This document shows positions 1 to 64,000 of a DNA stretch of 64,000 bases, one piece after another; within the stretch, counting starts at the first letter, position 1; each line of letters begins with the position of its first letter. The notes under the pieces were generated by a model that was not told the DNA's origin, made no database searches, and worked only from the letters and a program-made list of their open reading frames with translations. The translations under genes were made by a program, and so were the position numbers. The stretch lies in sequence record NC_005083.2; one strand, written 5' to 3'.

Positions 1-19
1 GCATTCGCCCCTTTTTTTA
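1..19. terminator. Right half of a Rho-independent terminator cut by the window edge
   Basis: gcattcgcccc followed by a T run; resembles the gggagc-attc-gctccc-ttttt terminator at 25419; overlaps the stop of the - strand gene ending at 17. Confidence 0.5.
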
Positions 20-1072
20 TGGTCTGTAGATCATGTGATTTGAACCCATTCGTTCCCATGTACCTAGATTCATGCGATTTTTCATTTCAACGAAGAATGC
101 GGGGTTTGCTCTAATGTCATCAAGTGGCAGTGCAACAACACCTTCAGTTTTATGCGCCAATAGCTCTAGTTTATCAAGCAAATCAGACGTTGTACGACCG
201 TCATATTTGAATTGACTGAACCAATAACCAATCTTACTGAATTTCGTATCTCTTGTGTATTTCACATCAAAGCCTTTCAGAGCATACGCTAAGTTACTTT
301 CTTTACCGTGAAACGGCTTGCGATATGCGCTATGTTCAGCACCAGCACGAGCAAGCAATCTCTTCTTAGCTGCGTCTGGTAGATTGAACCACCCATCAAA
401 GTTTTTCTTGAAGTTCAACATCCATGCTTCTGGCGTAGCTGGTGAGCCTTTGAAGTATGCTTTCGTATCAGCAATGGCTTGTGCATAGCGTGCGTTAATC
501 TCATGAGAATAGTTCTGATATTCGTCGTGAGACGCTTCGTGACCGCTTTTAGCGTGACGGATGAACTCTTTATCAATGTATCCGCGTTTACGCCCTGAGT
601 GTTGATACACGCCCTCTGCGTCGCTTGTCTCGAAGTCTTCAATGTCACCAGAACGATAGTTGTCGTAAGCGTGTTGCAGTTCATGTAATGCAGTGCTATA
701 CAACTGTGGTTTCTGCAATCTGAATTTCGCCATGATTTGACTAACTGCTGTTACTCCAGTTATATCCACGACAAGCTTGAGATACCCTGCTTCTGTGATC
801 GAGTCGTCATGTAATTTGCCATTCCAAACACCGAGTTCGGTTGGGTTATTATTGTCTAACTTCAGATATGCTAGAATACCTTCAGCTAGTAATGCATCGA
901 ACTCACTCTCACCAGTTCTGATATTCAGAGTTTTTGTGTTGACGGATAGTTTATTTGGATCCCATGGTGCTTTACTTAGAGCGCCTTCTAACTGGCGTTC
1001 CAATGTATCGACGATGGTTTTTGACGCTTGTTCTAATGCGCGTTGTGATTGTACGTTTTCAAAAATAATCAT
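17..1072 (-). CDS. 351 aa protein with zincin-like HExxH metallopeptidase motif; probable late gene
   Basis: ALHELQHAYD then a downstream Glu in YSHEINARYAQ; long ORF; TAAATA box upstream on the - strand. Confidence 0.6.
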   Translation of the reverse strand: MIIFENVQSQRALEQASKTIVDTLERQLEGALSKAPWDPNKLSVNTKTLNIRTGESEFDALLAEGILAYLKLDNNNPTELGVWNGKLHDDSITEAGYLKLVVDITGVTAVSQIMAKFRLQKPQLYSTALHELQHAYDNYRSGDIEDFETSDAEGVYQHSGRKRGYIDKEFIRHAKSGHEASHDEYQNYSHEINARYAQAIADTKAYFKGSPATPEAWMLNFKKNFDGWFNLPDAAKKRLLARAGAEHSAYRKPFHGKESNLAYALKGFDVKYTRDTKFSKIGYWFSQFKYDGRTTSDLLDKLELLAHKTEGVVALPLDDIRANPAFFVEMKNRMNLGTWERMGSNHMIYRP

Positions 1073-1090
1073 CTTTTTTCTCGAATTCGG

Positions 1091-1152
1091 TTGACTGTAT
1101 TACTTATTTAGGTTAATATCTCTCTCATCGAAACGAAAGAGAGAACATTATG
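1091..1152 (+). promoter_or_regulatory. Early-type sigma70 promoter cassette with RBS
   Basis: TTGACT 1091-1096, 17 bp, TAATAT 1114-1119, ATCGAAACG 1127-1135, GAGAGAACATTATG. Confidence 0.75.
1105..1110 (-). promoter_or_regulatory. T4-type late promoter core (TAAATA)
   Basis: tattta on + reads TAAATA on -, about 33 nt upstream of the ATG at 1072. Confidence 0.6.
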
Positions 1153-1845
1153 ACTAATGCAGCACGCAAATATGTATACGACATCTTCCATGATGAGCTT
1201 CAAAAGCCGGTTGTGAATCTAGACGTATTTAAAATCAAGGGTTCAGATGGTAAGCCAGTGATTAACTATCTATCGAACCCGCACCTACGCAAACAACGCT
1301 TTATTATGTTCGTGAATAAACGACATAACATCAAGTATGGACGTTCTTTTTGGTCGCATGATATTCGTGATGATTGTGACAAAATCGAAGGTACTTGGTC
1401 GAGCGTGGCTAAGGAAATCATCAAACGCAAAGCCGAATACGCAAATTACGTGACTAAGACGTATCTTGATTACGACTATGGTGTTGAAGAGCCGACCCTT
1501 GCAATCATCGACAAGATGCTGAACAAGCCGAAGCGTTTTCACGTTGCAAAGTACATCAATAATGAACTGTGTGTCAGTTCGACGAACAATTCAACTGTGC
1601 TAATTGATCGTGATACTGGTGTGAAATTCGTTGCGAAGATGCAAGATTATCGCCATACTAGTGATATAATGCGACTTGCAACACCTGAAAAAGTGTTTAC
1701 ACCTAACGAAGAAAAAGCACTTTGCAGTGCAATTACACATCTTGTAAATTCTCGCATCAACGATATTCGTGCTAAGAAACGTGCGAAAGAAGAGAAACGC
1801 CGCCAAGCAAAACGTCAACAACTAATCGAAGCATACGGGGCATAA
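1150..1845 (+). CDS. Hypothetical protein, 231 aa, basic C-terminal helix
   Basis: ORF behind promoter cassette and RBS. Confidence 0.85.
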   Translation: MTNAARKYVYDIFHDELQKPVVNLDVFKIKGSDGKPVINYLSNPHLRKQRFIMFVNKRHNIKYGRSFWSHDIRDDCDKIEGTWSSVAKEIIKRKAEYANYVTKTYLDYDYGVEEPTLAIIDKMLNKPKRFHVAKYINNELCVSSTNNSTVLIDRDTGVKFVAKMQDYRHTSDIMRLATPEKVFTPNEEKALCSAITHLVNSRINDIRAKKRAKEEKRRQAKRQQLIEAYGA

Positions 1846-1847
1846 TC

Positions 1848-2240
1848 ATGGCATACGAAGTAATCAACGGCAAATTGCGTAAAGTAAAGAAAAACAAGCC
1901 ACGCGACTATGATAAAGAATGGTCAAAGATGCACGAATCTGCCAAGAAGCAAGTCGAAATCATGGATCGTATTCATGAACGTGAGCGCATTGACCGTCTA
2001 GGTACTCGTGAGCGTCACGAAGCAATGATTGACCTTGCTAAACGCAATGAGCGTAAAGGTAAGAAAGGCGGTGACTGTAACGTAACTCAGTGTCAAAAGC
2101 CAGGCGCAAGCTCTTACAACACTGCAATGAGAGCGTATTACTGCGAGTCTTGTGCTCACGATATTTGGCAAGCAGGTCAACGCGACGGTCGTGACTTCAT
2201 TCGACCAACACCAGATTACACATACAAGTACGAGGGTTAA
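1848..2240 (+). CDS. Hypothetical protein with C-terminal Cys cluster (possible Zn finger)
   Basis: CNVTQC...YYCESC; follows upstream gene closely. Confidence 0.75.
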   Translation: MAYEVINGKLRKVKKNKPRDYDKEWSKMHESAKKQVEIMDRIHERERIDRLGTRERHEAMIDLAKRNERKGKKGGDCNVTQCQKPGASSYNTAMRAYYCESCAHDIWQAGQRDGRDFIRPTPDYTYKYEG

Positions 2241-2244
2241 TCTC

Positions 2245-2484
2245 ATGGGCGATTTTCTATTGGCAATGTTTATCTTCTCGTTCGTAATGGCAAACATCGG
2301 TTCGATTTTCATTTGCTTGTATGCGGCATTCAATCGCCAATACAACGTACCGATGATCTTAGTTGCACTGTACGGGTTCATGGGTACATTTGTTGTCGGC
2401 ATCGTGTTCTTTCTGCTGTTCATCTTTGCCAAAATCGAAGAAACGAAATTCTGGCAAAAACTGTCTAAAATGAGGGAATTCTAA
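2245..2484 (+). CDS. Small membrane protein, 79 aa
   Basis: Two hydrophobic segments; start moved from 2152 to ATG 2245 after GAGG. Confidence 0.7.
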   Translation: MGDFLLAMFIFSFVMANIGSIFICLYAAFNRQYNVPMILVALYGFMGTFVVGIVFFLLFIFAKIEETKFWQKLSKMREF

Positions 2485-2816
2485 TGCAACAAACTGTATT
2501 ATTCATCGACTTCCGCAACCCACACACTGCGATTGTCGCCAACACGACATTACGAGACAAAAACTTCGATTTGTCGGGTATGGGATTGCGTCGAGCTTGT
2601 CAGTCGAACTATATTGCACTTGAGAAGCAAGGCAAATGGCGTTTAGTGAAATGTCGTTACATGTTTGGGTTCGAATCTATGGAATTCAACACGCTCGATG
2701 GTGTTGTTGCATTCATCAACGCGATTAACATCGACAACAATCAACCATTGATTCGTGAAGTTGTTGTTGAAGAAGTCGCACCCGTGTACACTAACATTAA
2801 AGTACGAGGTTTATAA
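2484..2816 (+). CDS. Hypothetical protein, 110 aa
   Basis: TAATG coupling at both ends. Confidence 0.8.
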   Translation: MQQTVLFIDFRNPHTAIVANTTLRDKNFDLSGMGLRRACQSNYIALEKQGKWRLVKCRYMFGFESMEFNTLDGVVAFINAINIDNNQPLIREVVVEEVAPVYTNIKVRGL

Positions 2817-3097
2817 TGGGATTTGAAACAAAAATTATCTGCTATGCAGCGCACGTAACTGAATTTGAGCCAGGATGGGGAACTCGACCAGATGGTTACA
2901 TCATTGCCAAGACTGAAGCTGATGTTCTGGCAAAAGGCGAGCACATGCGAGAGATCGCTAAACAATCCAAACACGGCTATGAGTATATCGGTGAAGTCTT
3001 TAAGTTCGAACCGACTCAGAAAGCTATTGATGAATTAACCGACCGTGACTATATCTGGACTGGTCGAAACTTTGATGAATGGGGTACTGTACTATGA
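2816..3097 (+). CDS. Hypothetical protein, 93 aa
   Basis: Coupled ORF. Confidence 0.8.
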   Translation: MGFETKIICYAAHVTEFEPGWGTRPDGYIIAKTEADVLAKGEHMREIAKQSKHGYEYIGEVFKFEPTQKAIDELTDRDYIWTGRNFDEWGTVL

Positions 3098-3327
3098 CAA
3101 TCTTTCTGCTTGTATCATTCTTTCTAGGCGCTTATTTCATGAGCGAACTGCCACCAGAATTGCGATACAAAACAACATCGCCTAAGAAACTATGGGCTTC
3201 TGCATCACGACTGCAACAAATTGCACTTGTTGTCGGGTTTGTCGGCGTGCTGTTCTTCTACTTGATTCTAGCTATCCTAATTGGATGGACTAAAGTTAAA
3301 GAATCTGACTGGAATCGCAAGGCATGA
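3094..3327 (+). CDS. Small membrane protein, 77 aa
   Basis: Two hydrophobic segments; ATGA overlap with upstream stop. Confidence 0.7.
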   Translation: MTIFLLVSFFLGAYFMSELPPELRYKTTSPKKLWASASRLQQIALVVGFVGVLFFYLILAILIGWTKVKESDWNRKA

Positions 3328-3494
3328 TAGTTCTTCAGCACGAGACTGACGGGTATATCGTCCAAATTGGATGTGACATTTGTTGCACCCCTGACATTGA
3401 CAAAGCATCCATGTTCGAAACTGTTGGTGTCGCACAAGAATTCAAAGATCAATGGGACTTATGGGACTGGGAAGTTAGAGAGGTCGGCTTATGA
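3324..3494 (+). CDS. Hypothetical protein, 56 aa (hand-called)
   Basis: MIVLQHETDGYIVQIGCDICC...; ATGA overlaps at both ends fill the gap exactly. Confidence 0.7.
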   Translation: MIVLQHETDGYIVQIGCDICCTPDIDKASMFETVGVAQEFKDQWDLWDWEVREVGL

Positions 3495-3679
3495 TGCGTA
3501 GGCATGAAATTCAAGAACTAGTTGAGCGTCGCGGGTTTGAATTTCGCGAAGCAATCAATGAATACAGCGAATCACGTTGGCAAGTCATCGACAATGGTAC
3601 AGTGGTCTACGAATCATACAATGAATACTGCATTGAAGCATTCTTGCTTGGCGTAGATTACATCACAGACGCAATTTAA
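3491..3679 (+). CDS. Hypothetical protein, 62 aa
   Basis: Coupled ORF with GAGG RBS. Confidence 0.75.
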   Translation: MMRRHEIQELVERRGFEFREAINEYSESRWQVIDNGTVVYESYNEYCIEAFLLGVDYITDAI

Positions 3680-3699
3680 GCCGCATTTCGCGGCTTTTT
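3678..3699 (+). terminator. Rho-independent terminator
   Basis: aagccgc-atttc-gcggctt followed by ttt. Confidence 0.75.
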
Positions 3700-3708
3700 G
3701 AGGTTCAT

Positions 3709-4011
3709 ATGAAGAAACAAATATTAAACATTCAGCGCGACGATGCGAAATTCGAGCTATATCGTCAAGGTCAAGCTGCACGTCATGCACGTGCTGAAAT
3801 CATCCGACACGTTGCGAAGAATCATAACCCATTTCTAGTTGGTCAATACACGCTTTACAAAGAGCACGACGTGAAAATCGTTCGTCAGTTGCTGCGTTAT
3901 GCTGAGATAGATGCTGATGTGCGAGTTGTCCCTACGATTGGTCGTTTACCAGACTGTTTGAACGAAATTCACGGAATCGGGTTCGAGGTAACGCTAAATA
4001 ATGATAGTTAA
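3709..4011 (+). CDS. Hypothetical protein, 100 aa
   Basis: GAGG RBS, ORF. Confidence 0.8.
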   Translation: MKKQILNIQRDDAKFELYRQGQAARHARAEIIRHVAKNHNPFLVGQYTLYKEHDVKIVRQLLRYAEIDADVRVVPTIGRLPDCLNEIHGIGFEVTLNNDS

Positions 4012-4285
4012 CATTGCTCATCATTCTTTTGATGTGTACATTGGTCGCGGCACACCGTTCGGAAATCCATTCAAAGCAGGGATCGACGGCACTCGGAGCG
4101 AAGTTATTGAGCTTTATCGAGAGTGGTTGCGCATTCAATTACAAGACGACGAATTTAAAAAGCAGTTTATGCAACTAAAAGGAAAGATTCTCGGCTGTCA
4201 TTGTAAGCCAAAAGCGTGCCATGGCGATGTAATTCTCGAAGAACTTGATAGATTGAGCAGCCCACTAAACAATTTTATAGGTTAA
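4001..4285 (+). CDS. DUF4326-family protein
   Basis: DVYIGRGTPFGNPF and LGCHCKPKACHGDV motifs. Confidence 0.85.
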   Translation: MIVNIAHHSFDVYIGRGTPFGNPFKAGIDGTRSEVIELYREWLRIQLQDDEFKKQFMQLKGKILGCHCKPKACHGDVILEELDRLSSPLNNFIG

Positions 4286-4288
4286 TCT

Positions 4289-4582
4289 ATGAGAGAAGCA
4301 ATTGCATTATTAAGCAACACGAGAATGGGATATACTGACATTAGCGCATTTGGCGATCCAGTATTATATGTTCATGCGGGACATGAGACGGTATTAAAAG
4401 TGCAATACACTGAAGATTGCTACTCATTTTACGACTACAGAAGCAAGTATCTTTATACAGAGCAGTCCATCGACGACTTAGAGATACATTTGAAATCAAT
4501 AGATGTCGGGTTAGACGATGATCTACCGTTAAATGGGAACATCGACAAAGACACGATACCAGACGGGGAATTTTTAGAATGA
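4289..4582 (+). CDS. Hypothetical protein, 97 aa, acidic C-terminus
   Basis: ORF, ATGA-coupled to next gene. Confidence 0.7.
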   Translation: MREAIALLSNTRMGYTDISAFGDPVLYVHAGHETVLKVQYTEDCYSFYDYRSKYLYTEQSIDDLEIHLKSIDVGLDDDLPLNGNIDKDTIPDGEFLE

Positions 4583-5499
4583 AGTTTAGTGAATATCAAA
4601 GAATAAACGAATCTCTGGATCGCCCTGCCAATTATAAACTGGTTAGAGAACTCCCAAACTTAAACGTGTATGCGTTTCAAGTTGATGGTGTTTATTATGA
4701 AATAGACATTCAGAAATCAAACATACGAGAGCCTAATGGGATGCAGTCAATGAAAGCTGAAGTCTCATTCAAAGCACTCGACGGTAGTGGTTATCAACTA
4801 ACCAAAAAAGACGATAAAACGGCACGAATTGTACTATCAACCGTAGTTGATGCTATCTTCAGCTTCGTACGCGAATACAATCCTGCTCAAATATTATATT
4901 CTGCATTCAACGATGCTGATCCGTCAGATGCGGCTAAACGACTTCGTTTATATCAGATCATGACTAAAGCAAAACTGCGTGAATTCCCCGAATATGATTT
5001 CCGAAACGTTGGGCGTGATTTCATCGTATACGATGTCAATTACCAAAAACGAGTCGAGGAATTTTCAAGAAGAGCACGTAGACCAGTGGGATATGAAGAA
5101 AGATCAGACCACGTTGAAGTGAATTTATCACATGCCAACGCCTTTGCGTTTATACGAGCGTTTGGGGTAAATGAAGGCGACTCGAAGAGCGGCGTACTAG
5201 GTAAAGGTCGAGCTTTCGTAGGAGCAACAAACGAAATTAAAGCACGTCTGAGAGTAGATCGTGTGGTGTATGAAATGTCTGACAGAGAAGGGTGGCTTGC
5301 GGCTCTTCAGCACCCTATTTTTGACTATGGCGAGGGTCCTGAAGTTGATCGAACATATCTAGTCGGGGCATTTAAAAACTTCTATATCGTGTTGACTAGT
5401 CAAACAAGTCTAAAAATATACACCGATGATGCTGCGTTTACAAAATATGTGAATGCTTTCGACGCGCCATGGTTAAACCCAGAAATAATGGAATCTTAA
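4579..5499 (+). CDS. Hypothetical 306 aa protein, paralog of 5502..6353; candidate internal head protein
   Basis: N-terminus MKFSEYQRINES; shared motif YSAFNDADPSDAAKRLRLY. Confidence 0.8.
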   Translation: MKFSEYQRINESLDRPANYKLVRELPNLNVYAFQVDGVYYEIDIQKSNIREPNGMQSMKAEVSFKALDGSGYQLTKKDDKTARIVLSTVVDAIFSFVREYNPAQILYSAFNDADPSDAAKRLRLYQIMTKAKLREFPEYDFRNVGRDFIVYDVNYQKRVEEFSRRARRPVGYEERSDHVEVNLSHANAFAFIRAFGVNEGDSKSGVLGKGRAFVGATNEIKARLRVDRVVYEMSDREGWLAALQHPIFDYGEGPEVDRTYLVGAFKNFYIVLTSQTSLKIYTDDAAFTKYVNAFDAPWLNPEIMES

Positions 5500-5501
5500 A
5501 A

Positions 5502-6353
5502 ATGAAATTTAGCGAATATCAAAACGAGCTAACGGAAGCATTTGATCGACCTGCACAGATCACAGCACGTCGTGGCAATCAGAGTTTTTTCATGATTGGT
5601 GACACTGAGTACATGGTCGGGTTGTATTACGACGACTCGAAAAAATCACTCGGAGTTGACTTCATGCATAAGCCAGGTGATTCAGCAACGTACCACTACA
5701 GCTTAGCCAAAGGCAACTCAAAAGACGCCATGACTGTTTTTGCAACCGTGATTGCAGAAATCAAGCGACTTATGAACGACAAACCGGTCAATCGAATCAG
5801 CTTCAGTGCGTTTCAAGACTCTGACAGTTCAGATGCTAAAAAGCGTTTTCGATTGTACAAGCGCATGGCAGAACGCTTCAGCAAAGAACTCGGGTTCAGA
5901 ATGACCACTTATGGTGATTCTTTCGTATTGACACGTGTAAACCCTGTTGCAGTCAACGTAGAAGAACCAACTGGTTATGATACAGCGTGGGGTACTGAAA
6001 TGCTCGATCTGCGTGAAGTCAACGACGCTGCAATTGCCAAAGTCACAGAAGGTGATGGTGAATGGCGTTTGAATAACTGGAACAAGCTGATTGTTCGCAA
6101 CGGAAAAGTAACGCTAACATCGGGTCCAATTCGAATGTCAGACGCTTGGTACGATGCGTTTTACGACTTAGAATGGTATCACGATGAAGAAGGCGAACAA
6201 TGGTTCGATGATGAACAGAAGATCGCGATCATCAATGGTAAAGTTTGGGTCGTCAATGACATGGAAATTACTATTTGGCCAAGTATTGAGAAATTAGAAT
6301 TGCAAAGTGACTCGGAATTATCAAGCGGGACACGTCAATTGCTTGGATATTAA
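5502..6353 (+). CDS. Hypothetical 283 aa protein, paralog of 4579..5499; candidate internal head protein
   Basis: N-terminus MKFSEYQNELTEA (start moved from 5469); motif FSAFQDSDSSDAKKRFRLY. Confidence 0.8.
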   Translation: MKFSEYQNELTEAFDRPAQITARRGNQSFFMIGDTEYMVGLYYDDSKKSLGVDFMHKPGDSATYHYSLAKGNSKDAMTVFATVIAEIKRLMNDKPVNRISFSAFQDSDSSDAKKRFRLYKRMAERFSKELGFRMTTYGDSFVLTRVNPVAVNVEEPTGYDTAWGTEMLDLREVNDAAIAKVTEGDGEWRLNNWNKLIVRNGKVTLTSGPIRMSDAWYDAFYDLEWYHDEEGEQWFDDEQKIAIINGKVWVVNDMEITIWPSIEKLELQSDSELSSGTRQLLGY

Positions 6354-6357
6354 TCAG

Positions 6358-6382
6358 AAAGGTAGCTTCGGCTACCTTTTTT
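6358..6382 (+). terminator. Rho-independent terminator with UUCG loop
   Basis: aaaggtagc-ttcg-gctacc-tttttt. Confidence 0.9.
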
Positions 6383-6403
6383 CGTTTTCAGAGCAAAAAA
6401 CGG

Positions 6404-6447
6404 TTGCATGAAATGCTCAAAACCCCTATTATAGCTTCATCGAAACG
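6404..6447 (+). promoter_or_regulatory. Early-type promoter cassette
   Basis: TTGCAT 6404-6409, 17 bp, TATTAT 6427-6432, ATCGAAACG 6439-6447. Confidence 0.8.
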
Positions 6448-6462
6448 AAAGAGGAAAACGAA

Positions 6463-6762
6463 ATGGATGTAACATCAAAACTTGAATTGTCGATGAAAGA
6501 ATTCGTTGACGTTCCATACAACGAGCACAAAACTCATTCTCTTGTTGGTCAAGCAAGTGAGCACATTAACTCGTACTACAATAATCCGGGTGAAATCGTG
6601 ACTTCAAACGTCATGTACGTTGAAATCAACGGTGGTATTGTGTATGCTGTAACGCACTCTAAGAGTCGCTACCAGCTAACCAATGTGTCTCATGATGAGA
6701 TTGCACAAATGGTTAAAGCCGCAAGCGAACGCGGGATTAATATTCCGCTTTACAAAAACTAG
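6463..6762 (+). CDS. Hypothetical protein, 99 aa
   Basis: GAGG RBS behind promoter. Confidence 0.85.
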   Translation: MDVTSKLELSMKEFVDVPYNEHKTHSLVGQASEHINSYYNNPGEIVTSNVMYVEINGGIVYAVTHSKSRYQLTNVSHDEIAQMVKAASERGINIPLYKN

Positions 6763-6822
6763 AAAAATTGCTTTAATACAAACTGATTCACTACTTTTGA
6801 TTACTTTTGAGAGAAATATATT

Positions 6823-7137
6823 ATGACTACTATCGTAAACTTCACTGCTGCAATCGAACTAACTACTAAAGCTCTTGTTGAAACTAACCGTATCGAGGGT
6901 CGTTTCTACAACTCACGCATCGGTCACGAGCAAGGTGAGCAAGCGAAAACTGACGCAGTTCGAGCGTTCAAAGTAATCGACAACAAAGTATATGCTGAAA
7001 CTCGCAACTGCGTGTTCCATCTTCGCAATCTGTCTGCTCTTGCCCTAGCTGACTTCAATACTATCAACGCACCAGTGTACATGAAGAAAGCCGATGCTGA
7101 GTTCGACGAAATGGTTAAATCAGCCCTGTTCTCGTAA
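6823..7137 (+). CDS. Hypothetical protein, 104 aa
   Basis: GAGAGA RBS; coupled to cd. Confidence 0.85.
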   Translation: MTTIVNFTAAIELTTKALVETNRIEGRFYNSRIGHEQGEQAKTDAVRAFKVIDNKVYAETRNCVFHLRNLSALALADFNTINAPVYMKKADAEFDEMVKSALFS

Positions 7138-7589
7138 TGTACCCGAAGAATAAAAGCTATTATGACTTGGTGTATCTTGACATCGCCAAGTCATTTGCTA
7201 AGAAAAGCACCTGCAAACAGAAGCAAGTAGGTGCTGTCATCGTCAAGAATGATCGCATTATCTCACACGGTTACAATGGTACGCCGTCAGGCATGCTTCA
7301 CTGTAAAGATACCGCTGACTTCGGTGATCTAACTCACCGTCAATGGTCAGAAATTCACGAGATTCATGCTGAACAAAACGCGATTTGCTACGCTGCACGC
7401 GCTGGCATATCTACTGAAGGCGCGACTATGTACGTCACAGCGTCGCCGTGTCATAACTGTGCCAAGCTGATAGTCGCGGCTGGTATCAAAATTCTCATTG
7501 TAGGTTCGATTTACAGCGGTTCGCAACCCGATTGGTGGCACTGGCTACGTGATCGCGGTGTGAAAGTTATTATGTTCGAAGACGAATAA
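7137..7589 (+). CDS. cd: dCMP deaminase
   Basis: VGAVIVK..IISHGYNGTPSG, HAEQNAI and PCHNC Zn-deaminase motifs. Confidence 0.95.
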   Translation: MYPKNKSYYDLVYLDIAKSFAKKSTCKQKQVGAVIVKNDRIISHGYNGTPSGMLHCKDTADFGDLTHRQWSEIHEIHAEQNAICYAARAGISTEGATMYVTASPCHNCAKLIVAAGIKILIVGSIYSGSQPDWWHWLRDRGVKVIMFEDE

Positions 7590-7643
7590 TGTTTAATATA
7601 AGTAATTCGGACTTATAATAGAGCTTTAACAAGAGAGAAACAT

Positions 7644-8570
7644 ATGAAAAGTACAATGTTTTTGAACAACATCACATGCATCGACCATGCATGGGTTGAT
7701 GATATGGGTGAAATGAATGGTAATAGCTACAATCTATGTGTAGAAATTACCGGTGAAGTTGACGAGACTGAACAAGTTGTTATTGATTTCAGTGGTTGTA
7801 AGAAAGCAATCAAACATCTTGTGGATGATTCTGAATTCGCCATTGATCATCGTCTAGTCGTCGTTGACGGGTTTAGTGATGCAGTTCTTTCTCAAGTCGA
7901 AGATCGACTACGCATTCAAATCGACACGCCGGTCTTTCATGCAGTGTCCACGGTTGACGACTGGTATCAAGTCATCAAGCCGAGCGAATTGATTGAAGCC
8001 GACTTTAAAATCCCTAGCGATTCTCTGTACATGTCGTATGTTACTGAGTATCTTGAAGATATGCTGCTTGAACAGCTACGCAAGCAAGGTTATCCCGTTA
8101 CACACGTCGCTGTAGAGCTTTCAGAGTCGTTTGACTTACCATCATGGGCAAACAGTCACGTTGAATTCAATTACGCTCACGGACTGCGTTCAAGCACATC
8201 ATACGGATGTCAGAACATTGCACACGGTCATCGTTCATTCATTGCAGTAGATCAGCATTTGAACAGTAACGGTCGCAAGGTGCTGAAGCGCATTGCTAAA
8301 GAAATGAGCGGTTATATTGCTTGGTCAGAAAACATTCGCAAAGAAGATGAAGTGTCTTACACTTCAAAACGCGGCAACTTCTACTTGAGACACAGCAATA
8401 TCAAAGTAATCCCGACGGAAACTACAGTCGAAAATCTAGCCAATTACATTGCAACTACATACGAAGAAGAGTTCCAACGAATGGGAGTTCAGCGTGTGTG
8501 GGTATCTGAGGGTCTATCAAAAGGCTCGGTTGTAGACATCAAAATCAACAAAGAATTGCTCTATAAGTAA
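7644..8570 (+). CDS. queD: QueD-like 6-carboxytetrahydropterin synthase (double length, two T-fold halves)
   Basis: HGLRSSTSYGCQNIAHGH and TTVENLA motifs in C-terminal half; VIDF..CKKAIKHLVD...IDHR in N-terminal half; adjacent to folE. Confidence 0.8.
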   Translation: MKSTMFLNNITCIDHAWVDDMGEMNGNSYNLCVEITGEVDETEQVVIDFSGCKKAIKHLVDDSEFAIDHRLVVVDGFSDAVLSQVEDRLRIQIDTPVFHAVSTVDDWYQVIKPSELIEADFKIPSDSLYMSYVTEYLEDMLLEQLRKQGYPVTHVAVELSESFDLPSWANSHVEFNYAHGLRSSTSYGCQNIAHGHRSFIAVDQHLNSNGRKVLKRIAKEMSGYIAWSENIRKEDEVSYTSKRGNFYLRHSNIKVIPTETTVENLANYIATTYEEEFQRMGVQRVWVSEGLSKGSVVDIKINKELLYK

Positions 8571-8587
8571 TCAACAAATTAATGTTT

Positions 8588-8611
8588 AGTAGCACGTCTC
8601 GGCGTGCTATT
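8588..8611 (+). other. Intercistronic hairpin (possible terminator or processing site)
   Basis: agtagcacg-tctcgg-cgtgctatt between queD and folE. Confidence 0.6.
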
Positions 8612-8638
8612 ATTGTTTTCTATCAATGAGGAAATAGA

Positions 8639-9307
8639 ATGTTAGACAAAAATAAAGTAGATCCAGTACTTGGACAAAAAGTTGAAGCGCATCTTCGTAA
8701 AATCGGGATGCACACGCCGACTGTTGAAAACGGTCTAACTGATGATGAAAAGAAAGCTATTCTTGAAGATCGTTTCACTGACATCATGCAAGCTCTTGGT
8801 CTTGACTTATCAGACGATTCATTAGTTGATACTCCGAAGCGTTGGGCTAAGATGATGGTGAATGAGCTTATGAGCGGTCTATCGCCAGATATGTTCCCGA
8901 AATGTACTGCTGTAGACAACAAGATGAACTACGATCAGATGGTTTGTGAAAAAGGAATTACTGTTCTTTCTCAGTGTGAGCATCACATCGTAACAATCGA
9001 CGGCTTTGCCACTGTCGCATACATTCCGAAGAACAAAGTTCTTGGTCTGTCGAAAATGAATCGCATCGTTGAGTACTTCGCTCGTCGTCCGCAGATTCAA
9101 GAACGTCTGACTGTTCAAATCGCTGAAGCACTGAAGTTCATTCTTGAAACTGAAGACGTAGCGGTATTGATCGACGCCAAACACTATTGCGTGAAAGCAC
9201 GCGGTGTTGAAGATAACAACTCAAGCACAGTGACTAGCCACTTATCTGGTGCTTTCCGTAACGAACCAGAGGCTCGCGCTGAGTTTATGTCACTTGCACG
9301 AGGGTAA
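8639..9307 (+). CDS. folE: GTP cyclohydrolase I
   Basis: DTPKRWAKM, SQCEHH, GLSKMNRIV, RPQIQERLT, HYCVKARGV. Confidence 0.97.
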   Translation: MLDKNKVDPVLGQKVEAHLRKIGMHTPTVENGLTDDEKKAILEDRFTDIMQALGLDLSDDSLVDTPKRWAKMMVNELMSGLSPDMFPKCTAVDNKMNYDQMVCEKGITVLSQCEHHIVTIDGFATVAYIPKNKVLGLSKMNRIVEYFARRPQIQERLTVQIAEALKFILETEDVAVLIDAKHYCVKARGVEDNNSSTVTSHLSGAFRNEPEARAEFMSLARG

Positions 9308-9310
9308 TTG

Positions 9311-10687
9311 ATGATAATTGAATACGTTATGTCTGCGACGGGTCATGCTCGTCTCGGCGCAGCACATAAGCTAATGGACGTGGTTGACACGTCCTATTTG
9401 CGCGACATTTTAAATGCAGCGCAAGATCTCGACGGCGTTCACAAAATCAGTATGCTGTACAATGCATATACTGAAAAGAAAGTCGGTCATCAAATCAATG
9501 ACTTGTTCGGTGATTCTGTATACAAGGTACACGTCGATTCGGGTGGTCTACAGATAGTCAACTTGGGTTTAGAGAACACGCCCGAACTTCGCAAAGCAGT
9601 ATACGAGAATCAAGCAGAATCTGGTGATATTGGCATGTGTTTTGACGAAATCCCATTGCACAACGAAGCAAAGGGTGGTGGCGCTGCTCGTATCAACACG
9701 AAAGACAAGGTCTTCATGTATGATCTAGCGTACAAGTACGGCGTCAAAACAGGTAAGAACATTCGCGCACAAATCGAAACTTATATCGAGAAGGGTAGCA
9801 AATGCAAACCGTATATCATCTTACAAGGCAACTCAGACGACGACTTTAAAGCATTCAGTGACGGGATTATGTCTCAACTCGAAGGCGTTGAAGATCACAT
9901 TGCTGGTTGTGCTGCTGCCGATACATGCATTGGTAATGGCGTACGTGAGTCTATCGACATGATGAGCGTCATTCCGAAACTCAACATCCCAGAGAAAGCA
10001 AAGAAATCAGTGCATATGCTGGGAGTTGGCTCAGTTAAACGTCTATTGCCTGCTGTAGCACTTATCAGAAGTGGTTATTTTGGTGATGACTTTCATATCA
10101 GCTATGACTCATCAACGCATACTGGATGTCTGACTAACCGAGAATACACAGACAAGCTTGGTCGCCGTCGTAAAATCTCAGGTCACGGAATTATGAAAGA
10201 TGGTAAGAAATTGCCTTCTCGTGAGCTTGATGAAATGCTAGATGAAGTGTGGGGTCGATTCGGTCATACTCTACCGCGTAGCAAAGAAGAGTTCAAGGAA
10301 TTCGCGACACGTCTGTGGTTGAAAGAACTCGACAAAGAAACAATGACTGACGAAGATATTGTGTTTGAAGTTGCTTGCAACTTGTGTATAATCTTATCAC
10401 AAGTCAACAACTTTCAAGCGATTATCTCTGAAACGTTTGACTTGAATACGCCAAAAGCTGCTGATTTGTCAGCGTTCTTCGGTGGTTCTATTGAGAAAAA
10501 AGAGCCGCAAGAGGGATTCAAGAAGTGGTCAGCGATTCGTCGTCTTGATGTTCTTGATAAACTACTTGACGTTAAAACTATCGAAGCATATGATCGCTGG
10601 CACAGTAGCTATGTTGATAGACTACCGTCAATGCGCATTCGTCGCGGCACAACTGCTGAATTCCCAGCTTTCAAAGAACAAGAATAG
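9311..10687 (+). CDS. dpdA: TGT-fold 7-deazaguanine transglycosylase, DpdA-like (DNA-targeting inferred)
   Basis: HVDSGGLQ, CFDEIP, ILQG, HMLGVGS, SYDSS motifs; inside the queD-folE-queF-queC cluster; no CxCxxC Zn site typical of bacterial tRNA TGT. Confidence 0.75.
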   Translation: MIIEYVMSATGHARLGAAHKLMDVVDTSYLRDILNAAQDLDGVHKISMLYNAYTEKKVGHQINDLFGDSVYKVHVDSGGLQIVNLGLENTPELRKAVYENQAESGDIGMCFDEIPLHNEAKGGGAARINTKDKVFMYDLAYKYGVKTGKNIRAQIETYIEKGSKCKPYIILQGNSDDDFKAFSDGIMSQLEGVEDHIAGCAAADTCIGNGVRESIDMMSVIPKLNIPEKAKKSVHMLGVGSVKRLLPAVALIRSGYFGDDFHISYDSSTHTGCLTNREYTDKLGRRRKISGHGIMKDGKKLPSRELDEMLDEVWGRFGHTLPRSKEEFKEFATRLWLKELDKETMTDEDIVFEVACNLCIILSQVNNFQAIISETFDLNTPKAADLSAFFGGSIEKKEPQEGFKKWSAIRRLDVLDKLLDVKTIEAYDRWHSSYVDRLPSMRIRRGTTAEFPAFKEQE

Positions 10688-10701
10688 CGCCTTCGGGCGC
10701 T
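10686..10701 (+). other. Intercistronic UUCG hairpin
   Basis: agcgcc-ttcg-ggcgct, only a weak U tract after it. Confidence 0.65.
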
Positions 10702-10716
10702 CTTTATGAGGTAAAC

Positions 10717-11625
10717 ATGAGCAATTATGATCAAGTTTCAGCTATTGCTGCTGAACATTTAGGTAAAAAAGCTGGCGATTACAGCGATTTCGTTGACATC
10801 GTAGAAGTTCGCCCTGATTTACTCGTGCCAATCCCGCGTGAACTGAATCGAACTGACTACGGTATCACAAATGAAGACTTTGCAGGGTTTGATACGTGGC
10901 ATGGCTTCGAAGTTTCTGCACTGACTGAACAAGGTCTGCCTGTATCAGGCATGGCTAAAGTAGTGTATCCGAGTGATTCACCGAACATCGTTGAAAGTAA
11001 ATCAATGAAACTGTACTGGAACAGCTTCAACATGGCTAAAGTCGCTGCGACTCGTGCTGAAGTGAAAGATGCAATTGAAGCAATCGCGTCGCGTGATCTA
11101 TCTGAAGTCATCGGTGCGCCTGTTCAAGTAAGTTTCTTCACTGAAAAACTAACTCAACCGCATGGTATGACTGGCTTTGCTGAACTCGACAAATATGTTT
11201 CTGAATCGACTGTGTTTGACTCTGAGAGTGGTGCTGACGCTGATCTATTGCAAGAGTCGCACATCAAGAAACTGAAAGTGTTCACGCCTAATCTGCGTTC
11301 AAACTGTCGCGTTACACATCAACCCGACTTCGGTGATTTGTACGTATACATGAGCGGCGAAAAGACTCCGACTGTTGATAGTCTGATGCAATACATCGTT
11401 TCTTTCCGCAAAGAGAATCATTTCCATGAAGAATGCGTTGAAATGATTTACAAAGCGTTGCTTGACAAGTTCGACCCGACTGAACTGATGGTCACAGCGT
11501 TATACACACGTCGCGGTGGATGGAATATCTGTCCAGCACGAGCGACACACGAAGAGCTATTGCCAGAAGCACTTGGTAGTAAATCTGTCTCGCACACTAA
11601 CGGAAGTTGTTTATTCCGTCAGTAA
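10717..11625 (+). CDS. queF: PreQ0 nitrile reductase QueF (two-domain type)
   Basis: QueF motif VESKSMKLYW, catalytic CRVTHQPDF, FHEECVE, LYTRRGG. Confidence 0.95.
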   Translation: MSNYDQVSAIAAEHLGKKAGDYSDFVDIVEVRPDLLVPIPRELNRTDYGITNEDFAGFDTWHGFEVSALTEQGLPVSGMAKVVYPSDSPNIVESKSMKLYWNSFNMAKVAATRAEVKDAIEAIASRDLSEVIGAPVQVSFFTEKLTQPHGMTGFAELDKYVSESTVFDSESGADADLLQESHIKKLKVFTPNLRSNCRVTHQPDFGDLYVYMSGEKTPTVDSLMQYIVSFRKENHFHEECVEMIYKALLDKFDPTELMVTALYTRRGGWNICPARATHEELLPEALGSKSVSHTNGSCLFRQ

Positions 11626-11680
11626 TAAGAGCTATGATGAGTGTTCAATTGTGAGCACTCATATACTTGAGAGGTTAAAA

Positions 11681-12397
11681 ATGAAAGTAGTATCTGTTCT
11701 AAGCGGTGGCTTGGACTCAACAATCCTTACGTACAAACTAGTTGACGAATTCGGCAAAGACAATGTGTTTGCATTATCGTTCTACTACGGTCAAAAACAG
11801 TCGATTGAGCTAGAAAAAGCTAAATTGACTTGTCAAAAGCTCGGCATCGAGCATCGTCTAATTGACATTTCATTCTTAGGTGAAGTCGTCGCGCCAGTCT
11901 GTGCGAATATCGCTGGTTCAGATGTTGCTATGCCAACTATTCAAGATGTTCTCGGTGACCCTCAGCCACCAACTGAAGTTCCATATCGTAACATGCTATT
12001 GAACACAATCGCGTTCTCATTCGCACAAGCAAATGGTTGTTCAGCGGTGTTTACGGGTATTCAAGTGCATGACGCATATGGTTATTGGGACTGCACGCAA
12101 GATTTTCTTGACGGTATGAACAAAATTTCAGCACTGAATCGTCAACACGAAATCACATTACATGCGCCGTTCGCTCAAATGTCAAAAGCTGATGAAATCG
12201 CTATCGGTGTTGAGCTTGGTGTGCCGTTCGAGGATAGTCTGACTTGTTACGACCCGAACGAAGCTGGCGAAAGCTGTGGTAAATGTCCGTCGTGTGCTGA
12301 ACGCATCATGAACTTCGGCAAAGCTGGTATAGTCGATCCTGCGCCTTACTCAATTGACATCCCGTGGAAGCAAGTATTTGCTAAGGCAGGTCATTAA
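11681..12397 (+). CDS. queC: 7-cyano-7-deazaguanine synthase QueC
   Basis: SGGLDST, FYYGQK, VPYRN, YWDC, TCY...CGKCPSC; start moved from 11516 to 11681 after GAGAGG. Confidence 0.95.
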   Translation: MKVVSVLSGGLDSTILTYKLVDEFGKDNVFALSFYYGQKQSIELEKAKLTCQKLGIEHRLIDISFLGEVVAPVCANIAGSDVAMPTIQDVLGDPQPPTEVPYRNMLLNTIAFSFAQANGCSAVFTGIQVHDAYGYWDCTQDFLDGMNKISALNRQHEITLHAPFAQMSKADEIAIGVELGVPFEDSLTCYDPNEAGESCGKCPSCAERIMNFGKAGIVDPAPYSIDIPWKQVFAKAGH

Positions 12398-13005
12398 TGT
12401 GTGGATTATTTGCTGCTAGAAGCAAGCAAGAGCTTATTGAATTGTCAAAAAGCAACATTCATCGTGGTTCGCGTACTCACTCTGTGAGTACGTTTAAGAA
12501 CGGTCACGTGACGATTCATAAGTTTACAGGCGCGTTTGACGCGACGAATGTTCCCGATAGTGCAGATTTTTATATTTGTCACGTACAAGCACCGACGGGA
12601 ACAAGTGCTCAAGCACATCCCGCTATTGTGACAATCGAAGAGAATGGCCAATTACACGATTCACACGTGTGGCACAATGGCATTCTTAAAGATCATTACA
12701 TGAAAAAGCAGTCTCAAGATTGGGATACTGCACACATTGCCGAAGCAATTTGCTACGGAAAACTAAACGAACTTGACGGTACATTTGCTTGTTTTCACTT
12801 CATAAACGGTCATTTGCGTGTATTTCGCAATGAAATCAGCCCGCTGTTCATGAGTGAAGACGGGACATCGTTTAGCAGCACGCGAACGATTCTCACGCCA
12901 GAGCATGTTGAGCCGAATAAAGTGTTTAACATCGACTTGAAGACGTTTAAAATGTCAATCGTAAACGAGTTCAAGACTCTAGAAAACCCCTATTTCTTTA
13001 TGTGA
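12397..13005 (+). CDS. Class II (Ntn) glutamine amidotransferase-like protein, partner of QueC
   Basis: N-terminal MCGLF nucleophile Cys, WHNGIL, GTFA, RNEISPL; translationally coupled to queC. Confidence 0.8.
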   Translation: MCGLFAARSKQELIELSKSNIHRGSRTHSVSTFKNGHVTIHKFTGAFDATNVPDSADFYICHVQAPTGTSAQAHPAIVTIEENGQLHDSHVWHNGILKDHYMKKQSQDWDTAHIAEAICYGKLNELDGTFACFHFINGHLRVFRNEISPLFMSEDGTSFSSTRTILTPEHVEPNKVFNIDLKTFKMSIVNEFKTLENPYFFM

Positions 13006-13013
13006 GGTAAAAC

Positions 13014-13289
13014 ATGATTGAAGTGAATATCGACGACTTGCTTAAAAACGGCAAAGTCACATTTGAATTTGAGAAAGCAGACGGTACTATCAAGACAGTG
13101 ACTGGTACGCGCAATCTCGATTTCATCCCTGCTGAGTTTCACCCGAAAGAAAAGCCTTTAGCTGAAGGCGAGACGAAGCCAGAGAAAACAGAAAAGCAAA
13201 AAGCAACATGCGGTTATTTCGATCTTGAAGCTAACGGCTGGCGCTCATTCAAACGTGCAAATCTTCGCGAAGTAAAATCGTTTGTATAA
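13014..13289 (+). CDS. T4 a-gt.4-like (DUF2693/WYL_2) protein
   Basis: FEFEKADGTIKTVTGTRNLDFIP ... YFDLEANGWRSF resembles T4 a-gt.4. Confidence 0.75.
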   Translation: MIEVNIDDLLKNGKVTFEFEKADGTIKTVTGTRNLDFIPAEFHPKEKPLAEGETKPEKTEKQKATCGYFDLEANGWRSFKRANLREVKSFV

Positions 13290-13482
13290 CGACCCGTTTG
13301 CTGAACAATTGCGCGTCGGACAGTGGATTCTTCACAAGAAGACGGGTAATGTGTATATAGTAACGAGTAAAGGCAAACTCAAGTTCGACGGTAAATGGTA
13401 TAATTCTGTCACTTACACGAGCGAACTAGGCGACGTATATACAAGAACATACGACGACTTCCGCGGGTTTGAACTAGCATAA
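13282..13482 (+). CDS. Small protein, DUF1653-like
   Basis: WILHKKTGNVYIV...VTY...VYTR..DDF pattern; TTG start uncertain. Confidence 0.55.
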   Translation: MYNDPFAEQLRVGQWILHKKTGNVYIVTSKGKLKFDGKWYNSVTYTSELGDVYTRTYDDFRGFELA

Positions 13483-13587
13483 GTCCGCACTGAGAGACGG
13501 TCGCAGTGCGCTGATAAAACAGCGATCAACAAATAGGAGTGATGGGCCCTAACTCATCAATTCATCAACTTTCGTGAGATCTATATA

Positions 13588-13794
13588 ATGGCTACAGATA
13601 AAGAATTACTCAATGACGTAAACAACTTCTGGATTGGTTGGGATCAACGCGGTCCCGAGAGTCGAGATTACGATGTTGAGCACGGTAATATGCGCAAGAA
13701 ATGTCGTGAGTTTGAAGAGCGTAAGAAAGCTACAGACGAACGCATTGCAGCATTTGAAGAAACACGAAGCAAATACAAAAGACGAGAGAAATAA
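13588..13794 (+). CDS. Hypothetical protein, 68 aa
   Basis: ORF coupled to gp31. Confidence 0.75.
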   Translation: MATDKELLNDVNNFWIGWDQRGPESRDYDVEHGNMRKKCREFEERKKATDERIAAFEETRSKYKRREK

Positions 13795-14132
13795 TGACAC
13801 TTAAAGCATACGCAATGGGCGAACAAATCATCATCGACACAAAAGCTGTTAAAGAAGGTGAAGAAATCAAATCCGAAGGCGGCATCGTTCTAGGACGTGC
13901 AACACAAGGTGAAGTTCCGCTACACGGTATCGTAATTTCTGTCGGTGAAGACGTTGACCAAAACGTCATCAAAGTCGGTGATAAAGTTCTATTACCACAA
14001 GGCAATATGAAAAACGTTCCAGATCCACGCATTATCGCAGGTATCATGAAGCCAGATGATCAAGACCGCGCACTCTGGGTACACACTCACTACAAAAATA
14101 TCGCGGCTGTGTATCGCGACGACGAGGAATAA
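13794..14132 (+). CDS. gp31: Head-assembly co-chaperonin (GroES analogue)
   Basis: GGIVLG..QGEVP..IVISVGEDV...VGD...LPQG..NVPDP...THYK aligns by eye with T4 gp31. Confidence 0.92.
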   Translation: MTLKAYAMGEQIIIDTKAVKEGEEIKSEGGIVLGRATQGEVPLHGIVISVGEDVDQNVIKVGDKVLLPQGNMKNVPDPRIIAGIMKPDDQDRALWVHTHYKNIAAVYRDDEE

Positions 14133-14133
14133 G

Positions 14134-14523
14134 ATGAACGACAACTTACGAATGATTGAAGTTTCAGCAACTGGTTACTACAGCAACGCTACAGCGGCAC
14201 ATACTTGTTGGGTGACTGCTGAATTCGTTGAGAAGTACGAAGACGAAATCAGAAAGTTCGATTTCTACTTCAGCGACCTTGATGGTAAGCATTCTGAAAC
14301 TCATGCTGATATTGAAATCTACTCTGACCAACGTGATATGGCATTGGCGTGGAGCGAATCTCAAGGTGAAGATTGGTCAATTACTGAAATCATGTTCGAC
14401 CAAGATGTGTTTGAAGATGCTGATATTGAAGAAATGATCAGCTTGAACGAAGACATGAACAACACGATTGAAGTCAAGACACAAACAGTCATCACAATCG
14501 GTACTGAAACTATCGTTGTATAA
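14134..14523 (+). CDS. Very acidic hypothetical protein, 129 aa
   Basis: Start moved from 14056 (GAGG RBS); about 30 D/E vs 7 K/R by hand count. Confidence 0.8.
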   Translation: MNDNLRMIEVSATGYYSNATAAHTCWVTAEFVEKYEDEIRKFDFYFSDLDGKHSETHADIEIYSDQRDMALAWSESQGEDWSITEIMFDQDVFEDADIEEMISLNEDMNNTIEVKTQTVITIGTETIVV

Positions 14524-14552
14524 TTCAGCGAAAAGTGAAAGTATAGTTACAC

Positions 14553-14578
14553 AAAAGGGAGCTAATTGCTCCCTTTTT
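14553..14578. terminator. Bidirectional Rho-independent terminator
   Basis: aaaa-gggagc-taatt-gctccc-ttttt between convergent genes. Confidence 0.9.
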
Positions 14579-14579
14579 G

Positions 14580-15089
14580 CTATTCATCATCTTCGGCGTA
14601 ACCATACTTGTTGTTATCAAAGTCACAACGCGGGTTATGCAAGAAACTCTTTCTATAAATCTTCTCTAAATCACTCTTCTTAGCGTTGTCTGGGTACTTA
14701 ATACCAAGACTGTCCAGGTGTTCCTTTTGCTCTTGTAGCTTCAAACGACTGAAGATCTTAGTTTGGTCTTTCGGATGTTGTGGATGATAATCATTATCTG
14801 AGTAATCGGCTTCTAGGTAATCAACGAGATTACGCAACCACTGAACGTAATTGATTCCACGACCCTTCAAACCAGAGCGAGTGAACTTGTGAATAACAAC
14901 ACCTTCGTAAGTGTTGCACGCACGACAAAGAACGCCACGGATATGCCCAGTATTATGGTCATGATCAGTATGCGGTGTGCTCTTCTCTTCACTCAGTTTC
15001 GTCCCACATAACACACAACGGTCAAGTTGGCTCATGATGAGTTCGTTGCGGCATTCGGTCAGTTCTGATTGTTTTAATTGCTTGCTCAT
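14580..15089 (-). CDS. gp49: Endonuclease VII (Holliday junction resolvase) homolog
   Basis: CVLC...HTDHDH...IRGVLCRACN; HKFTRSGLKGRGINYVQWLRNLVDYL closely follows T4 gp49. Confidence 0.92.
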   Translation of the reverse strand: MSKQLKQSELTECRNELIMSQLDRCVLCGTKLSEEKSTPHTDHDHNTGHIRGVLCRACNTYEGVVIHKFTRSGLKGRGINYVQWLRNLVDYLEADYSDNDYHPQHPKDQTKIFSRLKLQEQKEHLDSLGIKYPDNAKKSDLEKIYRKSFLHNPRCDFDNNKYGYAEDDE

Positions 15090-15109
15090 GTATTTTTCTC
15101 AAAAAGTTA

Positions 15110-15138
15110 TTGACTATACTCTTGTTTATATGTACAAT
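15110..15138 (+). promoter_or_regulatory. sigma70-type promoter
   Basis: TTGACT, 17 bp, TACAAT, preceded by an A tract. Confidence 0.8.
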
Positions 15139-15168
15139 GAGAAGGCAAATTCGTATAAGGAATATAAC

Positions 15169-15423
15169 ATGGCAGCAAGACTATTAAGACAACGACTTGA
15201 AACACTCGCGTTGTGTGAGTTTAGTCAAGTTGAAGTGCGATACTTCGAAAACGGTAGCGAACGCTACAAAACACCCGAACTGACATTCGATGTAGATGCG
15301 AATTCAGCAATCATTGTAATGTCAGACTCAGCCGGTCGAGTTGAATACTCAGACACTGAGATTGAAAAACAAATCGCGAGTCTTGAAGAACTCGCACATC
15401 GTGAACGCTTTTTAGGAATTTAA
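15169..15423 (+). CDS. Hypothetical protein, 84 aa
   Basis: Start moved from 14977 (AAGGA RBS). Confidence 0.8.
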   Translation: MAARLLRQRLETLALCEFSQVEVRYFENGSERYKTPELTFDVDANSAIIVMSDSAGRVEYSDTEIEKQIASLEELAHRERFLGI

Positions 15424-15432
15424 GGTAAATTT

Positions 15433-16440
15433 ATGAGCTTTGTGAAATACACATCATTAGAAAACAGCTACCGTCAAGCATTCGTAGACAAATGCGACAT
15501 GCTTGGCGTTCGCGAGTGGGTAGCACTTGAGAAGATTCATGGTGCAAACTTCAGTTTCATCGTCGAGTTCAAGCCGAATGAAGCACAAGACGGCGCAGAA
15601 TTCACTGTAACGCCCGCTAAACGCACTTCTACTATCGGTGCTAACGTTATGGGCGATTACGACTTCTACGGCTGTACGAGCGTTGTAGAAGCTCACACGG
15701 CGAAGATGGAAGCAATCTCAAACTGGCTGTGGGCGCGTGGGATCATCAATGTAGGTGAAACAATCATCGTCTACGGTGAACTTGCAGGCAAAGGCGTTCA
15801 GAAAGAAGTGAACTACGGTGATAAAGACTTCTGGGCTTACGACATCTTGCTGCCTGAAACAGGCAAGTTTCTAGATTGGGATGTCGTGCTCGAAGCGTGT
15901 GAGTTTGCAAAAGTCAAGACGACTCACGAAATTGCTCGTGGCACACTCGATGAACTACTTCGAATTGACCCCCTCTTCAGAAGCTTTCACACGCCCGCTG
16001 ACGTTGACGGTGATAATGTAGCAGAAGGGTTCGTTGTTAAGCAATTACGCAATGAGAAACGCTTACACAACGGTTCTCGTGCAATTCTTAAGGTCAAGAA
16101 CGATAAGTTCAAAGAGAAAAAGAACAAAGCAGGTAAAACTCCGCGTGCTGCTGTTGTTCTTACTGAAGAGCAAGAGAAACTACACGCTGCGTTTAGCTGC
16201 TACTTAACGGAAAACCGTTTACGCAACGTGCTAAGTAAGCTTGAGACTGTGACACAAAAGCAGTTCGGGATGATCAGCGGTTTATTCATCAAAGACGCCA
16301 AAGATGAGTTTGAGCGTGACGAACTCAACGAAACGGCAATTGCTCGTGATGATTGGGACGTGATCAAGCGTTCACTGACGAATATCGCCAATGAAATTTT
16401 ACGCAAGAACTGGCTGGATATTCTAGACGGGAATTTCTAA
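15433..16440 (+). CDS. rnlB: RNA ligase 2
   Basis: Motif I EKIHGANF, motif III VYGELAG, FWAYDI, motif IV EGFVVK, motif V ILKVKN; 335 aa. Confidence 0.95.
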   Translation: MSFVKYTSLENSYRQAFVDKCDMLGVREWVALEKIHGANFSFIVEFKPNEAQDGAEFTVTPAKRTSTIGANVMGDYDFYGCTSVVEAHTAKMEAISNWLWARGIINVGETIIVYGELAGKGVQKEVNYGDKDFWAYDILLPETGKFLDWDVVLEACEFAKVKTTHEIARGTLDELLRIDPLFRSFHTPADVDGDNVAEGFVVKQLRNEKRLHNGSRAILKVKNDKFKEKKNKAGKTPRAAVVLTEEQEKLHAAFSCYLTENRLRNVLSKLETVTQKQFGMISGLFIKDAKDEFERDELNETAIARDDWDVIKRSLTNIANEILRKNWLDILDGNF

Positions 16441-16442
16441 AC

Positions 16443-16637
16443 TTGAAAAAGCGTGCGTGGTTCTTTGTATTTTGCGGAATCGGTGCTATAAGCTACTTCG
16501 GTGGCTTATTCTTAGCGTCGCTGCTTATCTCGAAGTCAATCGAAGCATCTATAATGTTCATCGGAATCGTGTTTCTAGCCCTCTTAAATACAATCAGAGC
16601 GGGCATCGAAGAAGATGAAAACAACAAAGCCCCTTAA
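16443..16637 (+). CDS. Small membrane protein, 64 aa
   Basis: Two hydrophobic segments; TTG start. Confidence 0.6.
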   Translation: MKKRAWFFVFCGIGAISYFGGLFLASLLISKSIEASIMFIGIVFLALLNTIRAGIEEDENNKAP

Positions 16638-16650
16638 TTGGGGCTTTTTT
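16627..16650 (+). terminator. Rho-independent terminator
   Basis: aagcccc-ttaatt-ggggc-tttttt. Confidence 0.9.
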
Positions 16651-16664
16651 ATGGGTGAAAGAAA

Positions 16665-17213
16665 ATGGCATTTATGAAAAAAGAGAAAGACGCAAAAGAC
16701 ATTACCGAAGCAGATATGCAGTACGCAATTGCAGTACAAAGCGTATGGATTCACAAGCGCTACACAGCGATTATTCCAAACTGTTACACCAAATGGGATA
16801 ATGAAGCTGATCTGTTTGCTATTCGTTCAAGTGGTCTTTGTGATGAGATTGAAATCAAAGTATCCAAAGCTGATTTTCGAATTGATGAACAAAAATCCGT
16901 TAAGGTCATCGACGAAAGTACGCCAAATTTACGTTGGCATCGTTATGAAGGCGTTCCAAAACGCACAGCATTGCAAGATGGTAAAATGTCGAACTACTTC
17001 TGGTATGCATTCCCTAAAGGGCTTGTAGACCACTCTGAAGTCCCAGAATGGGCTGGTATAATCGAAGTGGATGGATTTCTGAACGCCAGAGAAGTAAGAA
17101 TGCCAAAACGTCTGCATGGCGGTAAGATGACAATCGAAGAACAGCTAAAGCAAATCAAGAAACTTGGATATCGCTTCTGGAATCTGGTTAAAAAGAACAA
17201 AAAGGAACAGTGA
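16665..17213 (+). CDS. PD-(D/E)xK-like nuclease, MmcB/DUF1052-like
   Basis: EADLFAI...DEIEIKVSKADF...D..K and NYFWYAFP...GIIEV. Confidence 0.65.
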   Translation: MAFMKKEKDAKDITEADMQYAIAVQSVWIHKRYTAIIPNCYTKWDNEADLFAIRSSGLCDEIEIKVSKADFRIDEQKSVKVIDESTPNLRWHRYEGVPKRTALQDGKMSNYFWYAFPKGLVDHSEVPEWAGIIEVDGFLNAREVRMPKRLHGGKMTIEEQLKQIKKLGYRFWNLVKKNKKEQ

Positions 17214-17233
17214 GGCGGAAAAATTCCGCATCA
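17211..17233 (+). other. Hairpin overlapping stop codon
   Basis: tgaggcgga-aaaat-tccgcatca with one mismatch. Confidence 0.5.
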
Positions 17234-17235
17234 TC

Positions 17236-17289
17236 TTAGTAGAATTAGTAGTTTTAGTGGAGTTAGAGATATTAGTAGTATTAGGAGAT
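17236..17289. repeat. Degenerate 9-bp tandem repeat, 6 copies (TTAG-core)
   Basis: ttagtagaa ttagtagtt ttagtggag ttagagata ttagtagta ttaggagat. Confidence 0.85.
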
Positions 17290-17311
17290 TGAAAATGACT
17301 TGAAAAAGTTG

Positions 17312-17340
17312 TTGACAGTCTCCTTTTTTGATCGTACTAT
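17312..17340 (+). promoter_or_regulatory. Strong sigma70-type promoter
   Basis: TTGACA, 17 bp, TACTAT, upstream A tract. Confidence 0.85.
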
Positions 17341-17374
17341 ACAGTCCTTGAAACAAATTATGTGAGTGAAGACT

Positions 17375-17902
17375 ATGAGCTTGAGTGAACGTGAAGAAGA
17401 GCTAAAAGCATTAGCTATTGACCATGTGTGTGACGATGAAGTTGCTGTCACCGTTTCATGCGCTGGTATGAGTAATTACTACACTGTTTGCCCGTCAGAG
17501 TTCAAAGACTTTTTGGACAACCATGAGGGAACATCTTATGTAGCATTTGAATGGCACAACATCCCAGATGATTTACAAGATGAAGAACTAGACTTCGATG
17601 GTCTACTTGCTTGGTTCAATCTAGATGAACATGAGCGTGAAATCTGCGAAGCATTGTATGATAATAACGTTTGTATGTCATACGAAGATGCAGCCGAGAA
17701 AGTTGCTGACTGTTGGGTTTTTGAAGGCACACGCGAAGACTATGCAAGACATGTAACGTCTGAATTAATGGGTATTCGCTTCGAAGATATGCCTGTCATT
17801 GTAAGCAGCAACATCAACTGGGGTGATGTATTCATCGACCTTGACGCAGAAGGTAGTATCTACGAAATTGGTCGCGACAAATACTTAACAGTACACGGTT
17901 AA
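17375..17902 (+). CDS. ArdA-like acidic anti-restriction (DNA mimic) protein
   Basis: About 42 D/E vs 10 K/R in 175 aa; pattern FEWHNIP...LDEHEREICEA...EDA.E...FEGTREDYA...NINW..VF.DL fits ArdA by eye; start at ATG 17375. Confidence 0.6.
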   Translation: MSLSEREEELKALAIDHVCDDEVAVTVSCAGMSNYYTVCPSEFKDFLDNHEGTSYVAFEWHNIPDDLQDEELDFDGLLAWFNLDEHEREICEALYDNNVCMSYEDAAEKVADCWVFEGTREDYARHVTSELMGIRFEDMPVIVSSNINWGDVFIDLDAEGSIYEIGRDKYLTVHG

Positions 17903-17903
17903 A

Positions 17904-18482
17904 ATGAGTAGCACAAAAGGTAACGTTAACAAAGACGATTACTACGCTACGCCAGACTGGATTGTTGAAGAGTTTCTTGAAAATTTCGAGAGACGGATAC
18001 ACACAACTCATCATTTGAGTATGTCTGCTATGCATGTTCTTGACCCATCATGTGGTGGTTGTTCTGAACACAAAGCAGCATATCCAGTAGCTTACAAGAA
18101 ATTGTATCATGTCGATATTGACACAATGGATATTCGTGAAGACAGTCACGCGCAAATTATCGCGAACTATCTCGAAACTGATGTTCAGAAGAATCATTAC
18201 GACATGATCATGACGAACCCGCCGTTCAGCTTATCAGTTGATTTTGCTGAGAAAGCATTGAGTGAAATCAAGAACGGTGGTTATGTCGTCATGCTACAGC
18301 GTCTGAACTGGCTAGGTAGTATCAAAAGAAAGCCTTTCTGGGACACAATGCCCCTGAGAGCAGTGATGGTTCACCATCGTCGACCATCATTTCATGGTAC
18401 AAAAGGCACAGACTCGATTGAGTACGCGCACTTTGTATTTCAAAAAGGTTACGCAGGTAAAGCAGAGATTATAGTAATATGA
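17904..18482 (+). CDS. Orphan DNA N6-adenine methyltransferase
   Basis: DDYYATP, motif I VLDPSCGG, motif IV MTNPPF; no cognate endonuclease adjacent. Confidence 0.85.
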   Translation: MSSTKGNVNKDDYYATPDWIVEEFLENFERRIHTTHHLSMSAMHVLDPSCGGCSEHKAAYPVAYKKLYHVDIDTMDIREDSHAQIIANYLETDVQKNHYDMIMTNPPFSLSVDFAEKALSEIKNGGYVVMLQRLNWLGSIKRKPFWDTMPLRAVMVHHRRPSFHGTKGTDSIEYAHFVFQKGYAGKAEIIVI

Positions 18483-18688
18483 TTACTTCAGTTGAAACTT
18501 ATGAAGGTCTACTAGACACATTCGATAAACCACAACCAATGAAAATTGTGACTGGTGAGATTCACTATTCATTATTTGGCATTCCGTTGCTTCGTCGCAA
18601 ATGCGAACTATTGCTAGAGACTTACTTGGTTTCAACTGACTCTATGCTCGGTGATGTTTACATGTGGGACGTGGCAAAACGTTTATGA
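18479..18688 (+). CDS. Hypothetical protein, 69 aa
   Basis: Coupled ORF. Confidence 0.7.
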   Translation: MITSVETYEGLLDTFDKPQPMKIVTGEIHYSLFGIPLLRRKCELLLETYLVSTDSMLGDVYMWDVAKRL

Positions 18689-18708
18689 GAAAATTATTAA
18701 GGGGACTT

Positions 18709-19062
18709 ATGTCCAATTTCAAAGCAAATCTAAAAAGTCGCAGTACAATTAAGATCAATGGTACTGAGTATCACGGTACAAGTGTGACGATCAAAAACGG
18801 CAAAGTCGTCGTTGACGGTCGTTTGCAAGGTGACATTGATGATCGCGTGGTGAACGTGTACATTGATGGTGACTGTACGCTTGTTCAGAACGAGAACGGC
18901 AATATTGCATGTCGTAACGTACAAGGTGACGTGTCAACGACTAATGGCGATATTGAATGTGACGATGTTAACGGTTCAGTATCATCAACGAACGGCGACA
19001 TTAAATGCTGTGATGTTGGCGGTAACGTAAGCACAACCAACGGGGATATTATCCGAAAATGA
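18709..19062 (+). CDS. Beta-strand repeat protein (DUF4097-like)
   Basis: Three repeats of G.VS(T/S)TNGDI; start at 18709 after AAGGGG (18685 possible). Confidence 0.75.
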   Translation: MSNFKANLKSRSTIKINGTEYHGTSVTIKNGKVVVDGRLQGDIDDRVVNVYIDGDCTLVQNENGNIACRNVQGDVSTTNGDIECDDVNGSVSSTNGDIKCCDVGGNVSTTNGDIIRK

Positions 19063-19331
19063 AAGATCAAACTCGAATCAAAGAAGTAATTGACGCCGCG
19101 ATTGAGAAAATTGAATCACAATCGACACAAAGTTTCAGCGTGCAAGAATTTACGCCGTGTGATGTTGTCAATTACTTGCAGCAAATCGGCTACGAAGCTC
19201 ATGATCTAGAGACAAACGGTTGGCAAGTTGACTTCTGGCAAGATTTCAGCAAAGACGGCTGCAAGACACTTACCTTTTCAGGTAGCTGGTACTTTGGTCA
19301 AGCTACATTGAGTGAGGCATACAATGACTAA
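19059..19331 (+). CDS. Hypothetical protein, 90 aa
   Basis: Coupled ORF. Confidence 0.8.
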   Translation: MKDQTRIKEVIDAAIEKIESQSTQSFSVQEFTPCDVVNYLQQIGYEAHDLETNGWQVDFWQDFSKDGCKTLTFSGSWYFGQATLSEAYND

Positions 19332-19626
19332 GCAAACAGATTTCTTTGAACGTGAAATCAAAGATGGTGACTTTGTTCTGCGTGCTAAGAACTCAGGTCG
19401 TACATACACCATGAGCGTGCTTCATGTTGTTGACTTGCCGGACGGTAAGCGCAAGTATCTTGAGCTGAGTCGCTGGGGTGGTAGCGGTATCAGTCGAAAT
19501 GCCAAATTGCCTTGCGGTAGTTCATCTACTATCGTTGAAGCGTCACTTGTTGAAAGCAAATACCCTGAAGCGTATCGCGCTGCATTACAAGAAGCTGAAC
19601 TTCTTCGCATGCCAATTCCGCAATAA
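19324..19626 (+). CDS. Hypothetical protein, 100 aa
   Basis: GAGG RBS before ATG 19324. Confidence 0.8.
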   Translation: MTKQTDFFEREIKDGDFVLRAKNSGRTYTMSVLHVVDLPDGKRKYLELSRWGGSGISRNAKLPCGSSSTIVEASLVESKYPEAYRAALQEAELLRMPIPQ

Positions 19627-19629
19627 TGC

Positions 19630-19657
19630 TTGACACGTGTTGTCAGTCGTGTATAAT
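19630..19657 (+). promoter_or_regulatory. sigma70-type promoter for the rII region
   Basis: TTGACA, 16 bp, TATAAT. Confidence 0.75.
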
Positions 19658-19681
19658 TCTCTGTAAACATAGGAGAGCAAT

Positions 19682-19819
19682 ATGATTGACAACATGATAA
19701 AAGACATGATCGAGTCAGAAATTGATGTTAACGACATCGTTGATTGTCTAGTTAACCAGTACAACGTATCTCACGATGAAGCACTTGAAGCGATTCACGA
19801 GGTACTTAACGAAATGTGA
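19682..19819 (+). CDS. Small acidic protein, 45 aa (hand-called)
   Basis: AGGAGAG RBS; MIDNMIKDMIESEIDVNDIV... Confidence 0.75.
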   Translation: MIDNMIKDMIESEIDVNDIVDCLVNQYNVSHDEALEAIHEVLNEM

Positions 19820-19826
19820 GAAATAT

Positions 19827-21896
19827 ATGATTATCCATACCCCTGATAGCACAGTACAAACATCTGGCAAGATGCGCACTGCTGGATTTAATATGAAAGC
19901 AAGCGCAAAAGGCTTTCGTATTATCTCGACTACACTATACAAAGACCCGATTCTAGCCATTGTACGCGAATTGACGTGTAATGGTTGGGATGCGCATCAA
20001 ATGAACAAAAATCTCGATACTCCGATTCAAGTACATTTACCGAATCAGTTCGAGCCGTGGTTTAGTGTGAAAGACTTCGGTTGTGGCATGAGCGACGATG
20101 AAATCTTTGGTGTGTACACGACTGTGTTTGATTCAACGAAAGATGACTCAAACGACGTGATTGGTGCAATGGGTCTAGGTTCAAAAACGCCATTCAGCTA
20201 CAACAACGGTCAGTCGTTCACTGTTAAGTCAACGAAGAATGGTCTGAAAGCTGTTTACTCGGCGTATCTAGACAAAGGTGAACCTGCAATCACATGTATG
20301 TCAGAGCCTGCGCCGACTGATGAACCAGACGGTGTTGAAGTCATCGTGCCAGTGCGTAAAGAAGACTTCAGTCGCTTTAAAGAAGCTGCAAATCAAGTAA
20401 TGCCGTACTTTAAAGCACCTGCTGTTGAGACGAACATCACGCTTTCTGAGCGTAAATTCACTCACATGGACGGGTATTTCACTGAAAACAAGAAGAATTC
20501 ATGGCGTTCTGGTGATGTATATGCAGTAATGGGCAACGTTTGTTATCCGTTGAGCGAAAGTCACATCAAAGACATTCAGCTTGTGCGTAATTACTTCAAG
20601 AACTCTGATCTATTCATTGAGTTTCCGATTGGTGAGCTAGATGTAAGTGCGTCTCGTGAAGAGCTTCACTATGACGATTACACAATTGAAAACATCAACA
20701 AGCGTGTGAACTTAATCAACACGAAGTTCCTCGATGAAGCACAGAAATGGGTTGATGACCAGAAATTCTCGCACATCGGTGATGCGTACCGCGCTTGTGA
20801 CAATCGCTTCAATGATGTTGTAATGAAGAAGCTGACATTTAATGGCGTGTCTGTAATGACTTACTCGCAAAATATGCTGAAAGATTTTGCGATTCTAGGT
20901 AAAGTTGTTCAACTTCGCCCTGAATACAGCAACAAAGAAGGTGTTCAGCGTCGTACTAACTTTGCTCGTCCGTATGATCTTGTGAACCCTCGCAATGAAT
21001 ACGCGAAAAGTCCAATTCATATTATTGTCGATGATATGAAATCAGGTGGTGTTGCTATCGCGAAAGAATACGTTCGTGAAGAAGGTCAAGTGGTGTTTTA
21101 TCATCACGATGATAAGCCGTCAACGACTGCTGCACTTGCATTCTTTAAAGAACGACTACGTGATTGCGAATACAAAGTCCTGAAGACTTCTGAACTGAAA
21201 GCTAACTACACGCCACAGAAGAAGACTGTCAAGAAAAAACCAGTCTCACCGACTATTCGCTTGTATGAAATGCGAATCAATGAAGACGGTGTTCGTACAG
21301 TTCAAGCGTCTGACGTGAAGCGCGAAGTGCTGAAGAACGACGAACTGTATTACGTGAGTTTGTTCCGCGATTACATTGAGAAAACGCCAGAGTGTGGTCA
21401 TGGTCTAGATTACCATCGTTCTCTTGGAATGATCGAAGAGATTATGCGTATCAAAGGTCTTGATGTTGTGTACATTGCACGACGTCCAGAGTACGTACAC
21501 ATCAAAGACAATAAAAACGCTGTGAATATCTTCGATATTAAGTTTAACAAGCGTGAGTTGCGTAGTAAAATTGACTGGAAATCATACACAGTTGATAACA
21601 ATCTGTACGGCTATCGCAGTTCGCTAGAGAACACATGGGCTAACACTGCTGTTCGTGACCATTTCGGTTACTCGCAGTCTCGTAATACGTGCTGCCAGAC
21701 GATTGATCGTCTATGTGATAACTTCCCTGCTGTTCGTGAAATTCGCAAAGCAGAGCAAGAAAAGCACTTGGAAAAGTTACAAACTATCCAAACTGCTCCG
21801 AAATACAAGTTGCTGTTTGATTTGGTAAGTTCAAACACCAACACTGAATCAACGCAAAAACTAATTAAACTCTTGAGAGGAAAACGCAATGGTTAA
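19827..21896 (+). CDS. rIIA: rIIA membrane-associated protector protein
   Basis: N-terminal GHKL-like module (LYKDPILAIVRELTCNGWDA, DFGCGMS, GAMGLGSKTPFSY); precedes rIIB; start moved from 19776. Confidence 0.93.
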   Translation: MIIHTPDSTVQTSGKMRTAGFNMKASAKGFRIISTTLYKDPILAIVRELTCNGWDAHQMNKNLDTPIQVHLPNQFEPWFSVKDFGCGMSDDEIFGVYTTVFDSTKDDSNDVIGAMGLGSKTPFSYNNGQSFTVKSTKNGLKAVYSAYLDKGEPAITCMSEPAPTDEPDGVEVIVPVRKEDFSRFKEAANQVMPYFKAPAVETNITLSERKFTHMDGYFTENKKNSWRSGDVYAVMGNVCYPLSESHIKDIQLVRNYFKNSDLFIEFPIGELDVSASREELHYDDYTIENINKRVNLINTKFLDEAQKWVDDQKFSHIGDAYRACDNRFNDVVMKKLTFNGVSVMTYSQNMLKDFAILGKVVQLRPEYSNKEGVQRRTNFARPYDLVNPRNEYAKSPIHIIVDDMKSGGVAIAKEYVREEGQVVFYHHDDKPSTTAALAFFKERLRDCEYKVLKTSELKANYTPQKKTVKKKPVSPTIRLYEMRINEDGVRTVQASDVKREVLKNDELYYVSLFRDYIEKTPECGHGLDYHRSLGMIEEIMRIKGLDVVYIARRPEYVHIKDNKNAVNIFDIKFNKRELRSKIDWKSYTVDNNLYGYRSSLENTWANTAVRDHFGYSQSRNTCCQTIDRLCDNFPAVREIRKAEQEKHLEKLQTIQTAPKYKLLFDLVSSNTNTESTQKLIKLLRGKRNG

Positions 21897-22926
21897 TTTG
21901 CCAATCGAAACAAAACAGTCAATCGTTAAAGCATCTGCAAACGGCATGACACAGAAAGACAACGCGGCGAAGCATGGTACTTCGCCAACCACCCTGCGCC
22001 GTGTGCTTGCTGAACACCGTGAAGGCAAATTCAGCTTAAACACTGCGAAGCAAGTCGTTAAGCGCCCGGCTAAAGTGAAATCACTTTCGACCGACTTCAA
22101 AGCGAATCTAGACGAGTTGCTAGACGCTACTGGCACTAAAGAACAGCCAAAGACGAAAGCGCCTGAGCCTGAAAAGACTCTTGATCAGAAGCTAGACGAA
22201 GCGATTGAAGATTTCGCTTACGTGATTACGCCTGTTAACGTGTCATTCACGTTCAAAGGTCAGGCATTTTCTGCTGACATCACAGCTCCGAACTACAGCA
22301 AAATCGTTGCTGCATTGCTAGACAACGACGGCGAGCTTGCAGTTTCATTGCTTGATGTTGCGAAAGGCATCGAAGAATTCATGCTTGGCAATGTAGTTGT
22401 TAAGGGTGGCGTGGTTAAGTACAAAGATCTTGACATCGACGGGGGTATGACTGGTCGTATTCTTGAAGCAATGGAAGCAGGTGACAAGTCTCAGGTTACT
22501 AAGCTTGTTAAGTTCTTCGAAAATCTCATTGAGAACCCGTCACGTCGCGCTGTTGAAGAACTTTACGGCTTCTTAGAAGCTGCTGACATCGAACTTACTG
22601 ATGACGGTCACTTCTTAGCGTACAAAAAGATTCGCGACAACTACAAAGACATTCACAGCAACACTATGTGCAACAAGCCAGGCACTCGTGTGTGGATGCT
22701 ACGTCACCAAGTGAACGACGACAAAGATCAAACTTGTTCTGCTGGTCTTCATGTATGTTCGAAAGGCTACTTGCCACACTTTGGTGGTGCAGCGGGTAAT
22801 CGCATTGTGCTTTGTAAAGTGAACCCGCGTGATGTTGTGTCGGTACCCTCCGATTACAACAATACAAAATTAAGATGTAGCGAGTATCTAGTCTTGAAAG
22901 AACTAGACCGCAATACTCTAAAATGA
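21889..22926 (+). CDS. rIIB: rIIB protein
   Basis: N-terminal HTH; FFENLIENPS..AVEELYGFL, AYKKIRDNY, CSAGLH, KVNPRDVVSVPSDY. Confidence 0.95.
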   Translation: MVNLPIETKQSIVKASANGMTQKDNAAKHGTSPTTLRRVLAEHREGKFSLNTAKQVVKRPAKVKSLSTDFKANLDELLDATGTKEQPKTKAPEPEKTLDQKLDEAIEDFAYVITPVNVSFTFKGQAFSADITAPNYSKIVAALLDNDGELAVSLLDVAKGIEEFMLGNVVVKGGVVKYKDLDIDGGMTGRILEAMEAGDKSQVTKLVKFFENLIENPSRRAVEELYGFLEAADIELTDDGHFLAYKKIRDNYKDIHSNTMCNKPGTRVWMLRHQVNDDKDQTCSAGLHVCSKGYLPHFGGAAGNRIVLCKVNPRDVVSVPSDYNNTKLRCSEYLVLKELDRNTLK

Positions 22927-23078
22927 TTAGTCAAGAACTTATTCGAGTCATTATGTTCATGCGCGAGAACAATAGTAATCGCGCTGACTACTATAATGAT
23001 GAGACTGGTGAGATTCATGTGGTAACCCGTCGAGAAGACGGGTTCTACATTGGAAAGACTAAGATATGTGAACTATGA
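22923..23078 (+). CDS. Hypothetical protein, 51 aa (hand-called)
   Basis: ATGA-coupled to rIIB; ends against the endonuclease stop. Confidence 0.55.
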   Translation: MISQELIRVIMFMRENNSNRADYYNDETGEIHVVTRREDGFYIGKTKICEL

Positions 23079-23768
23079 TTTATGTTTGCAGTTATCAAAA
23101 TGCCAGCGTTTCGATGCTGGCAATGTTGTTTCTTTACCACAATGCGGACACGTTACTTTTATGTTGTTTGGGTTATTCTTCTTCATTCTTTCTCGTTTTT
23201 GTTCGCGCTCTTCGTCTGACATGTTTTCTGCACGTTTTCTACTTGCTTCCGAAATCTTTCGACGTGCTTCTTCACTATGAGTCTTGCCATACATGCCGTG
23301 ATTCTCGCCTGAGTTGGCTTGTGATAACTTAGATTTCGTTTCATCTGACATAGCACCTCTTTTCTTACCACGCTTTGCATCTGCCATTTTTCTGCGAGAT
23401 TCTAATGATGCCTTCTTTCCTTTGTTGTGTGGCGTTGTTCCTTTCTTAGCCTCTGACATCTTTCTCTTTGATTCATCTGTGTGTTTATACCCGTTTATTC
23501 TCCCTATGCCACCGGGTACTAGATTGTAATTGCTTTCCGATAGTACATACTCTTCAGTCACAATTTTTGATTCAAGTTCGTACATTTCTTCTTCTGTGCC
23601 TGACGCAATAACTTCCATATCTTCAAATGTGATACCATACTTGCGTATTGCTTGACCGATTGCGTAATCTTTACGAGCGTGTTCGCTGAATCGACGCTTC
23701 AAGTCGATAGTTACTCCGATATACTCTTTGCCGTTAACCGGATTTGTTATTTTGTAGAGATAAGCCAT
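23073..23768 (-). mobile_element. Free-standing GIY-YIG (Seg-like) homing endonuclease with NUMOD3 repeats
   Basis: YLYKITNPVNGKEYIG...RRFSEH...E...YN catalytic module; repeats KHTDESKRKMS, KTHSEEARRKIS; opposite strand to neighbours. Confidence 0.93.
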
Positions 23769-23799
23769 GTTATGTCCTCTTTCAATTCTTTATACCATG

Positions 23800-23807
23800 T
23801 ATTTATA
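23800..23807 (-). promoter_or_regulatory. T4 late promoter TATAAATA
   Basis: Exact consensus on -, about 32 nt upstream of the endonuclease ATG, AGAGGA RBS. Confidence 0.85.
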
Positions 23808-23852
23808 ATAAGACGACGTGTGTTTGCATACTTATAACCAAAATAATTGTAA

Positions 23853-23904
23853 AAAGGGTTGACTACGGTCAGCCCTTTCTTGTATTATTCTCATATCGAA
23901 ACGA
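23853..23904 (+). promoter_or_regulatory. Early promoter with -35 inside a stem-loop (PeSL-like)
   Basis: gggTTGAC-tacg-gtcagccc-tttctt; TATTAT 23883-23888; ATCGAAACG follows. Confidence 0.85.
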
Positions 23905-23925
23905 AACACCGAAAGCGAGAATAAT

Positions 23926-24240
23926 ATGAAATCTGACCTACGCACTATTCAAACTCTAGTAGAACAAAAAGATGTAGCAATCGTTGTTAAAGAACAGTAT
24001 CGCAATGCACTTGCATTCGCATACGGCTGCATGACTGTCGTTCAGCGTCAAGTATACCGAGACTACCACATGAGCGTGCTGGTTGAGAGATTTGATCTTG
24101 AATTCTGTGAAGCAAACGAAGTTGTCTTACCTTACGGTGAGTTGAAGTCTGCAATCAAATTCATCAAAGATAGCTTGAGCGCGTCTGACTATGACGAACT
24201 GAAAGCACTATTTCAATTCAACATTAAACTGCCAGAGTAA
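23926..24240 (+). CDS. Hypothetical protein, 104 aa
   Basis: ORF behind promoter cassette. Confidence 0.85.
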   Translation: MKSDLRTIQTLVEQKDVAIVVKEQYRNALAFAYGCMTVVQRQVYRDYHMSVLVERFDLEFCEANEVVLPYGELKSAIKFIKDSLSASDYDELKALFQFNIKLPE

Positions 24241-24245
24241 GAAGC

Positions 24246-24932
24246 ATGAAACGATTTAAGAAGCACATTAAAAAGTATGACGAGCATGGCGTAGTTCAGT
24301 ATAATATGCTGATGATATTCGCTTTGATTGTCACAATATCAATGTCAATCGCACTTGTTGCGTCAAATATTCTGTTTGCATTTGAGCTTTCAGCTAGTGA
24401 CGCTAACATCAAAACACCTGGCGATGCGTTCTGGACGGTTTGGATGGCTATGAGCACAATTGGATTTGGTGATCATTATCCCGTAACGACTGGTGGTAGA
24501 TTTGTTATTGGTTCTATGTTTGTCGTTGGTGCGTCGCTGATTGGTCTTAACATCGGTATCGCGAATGCGTGGATTACATCTAAGTTCGACAAAAGCATAC
24601 AGAATCGTGTGTTGAAGAGTCAAAACGATGCTCTATTGCAGAAATTAGATCGTCTTGAGACACATCTAGGAATCGGTCAAGAGGTGTTGTTTTCGAAAGA
24701 TGCTCATGGTATAGATACAATGATTGACCAGTATTTTGACAGCAACGACAAAGCAGAGAGATTTGTCACACTCGGTCAAGATGATAGCGGTCGATATGTC
24801 GTGGCAATAAATCAGCAAATCATCGAAACACAAAAGACATCATTGAAATGGCACACGTTCATTAAAGAAGATGATGCGACGAAATTCTACAAAGACACAA
24901 GTGAACTATTCCACACGGAGCTATTCATATGA
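24246..24932 (+). CDS. Potassium channel protein (2TM-1P, Ion_trans_2-like)
   Basis: TM1, pore helix DAFWTVW, filter TIGFGD, P.T..GR, TM2, cytoplasmic tail. Confidence 0.92.
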   Translation: MKRFKKHIKKYDEHGVVQYNMLMIFALIVTISMSIALVASNILFAFELSASDANIKTPGDAFWTVWMAMSTIGFGDHYPVTTGGRFVIGSMFVVGASLIGLNIGIANAWITSKFDKSIQNRVLKSQNDALLQKLDRLETHLGIGQEVLFSKDAHGIDTMIDQYFDSNDKAERFVTLGQDDSGRYVVAINQQIIETQKTSLKWHTFIKEDDATKFYKDTSELFHTELFI

Positions 24933-25414
24933 TTCGTAATATCTTATTTGCTGCTCTTGCAGCTATGACACTCGCAGCATGTGATAACAATTCTGCGACA
25001 TTAGACACAAATGCTTACTATGCTGAACAAGAACAGCTATTAGTTGAAGCACCGACGACTGAAATGTTTGATACACAGCCATCTGTTGTTCAACCTGTAC
25101 AACAACCGGTGATTATTCAGCAAGACGACGGGTTTGATCTAGGTGACGCAGCAATTGGTTTTGTTGCTGCTGAATTGATAGATGAAGTTGGTGATGCTTT
25201 CGAATCGAAGCATAAGAAGACTTACGTCGCGGCAGTGAAACAGCCTGTAATTAAGAAAGTTACACCGTATCAAGCACCTAAAAAACCTGTAGTCGTTAAG
25301 CCAACTGTAGTCAAACCGAGCATAGTTGAGACGAAACCTGAGAAAAAAGAGGGTTTTTTCAAGAAAGCAGTCAAAAAGGTTAAAAAAGTTAAGCGTAGTA
25401 AACGCAGAAAATAA
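24929..25414 (+). CDS. Putative lipoprotein, Lys/Pro-rich C-terminus
   Basis: Signal peptide with lipobox LAAC; ATGA-coupled to the channel gene. Confidence 0.8.
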   Translation: MIRNILFAALAAMTLAACDNNSATLDTNAYYAEQEQLLVEAPTTEMFDTQPSVVQPVQQPVIIQQDDGFDLGDAAIGFVAAELIDEVGDAFESKHKKTYVAAVKQPVIKKVTPYQAPKKPVVVKPTVVKPSIVETKPEKKEGFFKKAVKKVKKVKRSKRRK

Positions 25415-25439
25415 AAAAGGGAGCATTCGCTCCCTTTTT
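25413..25439. terminator. Bidirectional Rho-independent terminator
   Basis: aaaaaa-gggagc-attc-gctccc-ttttt. Confidence 0.9.
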
Positions 25440-25440
25440 G

Positions 25441-25983
25441 CTATTTGTTTTTTGATAAAACATCGAGAATTCTAGCTAATTCAGATTCGATGTGCTCAAG
25501 CTCCATTAGATATTCATCTGATTGCTTGATGTCACTACGTAGAAGACCTTTTGAAGTCGCAATATCAACGTCGCTATCTAGACTACCACGCAATTTACGT
25601 ACCAAGAACAACGCACGATTCAAATCACGAGTGAATACGTTCACTGTCTTGTCAGTGATCTTGTCTTCTGGCATACTCTGATATTTGTTCAGTTTTCTCA
25701 TGGTTTTCTTCAGTTCTTTGAAGTCTTTACGCGCTTGACCGCCAGCGAATAACACGCCACCAATCAAACCATTAAGTCCCATTGAGATACCAGCCCATGC
25801 CGCTAATGGCAATGCGATAGAAAGTCCTGCTGTACCCGGTGCTGCTGCAATTGAAGCACTTGCCATACCTACAAAGCCACCCACTGCTGCGCCGATTGCA
25901 GCACTATTTTTAGCCCATTGTCCGATAGTTGCTTCTTTCAACTCATCTGAATTCTTGAATTCATCAAATGTCTTTAGTTCCAT
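25441..25983 (-). CDS. Late gene, 180 aa, Gly/Ala-rich hydrophobic hairpin; candidate internal head protein
   Basis: MELKTFDEFKNSDELKEA N-terminus (AAGGTG RBS); GAAVGGFVG...GLIGG glycine-zipper-like segments. Confidence 0.75.
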   Translation of the reverse strand: MELKTFDEFKNSDELKEATIGQWAKNSAAIGAAVGGFVGMASASIAAAPGTAGLSIALPLAAWAGISMGLNGLIGGVLFAGGQARKDFKELKKTMRKLNKYQSMPEDKITDKTVNVFTRDLNRALFLVRKLRGSLDSDVDIATSKGLLRSDIKQSDEYLMELEHIESELARILDVLSKNK

Positions 25984-26014
25984 TCTGTTCACCTTGATTC
26001 ATGCTCATAAAAAA

Positions 26015-26081
26015 CGAGGGAGCGACTATAAGTGGAACCAATACTCGCAGTGACCAATGCGATACATAGTCACTACCCTCG
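26015..26081 (-). ncRNA. Structured leader or small RNA between late promoter and 25983 gene
   Basis: About 15-bp stem with one bulge (cgagggtagtgactat / atagtcgctccctcg), inner tcgca/tgcga hairpin, followed by U6 on -. Confidence 0.4.
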
Positions 26082-26107
26082 AAACTGAGAAAAATGTTTA
26101 TATGTTA

Positions 26108-26113
26108 TATTTA
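26108..26113 (-). promoter_or_regulatory. Late promoter core TAAATA
   Basis: ctaaata on - strand in an AT-rich intergenic region. Confidence 0.6.
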
Positions 26114-26167
26114 GTGTTAGCTAGACACTCGTATAGCAATTATCTCTAATAAAAGTAGAAAAAAATG

Positions 26168-26196
26168 TTGACTAAAGTGTAAAATATCCTTATCAT
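26168..26196 (+). promoter_or_regulatory. sigma70-type promoter
   Basis: TTGACT, 17 bp, TATCAT, A-rich UP region. Confidence 0.8.
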
Positions 26197-26244
26197 AGTG
26201 CATATTCTAATGAAACGTACAAAAATACAACAAAAGAGGTTAAC

Positions 26245-26661
26245 ATGACTCCAAAATCAATCATTCGTGCAGCAAATACTCGCGTGTCCGAGCTTCAAAT
26301 CTTCAATGGCGAGAACAGTACAGTCGTAGTTGGTGCACCAGGTAGTGGTAAAAACGCTATGCTGATGGGAATGCTTATGCAACGTGGCGTATCTGACTGT
26401 ACAATGATCGTTACAGAAATGCGTGCTAGTGACATGGCGGAGAAGCTAGGTGCAGGTGCGCTTGTAGTCAATGGCGGGCTTGACCTCGAATCTCTTGTTG
26501 GTGCAGTTGCATTTGCGTGTACGCAATCGCGTTCTGACATTTTCATTGAGCACGTTTCTCCGATTCTCGGTCACAATATCGTTGAGATTCTAGAGGCAAT
26601 CGCTAAGCCATTCAACAAGCGTATATATGTTGGTATGCAAGCTTCGCGGGGTTGTCTATGA
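26245..26661 (+). CDS. Small P-loop protein, truncated RecA/DnaB-like fold
   Basis: VVVGAPGSGKN Walker A variant, IVTEM, IFIEH; only 138 aa. Confidence 0.6.
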   Translation: MTPKSIIRAANTRVSELQIFNGENSTVVVGAPGSGKNAMLMGMLMQRGVSDCTMIVTEMRASDMAEKLGAGALVVNGGLDLESLVGAVAFACTQSRSDIFIEHVSPILGHNIVEILEAIAKPFNKRIYVGMQASRGCL

Positions 26662-26933
26662 ACTTCTTTCAGATAAGCATGAATCTAGCGACTGATTCAT
26701 CAATTAACCCAGACGAAGCGTGGGCTGATAAGCAATTGATTGTTGCTTCTAGTCATGAAATGGCTAGAAAGCTTGCCGACGCACGCGAGAAAGGTCGTCA
26801 TGGTTGGCATGACCCTAATGTGTGCTCTATCGACTATCTCTATGAGTTGCGCGATAAAGCACTTAAAGACAATGATCACGTCAGTGTGATGAACTACACT
26901 GCAATGATCGCTATGCGGGAGAGTGTACAATGA
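26658..26933 (+). CDS. Hypothetical protein, 91 aa
   Basis: MARKLADAREKGRHGW...DHVSVMNY pattern; coupled ORF. Confidence 0.75.
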   Translation: MNFFQISMNLATDSSINPDEAWADKQLIVASSHEMARKLADAREKGRHGWHDPNVCSIDYLYELRDKALKDNDHVSVMNYTAMIAMRESVQ

Positions 26934-27970
26934 ACGTACTATTCACGAGTCTATTTGGCTCGAAATTATATGGCACAGACACGCCAGAGTCAGACACTGA
27001 CTATAAAGCAGTCTATCTACCCGAGTTGCGCACGCTACTTCGTGGTGTTGCAATAAAGAACTCAGTGCATTCCACTGGCAAATCGTTCGAGAAGAACGGC
27101 GCAGACGATGAAGACTTCGAATACATCCCTGTTCAAGTGTTCATGCGTGACTTTCTCGGCGGTCAGTCATATGCAATCGAGTTAGCATTCAATGCACTAC
27201 AGAACCCTGATGACTGTAAGCCAGAGTTCTACAACATGTGTAAAGAAATGACTCGCAAGTACTTGACATCAAACGTCAAAGCAATGACTGGCTATGCGCT
27301 TAACCAAGCACAGAAGTACGGCATCAAAGGTACTCGACTGAACAGCCTTATGCAATTTGCACGTGCTGTAGAGACGCACAACGTCGATCCTAAAGCGAAG
27401 TTGGGTTCAAGTCCTGAGTTGTGTAAGCAACTATGGGAACTGTGTGCAGAAGACGCTCACGTGCGTTTTCAGTGGTATCATGGGCCCAAGACTAAAGACG
27501 CAAGCGACTTGAAAGACCCTGCGTTCAGTGTGCTTGAGAAAGTATTCGGTCTTGAGATCACGTTTGAAGAAGCTGCCGGTCGTCTTGAGAAGATGATGAG
27601 CAAATACGGCGCTCGTGCATATCAAGCGCGTGCTGCAAGCGGCTCAGACTGGAAAGCAATCTCTCATGCTATGCGCGTGATCGATCAAGCAATCGACATA
27701 CTGACAGTTGGTAAGCTTGAGTTTCCGTTGAAGCACGCTGCGTTCTATCGTGACGTGAAACAAGGTAAATACAAGTGGGAATACGTGTCTGAAGTGCTGC
27801 AAGAGCGCCTTGAATTGCTCGAAAAAGCAAAAGATACAACGTCACTTCCACATCACACGCCTGATTTGGTTGCGAGATTTTACACCTGGTACGATGATTA
27901 CCTTGATGAGTTTTATTTCCCTTGTGAAATGACTGATGAAGAAGTCAAACAAATGCTAGGCGCGTACTAG
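26930..27970 (+). CDS. nrdC.11: Pol-beta superfamily nucleotidyltransferase, T4 NrdC.11-like
   Basis: FGSKLYGTDTPESDTDYK, QAQKYGIKGTRL, DWKAISHAMR. Confidence 0.88.
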   Translation: MNVLFTSLFGSKLYGTDTPESDTDYKAVYLPELRTLLRGVAIKNSVHSTGKSFEKNGADDEDFEYIPVQVFMRDFLGGQSYAIELAFNALQNPDDCKPEFYNMCKEMTRKYLTSNVKAMTGYALNQAQKYGIKGTRLNSLMQFARAVETHNVDPKAKLGSSPELCKQLWELCAEDAHVRFQWYHGPKTKDASDLKDPAFSVLEKVFGLEITFEEAAGRLEKMMSKYGARAYQARAASGSDWKAISHAMRVIDQAIDILTVGKLEFPLKHAAFYRDVKQGKYKWEYVSEVLQERLELLEKAKDTTSLPHHTPDLVARFYTWYDDYLDEFYFPCEMTDEEVKQMLGAY

Positions 27971-27971
27971 T

Positions 27972-27979
27972 TATAAATA
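27972..27979 (+). promoter_or_regulatory. T4 late promoter TATAAATA
   Basis: Exact consensus 26 nt upstream of ATG 28005. Confidence 0.85.
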
Positions 27980-28004
27980 CGTTAAACAAACAAAGAGGTT
28001 TAAC

Positions 28005-28256
28005 ATGCAAGGTTTTAAAGATTATTTCAAGAAAGGTGAAGTCAAGCTGCAAGAAACTGAACAAGAGTTTCACGAGCGCGTTGTCAAGCATCGTAAAGTA
28101 GATGACAAACGTTATCCAGACTTATCTAAGGCTGGGCTAGAGGGTCCATACACTGATCTTAATGGTAAAGTGTATTACTATGACCCACGTGAAGGCATGT
28201 ACTACGATCCCGACACTGACATTTACATTACTGCAAAAGATTTACGTTTACCGTAA
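28005..28256 (+). CDS. Late gene, 83 aa, Tyr-rich YYYDPxxGMYYDP repeat; candidate internal head protein
   Basis: GAGG RBS; MQGFKDYFKKGEVKLQET N-terminus; own promoter and terminator. Confidence 0.8.
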   Translation: MQGFKDYFKKGEVKLQETEQEFHERVVKHRKVDDKRYPDLSKAGLEGPYTDLNGKVYYYDPREGMYYDPDTDIYITAKDLRLP

Positions 28257-28268
28257 CACAACGAACAC

Positions 28269-28292
28269 AAAGCGCCTACGGGCGCTTTTTTT
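28269..28292 (+). terminator. Rho-independent terminator
   Basis: aaagcgcc-tacg-ggcgc-ttttttt. Confidence 0.92.
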
Positions 28293-28313
28293 ATGCAAGG
28301 AAGGTTATTAACA

Positions 28314-28688
28314 ATGATGTCACCGAGAGTACTCGTTTGCGGCGGTCGCAAATTTAATGATCGAAAACTTGTTTATGCTGCGCTCGACAAGCTATACAAT
28401 AGCAATTATATCGGTCGAATGACTATTATCGAGGGCGGAGCATTAGGCGCGGATCGACTTGCGCAAGATTGGGCGAATCAAGCGCATATCGACGTTGACT
28501 TAATAACATGCGAAGCTGAATGGGAAAAGTATGGCGATTCTGCGGGTTATCGACGCAACAAAGACATGGCTGATCTCAAACCAGACATTTGTTTGGCATT
28601 TAAAGGTGGTCGTGGCACTCAGAACATGATAGACATCTGTCGAGAACGTTCAATCAAAGTGCATACAATCAATTGGAAATATAGATGA
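28314..28688 (+). CDS. SLOG/YspA-like (DUF2493) protein
   Basis: RVLVCGGRKF, IIEGGALGADRLA, AEWEKYG.SAG.RRN..M, AFKGGRGT.NMI. Confidence 0.85.
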   Translation: MMSPRVLVCGGRKFNDRKLVYAALDKLYNSNYIGRMTIIEGGALGADRLAQDWANQAHIDVDLITCEAEWEKYGDSAGYRRNKDMADLKPDICLAFKGGRGTQNMIDICRERSIKVHTINWKYR

Positions 28689-28699
28689 GGAAAAGATAA

Positions 28700-29965
28700 G
28701 TGGGTTTAACTAATTGCCAACAAGGCGCTATGGATGCATTTCTTGAATCAGACGGTCACATGACTATCTCTGGTCCCGCTGGCTCTGGTAAGACATTCTT
28801 GATGAAATCAATTCTCGAAGCTCTTGAGTCGAAAGGGAAGAATGTCACAATGGTGACACCAACTCACCAAGCAAAGAACGTACTGCATAAAGCAACTGGT
28901 CAAGAAGTCTCGACTATTCACAGTTTGCTGAAGATTCACCCAGACACATACGAAGATCAAAAGCACTTCACACAATCAGGCGAGGTTGAAGGTCTAGACG
29001 AAATCGACGTGCTTGTTGTCGAAGAAGCAAGTATGGTTGATGAAGAGCTATTTCAAATCACTGGTAGAACAATGCCGCGCAAGTGTCGCATTCTAGCAGT
29101 CGGTGACAAATATCAGCTTCAGCCAGTTAAGCACGAGCCTGGTGTTATCTCACCATTCTTCACTAAGTTCAGCACGTTTGAAATGAACGAAGTCGTGCGT
29201 CAAGCGAAAGACAATCCGCTGATTCAAGTCGCAACTGAAGTACGAAACGGTCAATGGCTACGCACTAACTGGTCGAAAGAACGTCGTCAAGGTGTGCTGC
29301 ACGTGCCTAACGTGAACAAAATGCTAGACACATACTTGAGCAAAGTGAACAGCCCTGAAGATCTGCTTGACTATCGCATTCTCGCGTACACAAACGATTG
29401 TGTTGATACGTTCAACGGCATCATTCGTGAACACGTGTACAACACGTCAGAGCCATTCATTCCCGGTGAATATCTCGTGACTCAAATGCCAGTAATGGTT
29501 TCAAACGGCAAATACCCTGTTTGTGTCATTGAAAATGGTGAAGTTGTTAAGATTCTAGACGTTCGCCAGAAGACTATCGACGGAATGCTACCAAAAGTAG
29601 ACAATGAAGCGTTTGATGTTGCTGTGCTGACTGTTGAGAAAGAAGATGGCAACGTATATGAGTTCACAGTACTGTGGGATGACCTACAGAAAGAGCGTTT
29701 TGCTCGTTACTTGTCTGTTGCTGCTGGTACTTACAAGTCAATGCGTGGTAATACAAAGCGTTACTGGCGTGCTTTCTGGGGTTTGAAAGAGCAAATGATT
29801 GAAACTAAGTCGCTTGGTGCATCAACTGTTCACAAATCGCAGGGTACAACTGTCAAAGGTGTGTGCTTGTACACTCAAGACATGGGATACGCTGAGCCAG
29901 AGATTCTACAGCAATTGGTCTACGTTGGGTTGACTCGACCTACTGATTGGGCATTATACAATTAA
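28700..29965 (+). CDS. dda: Dda SF1 DNA helicase
   Basis: GPAGSGKT, TPTHQAK, TIHSLL, VVEEASM, GDKYQL, VVRQ, TVHKSQG, YVGLTR. Confidence 0.95.
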   Translation: MGLTNCQQGAMDAFLESDGHMTISGPAGSGKTFLMKSILEALESKGKNVTMVTPTHQAKNVLHKATGQEVSTIHSLLKIHPDTYEDQKHFTQSGEVEGLDEIDVLVVEEASMVDEELFQITGRTMPRKCRILAVGDKYQLQPVKHEPGVISPFFTKFSTFEMNEVVRQAKDNPLIQVATEVRNGQWLRTNWSKERRQGVLHVPNVNKMLDTYLSKVNSPEDLLDYRILAYTNDCVDTFNGIIREHVYNTSEPFIPGEYLVTQMPVMVSNGKYPVCVIENGEVVKILDVRQKTIDGMLPKVDNEAFDVAVLTVEKEDGNVYEFTVLWDDLQKERFARYLSVAAGTYKSMRGNTKRYWRAFWGLKEQMIETKSLGASTVHKSQGTTVKGVCLYTQDMGYAEPEILQQLVYVGLTRPTDWALYN

Positions 29966-29978
29966 TTTCAAAAAGTAG

Positions 29979-30007
29979 TTGACAGAGCGTGTGAGTGGCT
30001 GTAATAT
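29979..30007 (+). promoter_or_regulatory. sigma70-type promoter
   Basis: TTGACA, 17 bp, TAATAT. Confidence 0.8.
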
Positions 30008-30043
30008 GTCACTCAACGCCTAACAAAACAAGAGAACAAAATC

Positions 30044-30373
30044 ATGAAATTTAAACTACCAACGTTTACACGACCTAACTGGCTCGACAACACAATCATT
30101 CTTGCTGAAGAAGCAAAATCACATCCGCGCATCACTGCTGCTGTTCTTGTTGCTGTATTAGCAATGGGTTATGTGACTTACACTCGTGTACCTGCAATTG
30201 CATCATGTACGTGGACTGCTGTTATCGACCAATCAGTGCCATGGGACTTGTGGCGCCATAACATGTGGAACAACAACTGTCAGTACTACAATGGCACACG
30301 TTGGATTGCGCTAGAAAAAGTCATGGACGTTGGTGCAGGTCACACTGAAGAGCTTGAGGATCTAGCACAATGA
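30044..30373 (+). CDS. Single-pass membrane protein, 109 aa
   Basis: One TM (ITAAVLVAVLAMGYVTY); C-terminal Cys/Trp-rich part. Confidence 0.8.
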   Translation: MKFKLPTFTRPNWLDNTIILAEEAKSHPRITAAVLVAVLAMGYVTYTRVPAIASCTWTAVIDQSVPWDLWRHNMWNNNCQYYNGTRWIALEKVMDVGAGHTEELEDLAQ

Positions 30374-30549
30374 TCTTAGCAACGGCTGAAGAAGTGCAAG
30401 AATACTTAGACAAAGCGCGTGCATGGTTATGCACGCCGTCTGGTAGAATGTTCAATGATTGTAAGTCTGTTGCTCGTACTGCATACGCTGAAGCACTAGC
30501 AAATGTAGACGGTAAAACTATCTACAATCTGAGACAAACAGAAAATTAA
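30370..30549 (+). CDS. Hypothetical protein, 59 aa (hand-called)
   Basis: GAGGA RBS, ATGA overlap. Confidence 0.7.
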   Translation: MILATAEEVQEYLDKARAWLCTPSGRMFNDCKSVARTAYAEALANVDGKTIYNLRQTEN

Positions 30550-30553
30550 CAAC

Positions 30554-30599
30554 ATATTCATATTATATTAATGAATATTATATAACATTTCGATAAATA
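30554..30599 (+). promoter_or_regulatory. AT-rich inverted repeat followed by late promoter core
   Basis: atattcat...atgaatat (30554-30578); TAAATA 30594-30599. Confidence 0.55.
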
Positions 30600-30616
30600 C
30601 AAGTGAGTGAAATATA

Positions 30617-31378
30617 ATGAGTATTGCAACTACATCCGGTCATCGCTTTGGTATGCTTGTTGAATCAATTGCAACGGGCTTACGTGGTACTGTAATTGGT
30701 ATCACACAATGTATCGCGGGGTGCGAACTGCTTGAAGTTCAGTCAAAAGACAACAAAGGCATCGCCCGAACACACGTTTTTAGCTCAAAACTGGTTGAAA
30801 TTATCAATTCTGACCGTGTAGATGAGTACGAAGCTATCTTTGCCGAGACTAATACGACTATGCCGATTCGTCTTGGTGATGAAGTAGAAGACACAGTTTC
30901 AGAAGCGAAAGGGATCGTAACTGAAATTCAATACTCAGTGAATGCAGCACCGAATGTGCTTTTGATCAAGCCATACTCAGAGCATGAGACGAATATTTAT
31001 GCATCTGCGCGAGTCATTAGCTGTAAGAAAACGGGTCACTCGATTCACGATAAGATCATCAACAATCGTTTAAAACGTGAGCGTGATGAGCTTAAAGTGG
31101 AACTGCTGCAAAAAGCTCGATGCATGGCAACTGGCGCGACTGGCTTAGTCACTGCCATTTTCAATCAAGCTAGTGGAACAATCTCAGTTGGCATTCAGCC
31201 CGTGAGTAAAGAGGGACGACTACTCGATACTCATTATACTGACATTGAATTAGTCGAAATCATCACTGAAGAAGCAAAGCAAATCGTTCAACCGAAAGAG
31301 ACAAAGCTGAAGAAAAGTGGCTCACTGCGCTCTCATGAACTGTCTTCGCTGAAACGCAGTGGTATGCATACAGTGTAA
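30617..31378 (+). CDS. 253 aa protein with three internal repeats
   Basis: RFGMLVESIATGLRGTVIGI / RLGDEVEDTVSEAKGIVTEI / ELLQKARCMATGATGLVTAI. Confidence 0.8.
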   Translation: MSIATTSGHRFGMLVESIATGLRGTVIGITQCIAGCELLEVQSKDNKGIARTHVFSSKLVEIINSDRVDEYEAIFAETNTTMPIRLGDEVEDTVSEAKGIVTEIQYSVNAAPNVLLIKPYSEHETNIYASARVISCKKTGHSIHDKIINNRLKRERDELKVELLQKARCMATGATGLVTAIFNQASGTISVGIQPVSKEGRLLDTHYTDIELVEIITEEAKQIVQPKETKLKKSGSLRSHELSSLKRSGMHTV

Positions 31379-31441
31379 GAAAACAAACTCGCGTTACATA
31401 TGTTGCACGTGTGCAGGTAATTTAGCACAAGGAAGCACATT

Positions 31442-31909
31442 ATGAAAATCGCATTGTTATTATTGACTGTGGCTTTACTGCCACAAATAGCGAACGCTCA
31501 CGTTCATGACGATTGGATGACAGTTCACCGCGTGGATGTTCGCACTCATGAGCTAATACATACAGCAAGTACGACCTCAACCAATCATCTTGCTGTTCTC
31601 ACCATTGACTGTGATAAGTCAGTCACGTTATATGAAGCAAGAGACTATTTGATTGCCTCGAATCCGGATGACGTTTGGTATTCTATCGACGGAAATCCAT
31701 ATGTGCGAATCAAAAACGATCAGCTTAAACATCAAGCGTCTGTGACTACCTTTGTCGGTAGTATCAAGGCGATTGAGACACTTAAAACAGGAAATGAACT
31801 CGAATATGTTGTTAACAACAACGTTCGAGGAGTGAAATATTCGTATCACTTCAGTCTGAACGGGATGAATGATGCATACGAAGCATTAGGTGAATTATGT
31901 AAGTGGTAA
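31442..31909 (+). CDS. Secreted/periplasmic protein, 155 aa
   Basis: Sec signal MKIALLLLTVALLPQIANA. Confidence 0.75.
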   Translation: MKIALLLLTVALLPQIANAHVHDDWMTVHRVDVRTHELIHTASTTSTNHLAVLTIDCDKSVTLYEARDYLIASNPDDVWYSIDGNPYVRIKNDQLKHQASVTTFVGSIKAIETLKTGNELEYVVNNNVRGVKYSYHFSLNGMNDAYEALGELCKW

Positions 31910-31913
31910 CACT

Positions 31914-32432
31914 ATGAAAATTATATTCTTGGATATTGACGGCGTTCTAAACAATGCTTTAGAAGCCGATGAGCACAAGGACGTGCTACTTAATGGTGAG
32001 TATCAAGGGATTTATTCTCCTCGATGCGTAGACCGCTTAAACGATCTCGTTGAAATGACTGACGCACGCATTGTCCTTACCAGTGTGTGGCGTTGTGGTC
32101 TGTCAATTGATGAGATCAACACAGTGCTTCGAGCCATGGGAGTCAACGCTGAATGCATTGGTAAAACAGATATACTCGATCACAAATACTCATGGGCGTT
32201 TCGTGGCAATGAGATTCTTAAATGGATTCATGACAACGAAGAGCTTATTGGTAAACGTAGATACGAGTATCGAAGCTATGTCATCTTAGATGATGACACT
32301 GATATGCTGTTATGGCAACGTCATAACTATGTAAACTGCGACCCTGAGATTGGCATGACTGATCGCGTGGTCGCAAAAGCTGCTGCAATACTGAATAACG
32401 CACCTTGTACCGATACTGGTCAAGAGTTTTAA
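31914..32432 (+). CDS. HAD-family phosphatase (HAD_SAK_2-like, RNA-repair associated)
   Basis: IIFLDIDGVLN, IVLTSVWR, RGNEILKW, YVILDD. Confidence 0.85.
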   Translation: MKIIFLDIDGVLNNALEADEHKDVLLNGEYQGIYSPRCVDRLNDLVEMTDARIVLTSVWRCGLSIDEINTVLRAMGVNAECIGKTDILDHKYSWAFRGNEILKWIHDNEELIGKRRYEYRSYVILDDDTDMLLWQRHNYVNCDPEIGMTDRVVAKAAAILNNAPCTDTGQEF

Positions 32433-32439
32433 AAAGTAG

Positions 32440-32468
32440 TTGACACGCACAATAAAAGATGTAATAAT
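32440..32468 (+). promoter_or_regulatory. sigma70-type promoter
   Basis: A tract then TTGACA; weak -10 (AATAAT). Confidence 0.55.
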
Positions 32469-32506
32469 CTAATCTCAATCAACAATGACAAAATGGGGAG
32501 CCCAAC

Positions 32507-33532
32507 ATGTCACACGCAATCTTTATCGGACGTTTTCGTCCATTCCACAACGGTCATCTATCTGCAATCACTCAAGCATTCGACGCGCTTGATTTAGATA
32601 AGATGACTATCCTAATCGGTAGCTCTAACCGACATCGTTCAGTTAAAAACCCATTCGTGTTCGAAGAAGTACGCGATATGATGGGTGTTGCATTGCCTGA
32701 TCACATTCGAAGCAAAGTTCGCTTTGTACCGCTTGGTGATTACGCGAAAGACGACGTTTGGCAGTCAAATGTTCGTTCTCGTGCAAGAGGCGCAACTCAC
32801 ATCGTTGGTTACGACAAAGACGAAAGCAGCTACTACCTCAAGTTATTCCCTGAGCTAAAGCTATTTCAACCTGAACCAGTGAAGATGTATAACAAAGTTA
32901 TCTCTGCAACTGACTTCAGAGAACTGTACTTCAGTGAGATTCTACTGAATCACCCTGTAATGTCTGGTCTTATCCCTAAAGAAACGATGATGTTTCTTGA
33001 TAACTGGAGCAAAACAGAGTTTTTCACTGAAATGAAAGCTGAATACGATAGCTCAGTGCGCGAAATCGAGAAGTTTAAAGACTATCCTTACCAAGGTCAC
33101 TTGAATATCGCGTGTGCTGATAACGTTGTTACGTGTGCAGGTCATGTCCTTCTCGTTGAGCGTAAGTTCAACCCAGGCAAAGGCTGTTTAGCATTACCGG
33201 GCGGGCATAAGCATGAGAAAGAAACATTCTTAGATGCTGCGATTCGTGAACTGCAAGAAGAAACTAATATCAAAGTACCTGAAAAGGTACTGCGTGGCTC
33301 GCTTGTGGGTGAAAAGATGTTCGATAATCCAAATCGCTCTTACCCTCACACTCGCATCACAATGGCATATCACTTGAAAGTGCATCCAAACCCAGACAAC
33401 ACTTTCCCGAAAGTGAAACCTGCTGATGATGCTGTATCAGCGAAATGGTATCCACTGAGTGAAGTGCGCGACATGCAAGAACGTTTGTATGACGATCACT
33501 ACCAAATCATTCAGTATTTCACTGGCATCTAA
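32507..33532 (+). CDS. natV: Bifunctional NMN adenylyltransferase / Nudix ADP-ribose pyrophosphatase (NadM-Nudix)
   Basis: FIGRFRPFHNGH, IGSSN..RSVKNPF, ISATDFR; Nudix box ALPGGH...ETFLDAAIRELQEET; 341 aa. Confidence 0.95.
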   Translation: MSHAIFIGRFRPFHNGHLSAITQAFDALDLDKMTILIGSSNRHRSVKNPFVFEEVRDMMGVALPDHIRSKVRFVPLGDYAKDDVWQSNVRSRARGATHIVGYDKDESSYYLKLFPELKLFQPEPVKMYNKVISATDFRELYFSEILLNHPVMSGLIPKETMMFLDNWSKTEFFTEMKAEYDSSVREIEKFKDYPYQGHLNIACADNVVTCAGHVLLVERKFNPGKGCLALPGGHKHEKETFLDAAIRELQEETNIKVPEKVLRGSLVGEKMFDNPNRSYPHTRITMAYHLKVHPNPDNTFPKVKPADDAVSAKWYPLSEVRDMQERLYDDHYQIIQYFTGI

Positions 33533-33537
33533 CTAAC

Positions 33538-33556
33538 GGGGCAGCAATGCCCCTTT
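33538..33556 (+). terminator. Terminator-like GNRA hairpin
   Basis: ggggca-gcaa-tgcccc-ttt. Confidence 0.7.
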
Positions 33557-33566
33557 GAGGAATATT

Positions 33567-33842
33567 ATGAACATCAATCTGCTTATTCGCAATGAAGTGA
33601 AGAACAACACGAGTCGTTACGCTACTGCATACGACATCATGGACGATATGCTTGAGAAGTTCCCTCAAGCGCGTGCCTCTGCTGCGAAAAACGATGGAAC
33701 AATGAAGAACAGCACACTGCGACGTGAAATCGCTCGTGCTCTTGATAACTCAAGCAACTGGAAAGCAATCGGCAAGACCGAGACTGGTCGTAAACTATAC
33801 GAACGCTTACCTAATGGCAATTCACTGGAGAACTTTGTATGA
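33567..33842 (+). CDS. Hypothetical protein, 91 aa
   Basis: GAGG RBS; start moved from 33555. Confidence 0.8.
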   Translation: MNINLLIRNEVKNNTSRYATAYDIMDDMLEKFPQARASAAKNDGTMKNSTLRREIARALDNSSNWKAIGKTETGRKLYERLPNGNSLENFV

Positions 33843-34465
33843 ACGCATATGACTTAGTAAGAAAAATGCAAAAGGTTGTTAACTCTTGCGAGACAATTGA
33901 ACAACTACGTAATGCAAGAAAGTATCTCATGCGCTGTCAAGACTATGCACTAGATGGTGGCAATGACAATTACATCACTACTATCATGGTAGAAGTTGAT
34001 GACTTAGATGAACGCATTACCAATAAGATCGTTGAGTTGTCTGATACTCGTGGCATGAACGCTATCGAAACTGGCATTATCAAAGTCGGCATTGATATTC
34101 ATGGAGTCATTGACCAATCACCAGAGTTCTTCGCGCTGTTAAGCAAACTACCAGTTGAAGTGCATATCATCACTGGCATTAAAGAAGAACTCGACACTGA
34201 TGTACCAGATGACTTAGAGTACGATCACTGGTTCTCGATCCATCAAGAGTGTGAAGATCGCGGCGTTGAAATCAAATACGACGAGAAAGGGCGCCCATGG
34301 GTCGATGATGAAATCTGGAACAACATGAAAGCTGAATACTGCCAAGAGAACAACATCAATATCATGATCGATGACTCACCAACGTATGCTAAAACATTCG
34401 AAGGTCTTGATACTTTCTATCTACAACTAACCAATACTGTTCGTGATGAATGGAGACGCAAATGA
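33839..34465 (+). CDS. Protein with C-terminal HAD-like domain
   Basis: VGIDIHGVID, HIITG, K...C, IMIDDSP. Confidence 0.7.
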   Translation: MNAYDLVRKMQKVVNSCETIEQLRNARKYLMRCQDYALDGGNDNYITTIMVEVDDLDERITNKIVELSDTRGMNAIETGIIKVGIDIHGVIDQSPEFFALLSKLPVEVHIITGIKEELDTDVPDDLEYDHWFSIHQECEDRGVEIKYDEKGRPWVDDEIWNNMKAEYCQENNINIMIDDSPTYAKTFEGLDTFYLQLTNTVRDEWRRK

Positions 34466-34647
34466 AATCATTCGGAATTATAGACCGTGAAGGCAGACAT
34501 CTACTTGAACTCGATGTTGACAATGAACTAAAAGTCATGGCAATCTTCTCTGAAATTGAAGATGCTCATCGTGTGCTGTACAAATTTGGCTTTGATAAGC
34601 AAGGCTTTCGCGTAATCGAACTAAAACCACTTGAGAAGAAAGTATGA
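34462..34647 (+). CDS. Hypothetical protein, 61 aa
   Basis: Coupled ORF. Confidence 0.75.
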   Translation: MKSFGIIDREGRHLLELDVDNELKVMAIFSEIEDAHRVLYKFGFDKQGFRVIELKPLEKKV

Positions 34648-34853
34648 ATGTAGCAAATGTAATGTCACAACACGCATCAATCCAATATGCGCTGATTGAA
34701 TATCTCAATGCACAATACGACGGCGAAGGTCATATCGAATATGCTGAATACTTCGAAGACATTCAAGCGTGGGAAGTTCAATACTATGATGGTGAGTTCT
34801 TACATGAGCTAACCGTTACTGCACAAGCAATTGAGACATGGATGAACAAATGA
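34644..34853 (+). CDS. Small acidic protein, paralog family A member 1
   Basis: Coupled ORF; pattern shared with the next two genes. Confidence 0.8.
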   Translation: MNVANVMSQHASIQYALIEYLNAQYDGEGHIEYAEYFEDIQAWEVQYYDGEFLHELTVTAQAIETWMNK

Positions 34854-35056
34854 TTGACCAAACAATGTCAGACTACAGTCGCATCATGAATGCAATCGAA
34901 GAATATTTGGACTTACGTTCTTATCAATACACTGATGTCATTCAATATGATAAAGAACGTAAAGGCTTTGATGTCGCGATTGTTGAAGAAACTGAAAACG
35001 GATCCGAATACCTAGATGTATTCGTGCCAAACGAAAGGCTAGAAACATTCCTATGA
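34850..35056 (+). CDS. Small acidic protein, paralog family A member 2
   Basis: Coupled ORF. Confidence 0.8.
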   Translation: MIDQTMSDYSRIMNAIEEYLDLRSYQYTDVIQYDKERKGFDVAIVEETENGSEYLDVFVPNERLETFL

Positions 35057-35286
35057 ATATAAACGATGTAATGATCTCACACGAGCAAATCATGAAGTCA
35101 TTGCATCGTGTCATAGAAAGTCGCACTGATAATCGCATTGTCGAAATCACTTACGATAAAGACAAAATGTATTTCATTGTGACTCTAAGCTCATCCGATG
35201 CCGTTGCTGATGAAATCTATCAATGGAACTGCGTAGTCACCAACGAAACAATAGTCAATCAAATGCACATGGAGAAGTTCAGATGA
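35053..35286 (+). CDS. Small protein, paralog family A member 3
   Basis: Coupled ORF. Confidence 0.8.
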   Translation: MNINDVMISHEQIMKSLHRVIESRTDNRIVEITYDKDKMYFIVTLSSSDAVADEIYQWNCVVTNETIVNQMHMEKFR

Positions 35287-35456
35287 AACTACCAGAATAC
35301 TTGAGCCACGTTACTGTAAAAGAAAACGTAATCATAATCGACTCAGCGCGAGATAAAGCGTTGGTCGTCGATTATCTAACCAATATCAAAGCACGATTCC
35401 ATATCGTCCAAAAGACGATTAGCCGCTGCGAAATCCACGTGAAGAGAACATCATGA
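35283..35456 (+). CDS. Hypothetical protein, 57 aa
   Basis: GGAG RBS, ATGA overlaps. Confidence 0.7.
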   Translation: MKLPEYLSHVTVKENVIIIDSARDKALVVDYLTNIKARFHIVQKTISRCEIHVKRTS

Positions 35457-35782
35457 AAGAACTACTGAACACACTGAATCAAGTTGAAACTCAAATCGCT
35501 AAACAGTTCGGTCTCGACCATCTATGGCACGGACTAGTAGACTGCACTAATAGCGTATTCGCTGCCGATAACGATGATCTACTAAAAGCACGTGAATTCC
35601 AATACGCTGATACAGAGAAAGCAATCACAGAAGGCGACTGCTATGGCATTGAAGTATACGGCACAAGCGTATGGCTATCAACTGATGGCAAATACGTATT
35701 GACTGTAGCTGATGACGGCTGTGGCAATCGAGACTTCTATATCTTTGATGCGTCTAAACACTCAGATTGCGAAATGTACTAA
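35453..35782 (+). CDS. Hypothetical acidic protein, 109 aa
   Basis: Coupled ORF. Confidence 0.8.
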   Translation: MKELLNTLNQVETQIAKQFGLDHLWHGLVDCTNSVFAADNDDLLKAREFQYADTEKAITEGDCYGIEVYGTSVWLSTDGKYVLTVADDGCGNRDFYIFDASKHSDCEMY

Positions 35783-35793
35783 AAAGTAATAAA

Positions 35794-35829
35794 AAAGGGT
35801 TGACAGATGTCAGCCCTTTCGCGTATTAT
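35794..35829 (+). promoter_or_regulatory. PeSL-like promoter/terminator cassette
   Basis: aaagggTTGAC-agat-gtcagcccttt; TATTAT 35824-35829. Confidence 0.85.
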
Positions 35830-35859
35830 ACACATATCAAATCAAGAAAGGAAAACATT

Positions 35860-36051
35860 ATGTTCATCGTAACTATGCTAGGCGCAGTAATGTTCATCAT
35901 TCTATTACTCGTGCTCGTAAACGAAATGCGCCCATTCATGACAGAAGAAAACAAAACAATGTCATTGACGTTCGGCGTAGCTATCAGCTTAATCAATCTG
36001 TTCTTTATTACAAAGTACGCAAGTCTATTCCAATTACTACTAGAGAAATAA
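35860..36051 (+). CDS. Small membrane protein, 63 aa
   Basis: Two TM; start moved from 35767. Confidence 0.75.
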   Translation: MFIVTMLGAVMFIILLLVLVNEMRPFMTEENKTMSLTFGVAISLINLFFITKYASLFQLLLEK

Positions 36052-36054
36052 ATC

Positions 36055-36210
36055 ATGTCACTAACAGCTATGCTTCTGATATTACTATGCTGTGCAATAC
36101 TAACTGGCATTAGTGTATTCAGCTTCATCAACAAACCAGGAATTTTTAGCTTACTGTTCTCATTCGTATTCGGCACTGTCTCTTATGTTATGCTAATGGC
36201 TATCGTATGA
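36055..36210 (+). CDS. Small membrane protein, 51 aa (hand-called)
   Basis: Almost entirely hydrophobic; GAGA RBS; ATGA overlap. Confidence 0.65.
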   Translation: MSLTAMLLILLCCAILTGISVFSFINKPGIFSLLFSFVFGTVSYVMLMAIV

Positions 36211-36542
36211 GCGCAATGCTAATGATGAAAATCGGTGTATCTCTAATGATATTCGGCATCGCGCTACTCGTGCTCGGCAATATCACTATATGGTATCTTA
36301 AACGTAGAGAGAAAACTATGAACCAAACAACTCAATCAATCCGCGCTATCTGTGTTGACAATCAATCAACTCGTATCGACAAACCAGAACCACCTACTGG
36401 CTTAACAGAAGGCAAAGAGTATGTCGTTCACATGTATAACGTAAACGAACATATCAATAAACCACCTATGATTCGTATCACTAACGATCTAGGTCAACGC
36501 GCAAGCTATGTCGCTTCTCGATTCAATCTAATAGTAGGATAA
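36207..36542 (+). CDS. Membrane-anchored protein, 111 aa
   Basis: N-terminal TM; a second in-frame start at MNQTTQ is possible. Confidence 0.7.
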   Translation: MSAMLMMKIGVSLMIFGIALLVLGNITIWYLKRREKTMNQTTQSIRAICVDNQSTRIDKPEPPTGLTEGKEYVVHMYNVNEHINKPPMIRITNDLGQRASYVASRFNLIVG

Positions 36543-36545
36543 CTC

Positions 36546-36713
36546 ATGTTTGTACTATCACTCTTAATGCTTATTCTCGTTGTATATCTGTTTGTAACCG
36601 ATAAAACAAACCGCACAATTCCTTTCATGATACTGCTAATAGCAACTGCGTTTAACTCTATCATACACTATTACCTCATGGATATTCTCTCATTGAGCGT
36701 TAGTCTATCGTAA
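36546..36713 (+). CDS. Small membrane protein, 55 aa (hand-called)
   Basis: AGGA RBS; two hydrophobic segments. Confidence 0.65.
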   Translation: MFVLSLLMLILVVYLFVTDKTNRTIPFMILLIATAFNSIIHYYLMDILSLSVSLS

Positions 36714-37110
36714 TAGCTTCTATCAGATAATACCTAAAAACCGCTTAGAATGCGATTCAGAGCGTGTCAGAGCATGGTACAGATACAATGCTTTTTAATA
36801 TATCGCACCATGCCTCGTTAAAATCATCCTGGTAAGGAAAACCGTGTAAAAAGCCAGTTGGTCAGATACGGTAAGTTACTGAAAAAACTTCGGAAATACA
36901 CGATTTTAAGCAGTTGAAAGACTATGCTGCAACACGTGTGTAATATAGTGAAAAAATCGGTGAACCCTCATCGGCTCCTGTGTAGTAAAATGCAGTTGCG
37001 GATGGTACTCGCCTTATGAAAATCTAAATCGCTTCGCATCTTTCCGCTTGACAGCCAATGCCATTCTGTGAGAGAATGAGAAGAGATTTGAACCGCCGAC
37101 GGAGGTAATT
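36714..37110. other. Largest non-coding gap; candidate replication origin
   Basis: About 400 bp with no credible ORF; AAC-rich to GTT-rich inversion across it; A tracts; GCATGGT/ACCATGC inverted repeat. Confidence 0.45.
37048..37077 (+). promoter_or_regulatory. sigma70-type promoter
   Basis: TTGACA, 18 bp, TGn-GAGAAT. Confidence 0.55.
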
Positions 37111-37257
37111 GTGATTACATTGGCGTTATTTTATATGAGTCGCGACATGCAATACAGTGAGCGACCAAGTGACTTGTATCTCGGTACATGTATTTTAGAC
37201 TTTGCATTAATCATTACGTTGTTCTGTGGTGTAATGATGTTCACGGGGAATTGGTAA
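37111..37257 (+). CDS. Small membrane protein, 48 aa (hand-called, GTG start)
   Basis: GGAGGT RBS; TAATG coupling to next gene. Confidence 0.65.
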   Translation: MITLALFYMSRDMQYSERPSDLYLGTCILDFALIITLFCGVMMFTGNW

Positions 37258-37565
37258 TGAGACGATTTAAACTTGGTAATCTCTTACGCGGTGGCTTTGC
37301 TGGTGATTTTGAGACGATAGAAGAAGCATGGGAGAAGCTTGGTTCACGCTTTCTACTGTCATTTCCGTGTGATGCATGGTCAAAAGAGCGTGGTGTTTAC
37401 ATCAATGAAGACGGCGGTCGGCATGTTTACATGTATGTAAAAGAAGAGAACAAGTATGGTCATCTTGATTGGGCTATGTGTAAAGGTGATGTGTTTTATA
37501 TGAAAGACCGTGTGACGGTTACTGCTGACGATTATGAATACTGTCGTGATGCTGAATTTTTCTAA
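37257..37565 (+). CDS. Hypothetical protein, 102 aa
   Basis: Start moved from 37188. Confidence 0.75.
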   Translation: MRRFKLGNLLRGGFAGDFETIEEAWEKLGSRFLLSFPCDAWSKERGVYINEDGGRHVYMYVKEENKYGHLDWAMCKGDVFYMKDRVTVTADDYEYCRDAEFF

Positions 37566-37574
37566 GGGTTAAAG

Positions 37575-38180
37575 ATGAAAAGAGTTGAGTTACACAAGAA
37601 AGTGGTAGACAAGCAAGCTGTTCTTCCAGATCATTCTCATGTGCAAGTTGAGACGTATTACCACACGTACAAGGGTTACATGAATTATCTAACTGGTTTG
37701 CGTGGTGTAGATGGTGATCAGTATCTGCTTGTTACAGATGATGGTCGTTTTGTTCGAGTAGAAGAGAAGCATCTAAACGGTCAAGAGCAGAAACAGCGCA
37801 AGATCAGTGGTGGTTTAATTGATGTACGAGCGCGTTTGCAACTGCCAGCGAAAGATTGGGATTGGTATGACTGTATCTGGCGTAATGGTAAGATTGTTTA
37901 CAAGTACCGCGAGACAGATTTCGTTACTGAAGAACACGAGTTAGTGGTTGGTGAGATAGTAGACATTTACGAGTCTAACGACTTTAATGGTGATTATCCG
38001 CATGATGCTACAGTGGTGTTATCTAGACCGAAGCAAATGGTACTTGAAGCATATGGTAAACTAGTAGTGTTTACAGTGCCGAAAGAGCCATGTGGTGATA
38101 GTTTAGTCTCTGATTGTGGTGATTATCGTATTGCTGGTAATTACGCCGCGAGTGAATACGACGAAGAACTGCATTCGTAA
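37575..38180 (+). CDS. Hypothetical protein, 201 aa
   Basis: AAGGG RBS, ORF. Confidence 0.85.
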   Translation: MKRVELHKKVVDKQAVLPDHSHVQVETYYHTYKGYMNYLTGLRGVDGDQYLLVTDDGRFVRVEEKHLNGQEQKQRKISGGLIDVRARLQLPAKDWDWYDCIWRNGKIVYKYRETDFVTEEHELVVGEIVDIYESNDFNGDYPHDATVVLSRPKQMVLEAYGKLVVFTVPKEPCGDSLVSDCGDYRIAGNYAASEYDEELHS

Positions 38181-38186
38181 TTGAAG

Positions 38187-38238
38187 AAAAGGGTTGACGC
38201 TTGTCAGCCCTTTCTTGTATTATCTCTATATCGAAACG
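38187..38238 (+). promoter_or_regulatory. PeSL-like promoter/terminator cassette
   Basis: gggTTGAC-gctt-gtcagccc-tttctt; TATTAT 38218-38223; ATCGAAACG. Confidence 0.85.
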
Positions 38239-38263
38239 ACATCGACTAACTAGAGAGAAAATT

Positions 38264-38620
38264 ATGTTTAACGCTACTACTGTTCTGAATCAACTAACTG
38301 CTTCAAACCATGGTCATTCACGTCTTGTTGCCATGACTGGTGCTAAGAATATCATGCAATCTGTAGAAAATCGTTTTGTTTCTTTCAAGTTGCCGAAAGC
38401 AGTACGTGGTATTAACTACGTGAAAATCACTCTGACTGACGCTGATTTGTATGATATTGAGTTTGGTAAGCAATCTAGCAAAGCTTGTCCAGACATGAAA
38501 GCAATTGGTATTAAAGTGATGATGCCGCATTACGCTCAGAAGAAAGTCGTAAATGGTGTATACAACGACATGCTAAAAGAGATTTTCGAGCAAGAAACTG
38601 GTCTTTATTTGTCACTTTAA
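38264..38620 (+). CDS. Hypothetical early protein, 118 aa
   Basis: Start moved from 38201. Confidence 0.85.
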   Translation: MFNATTVLNQLTASNHGHSRLVAMTGAKNIMQSVENRFVSFKLPKAVRGINYVKITLTDADLYDIEFGKQSSKACPDMKAIGIKVMMPHYAQKKVVNGVYNDMLKEIFEQETGLYLSL

Positions 38621-38623
38621 GCA

Positions 38624-38675
38624 AAAAGTGGTTGCATGGTGTAGCCACTTACTGTATTATCTCTATATCGAAACG
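38624..38675 (+). promoter_or_regulatory. PeSL-like promoter cassette
   Basis: agtggTTGC-atggt-gtagccact; TATTAT 38655-38660; ATCGAAACG. Confidence 0.85.
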
Positions 38676-38699
38676 AGAACGACTAACAGAGAGAACATT

Positions 38700-38981
38700 A
38701 TGTTTAACCAAGTAGAAAGCAAAATCCGTGAATTCAAGACACGCATCGAAGCTAACGAAGAGCCGACTATCGTATGGCCCGAGTTAGCAGAGTACATCGA
38801 AACGCTATTGAAATTCGCTGGTGTTACTATTGGTTGGGGTGATTTCAATGAAATGATTATTGAACATATCTCTAGTTGGGAAGATGTATCGTGGGAATAC
38901 ACTGAAGCGCGTTACCAGCCAAACAACATTGAGCTTGTGAAGTCTATTCTATTGCCATTTGCAGTGTTCAAAAACTACTAA
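38700..38981 (+). CDS. Hypothetical early protein, 93 aa
   Basis: Start moved from 38628. Confidence 0.85.
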   Translation: MFNQVESKIREFKTRIEANEEPTIVWPELAEYIETLLKFAGVTIGWGDFNEMIIEHISSWEDVSWEYTEARYQPNNIELVKSILLPFAVFKNY

Positions 38982-39004
38982 TTCGCCAAAAAAGAGAGAA
39001 AATT

Positions 39005-39394
39005 ATGCAAAATAACACCGAAATTCGCCGTGTAATCAGCGAAAAAGCACTTGAATTACGTCAAAACACCGAGATTTTGAGTGATGACGACTCTTACACG
39101 TGTCATATTCTTGAAGATCACGTTGCTGACACGCTTGGCGAGCATTGTCGCTTAGAAAGTATGCTTCTCATTCATGATCTTGGTATTGCTTTTTGTAAGC
39201 ATGTACGCGCTGAACCAGAAGCTGTTTTCGGTCGTGAATTGAATTCAACCACGGTTGAATACATCGACGAGATACTTACACACAAGCTTACTGCATTTGT
39301 ACATAGCATTTCGCGTTCATTTGACGATGACGAAGGTATTGAGTTTGCAGATGTGCGTAAAGCATGGTTAAAATTCTTGATTAATTCACTATAA
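39005..39394 (+). CDS. Hypothetical protein, paralog of 39731..40144
   Basis: AFVHSISRSF...RKAWLKFL. Confidence 0.85.
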   Translation: MQNNTEIRRVISEKALELRQNTEILSDDDSYTCHILEDHVADTLGEHCRLESMLLIHDLGIAFCKHVRAEPEAVFGRELNSTTVEYIDEILTHKLTAFVHSISRSFDDDEGIEFADVRKAWLKFLINSL

Positions 39395-39400
39395 AGTGCA

Positions 39401-39452
39401 AAAAGTGGTTGCGTGCTGTAGCCACTTTCTGTATTATCTCTATATCGAAACG
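39401..39452 (+). promoter_or_regulatory. PeSL-like promoter cassette (near-copy of 38624)
   Basis: agtggTTGC-gtgct-gtagccact; TATTAT 39432-39437; ATCGAAACG. Confidence 0.85.
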
Positions 39453-39470
39453 AGATACAGAGAGAACATT

Positions 39471-39719
39471 ATGAACTTAATCACACGCAGCAAAATCAAT
39501 CACGATTCACTTTGGCTTAAAATCATTGCTTCTGACAAGAGCGAAGTAAAGCTATTCATCGGTCGTACTGGTGTAAAAATCAGTCACAAAACGACTGCTG
39601 CTTCAGCTACTGTTATTCGTGAAGTTGCGAACAACGTAAACAAAATGTTCAATGAGCTATACAAGAGTGGTTTGCCTTACGGTCAAATCATTGAGAAAAT
39701 CGAAGCCGCTTACAAATAA
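39471..39719 (+). CDS. Hypothetical early protein, 82 aa
   Basis: Start moved from 39396. Confidence 0.85.
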   Translation: MNLITRSKINHDSLWLKIIASDKSEVKLFIGRTGVKISHKTTAASATVIREVANNVNKMFNELYKSGLPYGQIIEKIEAAYK

Positions 39720-39730
39720 GGGATAAAAAT

Positions 39731-40144
39731 ATGTCTTACAATGTCGTGCCAGTTATTAAGAAAACAGCTTTAGCCATGTCTGAAGACGATTCACTCTTAC
39801 GTGACACGTTCGCGTATAGCTGCTGTGTCGTCTGTGATAAGGCAGCACTTGAAATCGACGATGAATTGCCAGAGAGTGATTATGCCGTAATCTGGACAAC
39901 TTGCAATCGCTTTGTTGAAAAAGCAGGTGAAGCGTTCTTGCGTCGAGTAATTGCCGATACCAAGTCTGTCCTTGGCTTTGATATACCGCAATTGGTTAAA
40001 AACGAGATTCTAGAAGATCTTGAATACGATATGGTTGGTGCTTTTGTTCATACACTAGCGCGTTCATACGGGCCGTTGAATGAAGAGCATTTTGTACTTG
40101 CTCGTAAAGCATGGCTGCAATTTTTATCAAAATATGAGGGTTAG
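39731..40144 (+). CDS. Hypothetical protein, paralog of 39005..39394
   Basis: AFVHTLARSY...RKAWLQFL. Confidence 0.85.
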   Translation: MSYNVVPVIKKTALAMSEDDSLLRDTFAYSCCVVCDKAALEIDDELPESDYAVIWTTCNRFVEKAGEAFLRRVIADTKSVLGFDIPQLVKNEILEDLEYDMVGAFVHTLARSYGPLNEEHFVLARKAWLQFLSKYEG

Positions 40145-40146
40145 AA

Positions 40147-40497
40147 ATGACTTTAGCTGAATTAGCAGTAGACCATCCGTATTACTGTGCTGACTGTAAT
40201 TACTACAGTCGCGAAGCTGGTGCAACTTACGACACAATGAAAGAGTTTTTAGACGAGTTCGAAGACGCTGACGTTGACTACAACCTTGTTTTTCGTTGGG
40301 ATGTAAAGCCGATTTTAGACGATGAACACGACAAGCCAACTGGTGAGTTTTACGCTGAAGTCTTTATCATGCAGCAACGCAAAGGTATTTTCGCGCCGTT
40401 TTACATTCGTTCTATTACGGAAGATGACGTGCCGCGTTTTGTCGAGTACTTGAAGCCGCATAAAGAACGTCTTGAGCAAATCTGGATGCCGCTATGA
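40147..40497 (+). CDS. Hypothetical acidic protein, 116 aa
   Basis: GAGG RBS; HPYYC..CNY motif. Confidence 0.85.
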   Translation: MTLAELAVDHPYYCADCNYYSREAGATYDTMKEFLDEFEDADVDYNLVFRWDVKPILDDEHDKPTGEFYAEVFIMQQRKGIFAPFYIRSITEDDVPRFVEYLKPHKERLEQIWMPL

Positions 40498-40742
40498 TTC
40501 TGAATATCTTAATGTGGTACTTCGGGATTGCACTTGTGTACTTTCTTTACTGTGAAGCACACGACTGGATTTTGTACTTCAAGAACGGTCGTCGTGCAGA
40601 CAACAAGTTCCCGATTACACACTCTGGCACTCATACGCTTTATTTGTTTATGGGTTTATTATGGTTCCCTTTGATGTTACTTTTGTTAAAGTGTGAACTT
40701 GAACTGCGTTTTAAAATGGTGAAACTATGGCTGAAGAAGTAA
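40494..40742 (+). CDS. Membrane protein, 82 aa
   Basis: Two TM; coupled. Confidence 0.75.
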   Translation: MILNILMWYFGIALVYFLYCEAHDWILYFKNGRRADNKFPITHSGTHTLYLFMGLLWFPLMLLLLKCELELRFKMVKLWLKK

Positions 40743-41038
40743 AAGACTATGACCGCGCTGTTGTCGTGATCAACTATAAGAGTGGTAGAGCCGTTGCGTT
40801 TTGGGTTTATTCCTTTACGCATGAAGAAACGATGCGTGGCGCGTCTGTTGAGTGGCATTCAGCGACCAATCCGCTTGATGAAAAAGAGAGTAATGAACTT
40901 CGTGAGCGTTTAGCACGTCAGAACATTGCATTGTTAGAAGACCCAGTTCGACTCGCTACCGACGTTTCAGACATTGAAAGTATCTGGGTAGCAGAGCGTT
41001 ATCTAGGTCAAGATGGGGAAATTCCAGAAGATGAGTGA
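40727..41038 (+). CDS. Hypothetical protein, 103 aa
   Basis: GGTG RBS. Confidence 0.8.
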   Translation: MAEEVKDYDRAVVVINYKSGRAVAFWVYSFTHEETMRGASVEWHSATNPLDEKESNELRERLARQNIALLEDPVRLATDVSDIESIWVAERYLGQDGEIPEDE

Positions 41039-41261
41039 TTTAATTGCAGGTATTGTCGGCGTGTTCGTCGTCCTTTTCATGGCAATTGTCGGTCTAGTGT
41101 GGTCGATTATTGAGTTTATCATTGGTGTGCTTGTGCTACTAGGGGCAGTAGTAGTGGGTATTATCGCGACTGTACTAGGCGCTGCAATTGCAACGATTGC
41201 ATGGCCATTTGTAGAAGCGCGAAAAGCTTACAAAGAACACCGTCGCAAGAAGAATGATTAA
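41031..41261 (+). CDS. Membrane protein, 76 aa
   Basis: Long hydrophobic stretch, basic tail. Confidence 0.75.
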   Translation: MSDLIAGIVGVFVVLFMAIVGLVWSIIEFIIGVLVLLGAVVVGIIATVLGAAIATIAWPFVEARKAYKEHRRKKND

Positions 41262-41574
41262 TCTAAGATCATTGATTGCCAGAGTCAAACAAGAACGTGA
41301 TGGCCCCGTAATGGATGAATGTCGCTGTACTGTATGTCATAAAGACTTTGCAGTTACAGATTGCATTCATGATTACGGGCATCATGACGGTTGGGAAATG
41401 CCGCCTTATACTGAAATTCAATGTCCCGAATGTGAATGTGGCGGTTGTATTGAAGATTTCTGGTCGAGCGATAAAGCCGTTCTTGAATATGGTGAATATC
41501 TTCAAGAGCACGAATCGAGTCGATTTGAAGAATACAAGTCGTATTTCCCAGATGTGTATGGAGAGACAAAATGA
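41254..41574 (+). CDS. Zn-finger protein, 106 aa
   Basis: CTVC...CPECECGGC. Confidence 0.8.
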   Translation: MINLRSLIARVKQERDGPVMDECRCTVCHKDFAVTDCIHDYGHHDGWEMPPYTEIQCPECECGGCIEDFWSSDKAVLEYGEYLQEHESSRFEEYKSYFPDVYGETK

Positions 41575-42005
41575 TTTACCGTTTCTGGAAAACACCCGAT
41601 AATATCTGTCTCATTGAAATGACAGACGACCATGCCAACGAAGGCACACGAGCTTACATGACCGATATGCATGATCTATACAATGAAAATCATGGTCGTT
41701 ATATGCTTCTTGGTAACGTTCATTCTTGGGGTACGATTGACTTCACCACTTACGATATCCGTGAGTTACGTTGTCTCGGTTCGATTGAAACTGAAGAACT
41801 GACGCTTTCGGCACAAGATAAATCAGTCTTGTCTCGGACGGTTGGTAAAGAAGGGTTCGATTACGCCATGTTGCATTACAGCGATTACCAGTCTGTAGAG
41901 TATAATGTCGTCGAGTCAAGAGAGTTTCACGCGCTGAGAAACAACTTGATTAACGCACGAACTGAACTCGAAACGTGGTTACAGCTACAAGGGATAGTAG
42001 AATGA
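41571..42005 (+). CDS. Hypothetical protein, 144 aa
   Basis: GGAG RBS; coupled. Confidence 0.85.
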   Translation: MIYRFWKTPDNICLIEMTDDHANEGTRAYMTDMHDLYNENHGRYMLLGNVHSWGTIDFTTYDIRELRCLGSIETEELTLSAQDKSVLSRTVGKEGFDYAMLHYSDYQSVEYNVVESREFHALRNNLINARTELETWLQLQGIVE

Positions 42006-42187
42006 ACGTAGGTGATGTTGTTAAAGTCACTGCTGCGCCAGCTAGTCGTTATCACAACATCGACGGTCAGCCAGTGACTATAATTGCAATTACTGAACAT
42101 GACAACAAGCCGTTGTACGTGTTCTTTCATGGCGGTCAGAACGGCACTGGTTATGGTGCAATGCAAGAACACGGGTTTAAACGATGA
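42002..42187 (+). CDS. Small SH3-like hypothetical protein, 61 aa
   Basis: MNVGDVVKV...; coupled. Confidence 0.7.
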   Translation: MNVGDVVKVTAAPASRYHNIDGQPVTIIAITEHDNKPLYVFFHGGQNGTGYGAMQEHGFKR

Positions 42188-42339
42188 ACAAAATGTACGC
42201 CGTCCGTTCTTCTCTATACGGGTTGTTATGGAAAGTCGTTATCTTCGCGGACAACTACGACCGCAGAACTGTTTCATATCATTTCACTTACAACGGGGCT
42301 TATGAGCTTTGTCGTAAGCTAAACGAGGAAAGGCAATGA
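42184..42339 (+). CDS. Hypothetical protein, 51 aa (hand-called)
   Basis: ATGA overlaps at both ends. Confidence 0.65.
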   Translation: MNKMYAVRSSLYGLLWKVVIFADNYDRRTVSYHFTYNGAYELCRKLNEERQ

Positions 42340-42803
42340 TACAGGTACAACAAGTTTCACTAGACATTGACCAATGGCTTGAATATGCTTTGCAGAAATT
42401 CGAAGACGCGAAATCGCAATATCTCAAAGCCGTTGCTAAAGCGAATGCATTCTCATGGGAGAAAGAAGAACCAGTTCTGGTGAAAACGTTCTTCATGGAA
42501 TACGGCGGTGAAAGCGATCCTCGTTATCTGCTTGAGTTCTGGTCTGAAGTCAATGCATATATTGACGAGCACACGAGCGACAACTGGCAGTTTTGCTATA
42601 TTGAAGAAAACGAGTATGACGCCAACGATGACCCGTATGAAGATTATGAAATGCTATCGACTTCTATTGCAGTATATGCAACGGTCAAAGGCGACGATTA
42701 CACGCAGTCTGAAGAGTATCGAGCATTGAAAGATGACGTTGATCTCTGTCTAGAGCATCTATTAGAATGCAAGGAAAATTTCAAACGGGAGTTTAACAAA
42801 TGA
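42336..42803 (+). CDS. Acidic hypothetical protein, 155 aa
   Basis: GAGGA RBS; D/E-rich. Confidence 0.85.
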   Translation: MIQVQQVSLDIDQWLEYALQKFEDAKSQYLKAVAKANAFSWEKEEPVLVKTFFMEYGGESDPRYLLEFWSEVNAYIDEHTSDNWQFCYIEENEYDANDDPYEDYEMLSTSIAVYATVKGDDYTQSEEYRALKDDVDLCLEHLLECKENFKREFNK

Positions 42804-43126
42804 GCCAAATGGAATACAATAAAGGCGTATTGCATCCAACTAGCAAGTCGATTGAAGAACTAGCTGAAGAGCTTGTGACAGATTTACCAAGCTATTACGA
42901 TTCTAAAGTCGAATATCTCTTGGATAATCACGTCGATTATGGGCTAGTTTTGGTTTGTGACAAGCCTTACACTGTCACTTTTGAAGCCGAACGCGAAGAC
43001 CTATATCATCTTGCACGTGCTGACGTTCAAGAAAACGGTGATATTCATTTCGAGACGTATCACTATAACGGTGGTGCTCATTGGACTGAAGTAGTAGAAG
43101 ATGCATTACGTGAGGTTAAGCAATGA
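42800..43126 (+). CDS. Acidic hypothetical protein, 108 aa
   Basis: Coupled; ends HYNGGAHWTEVVEDAL. Confidence 0.85.
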   Translation: MSQMEYNKGVLHPTSKSIEELAEELVTDLPSYYDSKVEYLLDNHVDYGLVLVCDKPYTVTFEAEREDLYHLARADVQENGDIHFETYHYNGGAHWTEVVEDALREVKQ

Positions 43127-43296
43127 TCATTCTTGAGTTCATTTTTACTCTATTAGCCGCATACGCAGGGAACTACATCGGTCGCTATATCACGGTGAAT
43201 AATGGCACATACACTAAGCCGTACCCGTTTGCGTTTGAAAATCTAAATCACGAAGTCAATTGGGTATTGGCGATTGTACTAATGGTGATTATCTAA
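43123..43296 (+). CDS. Small membrane protein, 57 aa (hand-called)
   Basis: GAGG RBS; coupled to tk. Confidence 0.65.
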   Translation: MIILEFIFTLLAAYAGNYIGRYITVNNGTYTKPYPFAFENLNHEVNWVLAIVLMVII

Positions 43297-43880
43297 TGGC
43301 AAAACTTTACTACAATTATTCCGCTATGAACGCGGGCAAATCTGCACAGCTATTACAAGCTGCTCATAACTACGAACAAACTGGTTCTACTGTGTGGTAT
43401 TTTAACTACTATCAAGACGACCGTTTTGGTGGTGTTGGCAAGATCTCAAGTCGTATTGGCTTAGAGCATGACGCAGTGTTATACAGTGAAGAGTTCGATT
43501 TCATTGACTATGCTTTATTTGAGCGAGTTCCAGCCGCGATTTTCGTCGATGAATGTCAGTTCCTTACTGAGAAACAAGTACTTCAGCTTGCTACGCTGGT
43601 TGATCAGTACAACATTCCAGTGCTTTGTTACGGTATACGCAATGATTACATGGGTAATTTGTTTGCTGGTTCTGCTGCATTGATGTGTCATGCCGATGAG
43701 ATTCGCGAAATCAAAGCCATGTGTTCAGTCGAGGGTTGTCATAAGAAAGCAACTCATATCGGCTTGTATATCGGTGGTGAGCGTGTAACACAAGGCGAAC
43801 AGACATATATTGGTGATACTGATTACCGTAGTATGTGTCGTAAGCATTTTCTAAGGGATGCAAATGGACAGAGTACTTGA
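43296..43880 (+). CDS. tk: Thymidine kinase
   Basis: YSAMNAGKS, FVDECQF, LCYGIRND, F.GS, CSVEGC...YRSMCRKH; start moved from 43260. Confidence 0.96.
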   Translation: MAKLYYNYSAMNAGKSAQLLQAAHNYEQTGSTVWYFNYYQDDRFGGVGKISSRIGLEHDAVLYSEEFDFIDYALFERVPAAIFVDECQFLTEKQVLQLATLVDQYNIPVLCYGIRNDYMGNLFAGSAALMCHADEIREIKAMCSVEGCHKKATHIGLYIGGERVTQGEQTYIGDTDYRSMCRKHFLRDANGQST

Positions 43881-44166
43881 ATTGGAGTCGCAGATTGCGG
43901 CTCTGCAACGGGAATTACAAGACGAGCGTAACCGATGTCGTCATACTCGCGTTACATATGAGTTCAAGTCGAATACGGGTAATTACGATCCGCATTCTGA
44001 TTGCTACTGGAATGAAGTGCAGTGCATTGACTGCGGTTCTCGTATGCACTTCGACTCAGATGATGACAATGTGAATTATCGTCTTGCTGGTGTAATCGGT
44101 TCTGAAGGTAAAGTTGAGAAGCACGATTACGAGACATATTTGAAAGTGAAAAAGGAACTAGAATGA
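43864..44166 (+). CDS. Hypothetical protein with Cys/His cluster, ~100 aa
   Basis: CRH...CIDCG. Confidence 0.8.
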   Translation: MDRVLELESQIAALQRELQDERNRCRHTRVTYEFKSNTGNYDPHSDCYWNEVQCIDCGSRMHFDSDDDNVNYRLAGVIGSEGKVEKHDYETYLKVKKELE

Positions 44167-44513
44167 AGTACGTACGTTATACTGAATTCAACGACAACGA
44201 AGGCGAGACATGGCATCGTTTTATCCCGATGACAGATCCGTGTTTAGACAAGTTTCTAGATGTCATGAAGCTAGTTGAAGATGACCCCGAAGAAGCGTAT
44301 TCGATTGAAGTCGATGCCAACGGAAAGCTTGTCCAATACGATGAGTCATACGTAAAAGTGCTAGTGGACGAAGCAGCCATGTATATGAGCGGTTACATGA
44401 ACATGTATGCCGTATGTAATATTAACGAAAAGCTATTCGAATGGGTTGCCGATGTCGAAAATGACGTTGAAGCAGTTTGCGAAATGCTATACAAGATGGG
44501 GTGGGCGAAATGA
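44163..44513 (+). CDS. Acidic hypothetical protein, 116 aa
   Basis: YTEFNDNEGETW motif; coupled. Confidence 0.85.
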   Translation: MKYVRYTEFNDNEGETWHRFIPMTDPCLDKFLDVMKLVEDDPEEAYSIEVDANGKLVQYDESYVKVLVDEAAMYMSGYMNMYAVCNINEKLFEWVADVENDVEAVCEMLYKMGWAK

Positions 44514-44833
44514 GCCAAGCACTATATGACGCAGTAAAAGCGTACAACGACGAACATGGTTATTCAAACGAGCCAGATTCGATGTACGAGACGTTTGTAG
44601 AATGTCTAAGCAAACGCATTGTACAAGAAGAAACTGAATCTGAGCATCGTTGGTATGATGTTCGTTCTGTGGTACATGCTGTTGACATCGACGGGACAGA
44701 GCGATACTTCCAGACCTTTGATTATCATATTACTGGTGATAACTGTGCCAGTGACATGGATTTAGACATGCCGACGCTTGATGATGTAACAGAAGTTCAT
44801 CCGCATCAAGTAACCATGACTGTTTACAAGTAA
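44510..44833 (+). CDS. Acidic hypothetical protein, 107 aa
   Basis: EHRWYD motif; start moved from 44477. Confidence 0.85.
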   Translation: MSQALYDAVKAYNDEHGYSNEPDSMYETFVECLSKRIVQEETESEHRWYDVRSVVHAVDIDGTERYFQTFDYHITGDNCASDMDLDMPTLDDVTEVHPHQVTMTVYK

Positions 44834-45126
44834 TGGACATCGGTACATTAACTGCGTTATGTGAGCGGGCAGCGTTGTTGTCTGTTCACTTACCAGTTGA
44901 GAAGCGTGACCGTTGTCTATCTATGATTGATGTGCTTCTAGCGAATTCACATTGGCCCGATCTAAAGATTGGTGGATGGTTAGAGCACATTATCACAGTG
45001 TGCATTGAAAACGGTATAACGACTATCGACGCAGAGCGTGAATTCAGCCGTCCGATAAAACATGCGTATTACAGAAGTATAGGTCTTGAACCGCCAGTTA
45101 CTATTGACTTATCCAGAGCCCCTTAA
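44833..45126 (+). CDS. Hypothetical protein, 97 aa
   Basis: KIGGWLEHI...GITT...ER.FSRP. Confidence 0.8.
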   Translation: MDIGTLTALCERAALLSVHLPVEKRDRCLSMIDVLLANSHWPDLKIGGWLEHIITVCIENGITTIDAEREFSRPIKHAYYRSIGLEPPVTIDLSRAP

Positions 45127-45140
45127 TTGGGGCTTTTTTA
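45117..45140 (+). terminator. Rho-independent terminator (identical to 16628-16651)
   Basis: agcccc-ttaatt-ggggc-tttttta. Confidence 0.9.
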
Positions 45141-45191
45141 GGTCTGAAGAAAAATAAAAGAAAAAAGTTTAAGTTTTTTTGCAAAAAGTGG

Positions 45192-45235
45192 TTGCATGGC
45201 GAATGGTAATCTCCTATTATAGCTACATCGAAACG
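45192..45235 (+). promoter_or_regulatory. Early-type promoter cassette
   Basis: TTGCAT, 17 bp, TATTAT 45215-45220, ATCGAAACG. Confidence 0.85.
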
Positions 45236-45275
45236 AGATACACAATCTTAAACGACTTAACTAAGAGAGAACATT

Positions 45276-45875
45276 ATGCCAAGCAATCTGAACAACATCA
45301 AAATCAAAGACATTCGCGAATTCGGTATCAGCACTATCTCATACAAAGATTTCACTATCTTTGCTACTGAAGAAGCTGACGAGATTGTTCTACGCGCTGC
45401 TGTAGAATACGATGAGAACTCAGACGCTCACGTATCAGTTACTGAAGTATGTGGTGACACATTGAAAGAAGCGAAAGCTTACTTGCAAGCTGAATTGAAC
45501 GACGTTGAGCACACTGCTGGTCAGATTGCTGAAATGGCGATTGCTCTTGACTTCACTGGTCAATACGACGTTCTAGTTGAGAAATTCAACGCGCCGAAAG
45601 CGAAGCCAGTTGCAGTAGTCGCTCCTGTAGCTAAAGTATCTGCTCCAGTAGAAGAGACTAAGCCAGCGCCTAAGAAGACTAACGCACGCGGTGCTGCTGC
45701 ACGTGAGCTAGTCGCTGAGAAAGCAACTGAAGTTACAGGTCTGACTGACATCACTTTCGAACAGCGTGGCAAATACAAAGACTGGTACATCATGGGTACT
45801 GACGCTGAAGGCGAAGCATTTGAGCAACGTCTAGACGTATTCAAGAAGAAACTAGTAGTAATGGGAGCATTGTAA
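45276..45875 (+). CDS. Hypothetical early protein, 199 aa, Ala/Pro/Lys linker
   Basis: GAGAGA RBS; strongly biased codon usage. Confidence 0.9.
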   Translation: MPSNLNNIKIKDIREFGISTISYKDFTIFATEEADEIVLRAAVEYDENSDAHVSVTEVCGDTLKEAKAYLQAELNDVEHTAGQIAEMAIALDFTGQYDVLVEKFNAPKAKPVAVVAPVAKVSAPVEETKPAPKKTNARGAAARELVAEKATEVTGLTDITFEQRGKYKDWYIMGTDAEGEAFEQRLDVFKKKLVVMGAL

Positions 45876-46045
45876 TGGTTAATCAAGTACGACGTATCAA
45901 TGGTGATGATTACATTGTCAAGTCTCACCGTGACAACAAGTGTGAAGTACAAAAGCTTTCACATATTGAATTAGTTCTTGACACGTACGACGTTCACGAG
46001 CTAGAATCTTTCGAACTTATTACAACACTATCTGATACTTTTTAA
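45875..46045 (+). CDS. Hypothetical protein, 56 aa (hand-called)
   Basis: GGAG RBS; TAATG coupling. Confidence 0.65.
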   Translation: MVNQVRRINGDDYIVKSHRDNKCEVQKLSHIELVLDTYDVHELESFELITTLSDTF

Positions 46046-46054
46046 GGACATATT

Positions 46055-46615
46055 ATGAACATCAAAGCAGGTCAAATCGTAGTTTCAACGGCAACATCAC
46101 ACAAGTCAGTTGGCAAGAATGGCGAGTACGGATTGGTTATGCACGCCAACAACACTCTAGCAATCGTATATTGGCCAAACGCAGGTCGTTGTGTCAAACA
46201 GTTTTTCAAAAATGCGACTATTGCATATGCGCCGTCTAGAACTACGTTTAATACCAATATCAATCGCGATAAAGCCGAAGCTGCATACGCACAATACAAA
46301 AACGATACTAAACCAGCAAAACGCAAACAAGAAAGTGAAGATAATAGTCAACCGTCATTGAATACGCCGATGGGATATGCAGTTGCGTTGATGCGCAATG
46401 ACTTATCAGCACGAGAACTAATTTCGATGCATGATGGTCTTATTTCGTCTGAGCAAATGTATTTGAGACACGTTGAGCGAGTTACTGGCGAATCAGCCTC
46501 GATTCACAGTGCGAAGATACAGTTACAGAAAACACTGCGTGCTCAAGAGCTATCAGAAATCGACGCAGAGATTAAGCGCCTTGAGCAACTAAAAGCACAA
46601 CTTGCAAACAAATAA
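46055..46615 (+). CDS. Hypothetical protein, 186 aa, C-terminal coiled coil
   Basis: AAGGA RBS. Confidence 0.85.
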   Translation: MNIKAGQIVVSTATSHKSVGKNGEYGLVMHANNTLAIVYWPNAGRCVKQFFKNATIAYAPSRTTFNTNINRDKAEAAYAQYKNDTKPAKRKQESEDNSQPSLNTPMGYAVALMRNDLSARELISMHDGLISSEQMYLRHVERVTGESASIHSAKIQLQKTLRAQELSEIDAEIKRLEQLKAQLANK

Positions 46616-46647
46616 AACTTTATACCCAAACTTGAGAGAAAAACATT

Positions 46648-47205
46648 ATGAACAAATCAGTACAACTAGTAATCGCATTCGCTGGAACTTACATGCCAAC
46701 TGCATACGAACTTGGTCAGAACTTCTATGATGAAAGCAAAAGCAAGACATATATTGACTCGGTGCGTCGTCAATGTGCTAAAGAGCTTGAAGAAGGCGTG
46801 AAAGCGGGATTGCTAACTCGTGTTAAAGGTAAGAAGTATGCTGGTTCAACTAAGTTCGCGCATCGTTACACATGTCGTAAGTACGCTGATAAGATTGGTC
46901 TAAAGAACGTACCTTACCGTGACGGTCGTAATGCTCCACCACGCACTGGCATTATTGCACTGATTGAAAAATGCGTTGCTGAAATGATTATCGACAAAAC
47001 GTACCGTCACAAGAAGTTCACTTCAAACGAAGTTGGTATCGCTACTGTCATTCAATACATTCGCGAAGGAAAAACACCTGCTGCACGCAAGATCTTGAGC
47101 AGCCACGCGAACACATATGAAAAGAACGTGAAGTACGTTGTTCGCAATCACCGTGGTGTTCTTGATGACAAAGGGCTTAACTTACGCGACTTAGTGAAAG
47201 CATAA
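46648..47205 (+). CDS. Basic hypothetical protein, 185 aa
   Basis: GAGAGA RBS. Confidence 0.85.
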   Translation: MNKSVQLVIAFAGTYMPTAYELGQNFYDESKSKTYIDSVRRQCAKELEEGVKAGLLTRVKGKKYAGSTKFAHRYTCRKYADKIGLKNVPYRDGRNAPPRTGIIALIEKCVAEMIIDKTYRHKKFTSNEVGIATVIQYIREGKTPAARKILSSHANTYEKNVKYVVRNHRGVLDDKGLNLRDLVKA

Positions 47206-47251
47206 TGCAACCAATAGATGTAAGAGATAGAATTGAACACGGGGCTACCAA

Positions 47252-47845
47252 ATGCACAAAATGACAGTTCATGTATGTGACTACTGCGACTTTCAAAGCA
47301 TATTACCAAAAGAAGTCGAAGCGCATGAAAAGCGTTGCGCACAGCACGACACGTTTTTAAAAGTCAAAGCGATTCAGCAAGCACAAGCTCATGCCTATCT
47401 TGATACGATTCGATTGCGTGCATGTTCGTTCAAGCACTTGTTTGAAATCATTCAAGACGAGGAAGACATGATCATCGAAGCGGTTCAGGTGTTGCACTTC
47501 TACGGCGAAGAGCGTAAAACACCGCGTATGATGAACTTCAAATGGAAATACTGTCATTTCTGTCACGAGCACGAGCAGTTTCGAGAACAGCGCAAGACAC
47601 ACAGCGCGCCAGTCGGTGAGAAAACTTGCCCGATGTGGTCAGAAAACAAAGACGACATCAAGAGCGGTCTTGCTTGTGCTATTGAATGCACATGGGAACA
47701 TCAAGGTAGTCGTAAATCAGTAGATCGCTATCGTAAATACCTTGGTTATATTCCGGGTGTGAATACTGGCTCAGGTGGTGGTGTTGATAAAGTTCATTAC
47801 TATCTGACACTGTGGAAAGATGATTTCCCATTAATTCAAAAATAA
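47252..47845 (+). CDS. Hypothetical protein with N-terminal C2H2-like finger, 197 aa
   Basis: CDYCDF...EAHEKRC. Confidence 0.8.
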   Translation: MHKMTVHVCDYCDFQSILPKEVEAHEKRCAQHDTFLKVKAIQQAQAHAYLDTIRLRACSFKHLFEIIQDEEDMIIEAVQVLHFYGEERKTPRMMNFKWKYCHFCHEHEQFREQRKTHSAPVGEKTCPMWSENKDDIKSGLACAIECTWEHQGSRKSVDRYRKYLGYIPGVNTGSGGGVDKVHYYLTLWKDDFPLIQK

Positions 47846-47851
47846 CCAAAG

Positions 47852-47905
47852 AAAGGGGTTGCTTCGGCAGCCCTTTTTGCGTATTATAGCTCTATCGAAA
47901 CGAAA
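47852..47905 (+). promoter_or_regulatory. PeSL-like promoter/terminator cassette
   Basis: gggTTGC-ttcg-gcagccc-ttttt; TATTAT 47882-47887; ATCGAAACG. Confidence 0.85.
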
Positions 47906-47916
47906 GAGAGAACATT

Positions 47917-48159
47917 ATGACTTCAGTAATCAACGAAAAATTCATGACAGTGATTCACAAAGCACAAGACGCAGTTGTTGCTGAAAATGCTTCTTTCGAT
48001 TACGTAGCATCTAACGCTGAGATCGCAACTGACATTTGGCACAATCACATGACTCCGTTCGAGCGTCTAGAGTTTGTTCAGTTGTTCACTAACGAGTCTC
48101 TAGTGATTGAACGCCGTTACGACCTTGCGCTTTGGTTAATTGAAAATTCTTTGAAATAA
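47917..48159 (+). CDS. Hypothetical early protein, 80 aa
   Basis: Cassette RBS. Confidence 0.85.
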   Translation: MTSVINEKFMTVIHKAQDAVVAENASFDYVASNAEIATDIWHNHMTPFERLEFVQLFTNESLVIERRYDLALWLIENSLK

Positions 48160-48162
48160 TGC

Positions 48163-48191
48163 TTGACGAGTTTCACCAAAAAGCCGATAAT
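48163..48191 (+). promoter_or_regulatory. Early-type promoter
   Basis: TTGACG, 17 bp, GATAAT; variant ATCAAAACG. Confidence 0.7.
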
Positions 48192-48217
48192 AGCTACATC
48201 AAAACGAGGAGAACATT

Positions 48218-48508
48218 ATGAACTACACAACTGAAACAATCAAAGCATGTCTTGAACTAGTTGCAACTTTGAAATCAGACAAGATTACAAAAGGCAACGT
48301 AGAGAAGCTACGCGCCGCATATCGTGCTCAATCTGACCAAGAAGTGTCTATTGCTATGTCTTCTATCTGTTCGATTGCAGAGCGTCATTTAGACCGCAAA
48401 GCAGCGAATCGTCCTGCAATGAGCAAGTGTGCTGAGTCTTACTTGAACTTTGATTGGCGTACAATCCCGGGTTGTGTTGGTTTTTCACGTGAAGTACTAG
48501 AGGTATAA
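48218..48508 (+). CDS. Hypothetical early protein, 96 aa
   Basis: GAGGAG RBS. Confidence 0.85.
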   Translation: MNYTTETIKACLELVATLKSDKITKGNVEKLRAAYRAQSDQEVSIAMSSICSIAERHLDRKAANRPAMSKCAESYLNFDWRTIPGCVGFSREVLEV

Positions 48509-48509
48509 C

Positions 48510-48620
48510 ATGAGCAAGATCGACGAAGCGTTTTTCTGCATTTTATTTTACCTATGCGTGTTTGTATACAAAACACGTTGGTTTCTAATTGGTATGGGGG
48601 TAGCATGGTTAGTCTTTTAA
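48510..48620 (+). CDS. Possible 36 aa hydrophobic peptide (hand-called)
   Basis: GAGGT RBS. Confidence 0.45.
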   Translation: MSKIDEAFFCILFYLCVFVYKTRWFLIGMGVAWLVF

Positions 48621-48886
48621 AAGCAGTTAACAGTGAGTTCACAGACAAGACGGGTTATGTTTTGCCTGTTGAAATCGCAGAGAAAGTATCACGCGAGTGT
48701 GAGCAAGAATATTGGAATACGTTTTACACTCATGATTGCACGTCGTTAGACACTGCTGACCGCGATGTTGTATTCGATATGATTGCCGCAGAACTTGGAT
48801 TTGAAGACGGATGGCCAATGTACGGTTCGTCTGAAGAGTACACAAACAAATTTTGGCAAGCAATTCAAAAACTGGAGAAAGCATGA
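48605..48886 (+). CDS. Hypothetical protein, 93 aa
   Basis: Start moved from 48554 (GGGGG RBS). Confidence 0.75.
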   Translation: MVSLLKAVNSEFTDKTGYVLPVEIAEKVSRECEQEYWNTFYTHDCTSLDTADRDVVFDMIAAELGFEDGWPMYGSSEEYTNKFWQAIQKLEKA

Positions 48887-49170
48887 AATTTTTAGCTAAA
48901 GTGAAAGAGTGGCTGTTCCCTACTATCACGCCACCATCAATTGGTGATAAATTTCGCCAAACCGAGAAAGATTGGGTTGACACTGAACGCGAAGCGACTA
49001 TAATCGAAGTCACCAACGTATCGAAAGACGGGAAATACGTGAAATACGAGTTCACGCAAATTGAAGGTAAGCCTGTTGTGCAGTCGCTTTCACTCAGTAG
49101 CTACTCATCAACGAGCACGTATGAAATCCCGACACAACACCTTTACAGATTATTTGAGAAAGTAGAATGA
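48883..49170 (+). CDS. Paralog family B member 1, 95 aa
   Basis: IGDKF...TIIEVTNVSKDGKYVKY...LYRLFEK. Confidence 0.8.
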   Translation: MKFLAKVKEWLFPTITPPSIGDKFRQTEKDWVDTEREATIIEVTNVSKDGKYVKYEFTQIEGKPVVQSLSLSSYSSTSTYEIPTQHLYRLFEKVE

Positions 49171-49583
49171 CACGAATCAATTGTATGCCGGTTGAAACGC
49201 TCTCTGACAAGCATTTGCTTGCAGAGTACAAAGAGATAACCAGACCGTTTAACAAGGTTGAGAAGCGCATACAAGCGCATACAATGGGTAATGTGACTAT
49301 TCCTAGTCATTACGTACTTGGTACAGGTCACGAAACGTTCTTTTTTGATAAGTTGCATTATCTTTACGTTCGTTATCGTGACCTTTGTGAAGAGTTATTA
49401 CATCGTGGCGTGAATATCAACGTTGATCAGTTCGATGAGATTTGTGAATGGATTGAACGAACGTTCGTTGACACGCCATATTGGAACTATTGGACACCGC
49501 GACCAGAAGACATGTATTTGAACATGGCGCGATTAGTAAAGCGTAGCAATTTCGACGCTGCAAAAGAAGAAGCACTAAACTGA
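49167..49583 (+). CDS. denV: Endonuclease V, pyrimidine-dimer glycosylase
   Basis: MTRIN...LSDKHLLAEYKE, YVLGTGHETFFFDKL; 138 aa. Confidence 0.95.
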   Translation: MTRINCMPVETLSDKHLLAEYKEITRPFNKVEKRIQAHTMGNVTIPSHYVLGTGHETFFFDKLHYLYVRYRDLCEELLHRGVNINVDQFDEICEWIERTFVDTPYWNYWTPRPEDMYLNMARLVKRSNFDAAKEEALN

Positions 49584-49593
49584 GGAAATTATT

Positions 49594-50025
49594 ATGGCAC
49601 TAGCACCCGACCCTAGAGAAGAGCTACCTGAACGTTTTGACTTCAAGATGCCAGAAGAGCCTAAGACTCGCAAGACGAACTGCAAAGTAACTGAAGAGAA
49701 AGACAAGAACATCTTCAAGATCATCATGTTCTGGTTCTTCTTTGCGATATTTGGTATTGCAGTTGCAGCGTTCTTTGGGGTTTTCAGCAAGATAGAAATT
49801 GGGGATCGTTATTACCTTCTGCAAGACGTGGGATGGGAACGCTCTCAAAGCGTATTGTTCGGTATTGAAATCACAGACGTGAATTACGCAGCCGAGCGAG
49901 TACGGTACAAGTACATCAACTTAGATGCTGTAGATGAGAAAGAAATGGCGTTTAGTGCTTTGAAACGTTCTTACGTACCGGCTGACAGTGTTGAAATCAA
50001 TCACTCTATGGAGAAAACAAAATGA
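49594..50025 (+). CDS. Membrane-anchored paralog family B member 2, 143 aa
   Basis: One TM then IEIGDRY...IEITDV...VRYKY. Confidence 0.8.
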   Translation: MALAPDPREELPERFDFKMPEEPKTRKTNCKVTEEKDKNIFKIIMFWFFFAIFGIAVAAFFGVFSKIEIGDRYYLLQDVGWERSQSVLFGIEITDVNYAAERVRYKYINLDAVDEKEMAFSALKRSYVPADSVEINHSMEKTK

Positions 50026-50375
50026 CAGCGACCAAATTCGTAGGCTCAATCGTAGCTGTATGGCTTGGTATTATATTTCTCGTAGCCATGAACATCACTG
50101 GGTATTCGTTATTCAAACCAGACATTAAAGTTGGTGACGTATATCAGTCTGTCAAAGAAGCAGAATTTGCCAGTGACCCCGATGAAGTAACGATCATCGA
50201 AATCACTGAAATCAGCAAAGACGGCGATGACGTTCGTTACATTTACAAAATGATAGACAACAAGGCGTATGAAAACGACGATCCATATCATTGGAAAATG
50301 AAAAAGCGTTATATCTACCGTTACTATGAGAAACTTGATTATGAAAGCAACGCAAAAACAGATCGAACTATGTAA
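50022..50375 (+). CDS. Membrane-anchored paralog family B member 3, 117 aa
   Basis: N-terminal TM then IKVGDVY...TIIEITEISKDGDDVRY...IYRYYEK. Confidence 0.8.
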   Translation: MTATKFVGSIVAVWLGIIFLVAMNITGYSLFKPDIKVGDVYQSVKEAEFASDPDEVTIIEITEISKDGDDVRYIYKMIDNKAYENDDPYHWKMKKRYIYRYYEKLDYESNAKTDRTM

Positions 50376-50565
50376 CTTACTCATTGACAACGGTGCTCCG
50401 TTTGAACTAAAACACCCACACGAAGATTCCATCGAAGCTGCTGATCAGTTCATCAAAGCGAATCGTCATTATCTACAGCGTGGTATCGTCAAGCACGAGA
50501 ACTATTATCACAAAGCAGTTGAGAACGGTTTGATGCCTGAAGACATCGGTGTGTGGAATATGTAA
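50341..50565 (+). CDS. Hypothetical protein, 74 aa
   Basis: MKATQKQIELC... Confidence 0.7.
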   Translation: MKATQKQIELCNLLIDNGAPFELKHPHEDSIEAADQFIKANRHYLQRGIVKHENYYHKAVENGLMPEDIGVWNM

Positions 50566-50572
50566 AAAGTGG

Positions 50573-50600
50573 TTGCAATGCCGAATCAGATGCGTATAAT
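50573..50600 (+). promoter_or_regulatory. Early-type promoter
   Basis: aaaaagtgg TTGCAA, 16 bp, TATAAT. Confidence 0.75.
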
Positions 50601-50628
50601 GAACTCATCAACTAAAGAGAGACACGTT

Positions 50629-50817
50629 ATGATTTTGAAATACATCATAATGCAATATGACGAAAAAGACGTGACGTATCATGATGAGTCTGTTTTCGAC
50701 TATCAACCAATATTCGTATCGTATGATTCTGCTGAGGCAATTGCCAAACTTGAATTGATGCGAAGATCTGAAACTAAAACACGTTGGTTTGCTTGCCACG
50801 TTGAGGAAGAGAAATGA
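50629..50817 (+). CDS. Hypothetical protein, 62 aa
   Basis: Start moved from 50569. Confidence 0.75.
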   Translation: MILKYIIMQYDEKDVTYHDESVFDYQPIFVSYDSAEAIAKLELMRRSETKTRWFACHVEEEK

Positions 50818-51024
50818 GCTTTAAAACACGAGTACAAATTTGGCGCGTCGCACGAGTCATTGTGATGTTCACTTACAATCTCTCGGTCGCTATCTCGCGT
50901 AGCTTCTAACACACGAGGGATGGTATGCAGTTCACGCTATCCCTAAACGACTTATCACCAATGGGATTCGACGAGTTCAACAAAGCCGTCGATAAAGTCA
51001 GGGAAGAATCAGAGGAAGAAAATT

Positions 51025-51249
51025 ATGAAAGTAGTATACGAAAATGCGACAAAGCACGAGAAAGGTCTGCTTGTTTACTTGCATTTCAATGACGAGACTG
51101 AATATCGTGTTGGTAAGAATGGCACTGTTCAGCGTGGTAAGTCGTTTCACGGCAAAGTAAGGCGCGGTGAAAAGGTCTACGCAAACGAACATGTTGTCGG
51201 TCACAAAAGCAACACGCTTGAAGAAGCGAACAAGCGAGTATTCAAATGA
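51025..51249 (+). CDS. Basic hypothetical protein, 74 aa
   Basis: GAGGA RBS. Confidence 0.8.
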   Translation: MKVVYENATKHEKGLLVYLHFNDETEYRVGKNGTVQRGKSFHGKVRRGEKVYANEHVVGHKSNTLEEANKRVFK

Positions 51250-51629
51250 ACGATAACGAACTAAAAGGCTTACCAACTGACATCGACTTGCTAGAAACAG
51301 CAATTCAGTTGCTCAAAGCAAAACCTTATGATCAGCGCCGTTTAGAGCATTTAGCAAATGTCATGACTCGCGTTCAGCCTCAAGTGCTCAAGCGAAAAGC
51401 TGAACTTGATTGCTGGACAGTGAAGCCATTCACCAGAATGGACATGAAAAAGCTACAAATCGTACCAACGAACGGTGTGTTTTACCAAGATCAATTGATT
51501 CACACGTACGATAAAGACGCTCAAGCGTTTCACATGCTTGATTATTTCAAAGAGAACGACATCAAATCATACGGTGAGTTTCTTGACCATCTTAGCGAAT
51601 TGGAGAATAAAGTATGCACGCAGGTGTAA
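51246..51629 (+). CDS. Hypothetical protein, 127 aa
   Basis: Coupled ORF. Confidence 0.8.
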   Translation: MNDNELKGLPTDIDLLETAIQLLKAKPYDQRRLEHLANVMTRVQPQVLKRKAELDCWTVKPFTRMDMKKLQIVPTNGVFYQDQLIHTYDKDAQAFHMLDYFKENDIKSYGEFLDHLSELENKVCTQV

Positions 51630-52594
51630 TTGGCAAGTTCAACAACTATCATCAAGGTCATTTCAAACTGATCAAGTTCGCGCTATCGCTTGCAGACAAA
51701 GTAACTGTTTTGCTTTGCACTGAAGACAGCGATCCAATTCCAGTTGAAACACGCATGAAATGGATGCACCAAGATTTCGGTAATCGTATTCGCATTAGTG
51801 TAATCTGCCCGAGTGATGAAAATCTCTCGAACAAATCAGAGTCTGATCGCGAAGTATCAAAGCAGTGGGCTGCTTTTATCGACGAGCGTTACCCTGAAAT
51901 TGATGCATTCGTTGGTTCTGAGCAATACATCAATTACTGTGCTGAGTACGGTAACTTTGACGGAATCATTTACGATGAAGCGCGAGAAATCACACCTTGC
52001 TCAAGCACTTCGGTTCGCGAGAACGATTCTCACGAGTTCTACAGCCCGAGCGCACAACAAGACCGAGTACGTCGAATTGCATTCATCGGTCCCGAGTCTT
52101 GTGGTAAGTCATGGAACGCAGCATCAATCGCAGCCGCTAACGGTTATGAACTCGTACTCGAAGCAGCACGCGACATCATGAGCGACAATCACTACACTGA
52201 ACACGATATTCTTGAGTTCGCGATTGCACAAACTGCACGAATCGAAGCAACCGGTAAAGAAAGTGACACTGTAATCGTTGATTCTTCAGCTATTACGTCG
52301 GCAGTTTACAGTCAGTTTCAATTCAATCAATCATCGGTTCTTCTGAATGCATTAGCTGCTTTTGAAAACATTGATGCTTATGTACTCTTCCGACCAAACT
52401 GTGAGTTTGTTCAAGATGGTACACGCACACAGACGCAAGAAGACCGCGAACGCTGGTTTGAACTTGCAAAGTCTATGCTTCTTCGATTGAACAAGCCATT
52501 CTTGATTGTTCAGAAAGGCAATGATTGGGAAGAACGTTTACACGAAACGGCAAGTCATGTTTCACTACTGAGAGATAAAGTAAAATGGGTATAA
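51614..52594 (+). CDS. nadR: NadR-type NMN adenylyltransferase / nicotinamide-riboside kinase (no HTH)
   Basis: GKF...HQGH, IPVETRMKW, SSTSVR; P-loop FIGPESCGKS, E.AR, IVDS, FVQDGTR. Confidence 0.93.
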   Translation: MHAGVIGKFNNYHQGHFKLIKFALSLADKVTVLLCTEDSDPIPVETRMKWMHQDFGNRIRISVICPSDENLSNKSESDREVSKQWAAFIDERYPEIDAFVGSEQYINYCAEYGNFDGIIYDEAREITPCSSTSVRENDSHEFYSPSAQQDRVRRIAFIGPESCGKSWNAASIAAANGYELVLEAARDIMSDNHYTEHDILEFAIAQTARIEATGKESDTVIVDSSAITSAVYSQFQFNQSSVLLNALAAFENIDAYVLFRPNCEFVQDGTRTQTQEDRERWFELAKSMLLRLNKPFLIVQKGNDWEERLHETASHVSLLRDKVKWV

Positions 52595-52923
52595 TCTGGA
52601 TTTCAAATATTGCGATTGTCGTCGCGACGTTACTTGTGACATTCATCATCAAGTGTGTGTTCATGGTCGACATTGGATGGGAACGTTACTTAGACAAACT
52701 GCAACGCTTTAAGTACCGTCATTTGTTCACTCGTGAAGTTCATGAATATTTCGAAGACCACAAACACGACGATATGCCATTCTGGTGTTTTTCGTTCATC
52801 ATTCTTGATATAGTCTGTTTGGGAGTATTGTGGTTAATCGCACACTTTGCGCCAGTTGTTGCAGTGGTTGTATTACTGCTTGCTCTAATTCGAATCATTG
52901 TGATTAAGGTGAAAAAATGTTAG
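52585..52923 (+). CDS. Membrane protein, 112 aa
   Basis: Three hydrophobic segments. Confidence 0.75.
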   Translation: MGIIWISNIAIVVATLLVTFIIKCVFMVDIGWERYLDKLQRFKYRHLFTREVHEYFEDHKHDDMPFWCFSFIILDIVCLGVLWLIAHFAPVVAVVVLLLALIRIIVIKVKKC

Positions 52924-53261
52924 TCAAGACGATTTCTTCAATCCTTCTACTGGCGTGGTTAATCAACTTAGCTATACCAGTAGTTCTATCACTCGGCGGG
53001 TCATTGATCAACTTCATGTTCCGCAGTGACATCCCGTTTGTTAAATGGGCTGAATCATACCAAGAGTTCAAATATGGATGGCTATTTGGGCCATACATGG
53101 AAGGTGACGATCACGCAATTGCGTTTTTCATGCTTGATTTGATTGTAGGATTCATAGTAACATTAATCAGCTTGTGGCTGATTGAGCAAAGCATCGTCGT
53201 GTGGCTGATTATCGCCATGCCATTCATTGTCCGATTCATTACAGGGTTGATTAAAAAATGA
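52917..53261 (+). CDS. Membrane protein, 114 aa
   Basis: Three hydrophobic segments. Confidence 0.75.
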   Translation: MLVKTISSILLLAWLINLAIPVVLSLGGSLINFMFRSDIPFVKWAESYQEFKYGWLFGPYMEGDDHAIAFFMLDLIVGFIVTLISLWLIEQSIVVWLIIAMPFIVRFITGLIKK

Positions 53262-53524
53262 GTTTAGCAAATTACACCGAGAACGCTCTTCGCGAAGAAC
53301 TACAACGTCGCGAAGCTGAACGCGAACTACTTGGTAGCATTCAAGTAGTAATTGACAAGACACCGGTTCAAGAAGTTGAATCACGACTAGTCAATTTGGC
53401 TAAATCATACCTCGAAGATGAATTGCAAGATCGAGAAATCGACACGCAATATGCATATGAAGAGATTATGATGCTCGTATACGGTAAAGACGTGTTTGAT
53501 AAACTGAATCGTCTTCGTCGCTAA
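53258..53524 (+). CDS. Hypothetical protein, 88 aa
   Basis: Coupled ORF. Confidence 0.8.
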   Translation: MSLANYTENALREELQRREAERELLGSIQVVIDKTPVQEVESRLVNLAKSYLEDELQDREIDTQYAYEEIMMLVYGKDVFDKLNRLRR

Positions 53525-53548
53525 CAATTACTTTGAGAGAAATATATC

Positions 53549-54214
53549 ATGTTTGATTTACTGTTTAACATTAACCACACTGTGTTTTCAATTGGTGATT
53601 ATGCAGTGTCTGGTCTAGAACTCTGGGCAACTCTTACTGGTTTGATTTGTGTCATCATGGCACGAATGAATATGAAGCACAACTTCACAGTCGGCATTGT
53701 GAACTGTATCGGGTTCGCAATTCTGTTCTTCCAGATTCAGTTGTATAGTGACGTGCTCTTGCAGGGGTTCTTCATTGCAATGTCGATCTTCGGCTTCTAT
53801 CAATGGAACAAGCAAGGTACAGATGAAGTCAAAATCCGTTACTTGAAGATGCGTAAATTCGCAGGTTCGATTATAGCGACGTTGATTGGTACTGCGGCAC
53901 TCGCGTACTTCATCGACCCGATTATGAACTTCAGTGGTTCACTGCTTGTTACCGATTACGTACACGCCCCTGCTGAACTCGCTGTGCAAGATGCATTCAC
54001 GACTGTAGCAAGTATCATGGCATTTATGCTCATGATTCAGCGTAAAGTCGAAGCATGGTGGTACTGGGTTGCAGTAAACGTAGTGTGCATTGTGAACTAC
54101 AGCACGCAGGGCGTAATTGTAGTTGCTGCTGAATACTGCATTTTCCTAGCAAACGCGCTTTATGCAATCGTAATCTGGCATAAAGAAGGCATGAAAAACG
54201 AGGCACAAGCATGA
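53549..54214 (+). CDS. pnuC: Nicotinamide riboside transporter PnuC
   Basis: LEL.A..TGL.CV, LYSDVLLQ.FF...IFGFYQW, DAFTTV.S, RKVEAWWYW. Confidence 0.95.
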   Translation: MFDLLFNINHTVFSIGDYAVSGLELWATLTGLICVIMARMNMKHNFTVGIVNCIGFAILFFQIQLYSDVLLQGFFIAMSIFGFYQWNKQGTDEVKIRYLKMRKFAGSIIATLIGTAALAYFIDPIMNFSGSLLVTDYVHAPAELAVQDAFTTVASIMAFMLMIQRKVEAWWYWVAVNVVCIVNYSTQGVIVVAAEYCIFLANALYAIVIWHKEGMKNEAQA

Positions 54215-54459
54215 GTACATGGGACGAAGTGAAAGACGCTGTAAACGGCGTCTTCAAAACAACTGGTGAATTCACAAAACGATTCCCAGATACTGACGTT
54301 GTAGCAGTTGTCTTTGATAACGCACTACCGCAAGCACTAGACAAAGCGTTGCAGCTTGCATTCATTCACAATCTCGACCGTAACAGCGTTGATTGTCAAG
54401 TCATGTTAAACGGTTACGAGCAACTAAAAACAAAAGGTTGGATTGGCGATGGTTGTTAA
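54211..54459 (+). CDS. Hypothetical protein, 82 aa
   Basis: Coupled ORF. Confidence 0.8.
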   Translation: MSTWDEVKDAVNGVFKTTGEFTKRFPDTDVVAVVFDNALPQALDKALQLAFIHNLDRNSVDCQVMLNGYEQLKTKGWIGDGC

Positions 54460-54736
54460 AGGGTTACCTGTTTATCTAGTCGGCGCACCGTGCATCATGA
54501 TTGATGCGCAAACCAAAGCACCGCTCAACGGCACTGAAGGTGATGTCGAAAAGCAAGTATTGGAAATGCGAAGCTTCTTGAGCAAGCCGAACTGGTGGCT
54601 TGAGAAAGTACTTGAAGAACTCGCTGACGGTGCGATTCAAGAAGGCGCAACTGCCCTGTACTTGTATGACGTTGATCATCACGCAGAAATCCCGGGTACT
54701 GGTATCATTTACAGAATTCGCGGGGCGTGGGCATGA
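54449..54736 (+). CDS. Hypothetical protein, 95 aa
   Basis: ORF. Confidence 0.7.
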   Translation: MVVKGLPVYLVGAPCIMIDAQTKAPLNGTEGDVEKQVLEMRSFLSKPNWWLEKVLEELADGAIQEGATALYLYDVDHHAEIPGTGIIYRIRGAWA

Positions 54737-55230
54737 CATATCGAAAGTTCAACTTACGTGAGAACTTCGAACACTGTACTGAAGAGCAAATGACCGATTT
54801 ACATTTCGTCTTTGATAAAGTCGAACCTTATTGGCGAGATTGCAAAATGCTAACCGAAGAGCAACGTTTTCGTTTAGCTCAGTGTCATGCAATGGCGGTT
54901 GTTCGAACGTTGAATAACGCGATTATCGACGGCAAGCGTAATCGTATTATGAATCGACTACGACAAGAAGAAGCGGATCGACTATACAATGGCGATCAAT
55001 CAAAGCTATATTTGTACTACCCGCACCACTTAGTTGACGAAGAGTACCCGCTTCGCGCTGAATGGTGGGTTAGCTATTGTGAACAAGATATTGAAAATAT
55101 CGAAATCGCGCTTCAGAAAAGTCGATATAGTGAAGGGCGCTTTATGAGCCGTGACCGTTATCACCTTGAAACGATGATGGAAGTTTTTGATGTAGTACGT
55201 GAAAAACTTGAAAGAAGATACTTGATGTAG
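54733..55230 (+). CDS. Hypothetical protein, 165 aa
   Basis: ATGA overlap. Confidence 0.8.
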   Translation: MTYRKFNLRENFEHCTEEQMTDLHFVFDKVEPYWRDCKMLTEEQRFRLAQCHAMAVVRTLNNAIIDGKRNRIMNRLRQEEADRLYNGDQSKLYLYYPHHLVDEEYPLRAEWWVSYCEQDIENIEIALQKSRYSEGRFMSRDRYHLETMMEVFDVVREKLERRYLM

Positions 55231-55269
55231 CGATTTGATTCGTGTATACTCCTAAAAAAGGAGTATCAC

Positions 55270-55464
55270 ATGAACCAAGTACCAGATTTAATCTTCCATC
55301 TAATGAACGACAATGAAATTATTACAATGTGTTTCATTGTCGCTCTGACATTAATCATAATGCACGCGATTACGTTTAAACAATGCGCTGTGTTATTCGT
55401 TTCATCATTTATTCACGGCATCATGACATTCATTGCCTTGTTCTATACGCCTATGGGAGGCTAA
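55270..55464 (+). CDS. Small membrane protein, 64 aa
   Basis: AAGGAG RBS; two TM. Confidence 0.8.
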   Translation: MNQVPDLIFHLMNDNEIITMCFIVALTLIIMHAITFKQCAVLFVSSFIHGIMTFIALFYTPMGG

Positions 55465-55465
55465 T

Positions 55466-55735
55466 ATGAGCGCACCTAGTACAGCACACTTCTTTACTGT
55501 TCACGAAAACGGTGAACGTGAACACTTAGGTCATATTTTCTGCAACTGTGGTTGGTTCTTTCACGAAGAACATTTCTTAGCAGATATTGCAGACGACATC
55601 GAACGAAGTGAGATTCTAAACGGCACAATGAAGAAAGGCGTCGAATGGGATTACGTAATTGCATACGGCATGGCATGGTCGAAAGAAACTGTCATGAGTC
55701 ATCTACCAGAACTAGCACCAAGACGTGGTGAATAA
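55466..55735 (+). CDS. Hypothetical protein, 89 aa
   Basis: GGAGG RBS; start moved from 55433. Confidence 0.8.
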   Translation: MSAPSTAHFFTVHENGEREHLGHIFCNCGWFFHEEHFLADIADDIERSEILNGTMKKGVEWDYVIAYGMAWSKETVMSHLPELAPRRGE

Positions 55736-55953
55736 TGCTAGATGCAATTCATTACACGATCATCAAGTCGCCAATCTTGTTCACTGTAATAGAAGCGTTT
55801 CTTCTTCTATTCACAGCGGGAGCAATGGAGTGGATACCCGAAACAGACGAATCAGAAATTGGAATAGCTGTATGTTTGTTTTTGATCTTTATGTCACTAA
55901 TGGTATTCATTGCATACATGTGGTTTTTCTACGAACCATCGTATGTTTTTTAA
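55735..55953 (+). CDS. Small membrane protein, 72 aa
   Basis: Two TM; coupled. Confidence 0.75.
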   Translation: MLDAIHYTIIKSPILFTVIEAFLLLFTAGAMEWIPETDESEIGIAVCLFLIFMSLMVFIAYMWFFYEPSYVF

Positions 55954-55974
55954 GACGCTTCGGCGTCTTTTTTT
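55952..55974 (+). terminator. Rho-independent terminator with UUCG loop
   Basis: aagacgc-ttcg-gcgtc followed by a T run. Confidence 0.92.
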
Positions 55975-56004
55975 CGGTTTGAAGAAAATAATTGCAAAAA
56001 ACGG

Positions 56005-56048
56005 TTGCATGAAACAACGAATAGACCTAATATAGCTACATCGAAACG
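56005..56048 (+). promoter_or_regulatory. Early-type promoter cassette
   Basis: TTGCAT, 17 bp, TAATAT, ATCGAAACG. Confidence 0.85.
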
Positions 56049-56067
56049 AGATACGAAAGAGAACATT

Positions 56068-56430
56068 ATGAAAACTCATCTACGCGACAACGCAGTAACA
56101 AGCACAACTCACATCGAACTTGAAATCACAACTGAAGTACTTGGTTGGTTCAATAATGAATTCAATCAAGCTGACGGTTGGGTGATTGTTGCTCTTGATG
56201 AATTCGAAAAAGGTTTTCTTGAGAATGCATCAATCGATCATTCAAAAGTGTATCGCGTTATGAATGATGACCGTACAAGCTTATGTCGCATCAACGTTGA
56301 AAAAGAAACATATGCGTTTCTTGACAACGCTGAACTAATGGAAACTGGCATGTATAAGTTCGAGCGCCCAGCGAAATACCGCTCACTTTACATTGACAGC
56401 AAAAACGAACTATTCAATCAAGGGAAATAA
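56068..56430 (+). CDS. Hypothetical early protein, 120 aa
   Basis: Start moved from 56005. Confidence 0.85.
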   Translation: MKTHLRDNAVTSTTHIELEITTEVLGWFNNEFNQADGWVIVALDEFEKGFLENASIDHSKVYRVMNDDRTSLCRINVEKETYAFLDNAELMETGMYKFERPAKYRSLYIDSKNELFNQGK

Positions 56431-56431
56431 T

Positions 56432-56662
56432 ATGTTGAAACTAACTGTATTTGATGTTGAACAAGTTGTTCAAGTCGGTATGCCAATTCGTGTGCAAAAC
56501 ATTCGCACTGAACGAGTTTTCACAACTCACGTCGGGTTGATTCGCGGCACATGCGTTGCAGTATTCGAAGATGATGCCATTTATGTATTCTCTTCAGATA
56601 GTCGCAAAGACGATACTGAAATGTATCAACTAGCAGACAACGCAACACTTACTTTTCACTAA
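56432..56662 (+). CDS. Hypothetical protein, 76 aa
   Basis: AAGGGA RBS. Confidence 0.8.
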   Translation: MLKLTVFDVEQVVQVGMPIRVQNIRTERVFTTHVGLIRGTCVAVFEDDAIYVFSSDSRKDDTEMYQLADNATLTFH

Positions 56663-56673
56663 GAGGACACATC

Positions 56674-56913
56674 ATGTTTGGTATTTTTGATAGCGTAGTA
56701 GACAGCGTATCGCGCACAGTAGATGATTTCATCGACGATCCAGTTGGTCAGACTGTGTATCATGCAACTTCACCGATTCGTGACGCTGCTGAGATTATCG
56801 ACGGTCTAACTGAAGGCGAGATCAGAGGCATGGCTGTAGCTCGGCTAGGCGCAGATGTAGCGGCTGGCATGGCAATTTCTGAAATCATCGAAGTACTTGA
56901 GTTAGGAGAATAA
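56674..56913 (+). CDS. Acidic hypothetical protein, 79 aa
   Basis: GAGGA RBS. Confidence 0.85.
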   Translation: MFGIFDSVVDSVSRTVDDFIDDPVGQTVYHATSPIRDAAEIIDGLTEGEIRGMAVARLGADVAAGMAISEIIEVLELGE

Positions 56914-56914
56914 T

Positions 56915-57181
56915 ATGAAACAAAGTATCTGGCTACCGCACGTTTCGTTAACTTACTTTCATGCATTCTTAGTATTGGTTAACTTGTGGACTGCTTCGAC
57001 AATCTACGAATACGCTGTTCCAATGCTAATCGGTCTAATCCCTGGCATAGGTATCGGCATGAGCGTCACCCTTGTAGTATATCAATGGGAAAAGAACTCA
57101 GAAACGTTTGTTGCAGACGTTAAAAAGCCAATTCAATTACTTCTTACCAAGATTCGCGGTAAGATTGGTAAGCAATCATGA
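56915..57181 (+). CDS. Membrane protein, 88 aa
   Basis: AGGAG RBS; two TM. Confidence 0.8.
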   Translation: MKQSIWLPHVSLTYFHAFLVLVNLWTASTIYEYAVPMLIGLIPGIGIGMSVTLVVYQWEKNSETFVADVKKPIQLLLTKIRGKIGKQS

Positions 57182-57345
57182 AAGCAGTATTCACACTATC
57201 TCGAATAGTAGCAATCTATGCAGCGGGTGTAATGACGCCTGCTCTATACGCAAGCAATCCGTGGACAGTTATCGCACCAGCTATGGTAGTTATCGGATTT
57301 GGAATTTCACTAATCTCGGATGTAGTATCAAATGAAAAAAACTAA
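57178..57345 (+). CDS. Small membrane protein, 55 aa (hand-called)
   Basis: ATGA overlap; MKAVFTLSRIVAIYAAGV... Confidence 0.65.
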   Translation: MKAVFTLSRIVAIYAAGVMTPALYASNPWTVIAPAMVVIGFGISLISDVVSNEKN

Positions 57346-58069
57346 AATCACAGCACAAGTCGGTATGATGTCTCTTTGTGGTGTATCAGGTTCATTTCCA
57401 TTCTCACACGGTAATTACTGTAGCAACACACAAGGCTATTACTTTGTCAATCTATGGGCAGAGAATCTTAAACATCTAGTAGCTAACGATTACTTGCCTG
57501 ACGGGCAAATCGAAGTGCTACTGTTTAGAGACAATAAGCGCCAGAACTACGTTTATGCCTATGTTATTGACGAGCGTGTGCCGAAAGAAGCACTCCACGC
57601 GCCATACTTCTGTGGTATTGCGACCTCAGTTGAGATCATGCGCTACCATCATCAAACACCAGACGATAAATGTCTATGCCATTCTGAAGACTACAGATTG
57701 CTTAGTATGCGTTCGCAAGACATGAAAGGTCGTTCAGTACGTCATTGCCCTGAGTGTGACACTCGCTACACGATTCAGCTACCAAGGCGCAACGATGTCT
57801 TTCGTGTTCAGACGTTCTCCGAGGATGGTTGGCACAAGTGGAATCTGTTCTATCACAAAGACGGTGTTTTCTACACAATTCCCGAAAATGAGCCGGTGCC
57901 TGCCGAAGACATCATCAAGGTCGACGCGAAACCTGTCAATAACTTCGGTACTGGCGAAGAACAGCAAGCGGCAATCTCGCTTGAAGAGTTCAACTTCAGC
58001 GGCGTTGTTGAGAAAGCTGTCCCGAAAATCGAGAATGGTCAGACACGATACGAAGTTGTACAAAAATAG
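57332..58069 (+). CDS. Cys-rich hypothetical protein, 245 aa
   Basis: KCLCH...HCPEC. Confidence 0.8.
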   Translation: MKKTKITAQVGMMSLCGVSGSFPFSHGNYCSNTQGYYFVNLWAENLKHLVANDYLPDGQIEVLLFRDNKRQNYVYAYVIDERVPKEALHAPYFCGIATSVEIMRYHHQTPDDKCLCHSEDYRLLSMRSQDMKGRSVRHCPECDTRYTIQLPRRNDVFRVQTFSEDGWHKWNLFYHKDGVFYTIPENEPVPAEDIIKVDAKPVNNFGTGEEQQAAISLEEFNFSGVVEKAVPKIENGQTRYEVVQK

Positions 58070-58143
58070 TACAAAAAATCGGCGTTCCTGCGGAGCTGAG
58101 TGTCTGGCGACACTGTATCAGCTCCTTGGGTATTGAGGTACTT

Positions 58144-58461
58144 ATGGTATTCACTGAAGAGCAGCTTGATCAAATCGAGCACAACTACTCGCATATTGAT
58201 ACTGTCAATCTTGCAGATAGAAAGGGCGTGCCACAAGCGAAGTATGTCATAGAGATACGACAAGGCACGTATACTAAATTCAAAACATCTTGGTTAAGTC
58301 AAGATTCATGCGAAGAACTAGATATTGACCCAGAGCTAGTCGGCTACTGGATTCTATCTCACGAAATCGACCCTTATTGGTACTCAGTTCAAGAATGTTT
58401 GAAAGAGTATGAATGGGAACGAGCGCACGAAGTAACAGTCACAACATGGGAAGCAATTTAA
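58144..58461 (+). CDS. Acidic hypothetical protein, 105 aa
   Basis: GAGGT RBS; start moved from 58126. Confidence 0.8.
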   Translation: MVFTEEQLDQIEHNYSHIDTVNLADRKGVPQAKYVIEIRQGTYTKFKTSWLSQDSCEELDIDPELVGYWILSHEIDPYWYSVQECLKEYEWERAHEVTVTTWEAI

Positions 58462-58835
58462 TGAGCACAAATTCAAGCATTAGCATTACACAAGAAAACG
58501 GTCATGTTCGTTCAATCTACTGTCATTGGGATGGTGGTATGTGGACGGGTGGCGTAGCTGAAACCCTGATCGAGAACTATCGCACCGAAGCCGAAGTCAA
58601 TGCACTGATCGACCAAGGTGGATGTAGCTCACTTGGCGGTACAATCGAAGATAGCGTTTTCTACGCACGTGACCGCGGTGAAGAACTCGAAATCTACATC
58701 GACAACATCCCCGAGCAAGAATACAACTACATGTTTAAAGACGGAAAATGGTTTGTATGTTGTCCGGAAACGAATTGGGAAGATGTCGTTCTAACAAATG
58801 AACTTCGTGTTGAACTTGAAAACTATGAAGAGTAG
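58461..58835 (+). CDS. Acidic hypothetical protein with IYCHWDG motif, 124 aa
   Basis: RSIYCHWDG...EYNYMFKDGKW, a pattern I recall from other phage hypotheticals. Confidence 0.85.
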   Translation: MSTNSSISITQENGHVRSIYCHWDGGMWTGGVAETLIENYRTEAEVNALIDQGGCSSLGGTIEDSVFYARDRGEELEIYIDNIPEQEYNYMFKDGKWFVCCPETNWEDVVLTNELRVELENYEE

Positions 58836-58837
58836 CC

Positions 58838-59200
58838 ATGCCAGAATACAAACCCGCTGAAACAATCAAAGACTCTGCCGGTCATGAATATCAGATCGGC
58901 GCGTATTATAAAGTTCGTTGCACTGACAATGGCCCATTCGGTTACGGTGAAACTAAAATCGTCCCGATGACAGCAAATTTCGATTTTGCATATCACACAG
59001 TCGAAGAAGTTCACGGTGTGTTTGGTACAATTCGCAAGCCACCACCGAAACTAATCGAAGGTAGGGCATATATGTTCTACATGTGCGATTCTAACGAGCG
59101 TAGCGTGGGTATATGGGGCGGAATAGACAAAGGCTTTGTATGCGGTCCCGTTAATCTTAAAATGTCTCAAATCGACGCACAGACGCTCTCAGAGGTATAG
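58838..59200 (+). CDS. Hypothetical protein, 120 aa
   Basis: ORF. Confidence 0.8.
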   Translation: MPEYKPAETIKDSAGHEYQIGAYYKVRCTDNGPFGYGETKIVPMTANFDFAYHTVEEVHGVFGTIRKPPPKLIEGRAYMFYMCDSNERSVGIWGGIDKGFVCGPVNLKMSQIDAQTLSEV

Positions 59201-59380
59201 ATGAAATGTGAAATCTGCGGACACCCTGACGGGTACAGTGACGGTGTAGGTATGATTCTGTGCAATGACTGCTACAGTTTAGCACGTCGACCATTGATTG
59301 GTTACACTGAAGAAAGTCAGCCAGTTATCGTGCCACCGTCACTTGTAGACAAAATCAAAAAACTTTTCGAAAAGGGTTGA
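59201..59380 (+). CDS. Small Zn-ribbon protein, 59 aa (hand-called)
   Basis: GAGGT RBS; CEIC...LCNDC; stop TGA lies inside the next -35. Confidence 0.7.
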   Translation: MKCEICGHPDGYSDGVGMILCNDCYSLARRPLIGYTEESQPVIVPPSLVDKIKKLFEKG

Positions 59381-59425
59381 CTACGGTCAACCCTTTCTTG
59401 TATTATAGCTTCATCGAAACAAAAC
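59371..59425 (+). promoter_or_regulatory. PeSL-like promoter/terminator cassette
   Basis: aaagggTTGAC-tacg-gtcaacccttt (perfect stem); TATTAT 59401-59406; ATCGAAAC. Confidence 0.88.
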
Positions 59426-59441
59426 ACGAAAAGAGAACATT

Positions 59442-59732
59442 ATGATTACACTATCTACTAACAAAGAACAACTAGCTATCTTCTGCGTACTTGATTCAGC
59501 ACTAAGTGCTCCAATCATGAACTTCGTTGAGACGAAGACAGTTCTAGACATGACTGTGTATCATCTTGTATTATCTCGCGAAGATGTTCTCGCACTAGCA
59601 AAAGCAGTTGAAGCAAGTGACTTTGATCACGAAGATGAGTTCGGTCTTATCTTTAACGAAACAATGTCAGAACTGCTTTTTGAAATCTACGAAGAAAACG
59701 ACACAGAATCTGTTCACGGTATCGCACTATAA
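59442..59732 (+). CDS. Acidic early protein, 96 aa
   Basis: About 19 D/E vs 4 K/R. Confidence 0.85.
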   Translation: MITLSTNKEQLAIFCVLDSALSAPIMNFVETKTVLDMTVYHLVLSREDVLALAKAVEASDFDHEDEFGLIFNETMSELLFEIYEENDTESVHGIAL

Positions 59733-59742
59733 GGAGCGCATT

Positions 59743-60195
59743 ATGATTTACCCATTATCACCTGTACTTTGGTCTTTTCAAGATGTTGAACGCGAAACTG
59801 GTCTTCGCATTTGGGAAGAAATGATCCCTAACGTAGAAGGTACTGGCATTCGTCTGTTTGCTGCGAAGTACAATCAATTTGTATTCGACGCTGTTCACCC
59901 TAGTGTACCGCTGTGCGACCACTTTAACGTACTGCCGCCTCTTGATGCGACAATCAACTTTCATAACAATAGCTATACGATTGTTATCATCACTGAAGAT
60001 TCATTCGATGTGCTTTTCTCAGAGCGTGCAAGCGAACGTACAATTGCAGACGTTGAACGTATCATTAACGATGTCGCCGAGAGTTGGAACGAACATCGCC
60101 TTTGTACTCACGAGCAGCGTTATACAATCGAGTGGTGCAGTGCTATTCAAGACTACATCATTAATACAGTCACGTTTGAACGCAAGTGGGGATAA
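59743..60195 (+). CDS. Hypothetical protein, 150 aa
   Basis: AAGGAG RBS; start moved from 59608. Confidence 0.85.
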   Translation: MIYPLSPVLWSFQDVERETGLRIWEEMIPNVEGTGIRLFAAKYNQFVFDAVHPSVPLCDHFNVLPPLDATINFHNNSYTIVIITEDSFDVLFSERASERTIADVERIINDVAESWNEHRLCTHEQRYTIEWCSAIQDYIINTVTFERKWG

Positions 60196-60197
60196 TC

Positions 60198-60464
60198 ATG
60201 GAATATATGTCTTTCATTGCATTTGTTGGTTTTGTTGCATATGCAATATACATTCTTGTGAGAAAAGAACCTTGCAAGCACGACTGGATTACTATCAAAG
60301 ACGATACGACAAAATCTCGCGGTGAAATATACGGTGAAATGACTGGAAAAGTTCCCTCGCCGCGCAACTCGTATCACATGGAAGAGCTTACAAAGCGCAA
60401 ACGTATCATAATTTTAAGCTGCTGCAAGTGCGGTAAGCTAGACAAAACAGTGGAGAATATCTAA
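60198..60464 (+). CDS. Membrane-anchored Cys/His protein, 88 aa
   Basis: TM, then CKHDW...CCKCGK. Confidence 0.75.
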   Translation: MEYMSFIAFVGFVAYAIYILVRKEPCKHDWITIKDDTTKSRGEIYGEMTGKVPSPRNSYHMEELTKRKRIIILSCCKCGKLDKTVENI

Positions 60465-60742
60465 TGCAGTACACACTTGATTTACTCAATGAAAAGCTTG
60501 AATCCCTCAAGTCAGAACAATTCGGTTGGGTTGTTGCATTACCTAAAAAAGAAGGTGATGACATTGCAACTGTTCAGAAAATCATTACTGACATTGCAGT
60601 TCAGATTACATCAATCGAGCACGATATTAAACTCATCGAAGCATCACGAGGTCTAAATGCAAGAGTAGTTAAGCAAATCGTCGATGAACATTACCGCGAA
60701 CACTACAAACTTGACGAAAACGACAACTTTATCGGAGATTAA
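60464..60742 (+). CDS. Hypothetical protein, 92 aa
   Basis: GGAG RBS; coupled. Confidence 0.8.
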   Translation: MQYTLDLLNEKLESLKSEQFGWVVALPKKEGDDIATVQKIITDIAVQITSIEHDIKLIEASRGLNARVVKQIVDEHYREHYKLDENDNFIGD

Positions 60743-60743
60743 C

Positions 60744-61568
60744 ATGGAAATTGAAATCGAGCGCAAATGGCTAGTCACTGCTGAACAGTATCGTGAATTC
60801 GTAAACTGGATGCATTATCGCGATAACGGCGCCACTTCAATGAACATCTTTCAGCGTTATTTCAAGAAAGATGAGATCTCATTCGTCGATGGCTCGTTTT
60901 ACATCAACAGTCGAGTGAAGGAAGGTCGCGGTTATTTGATTAAAGCACCGAAAGACTGTCCTGATCTAACTGGCGTGAATCTACGCAAGCTAGGTGCGCG
61001 TATGCGACTAACCACGTCTGAAAACTTCATTGACAAGCTTGAATTCACAATCAAGATTCCACACGGTGACGGCATTGCCAAGCGTGAAATCAATATCCCA
61101 CTTGAATCTGGTTATGCAGACTTGATCACAGATTCGATTGAGAAAGATGACAAGCTAAATCGCAATACAACCGAAGTCGTCCCGACGGGATTGATTAAAA
61201 AGGTTCGGTGGTCAGGTGAAGTTGACGACGTACATTACGATGCTGACCGTTTCACGAATCGACCTTTTTACATAATCGAAGCTGAATTCAAAGATGAAGC
61301 TGAAGCTGAAGCATTCGTCTCACCTTTTGAGTTCATTCGCGAGGTGACGGAAGACAAGCGATTCAGCAACAAGCGAATGGCATGGAATCACGATGCCGCC
61401 GACGGGTTGGCTAGTAATATTCGTCTTTATGTCGAGAAGCTTGAGAAAGAAGCGAATGCATTGCGAAGTGATACGCTAGTATCAATGCGTGAAAGCGTAA
61501 CGAACGAAATCATGGCAGAACGTTACGAGAAAATTGCTCGTGACTTAAAACACATTGTAGGTGCGTAA
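60744..61568 (+). CDS. CYTH (triphosphate tunnel metalloenzyme) protein
   Basis: EIEIERKW (ExExK), RMRL, FTIK, REINIP, IKKVR, DADRF, IIEAEF, DKRFSN; start moved from 60684. Confidence 0.85.
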   Translation: MEIEIERKWLVTAEQYREFVNWMHYRDNGATSMNIFQRYFKKDEISFVDGSFYINSRVKEGRGYLIKAPKDCPDLTGVNLRKLGARMRLTTSENFIDKLEFTIKIPHGDGIAKREINIPLESGYADLITDSIEKDDKLNRNTTEVVPTGLIKKVRWSGEVDDVHYDADRFTNRPFYIIEAEFKDEAEAEAFVSPFEFIREVTEDKRFSNKRMAWNHDAADGLASNIRLYVEKLEKEANALRSDTLVSMRESVTNEIMAERYEKIARDLKHIVGA

Positions 61569-62050
61569 TGAAAGTAATTGCAATTCACATTAACAACTTA
61601 ACAACTGGTATGATGTGCGGGTCTCCACTCGCACAAGGTTCTTTCAATCTAATCGTTGATCGTCTACCTAGCGAAGCAGTGTATGAACGACACGGGAGAT
61701 TTCTGATCAGCAACACAGACGGTGTTTGGCGTCACTTTACAATCGGCGAACAAGGCGGTTTTGCAGGTCGTACGTTCAAACTACGCATGAAGGGTGGTAC
61801 TGTATTCAAGAACAAAGGTTATCATTATGAAGAATTCAAAGGTAATCTGTGGGATACTGCTGCTGGATTGCAAAAGTGTATGGAACTTGCTGGCGGTCCC
61901 TTGATGAGCGTTTCATTGCGTAGTTGTCGAGACAATGGCTGTTTCATTGGTGGATATTACTTCAGTCAAGAAGAAGTTCTTTTGAAGTTCAGTCACTTGA
62001 TTCGTTTTGCACCTTCGACTCAAAACAGCGCGATTACATTCGGTGAGTAA
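61568..62050 (+). CDS. Hypothetical protein, 160 aa
   Basis: GFAGRTF...KGNLWD; coupled. Confidence 0.8.
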   Translation: MKVIAIHINNLTTGMMCGSPLAQGSFNLIVDRLPSEAVYERHGRFLISNTDGVWRHFTIGEQGGFAGRTFKLRMKGGTVFKNKGYHYEEFKGNLWDTAAGLQKCMELAGGPLMSVSLRSCRDNGCFIGGYYFSQEEVLLKFSHLIRFAPSTQNSAITFGE

Positions 62051-62052
62051 AA

Positions 62053-62685
62053 ATGAAGATCAATAAATTTCAAGTAGACGGCAAGCCATTCTTGATGATT
62101 GATGACTTTCTACCTAGTGAAGTTGTTGATGAAATCGAGGACACGTTAAAATCAATCAACGATTGGGATCACGCCGACAACATCTTTGACTTCAATACGA
62201 TTGTCAAAGACAAAACCGCGATACTGCAAGGTGACCAATATCGCTTGCGAACTGGTGTGTTAGCTGAACTTGCCGAATCGACGCTCGACCGAATTCTTGA
62301 AATACTCGAAACTGAATTCGGATGCAAGTACGATAAAGACGTTCTTCGTAAAATCAACGAATGGGAATATGCGTTTCGTTTCAATACATCGTATTATGAA
62401 AAAGTAAACGATGAAATGCTGTTTCATTATGACAGCAAAGGCGTAACATTCATGTATATGCCATGCGACCAGCATGACGACGGTACGTATTTCTTCGCTG
62501 ACGGTGATCGTGACAAGCACGTATACACTCTGAAGCATAAGCGCGGGTCAGTTGCGATATTCAATGCAAGTGATATTATGCATTGCAGCGCGAAGCCGTC
62601 ACCGCTTGATGACTACCGATACACTATGGTATGGCAGTTTGTATTCCCGTCTCATCTTAAACCAATTAGAGAAGTAATCGCATGA
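62053..62685 (+). CDS. 2OG-Fe(II) oxygenase, paralog 1
   Basis: IDDFLP, FHYD (HxD), GTYF, G.VAIFNA...MH, RYTMVWQ. Confidence 0.88.
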   Translation: MKINKFQVDGKPFLMIDDFLPSEVVDEIEDTLKSINDWDHADNIFDFNTIVKDKTAILQGDQYRLRTGVLAELAESTLDRILEILETEFGCKYDKDVLRKINEWEYAFRFNTSYYEKVNDEMLFHYDSKGVTFMYMPCDQHDDGTYFFADGDRDKHVYTLKHKRGSVAIFNASDIMHCSAKPSPLDDYRYTMVWQFVFPSHLKPIREVIA

Positions 62686-63296
62686 AATACGAAAAACTTC
62701 AAATCGACGGGTGCGCGTTTGTATTGATTGAAGATCTATTGCCAGAAGATTTGGTTGAAAAACTTGATAAAGCAATGAAGAAAGAACTTGCATGGCAACA
62801 CGACGACAACATTTTTAAGTTTTGCCATTACGTTAAAGATCGTTCAGCAACTCTTCAAGGTGATATGTTTGAACTTGCCGATGATCCAGAGTTGACTGAA
62901 CTTTCAGAACAGCTACTACAACACGTTTTGGATTTCATCAAAGCTGAGTTCAATCACGAGTTCACGATTGAAGAACTAAAGCCGATATTTTCTCGCGAAC
63001 GAATTCACCGATACAAACCGCATTACTACGACAATGCAAAAGGTAACTTGCTGTATCATAAAGATGCGTGGATGACTATTTTCTACATGCCAGATGCGTA
63101 TGCAGATGAAGGCACTCATTTTTATGCAAATGAAGACCCAGAACAGCTTGTTTACACGCTGAAGCACAAACGTGGTATGATTGCGTTATTCAACGGTGAC
63201 ATTCTACACGCACCAGCTAAGATGTCAGAAACAGACACAAATAGAATTGTGTTGACTATGCAATATCATACTCATATTCAAGACATAATCTCATAG
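62682..63296 (+). CDS. 2OG-Fe(II) oxygenase, paralog 2
   Basis: IEDLLP, YHKD (HxD), GTHF, GMIALFNG.ILH, RIVLTMQ. Confidence 0.88.
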   Translation: MKYEKLQIDGCAFVLIEDLLPEDLVEKLDKAMKKELAWQHDDNIFKFCHYVKDRSATLQGDMFELADDPELTELSEQLLQHVLDFIKAEFNHEFTIEELKPIFSRERIHRYKPHYYDNAKGNLLYHKDAWMTIFYMPDAYADEGTHFYANEDPEQLVYTLKHKRGMIALFNGDILHAPAKMSETDTNRIVLTMQYHTHIQDIIS

Positions 63297-63303
63297 GTGA
63301 AAC

Positions 63304-63831
63304 ATGGACAGTCACAGAGCAGAAATCATCCGTTTGAAACGACGTGTGTCTAAGCTAGAAGAATTGGTGAAAACTCTCATGAATCGTGACGTTACACCCC
63401 GTAACGTTTTCGATGAAGAAGACGAGCACATTTCATTACATCCCGTTGATGACACATTCGATATGTTTCGAATCAAGCGTGAGCTATTGCAAGCAATGTC
63501 TCAACAATCTGTGCGTTATCTCGACATTACGTTCGAGAATTATCCTGACGTAGCACGACACAAAGTGTATCAGAATCATCTAATGCAAGATGTCGGTATG
63601 TCAGATGCCGACCGCAAGAAACTTGCAAAGACTCGTTACATGATTGCCGATGAAATGTCAGTGGGTGATGAGTTCGAATGTCCTGGATGTGGTGAGAAAG
63701 TCATTAAGAAATCTTACCAGCATCGTTTCTGTGGTGTGAAGAAACAAGGTCAGAGCAATTGCAAAGATTTTATAAACAATTGGTTTAACCCAAAGCGTTT
63801 AGAACGCACACTTGAATGGCTTGAAAAATGA
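63304..63831 (+). CDS. Hypothetical protein with C-terminal Zn finger, 175 aa
   Basis: ECPGCG...HRFCG...NCKD. Confidence 0.8.
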   Translation: MDSHRAEIIRLKRRVSKLEELVKTLMNRDVTPRNVFDEEDEHISLHPVDDTFDMFRIKRELLQAMSQQSVRYLDITFENYPDVARHKVYQNHLMQDVGMSDADRKKLAKTRYMIADEMSVGDEFECPGCGEKVIKKSYQHRFCGVKKQGQSNCKDFINNWFNPKRLERTLEWLEK

Positions 63832-64000
63832 AGACAAGAATAGTAAGATTCGAAGACGGTACGGGAAAATCACTGTATCGCATACAGTTCAAGAATTGGT
63901 ATTGGCCATTCTGGACATTTTACAAACGAATGAATGATGCAGGAAGTGAAGGCATTGTTGAGTGCGAGACTATTGAAGATGCAATTAAATGTCTTCAATG
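63828..64000 (+). CDS. Partial ORF, runs off the window end
   Basis: ATGA overlap; MKTRIVRFEDGTGKSLYRIQ... open to the end. Confidence 0.65.
   Translation, partial: MKTRIVRFEDGTGKSLYRIQFKNWYWPFWTFYKRMNDAGSEGIVECETIEDAIKCLQ

Follow-up and report, generated by a model that had tools for sequence, protein, structure and literature searches.

Uncharacterised proteins of Vibrio phage KVP40 with T4-like head-targeting leaders as candidate injected proteins

The window analysed here, a stretch of 64,000 nucleotides, is 100% identical to bases 62001-126000 of the Vibrio phage KVP40 genome (NC_005083.2). Four of its genes, KVP40.0115,.0116,.0150 and.0154, encode N-termini in which two aromatic residues three positions apart, with an acidic residue two positions after the first aromatic, are followed by (L/I)-x-E (Table 1). 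These genes and their N-termini are as a preliminary description of the DNA had quoted them. RefSeq gives longer starts for.0116 (5469) and.0150 (GTG at 25992) than that description; we prefer the ATG codons at 5502 and 25983, since all orthologs of the two genes begin at the equivalent ATGs. The leader occurs in KVP40 in the variant forms MKFSEYQ, MxLKTFDEF and MxGFKDYF, and four genes outside the window,.0058,.0097,.0311 and.0375, match the leader type as well or better. The candidate set proposed earlier was thus right in its four in-window leaders but incomplete, and should be widened to these four genes. Most of the mature candidate products would be large, with an acidic or neutral pI of 4.2-7.4.

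Table 1. Candidate genes and late-promoter-type boxes in the window (arrow, predicted end of the leader)
Feature	Position	Strand	Description
KVP40.0103	17..1072	-	351 aa; short N-terminus MIIFE↓N before helix 1
CTAAATA box	1105-1111	-	32 nt upstream of.0103 start
CTAAATA box	3994..4000	+	adjoins start of KVP40.0113
KVP40.0115	4579..5499	+	306 aa; predicted leader 4579-4611, MKFSEYQRINE↓S
KVP40.0116	5502..6353	+	283 aa from ATG 5502; predicted leader 5502-5537, MKFSEYQNELTE↓A
KVP40.0150	25441..25983	-	180 aa from ATG 25983; predicted leader 25933-25983, MELKTFDEFKNSDELKE↓A
CTAAATA box	26108-26114	-	124 nt upstream of.0150 start
T4-type late promoter TATAAATA	27972-27979	+	25 nt before.0154 start; canonical
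KVP40.0154	28005..28256	+	83 aa; predicted leader 28005-28055, MQGFKDYFKKGEVKLQE↓T

The late boxes that had been claimed for the genes at 25983, 28005 and 1072 were found upstream of.0150,.0154 and.0103, respectively. The distribution of CTAAATA marks it as a genuine variant, in KVP40, of the T4 late-promoter box: 12 of its 23 copies lie at most 60 nt in front of a start on the same strand, among them those of gp4, gp48 and gp19, compared with 0-15% for control heptamers. The sequence TATAAATA is found just 13 times in the genome, in 11 cases shortly upstream of genes. The.0154 promoter is kept at -32 to -35 in four of six relatives, [AC]CTAAATA at -110 to -134 in six.0150 orthologs and, for the.0103 box, [CT]CTAAATA between -38 and -40 in two distant relatives, and in phage D479 two.0150 paralogs carry CATAAATA/TATAAATA at -29/-25. 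Late promoters are conserved upstream of.0103,.0150,.0154,.0097,.0311 and the.0377-.0375 operon. The genes.0115 and.0116 are translationally coupled within a plus-strand string of early-type genes and have no late promoter nearby, the nearest late-type box lying 578 nt upstream of the.0115 start. By position, the box at 3994..4000 is the sole late-type box from which the two genes could be transcribed late; phage 1.081.O carries ACTAAATA at the matching place.

The paralog pair listed among the candidates was borne out, as.0115 (PHROG 6387, function unknown) and.0116 share 22% identity, and.0058 is a third paralog. Across the fast-evolving candidate families, the leaders tend to be the part that is conserved best. 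In this family MKFSEYQ is unchanged in 10 of 10 members, including the paralog at 22% identity, with synonymous codon differences between.0115 and.0116; conservation is 0.90 in the leader versus 0.65 in the rest of the protein, and E12 is invariant. The paralog.0058 has the same predicted L-x-E↓AFDRPA cut site, but behind a MIIFE-type leader, a start that it has in common with the unrelated.0103. An AF2 model of.0116 (pLDDT 85) shows residues 1-10 at low confidence followed by two domains, and a PDB fold search with this model gave no match. The leader forms the beginning of a helix in the model, and in the AF2 models of both.0116 and.0103 it is a low-confidence or unstructured appendage.

Mature.0154 would comprise 66 aa with a Tyr-rich repeat. 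Pfam OCRE scores just over threshold for.0154, and its leader is conserved no better than the rest of the protein (0.70 vs 0.77). The protein.0103 carries the zincin-like motif HELQH...HEINAR, and none of the Pfam metallopeptidase models reached threshold for its family. Homologs of.0103 are found fused to NUDIX domains and next to ART-PolyVal and lysozyme proteins, and on one metagenomic contig the vicinity of such a homolog includes an ART-PolyVal protein with the N-terminus (M)KSFKEYLVE↓S. Two distant.0103 homologs possess longer T4-like leaders that stop at the same terminal Glu (P0024, MTQTFSQFITE↓N; P0020, ..MKFTEYTIITE↓N), and a distant.0154 homolog, P0035, starts MSKLTFREFLTE↓G. These different T4-like leaders with the same endpoint show that the leaders are modular.

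In.0150 the leader is followed by a Gly/Ala-rich hydrophobic region of about residues 27-82 (a 55-residue stretch) and a charged helical tail, and the mature protein has a pI of 9.5. Of the leaders in the window, that of.0150 (KTFDEF..LKE↓A) is the one most like T4 IPI; M1, K4, E17 and A18 are invariant among homologs at 25-53% identity, and the predicted E↓A bond is unchanged across the family. The hydropathy of.0150 is typical of 2-3 membrane spans (Kyte-Doolittle maxima 1.5-1.66), a profile that would fit poorly with a soluble core component. For this gene alone, we weighed a late inner-membrane protein of the holin, antiholin, lysis-timing or superinfection-exclusion type, whose N-terminus would be a cytoplasmic regulatory tail and not a targeting peptide. 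Besides the hydrophobic stretch, the late promoter and the neighbouring genes (rIIA/rIIB, a K+-channel-like ORF and a lipoprotein-like ORF) point in this direction, and the KVP40 stretches retrieved contain no annotated holin. However, the Pfam matches to holin/DUF6861, Phage_holin_3_6 and LapA_dom are weak and stay under the gathering thresholds, no endolysin gene is adjacent, and the family-wide E↓A bond behind so IPI-like a leader speaks against this reading. We regard a purely membrane-bound role as unlikely, though it keeps appreciable weight; the membrane and head readings are also compatible, as other phages eject membrane-active head proteins.

In order to assess chance matches, N-termini were searched with the pattern ^M.{1,5}[FYW].[DE][FYW].{0,14}[LIVM].E, which was composed after the hits were known, so that its P-values are optimistic. 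It matched 5 predicted KVP40 N-termini (first ATG) against a residue-shuffle mean of 0.46, and 0 of 2000 within-N-terminus shuffles reached 5 matches. With.0116 (alternative start) and the annotated.0311 added, the total is 7 genes, where ~0.5-1.1 would be expected (1.1 predicted from internal positions). The only match among 696 ORFs outside the predicted gene set was the annotated gene.0311, and truly non-genic KVP40 ORFs had none (0/695). The leader pattern is hence commoner in KVP40 genes than in random N-termini, a comparison on which the preliminary description had made its proposal depend. Applied to T4, the pattern recovered IPI, IPII and IPIII; its other matches were gp61.1 and one spurious ORF. 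For.0103, the start and the late box are as described earlier, but MIIFE↓N falls outside this pattern, and short (L/I)xE sequences of this kind are too common near starts to be diagnostic (28 observed vs 18.7 expected).

The aromatic-x-acid-aromatic core is enriched at T4 N-termini in general (9 vs 2.0 expected). Five of these nine proteins, 46.2 (MTFDEFKN..), rI.-1 (MKFSDF..), 57B, nrdC.3 and uvsW, are not known as packaged, so that the core alone is insufficient. The shared N-terminus might then be a general property of T4-like phage proteins with no link to the capsid, for example an amphipathic helix, an AU-rich start context or a motif for another partner, and the CTS likeness would be partly coincidental. 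The missing proximal late promoter of.0115/.0116 and the helix that begins with the.0116 leader are in line with this. However, composition-preserving shuffles and non-genic ORFs fail to give the enrichment, and the (L/I)-x-E↓A/S/T that follows the core is itself conserved, as seen for E17-A18 in the.0150 family, for L-x-E↓AFDRPA in three paralogs with different leaders, and for the.0103 family, where leaders of unequal length stop at the same Glu. Most carriers are accompanied by late promoters, and none in KVP40 has a known non-virion function according to the annotations in the stretches retrieved. We consider such a capsid-independent origin quite unlikely.

The head machinery on which T4-type processing would depend is conserved: KVP40 gp21 is 52% identical to T4 gp21, gp22, gp67 and gp68 are present, and the gp23 maturation site is LNE↓A in KVP40 versus LTE↓A in T4. 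Among the candidates outside the window, orthologs of.0097 and.0375 retain the aromatic pair and L-x-E. The gene.0311 is small, basic, late-transcribed and located beside tRNA genes, and its homologs in Ackermannviridae begin MKTFGEFLTE↓ and MKSFSDYLNE↓; it is the most T4-IP-like of all KVP40 candidates. A further reading is that the gp21-cut proteins enter the prohead as assembly or scaffold accessories like gp67/gp68, with their fragments leaving the head, and would not be injected effectors. The start of KVP40 gp68 itself (MKFISE↓A..LVE↓A), the place of.0375 in a late operon adjoining a prohead-protease-inhibitor-like gene and the larger, elongated KVP40 head (PMC3012670) would agree with it. 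It is improbable: the candidates evolve fast and differ in copy number among relatives (D479 has two.0150 paralogs, KVP40 three.0115-type ones), as is typical of accessory or conflict genes but not of scaffold parts, and enzymes are indicated by the HExxH motif of.0103 and its ART-PolyVal and NUDIX neighbours or fusions.

In T4 IPIII, packaging needs no more than the first 10 residues, targeting depends on the aromatic residues 4 and 7, and processing depends on residues 8 and 10 (I, E); gp21 cuts after L/I-x-E (PMC9026906). Compared with the leaders taken from the T4 record, a CTS likeness of the KVP40 leaders at exactly those residues that experiment found important is supported. As they closely resemble the tag by which T4 internal proteins are loaded into the head, we regard the uncharacterised KVP40 proteins that bear them as credible but unproven candidates for injection. 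With a probability of about 0.58, we favour that the genes encode proteins with a cleavable T4 CTS-type propeptide whose mature forms are packaged and leave with the DNA. The paired aromatics would attach the propeptide to the scaffolding core of gp22/gp67/gp68 during prohead assembly, the prohead protease gp21 would then cut past the (L/I)-x-E that closes the leader, and the mature protein would be retained in the DNA-filled head until it exits with the DNA at infection. Putative internal proteins in the window would be the small Tyr-rich.0154, the basic Gly-zipper protein.0150,.0115 and.0116, which share an N-domain and differ in the C-domain, and probably the zincin-like.0103 with a short Alt-like propeptide; outside it,.0058,.0097,.0375 and.0311 would be added. 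Targeting, cleavage, packaging and injection are what we infer from sequence for these proteins, and an anti-defence or host-takeover role of the cargo is a guess; searches turned up neither virion proteomes nor N-terminal data, whether for KVP40 or for a relative. The T4-type capsid-targeting reading proposed earlier holds up in the leader residues, the gp21-type site, the conserved machinery and the late promoters of.0103,.0150 and.0154, but is weakened by the early-type string around.0115/.0116, the membrane-like.0150 and the T4 carriers that are not internal proteins. To call it an undescribed system was an overstatement, as the mechanism would be the one known from T4 internal proteins, carrying new cargo. 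The candidates are plausible new proteins of the T4 internal-protein kind, and no injected proteins have been described before in the phage group of KVP40.

The T4 internal proteins and the KVP40 set have in common a leader of 10-19 residues, two aromatics three apart, (L/I)-x-E before a small residue, mutually non-homologous cargo, genes scattered in variable regions and a gp21/gp22 core. They differ in that the mature parts have no sequence homology to IPI-III, that the T4 leaders read MKT[YF]xEF as opposed to the KVP40 variants given above, and that IPI-III are small and basic whereas most KVP40 cargo is of 31-54 kDa and acidic or neutral, with one hydrophobic member. The T4 IPI-III targets are GmrSD enzymes (PMC12373910). 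The KVP40 host is a Vibrio, and glucosyl-hmC DNA is not expected in the phage because no hydroxymethylase or glucosyltransferase gene is annotated in the KVP40 stretches retrieved; GmrSD would thus be no obvious parallel for its cargo.

In phiKZ-like/SPN3US giant phages, a T4 gp21 homolog cuts many head-internal proteins after a Glu that lies in a short motif (PMC9026906), but these ejection or inner-body proteins differ in motif and identity and lack a defined aromatic targeting peptide at the N-terminus. T4 Alt, an ADP-ribosyltransferase with a gp21-cleaved propeptide, sets a precedent for the packaging of enzymes. Like.0103 it is large, encoded by a late gene and opens with a short peptide ending in I-x-E (MELITE↓ vs MIIFE↓), but.0103 has HExxH in place of the ART fold, and so short an (L/I)xE start is statistically non-specific. 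Only in a metagenomic relative, not in the window, does an ART-PolyVal protein bear a full CTS-like leader. For polyvalent proteins, delivery of zincin-like metallopeptidase, ART, NUDIX and lysozyme domains with the DNA has been predicted (PMC5512222, Iyer et al. 2017), a repertoire echoed by the.0103 homologs with their NUDIX fusions and ART-PolyVal/lysozyme neighbours. Whereas a polyvalent protein is one giant multidomain chain, the putative KVP40 effectors are small individual polypeptides that each bear a leader of their own.

Bases 4000–9000 of the window were 100% identical to Vibrio phage KVP40, a myovirus related to T4 (Straboviridae, Schizotequatrovirus), and window position 1 therefore corresponds to KVP40 position 62001. 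The five genes considered here, KVP40.0103,.0115,.0116,.0150 and.0154, all carry the RefSeq product name 'hypothetical protein'. Their open reading frames and N-termini were reproduced as read in the preliminary description, including two starts that differ from RefSeq: position 5502 instead of 5469 for.0116, and the ATG at 25983 instead of the GTG at 25992 for.0150. All orthologs begin at the equivalents of 5502 and of the ATG at 25983, respectively, and a good Shine-Dalgarno sequence precedes the latter; the RefSeq starts of both genes were probably set too far upstream (window 5469–5501 and 25984–25992).

The leaders of T4, that is, the N-terminal peptides up to (L/I)-x-E, were taken from the T4 sequence record: the internal proteins IPII and IPIII have a common 10-residue leader ending in I-A-E/A (a slash marks the predicted gp21 cut), IPI has a 19-residue leader ending in I-T-E/A with the same pattern in its first seven residues, and the first six residues of Alt form a peptide that ends in I-T-E. 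In.0115,.0116,.0150 and.0154 an aromatic-x-acidic-aromatic core lies within the first nine residues, its two aromatics three residues apart, and is followed a few residues on by (L/I)-x-E. This motif plus a small residue forms the leader end (INE/S, LTE/A, LKE/A and LQE/T, with IFE/N in.0103) and is kept in orthologs. The T4-like leader initially claimed was thus found in these four genes with both aromatic pair and (L/I)-x-E, whereas.0103 lacks the aromatic pair. According to a review of L. W. Black's work (PMC9026906), the first ten residues of IPIII are enough for encapsidation, the two aromatics at residues 4 and 7 are critical for targeting, processing depends critically on residues 8 and 10, and gp21 cleaves after L/I-x-E; capsid-targeting sequence (CTS)-like sequences in other T4-like phages have already been remarked in reviews (PMC9026906). 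Since the shared residues are these very determinants, the similarity between KVP40 and T4 falls on functionally mapped positions. In KVP40 the genes for gp67, gp68, gp21, gp22 and gp23 stand in T4 order, core and protease being KVP40.0359–0362. KVP40 gp21 shows 52% identity to that of T4, and the gp23 maturation sites align (LNE/A in KVP40, LTE/A in T4); because protease and site are both conserved, the (L/I)xE cleavage rule very probably applies in KVP40.

We scanned the N-termini of about 409 predicted genes of the whole KVP40 genome with the pattern ^M.{1,5}[FYW].[DE][FYW].{0,14}[LIVM].E. It matched.0115,.0116,.0150 and.0154 and, outside the window,.0097 and.0375, with 1.1 matches expected as estimated from internal positions. 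First-ATG matches numbered 5 against 0.46 expected when residues were shuffled within each N-terminus, and 0/2000 shuffles reached 5. Among ATG-ORFs outside the predicted gene set 1/696 matched and turned out to be the annotated gene.0311, displaced by the crude gene caller; with.0311 set aside, none of the 695 true non-genic KVP40 ORFs had the full pattern. Judged by shuffles, internal positions and non-genic ORFs, the leader pattern is commoner than in random N-termini, with the caution that it was composed after the hits were seen. A T4 scan as positive control recovered IPI, IPII and IPIII, and also gp61.1 and one unannotated 36-residue ORF. The gp61.1 start, MKTFKEFIKE/D, joins the first-seven pattern of IPI to an IPIII-type I-x-E; the protein lacks an internal-protein annotation and is the only real T4 gene besides IPI–III with the full pattern. 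A short 'Alt-like' pattern, ^M.{0,3}[LI].E, was uninformative (28 matches vs 18.7 expected in KVP40, no enrichment in T4). KVP40.0365 (MGRFMEY...) was set aside as a candidate, (L/I)xE being absent and its start doubtful because the PHROG profile begins at residue 5. No counterpart of the T4 ipI locus was seen by synteny: none of the ORFs that follow 57B in KVP40 opens with a CTS-like sequence.

All 10 sequences of the.0115/.0116 family keep MKFSEYQ and the Glu at the predicted cut unchanged, among them a KVP40 paralog at only 22% overall identity; mean column identity is 0.90 in the leader vs 0.65 in the rest. The leader codons of KVP40.0115 and.0116 differ synonymously, which argues for selection on the leader peptide. 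KVP40.0058, a third paralog (41% identity across the N-terminal domain, E = 7e-33), has the same junction, L-x-E/AFDRPA, behind a different leader starting with MIIFE, and it has this start in common with the unrelated.0103. The first domain is common to.0058,.0115 and.0116, the second differs. In the AF2 model of.0116 (pLDDT 85) a low-confidence N-terminal helix precedes two domains; Foldseek returned no significant fold for this model, with a weak, non-significant GNAT/RNase E-like resemblance.

A comparable exchange of leaders was seen in the.0103 family, where the helix after the predicted cut is conserved and the preceding peptide varies in length. Distant members carry the T4-like leaders MTQTFSQFITE/N, ..MKFTEYTIITE/N and MRLQDFIIEEQELIE/S. 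The motifs HELQHAxDxxRS and HEINAR are invariant (HELQH/HEINAR in 18/18 homologs); the AF2 model (pLDDT 87) places them on two long helices, the second a candidate source of the metal ligand, and leaves residues 1–6 as a free tail. Some family members gave sub-threshold Pfam metallopeptidase matches (M76, M13, Tox-MPTase2 and SprT); for.0103 a PDB sequence search gave no match, and Foldseek of the model against PDB and BFVD found no named peptidase, only uncharacterised phage proteins. As a provisional label, 'zincin-like' is reasonable. The homolog starting with MTQTFSQFITE/N lies on the metagenomic contig ERZ650163 NODE_845, 9 kb from an ART-PolyVal protein, and another family member carries a fused NUDIX domain, with ART-PolyVal and lysozyme-domain proteins on its flanks; domains of this kind are characteristic of proteins presumed to be delivered along with phage DNA (PMC5512222). 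The start of the ART-PolyVal protein on this contig is a near-perfect 10-residue T4-type leader, and a 105-aa ORF starting with MPNFKTFLSELKDE directly precedes the.0103 homolog there.

Further carriers were found outside the window. The mature.0311 protein would have 45 residues with a pI of 9.8; its gene lies inside a tRNA cluster, has TATAAATA at -32 and resembles the T4 IP genes more than any other KVP40 gene does. Its homologs in 250 phage records belong mostly to Ackermannviridae (Salmonella, Klebsiella and Dickeya phages) with leaders such as MKTFGEFLTE/ and MKSFSDYLNE/, and in these Ackermannviridae T4-type head protease and core are also present (PMC10892097). Gene.0097, with conserved orthologs, has TCTAAATA at -35. 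In a late operon adjoining the head genes.0376 is prohead-protease-inhibitor-like,.0375 starts with MLRFNEYEN..SLEE (its ortholog in phage D479 with MKTFSEFHYEN..LDE/A),.0372 with MIEFLTE/M and.0371 with MSIIFE/R. For.0154, 83 residues with a Tyr-rich repeat, the leader is not specially conserved, because the whole protein is; a distant homolog without residues 18–35 has a nearly canonical T4-type leader at its start, MSKLTFREFLTE/G. The.0154 match just over the Pfam OCRE threshold is probably due to composition.

The T4-type late box TATAAATA occurs in 13 copies in KVP40, 11 of them just upstream of genes. CTAAATA is present in 23 copies, 12 of which lie ≤60 nt upstream of same-strand starts, e.g. 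of gp4, gp48 and gp19, compared with 0–15% for control heptamers; because of this start-proximal placement it behaves genome-wide as a putative late-promoter variant beside the rare TATAAATA. Late boxes precede.0154,.0103 and.0150 as well as.0097,.0311 and the.0377–.0375 operon, and phage D479 has two.0150 paralogs with canonical boxes at -25 and -29. Near.0115/.0116 no late box was found;.0114 and.0115 overlap at the stop codon of the former.

Coordinates of the features discussed (window or genome positions; L numbers are our labels for sequence stretches)
Feature	Location	Strand	Remarks
CTAAATA of.0103	window 1105–1111	-	[CT]CTAAATA at -38 to -40 in three genomes
CTAAATA, sole late-box candidate for.0115/.0116	window 3994–4000	+	578 nt upstream
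7-deazaguanine pathway cluster	window 7644–13005	+	PTPS-like, folE, 459-aa unknown, QueF-like, queC, glutamine-amidotransferase-like
K+-channel-like ORF	window 24246–24932	+	228 aa; KVP40 RefSeq without CDS
Lipoprotein-like ORF	window 24929–25414		signal peptide end LAAC
CTAAATA of.0150	window 26108–26114	-	[AC]CTAAATA at -110 to -134 in six genomes
Late box TATAAATA of.0154	window 27972–27979		conserved in 4/6 relatives
.0058	KVP40 31688–32569	+	outside window; MIIFE-type leader
.0097	KVP40 58233–59687	+	484 aa, acidic, weak HEAT match; starts MKLFTEFYQEVRLDE/I
.0311	KVP40 173231–173410 (L005:47231–47410)	-	59 aa; leader MKLKTFDEYHKLVE/K
Late operon adjoining head genes	KVP40 231409–235256 (L007:7409–11256)	-	TCTAAATA ahead of.0377 and.0372
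T4 gp61.1	18966–19130 of T4 stretch L015	-	gene 61.1, 54 aa, 'hypothetical'
ART-PolyVal protein	L021:299–811 (ERZ650163 NODE_845)	+	170 aa, GTG start; (M)KSFKEYLVE/S

We infer that the leaders are CTS-type propeptides, which would load the proteins into the prohead core and then be removed by gp21. Several independent lines favour this explanation: the match to mapped determinants, the enrichment, the conservation of leader and cut site, the swapping of leaders, the putative late promoters, and the presence of protease and core. Modularity, that is, different leaders on homologous bodies, is the strongest argument. The main rival, that T4-like phage proteins in general tend to begin in this way, draws on the early-type context of.0115/.0116 and on T4 proteins other than the internal ones: 46.2, rI.-1, 57B, nrdC.3 and uvsW carry the core without (L/I)xE, and as none is known as packaged the aromatic core alone is not diagnostic. 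Should the KVP40 proteins prove unpackaged, a conserved N-terminal motif would still be in need of explanation.

A late function at the membrane or in lysis has to be taken seriously as an alternative for.0150, and it is compatible with packaging. In this protein the leader is followed by 55 hydrophobic, Gly/Ala-rich residues that include a conserved LFAGG.ARK; the tail is helical and charged. The protein may be membrane-inserted. Its holin-like features (at least one hydrophobic segment by hydropathy, the charged C-terminal tail and the late box) are not holin-specific; the Pfam Phage_holin_3_6 score of 20.6 bits is below the cutoff of 28.4, and no linkage to endolysin or spanin was found, the spanins being 33 kb off. 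As to the leader, orthologs at 47–61% identity retain KTF[DE]E[FY]...L-x-E-A-T-I, and among remote homologs (25–53% identity, found with a single-sequence query) the invariants include M1, K4, E17 and A18, the last two forming the predicted Glu-Ala bond. The neighbours of.0150 are a K+-channel-like and a lipoprotein-like ORF, the latter following the former. The channel-like ORF has TIGFGD, the selectivity-filter signature of K+ channels, between two hydrophobic segments; its ortholog is annotated as 'Kef-type K+ transporter' in relatives.

The T4 proteins IPI–III are small and basic when mature, which is typical of them, not strictly defining. Compared with these,.0116,.0115 and.0103 are larger and less basic (mature pI 4.95–7.4, 31–39 kDa) and.0154 is small with a pI of 5.2; only.0150 (pI 9.5) and.0311 fit. 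Pfam and PHROGs placed all candidates in families of unknown function only, with no named relative, and PDB sequence searches with the candidates were empty. Literature searches returned no virion proteome or mass spectrometry for KVP40, phi-pp2, ValKK3, PVA8 or relatives and no description of internal proteins in KVP40-like vibriophages. The anti-defence function put forward in the preliminary description has no direct support; it would follow by analogy with IPI–III, all three of which are specific inhibitors of GmrSD restriction enzymes (PMC12373910), and from the neighbours of the.0103 homologs.

The mechanism itself is the known internal-protein/CTS mechanism of T4. New are the carrier families, which are unrelated to IPI–III and without described function, the host group of KVP40-like vibriophages, and the second leader flavour; the.0311 homologs hint that the CTS code may also reach Ackermannviridae. 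A broader reading, to which we give about three chances in ten, is that KVP40-like heads carry an arsenal of several effectors built from interchangeable parts, the CTS being an ancient, general loading code of T4-type heads, Ackermannviridae included, and not a T-even speciality. One common cut site would then be preceded by leaders of at least two flavours, the MKFSEYQ and the MIIFE type, and.0058,.0115 and.0116 would combine a common N-terminal 'delivery' domain with variable C-terminal domains in the style of polymorphic effectors; further cargo would be an enzyme of zincin-like type and an injected Gly-zipper protein active on membranes. If the CTS interpretation is confirmed, the Schizotequatrovirus/KVP40 group of marine vibriophages would gain its first internal (injected) proteins, and a simple sequence rule would be at hand to search other T4-type-headed phages for such cargo. 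Given the T4 internal proteins (PMC12373910), counter-defence or host-takeover functions may profitably be sought in new CTS-tagged families, and the leaders could be used as packaging tags in Vibrio phage engineering.

Apart from these genes, the window contains a cluster of the 7-deazaguanine (queuosine/archaeosine-type) pathway, which suggests a modified guanine in KVP40 DNA.

Follow-up and report, generated by a model that had tools for sequence, protein, structure and literature searches.

A conserved non-coding gap at the strongest strand-composition switch of vibriophage KVP40, a candidate replication origin

Architecture of the locus

The window analysed here is a stretch of 64,000 nucleotides that matches positions 62001-126000 of the Vibrio phage KVP40 genome (NC_005083.2; 244,834 bp) with 100% identity, and coordinates are those of the window unless stated otherwise. 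KVP40 is a T4-like vibriophage, lytic and equipped with its own replisome. A gap of ~400 bp at 36714-37110, inside which the GC skew changes sign, separates two groups of genes, and every annotated gene flanking it on either side lies on the + strand, as an earlier note on this DNA had stated. The gap contains no open reading frame (ORF) of at least 32 aa, no Rfam match and no conserved RNA fold. It is conserved at the level of primary sequence, with 75-79% identity in the aligned relatives VH7D, ValKK3, phi-ST2, VS1 and QD01.

Towards the left end of the gap, two direct TCAGAGC repeats lie 10 bp apart on the + strand (36757-36763 and 36767-36773); this pair, a triple in D491s, occurs in five of five clades. 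The inverted repeat and the promoter that the earlier note had placed in the gap were both recovered. The former, GCATGGT/ACCATGC, has 7-nt arms (36772-36778 and 36807-36813) around an A+T-rich spacer of 28 nt, and no compensatory change preserving it was found in VS1, nt-1 or D491s. The 30 nt at 36774-36803 reach 77% A+T, a value that places them in the top 0.4% across the 64-kb window. They are followed by the most conserved core of the gap in the alignment, the 16-nt CGCACCATGCCTCGTT (36804-36819, + strand), which is unchanged in KVP40, VH7D, phi-ST2, VS1 and QD01 and also kept in D491s; searched as a 20-mer, the core had no match in a genome collection of 185,579 species. The middle of the gap (36826-36950) is divergent and corresponds to the position of the DnaA-box array of the relatives. 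Finally, promoter scanning and alignment delineated a conserved upstream block with a sigma-70-type early promoter (37017-37077, + strand), nearly invariant across the aligned clades; the promoter itself (37048-37077) reads TTGACA-18-GAGAAT with a TG. The KVP40 gap contains neither a long A+T-rich unwinding element nor an iteron array (there are only the two TCAGAGC copies at 10-bp spacing and no larger repeat family), and no GATC cluster was seen on reading it.

On the left, a far block of six small + strand genes (34450-35782) has A-rich third codon positions and a positive AT skew that exceeds the amino-acid expectation (z 5.1). At its four-fold sites, A accounts for 0.36-0.52 against a genome mean of 0.30, and G+T for 0.31-0.40 against 0.57 genome-wide. 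The negative-skew transcription unit begins at a promoter-in-stem-loop repeat identified by promoter scanning (35793-35830, + strand; TTGACA-18-TATTAT at 35800-35829), with GC skew negative from ~35750; further copies of this repeat lie elsewhere in the genome (59685, 21140, 85851, 150220, 121370 and 100187). Downstream of it lies a near block (35860-36713, + strand) of four small, mostly hydrophobic genes with more C than G (35860-36051, 36055-36210, 36207-36542 and 36546-36713), whose GC skews range from -0.13 to -0.30 and codon-choice residuals from -0.09 to -0.14. A PHROG search of this block returned only matches with unknown function, and searches with the proteins flanking the gap on either side gave no functional hint. 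In phi-pp2 and phi-Grn1 the left side carries an inserted gene for a soluble protein, with ordinary skew (-0.04 and +0.05, respectively).

On the right, the G-rich unit opens with an unannotated 48-aa ORF (37111-37257, + strand) with a GTG start, a GGAGG 5 nt upstream and a hydrophobic C-terminus. It matches PHROG 16778 (E 8e-33), shares 83-96% amino-acid identity with its counterparts in relatives and 50% in D491s, and has a codon-choice residual GC skew of +0.22 (z 3.7). KVP40.0173 and KVP40.0174 follow (37257-38180, + strand), both with G>C and T>A; their GC skews are +0.32 and +0.28, and their four-fold sites contain 0.48-0.53 T and 0.05-0.10 C. KVP40.0173 probably starts at 37257, where it overlaps the stop of the preceding 48-aa ORF; a start of this type is annotated in relatives. 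The positive-skew domain ends at a promoter-in-stem-loop or terminator-like hairpin found by terminator and promoter scans (38188-38223, + strand), the GC skew falling from 0.25 through 0.11 to 0.07 over 38001-38500. Altogether, the gap is best read as conserved DNA that acts in cis, flanked by two early transcription units of opposite compositional extremes.

Size, extent and polarity of the composition switch

The trinucleotide counts that first drew attention to the locus were exact on recount (15 AAC and 2 GTT in 36241-36540; 4 AAC and 12 GTT in 37561-37860), and the inversion they suggested is equally evident in GC skew over 500-bp windows, which passes from -0.15/-0.23 at 36001-36750 to +0.25/+0.32 at 37001-38250. 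The GC-skew step near 36900 ranks first genome-wide at flank sizes of 300, 500, 700, 1000, 1500 and 2500 bp. With 500-bp flanks it amounts to 0.535 against 0.339 for the runner-up (z ~6, whole genome), and it exceeds the steps at which the transcription strand really switches in the KVP40 genome. The GTT-AAC step likewise falls in the top 0.02-0.08% genome-wide. Among ~275 + strand genes, three genes left of the gap have the lowest, fourth-lowest and sixth-lowest GC skew, and the two annotated genes right of it the highest and third-highest. Similar flips elsewhere, a possibility raised in the earlier note, are not common: the flip is unique genome-wide, and the observed 3-versus-3-gene value of 0.446 was never reached in 5000 permutations of gene order (permuted maximum: mean 0.189, 99th percentile 0.267). 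The gap is the strongest local strand-composition switch in the whole KVP40 genome.

The skewed domain is local, extending ~1 kb to the left and ~1.1 kb to the right, and the sign change is limited to about 35750-38200. No genome-scale sign change was found: an origin inferred from skew as bidirectional is expected to show skew persisting along the replication arms, but the 5-kb GC skews are positive on both sides (+0.04 left, +0.11 right), and the cumulative skew of the whole genome tracks transcription direction only, with no extremum at the gap. The asymmetry of each side corresponds to one transcription unit, not a replichore, with borders at 35800 and 38188. Because the domains end exactly at transcription-unit borders, a transcription or cassette effect fits as well as an origin. 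The geometry of the earlier polarity argument is nevertheless correct, since the + strand is keto-rich on the right and the - strand on the left, as for diverging forks or displaced strands. The proposal of a bidirectional origin stands in part: it gains from the conservation of the flip in five clades and from the DnaA boxes of relatives, and loses from the local rather than replichore-scale extent of the skew.

Codon choice and substitution bias

Amino-acid composition combined with genome-wide codon usage predicts a flip of ~0.19-0.21, and about half of the flip is traceable to protein composition. The flip is present at synonymous sites too. It does not disappear after codon and amino-acid control, the outcome that the earlier note had weighed against its own proposal; a codon-choice residual of 0.26 (~4 sd) remains, which tops all genuine +-strand boundaries.

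Derived (polarised) substitutions were counted in 12 genomes. In the right block, C>T changes per C were 2.5 times as frequent as G>A changes per G (20/300 vs 15/541, p 0.011). The reversed bias was not found in the left block (23/319 vs 12/228, p 0.38), and A>G versus T>C showed no bias on either side. The predicted substitution bias is therefore found on the right only.

Conservation of the switch and DnaA boxes in related vibriophages

Five vibriophage clades show the flip at the syntenic gap, namely KVP40, VH7D/phi-ST2, VS1/QD01, nt-1 (a different genus from KVP40) and D491s. Across these clades the homologues of KVP40.0174 are only 37-61% identical, so that synonymous sites have likely turned over many times; all of them also share homologous core genes on either side of the gap, so some of the conservation is inherited. 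Lineage-specific genes right of the gap are G-rich as well, with GC skews of +0.20 to +0.39, where the genome mean is 0.07 (sd 0.08); they include genes of VH7D (L007 5534-5857 and 6851-7765), nt-1 (ORF037) and D491s (L011 7696-8624). The third-position bias left of the gap is weaker in nt-1 and D491s.

In addition, the homologous gap of most relatives contains perfect TTATNCACA DnaA boxes, for which the chance expectation is ~0.3 per 10-kb locus. Seven are found within ~110 bp in six of six VH7D/ValKK3-clade genomes, and a similar span holds five in VS1/QD01 and four, together with near-matches, in nt-1. The boxes all point the same way, and their starts are spaced 9, 12, 21 and 23 bp apart. 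The A+T-richest 30-mer of the gap lies directly 5' of the boxes in all box-bearing clades, and what four clades retain on the 5' side of the box position is only a short stretch of 30 nt with 77-80% A+T. The KVP40 gap has no 9-mer within two mismatches of TGTGGATAA, all six KVP40-clade genomes and D491s have no DnaA box in the gap, and the whole KVP40 genome contains 10 copies of TTATNCACA, with ~7.5 expected by chance. Since KVP40 and D491s lack the box, DnaA cannot be essential; the D491s gap carries 3.5 copies of a 10-mer. The arrays in the syntenic gap of relatives make the KVP40 gap a testable but unproven candidate origin.

Comparison with known origins

KVP40 encodes the machinery of T4 R-loop origins, including RNase H, gp59, gp41, gp61 and UvsW. 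No motif is common to the T4 origins, and of the five, two are located away from skew shifts (PMC3016281). T4 oriE is characterized by early-promoter dependence and direct repeats (PMC3016281). The KVP40 gap resembles it in its T4-family setting, in an early sigma-70-type promoter that needs no phage factor and is invariant across clades, and in having short direct repeats nearby and, downstream, small early genes without an assigned function (PMC3016281). The two loci differ in that they are not syntenic, that two TCAGAGC repeats stand in place of an evenly spaced cluster of 12-nt iterons, and that no homologues of the flanking KVP40.0174 were found outside vibriophages. T4 oriF and oriG combine a promoter with a downstream unwinding region (PMC3016281), and downstream of the KVP40 promoter, too, the non-template strand could remain displaced. 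However, the promoter at 37048-37077 is of the early sigma-70 type rather than a MotA-dependent middle promoter, and the KVP40 record has no motA annotation. Instead of an A+T-rich element, a strongly GC-skewed domain of 1.1 kb lies downstream; the first 150 nt of the predicted transcript (37084-37233) have an A+T content of 60%, compared with 57.7% for the window on average. Literature searches returned no report of a strong GC-skew domain at T4 origins. Origins of the oriF/oriG type are further characterized by a persistent R-loop and by plasmids that replicate autonomously in infected cells; the RNA run examined for KVP40 contained no phage reads.

Arrays of DnaA boxes are found at bacterial oriC, at datA and at plasmid or phage origins such as P1 oriR. 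The gap of the relatives is oriC-like in having 4-7 consensus boxes in a single orientation and in roughly helical phase, an A+T-rich patch on the same side as the E. coli unwinding element relative to box R1, and a GC skew that switches sign at the site. The box cluster is present in the VH7D/ValKK3, VS1/QD01 and nt-1 clades and absent from KVP40; unlike oriC, moreover, the locus shows a local skew change, showed no GATC cluster on reading, belongs to a lytic phage with its own replisome, and contains a conserved core missing from bacterial genomes. R-loop-prone GC-skewed promoters and RNA-primed origins of the ColE1 type have more G than C in the non-template strand immediately after the promoter. 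The KVP40 gap shares this strong non-template G excess past its promoter, but here the skew lies in protein-coding sequence and extends over ~1.1-2.5 kb, and the hybrid is a postulated one.

A promoter/R-loop model and its alternatives

Our tentative preference is that the gap, conserved and equipped with an early promoter, acts in cis and may well serve as a promoter/R-loop-type origin, DnaA-assisted in relatives. The anatomy of the flip, its conservation, uniqueness and polarity, the box arrays of relatives and the right-hand C-to-T excess are observations; we infer any role in replication, the R-loop, the binding of DnaA and what causes the bias on the left. Transcription from the 37048 promoter would yield a G-rich, C-poor RNA that remains hybridised, displaces the + strand from 37084 to about 38190, across the first unit, and serves as the primer for rightward synthesis; a delayed leftward fork would then displace the - strand. 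In most relatives, host DnaA on the phased boxes just upstream could assist opening or helicase loading, and the boxes would have disappeared from the KVP40 clade. On the right, the G+T-rich + strand may be a footprint of repeated single-strandedness (C-to-T), or its composition may have been selected to favour the R-loop; on the left, the membrane-protein content of the cassette would account for roughly half of the negative skew.

The main rival, possible though somewhat doubtful, assigns no replication role to the locus. Herein, the gap would be an ordinary early regulatory region, though an exceptionally long and conserved one, and the flip would reflect the chance adjacency of two conserved cassettes of opposite composition, with small membrane proteins and A/C-ending codons on the left and Gly/Val/Asp/Trp-rich soluble proteins and G/T-ending codons on the right; the DnaA boxes of relatives would control the promoter or titrate host DnaA. 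The flip expected from amino-acid composition by itself is ~0.2, which already ranks in the genome's top five, but the codon-choice residual exceeds that at any other genuine +-strand boundary, and permuted gene orders never juxtapose such extremes. The coincidence of skewed domains with transcription units suits two cassettes, yet the nearby early promoters at 35800 and 38194 have no comparable skew downstream. Conservation is partly inherited with the core genes, and on the left the third-position bias fades in nt-1 and D491s and mutational bias is lacking; against this, right-of-gap genes with no KVP40 counterpart are also G-rich. Similarly, the boxes are dispensable in two clades, but seven phased boxes are, to our knowledge, more than simple promoter control employs.

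Alternatively, and in our view improbably, DNA ends could form preferentially in the gap, through a packaging start, a nick or some other physical discontinuity, or the gap could be hypervariable, and the processing of DNA ends there would have shaped its composition. An indirect sign is that the linear GenBank entries of three laboratories are opened within ~100 bp of the promoter, at the 37006/37007 junction in PVA8/PVA23, between 37036 and 37037 in R10Z/R11Z, and at a 55-nt assembler overlap in 6E35.1a (L011 6364-6418), although authors may have rotated some records. Repeats do not account for these breaks, as the gap shares no repeat of at least 16 nt with other parts of the genome. Public contigs of low depth and unclear library type also break in the gap, with the right side ~2x deeper. 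Furthermore, PhageTerm classified a KVP40-like phage as 'headful (pac)', with no position given (PMC13373721). The terminase genes, however, lie 117 kb from the gap, and resection from an end there would, by our reasoning, expose the strands opposite to the G+T-enriched ones.

Very unlikely, and largely refuted as a specific signal, is the earlier proposal that selection enriched T4-type primase sites (GTT, GCT) on the lagging-strand templates either side of an origin: the GTT-AAC flip of 32 exceeds the -0.4 +/- 6.2 expected from protein sequence and has the predicted polarity, but base composition by itself predicts 20 of the GTT/AAC flip of 34, and GCT/AGC moves the wrong way (-14), counts that use the T4 sites, from which that of the KVP40 primase may differ. 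The asymmetry is a general keto/amino one (G+T vs A+C), because six other trinucleotide pairs, TGA/TCA, GGT/ACC, GTG/CAC, TTG/CAA, GAT/ATC and TGG/CCA, flip about as much as GTT/AAC (29-40).

Compositional flip across the gap

In Vibrio phage KVP40, a Schizotequatrovirus related to T4 (the window corresponds to genome positions 62001-126000), strand composition flips across a non-coding gap at 36714-37110, which lies between natV and tk within a long rightward-transcribed early region of dense small genes of unknown function. Measured in 500-bp windows, GC skew reaches -0.15 and -0.23 within 36001-36750 and +0.25 to +0.32 within 37001-38250, with AAC/GTT counts changing from 19-22/4-7 on the left to 3-6/8-17 on the right. 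An earlier note had proposed a candidate bidirectional origin here, and its hand counts of AAC and GTT agree exactly with the recount. Against the whole KVP40 genome (244,834 bp) as background, the gap ranked first among GC-skew steps at all flank sizes between 300 bp and 2.5 kb; with 500-bp flanks its step reached 0.535 vs 0.339 for the runner-up, and it exceeded the steps where the transcribed strand really changes, at 160.4 and 190 kb. Among ~275 +-strand genes, the three left of the gap have the 1st, 4th and 6th lowest GC skew, and the two annotated genes on the right the 1st and 3rd highest. When gene order was permuted 5000 times, the largest three-versus-three-gene flip averaged 0.19 and the observed 0.446 was never attained. 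Similar flips are therefore not common elsewhere, and the locus is the strongest compositional discontinuity in the KVP40 genome, whether or not it is an origin.

Protein composition was controlled for by resampling synonymous codons from genome-wide usage while the proteins were held constant. This predicted a flip of about 0.2, so that protein composition (small hydrophobic proteins to the left of the gap, proteins rich in Gly, Val, Asp and Trp to its right) accounts for roughly half of the effect. The flip persists under this control, with a codon-choice residual of 0.26 (4 sd) that is the highest among all genuine +-strand boundaries. Third-position G and T are avoided in left genes (A at 4-fold sites, 0.37-0.61; G-ending two-fold codons, 0-0.21), and C and A in right genes (T 0.48-0.62 and C 0.04-0.10 at 4-fold sites). 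Having survived both the codon control and the uniqueness tests, the observation is not refuted by them; it is confirmed and remarkable. In addition, six consecutive small genes at 34450-35782 use A unusually often at third codon positions and hardly ever a G-ending codon for Lys, Glu or Gln, unlike both the genome average and the gap-adjacent block.

The GTT-AAC flip amounts to 32, vs -0.4 +/- 6.2 predicted from protein sequence. In a comparison of trinucleotides, where GTT/AAC scores 34 (20 of which are predicted by base composition alone), other keto-rich triplets flip equally: TGA/TCA 40, GGT/ACC 36, GTG/CAC 34, TTG/CAA 31, GAT/ATC 30 and TGG/CCA 29. The second T4 primase site, GCT/AGC, is reversed (-14), opposite to the prediction of the earlier note, whose proposed enrichment of the flanks in the primase sites GTT and GCT is thus not borne out. 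The signal reflects G+T versus A+C asymmetry in general and is not specific to GTT.

The asymmetry is also local. Genome-wide skew in KVP40 tracks transcription direction, and at the 5-kb scale both sides of the gap have positive GC skew. A promoter-in-hairpin repeat at 35800 marks the start of the negative-skew domain, and the following element of this kind, at 38188, the end of the positive one; each skew domain therefore covers a single transcription unit, as is also found in VH7D and D491s.

Substitutions were polarised in six genomes each of the KVP40 and VH7D clades. In the right block, C>T per C was 2.5 times G>A per G (20/300 vs 15/541, p 0.011), and the G-rich, C-poor state there is therefore being maintained. 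The left block showed no reversed bias in these 12 genomes (23/319 vs 12/228), and A>G versus T>C was unbiased on either side. Ongoing maintenance is supported for the right block but not for the left.

Anatomy of the gap and its flanks

The gap is 75-79% identical to that of distant Schizotequatrovirus members. From left to right it comprises two TCAGAGC repeats starting 10 bp apart at 36757 and 36767; the 7-nt inverted repeat pointed out in the earlier note, flanking a patch of 77% A+T (36772-36813); an invariant 16-nt core (36804-36819) kept even in the ~253-kb D491s group; a middle that is divergent in the alignment (36826-36950), followed by further conserved blocks; and, from promoter scan and alignment, an invariant promoter, TTGACA-18-TG-GAGAAT (37048-37077). 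Downstream of the promoter lies an unannotated, highly conserved 48-aa ORF (37111-37257; PHROG 16778) with a GTG start and a good ribosome-binding site. The annotated start of KVP40.0173 (37188-37565) is 37188; relatives annotate the equivalent of 37257, which is probably the true start and overlaps the stop codon of the 48-aa ORF. Flanking proteins matched only PHROGs of unknown function, with no Pfam hit above cut-off.

Several other identities for the gap were considered and rejected. It holds no credible ORF and none of at least 32 aa, which speaks against a hidden gene. Neither the gap nor the 5' leader appears to be a structured RNA (no Rfam match at E<=1; consensus folds without covariation). 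Iterons were sought in the KVP40 gap and not found; Chi sites pointing towards the gap were not seen either, the Chi sequence GCTGGTGG occurring only twice in the genome, neither copy near the gap; and none of 185,579 bacterial and archaeal genomes contains the 20-mer core, which speaks against a host origin of the element.

Conservation and DnaA boxes in relatives

The flip recurs at the syntenic gap in VH7D, phi-ST2, VS1, QD01, nt-1 (genus Mylasvirus) and D491s, with GC skews of -0.10 to -0.22 in the last left kilobase and +0.23 to +0.40 over 1-2.5 kb on the right. The core genes at the flanks are homologous across relatives (83-96% for the 48-aa ORF, 37-61% for KVP40.0174). Right-side genes lacking a KVP40 counterpart, including VH7D 5534-5857 and 6851-7765, nt-1 ORF037 and D491s 7696-8624, have GC skews of +0.20 to +0.39, which argues for a position-dependent effect right of the gap. 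On the left, the inserted soluble gene of phi-pp2 and phi-Grn1 shows no unusual skew, and the third-position bias weakens in nt-1 and D491s; the left-hand bias therefore looks more like a cassette property. A 179-181-aa gene adjoins the gap on the left in phi-pp2 (record L143, 6748-7287) and phi-Grn1 (record L144, 4457-5002), and its occurrence in two phages of different clades but not in KVP40 or VH7D suggests a mobile gene inserted at the gap edge. Searches for further relatives yielded only KVP40 and VH7D in IMG/VR and chance matches in a 14-mer scan; of two metagenome scans, one was without matches and the other gave 24 chance matches without homology.

At the position of KVP40's divergent middle, other clades carry arrays of perfect DnaA boxes (TTATNCACA; + strand TGTGNATAA). 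There are seven perfect boxes in ~110 bp of gap in the VH7D/ValKK3 clade (6/6 genomes), five in VS1 and QD01, and four together with near-matches in nt-1. Chance would give ~0.3 boxes per 10-kb locus. The boxes share a single orientation, with start-to-start spacings of 9, 12, 21 and 23 bp, and the A+T-richest patch of the gap lies directly 5' of them. In E. coli oriC, the unwinding element lies 5' of box R1, on the same side as the A+T patch of these relatives. The gap is free of boxes in D491s and in all six KVP40-clade genomes, and the entire KVP40 genome contains only a chance number. Literature searches brought up no published account of the KVP40 gap locus, nor of DnaA boxes in such phages.

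In place of the DnaA boxes of other clades, D491s (record L011, ~6262-6297) carries 3.5 tandem copies of the 10-mer AGCCAAGAAC; the closely related 6E35.1a has only ~1.5, so copy number varies. A pair of perfect DnaA boxes, with the 12-bp spacing and linker seen in the gap, also lies ~5 kb downstream in VS1 (record L009, 10156-10176) and QD01 (record L012, 10366-10386), within a coding sequence in which the pair encodes LVDKSVDKL.

A possible origin of replication and alternative explanations

T4 itself is the only member of this phage group whose origins have been mapped by experiment; they share no common motif there, so origins of T4-related phages are not predictable; T4 oriE consists of an early promoter and repeats (PMC3016281). 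Published origin calls for phi-ST2 and phi-Grn1 rest on cumulative skew (PMC5107563) and only follow transcription direction. Most economically, the gap may be read as a conserved region that acts in cis and carries an early promoter, set between two transcription units of opposite compositional extremes. That it is a T4 promoter/R-loop-type origin, DnaA-assisted in most relatives, is the preferred but tentative interpretation. This interpretation is favoured by the polarity and uniqueness of the flip, the position-dependent bias on the right, the DnaA arrays of relatives and the oriE precedent; genes for RNase H, gp59, gp41/61 and UvsW are also present in KVP40. The origin idea of the earlier note is a plausible but unproven candidate, strengthened by the comparative data. 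Against it, the asymmetry is confined to the locality and ends at transcription-unit borders, the left-hand bias lacks an explanation, and the KVP40 gap has no DnaA boxes, iterons or long unwinding element. Transcription or an R-loop would account for the left-hand bias only if a leftward transcript arose from the gap.

The main rival holds that the gap is regulatory only and separates two cassettes of opposite composition, and that the DnaA boxes would serve promoter control or act as a DnaA sink; this, too, is possible, if somewhat doubtful. A preferred DNA end or heterogeneous site at the gap is very improbable, even though linear GenBank records from three laboratories end within ~100 bp of the promoter (PVA8/PC-Liy1/PVA23 at 37006|37007, R10Z/R11Z at 37036|37037, and 6E35.1a with a 55-nt overlap at L011 6364-6418) with no repeat to account for the breaks (the gap shares no 16-mer with the rest of the genome), low-depth public (Logan) contigs break within the gap, with greater depth to the right of it, and PhageTerm called one KVP40-like phage 'headful (pac)', position not given (PMC13373721). 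An RNA sequencing run contained no phage reads.

In its fullest form, the origin interpretation would give KVP40-like vibriophages a single, dominant origin in which an early promoter is combined with sequence-specific repeats. A phased box array would recruit host DnaA to it in most lineages, long-lived displaced strands would have left a mitochondria-like deamination footprint, and DnaA dependence would have been replaced in the KVP40 clade. The complete scheme is unlikely. The locus is a sharply bounded 400-bp origin candidate, conserved in five vibriophage clades, with a compositional signature and an unexpected connection to host DnaA. If replication starts at the gap, this would connect a host initiator with a T4-type replisome, establish local skew as a record of strand displacement at an origin, and provide a sequence-only method for finding such origins. 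Should the deamination footprint be real, sequence by itself would reveal the origin, and the same signature could serve to find the origins of further T4-related phages. If replication does not start there, the strongest discontinuity in the genome still needs another explanation.

Dispersed promoter-hairpin elements

Elements of ~40-60 nt, in which a G+C-rich hairpin (AAAGGGTTGAC...GTCAGCCCTTT type) embeds an early promoter -35 and is followed by TATTAT, are dispersed at window positions 35793-35830, 38188-38223, 38626-38650 and 39402-39428 and at KVP40 genome positions 21140, 59685, 85851, 121370 and 150220. They resemble the 'promoter early stem-loop' cassettes of other T4-type phages, and they coincide with break points of public contigs and of the V09 record. 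Other long stretches without an annotated gene occur in the KVP40 genome, at 79213-79904, 86240-86929, 160988-164368 and 226050-227264, where locus tags are skipped.
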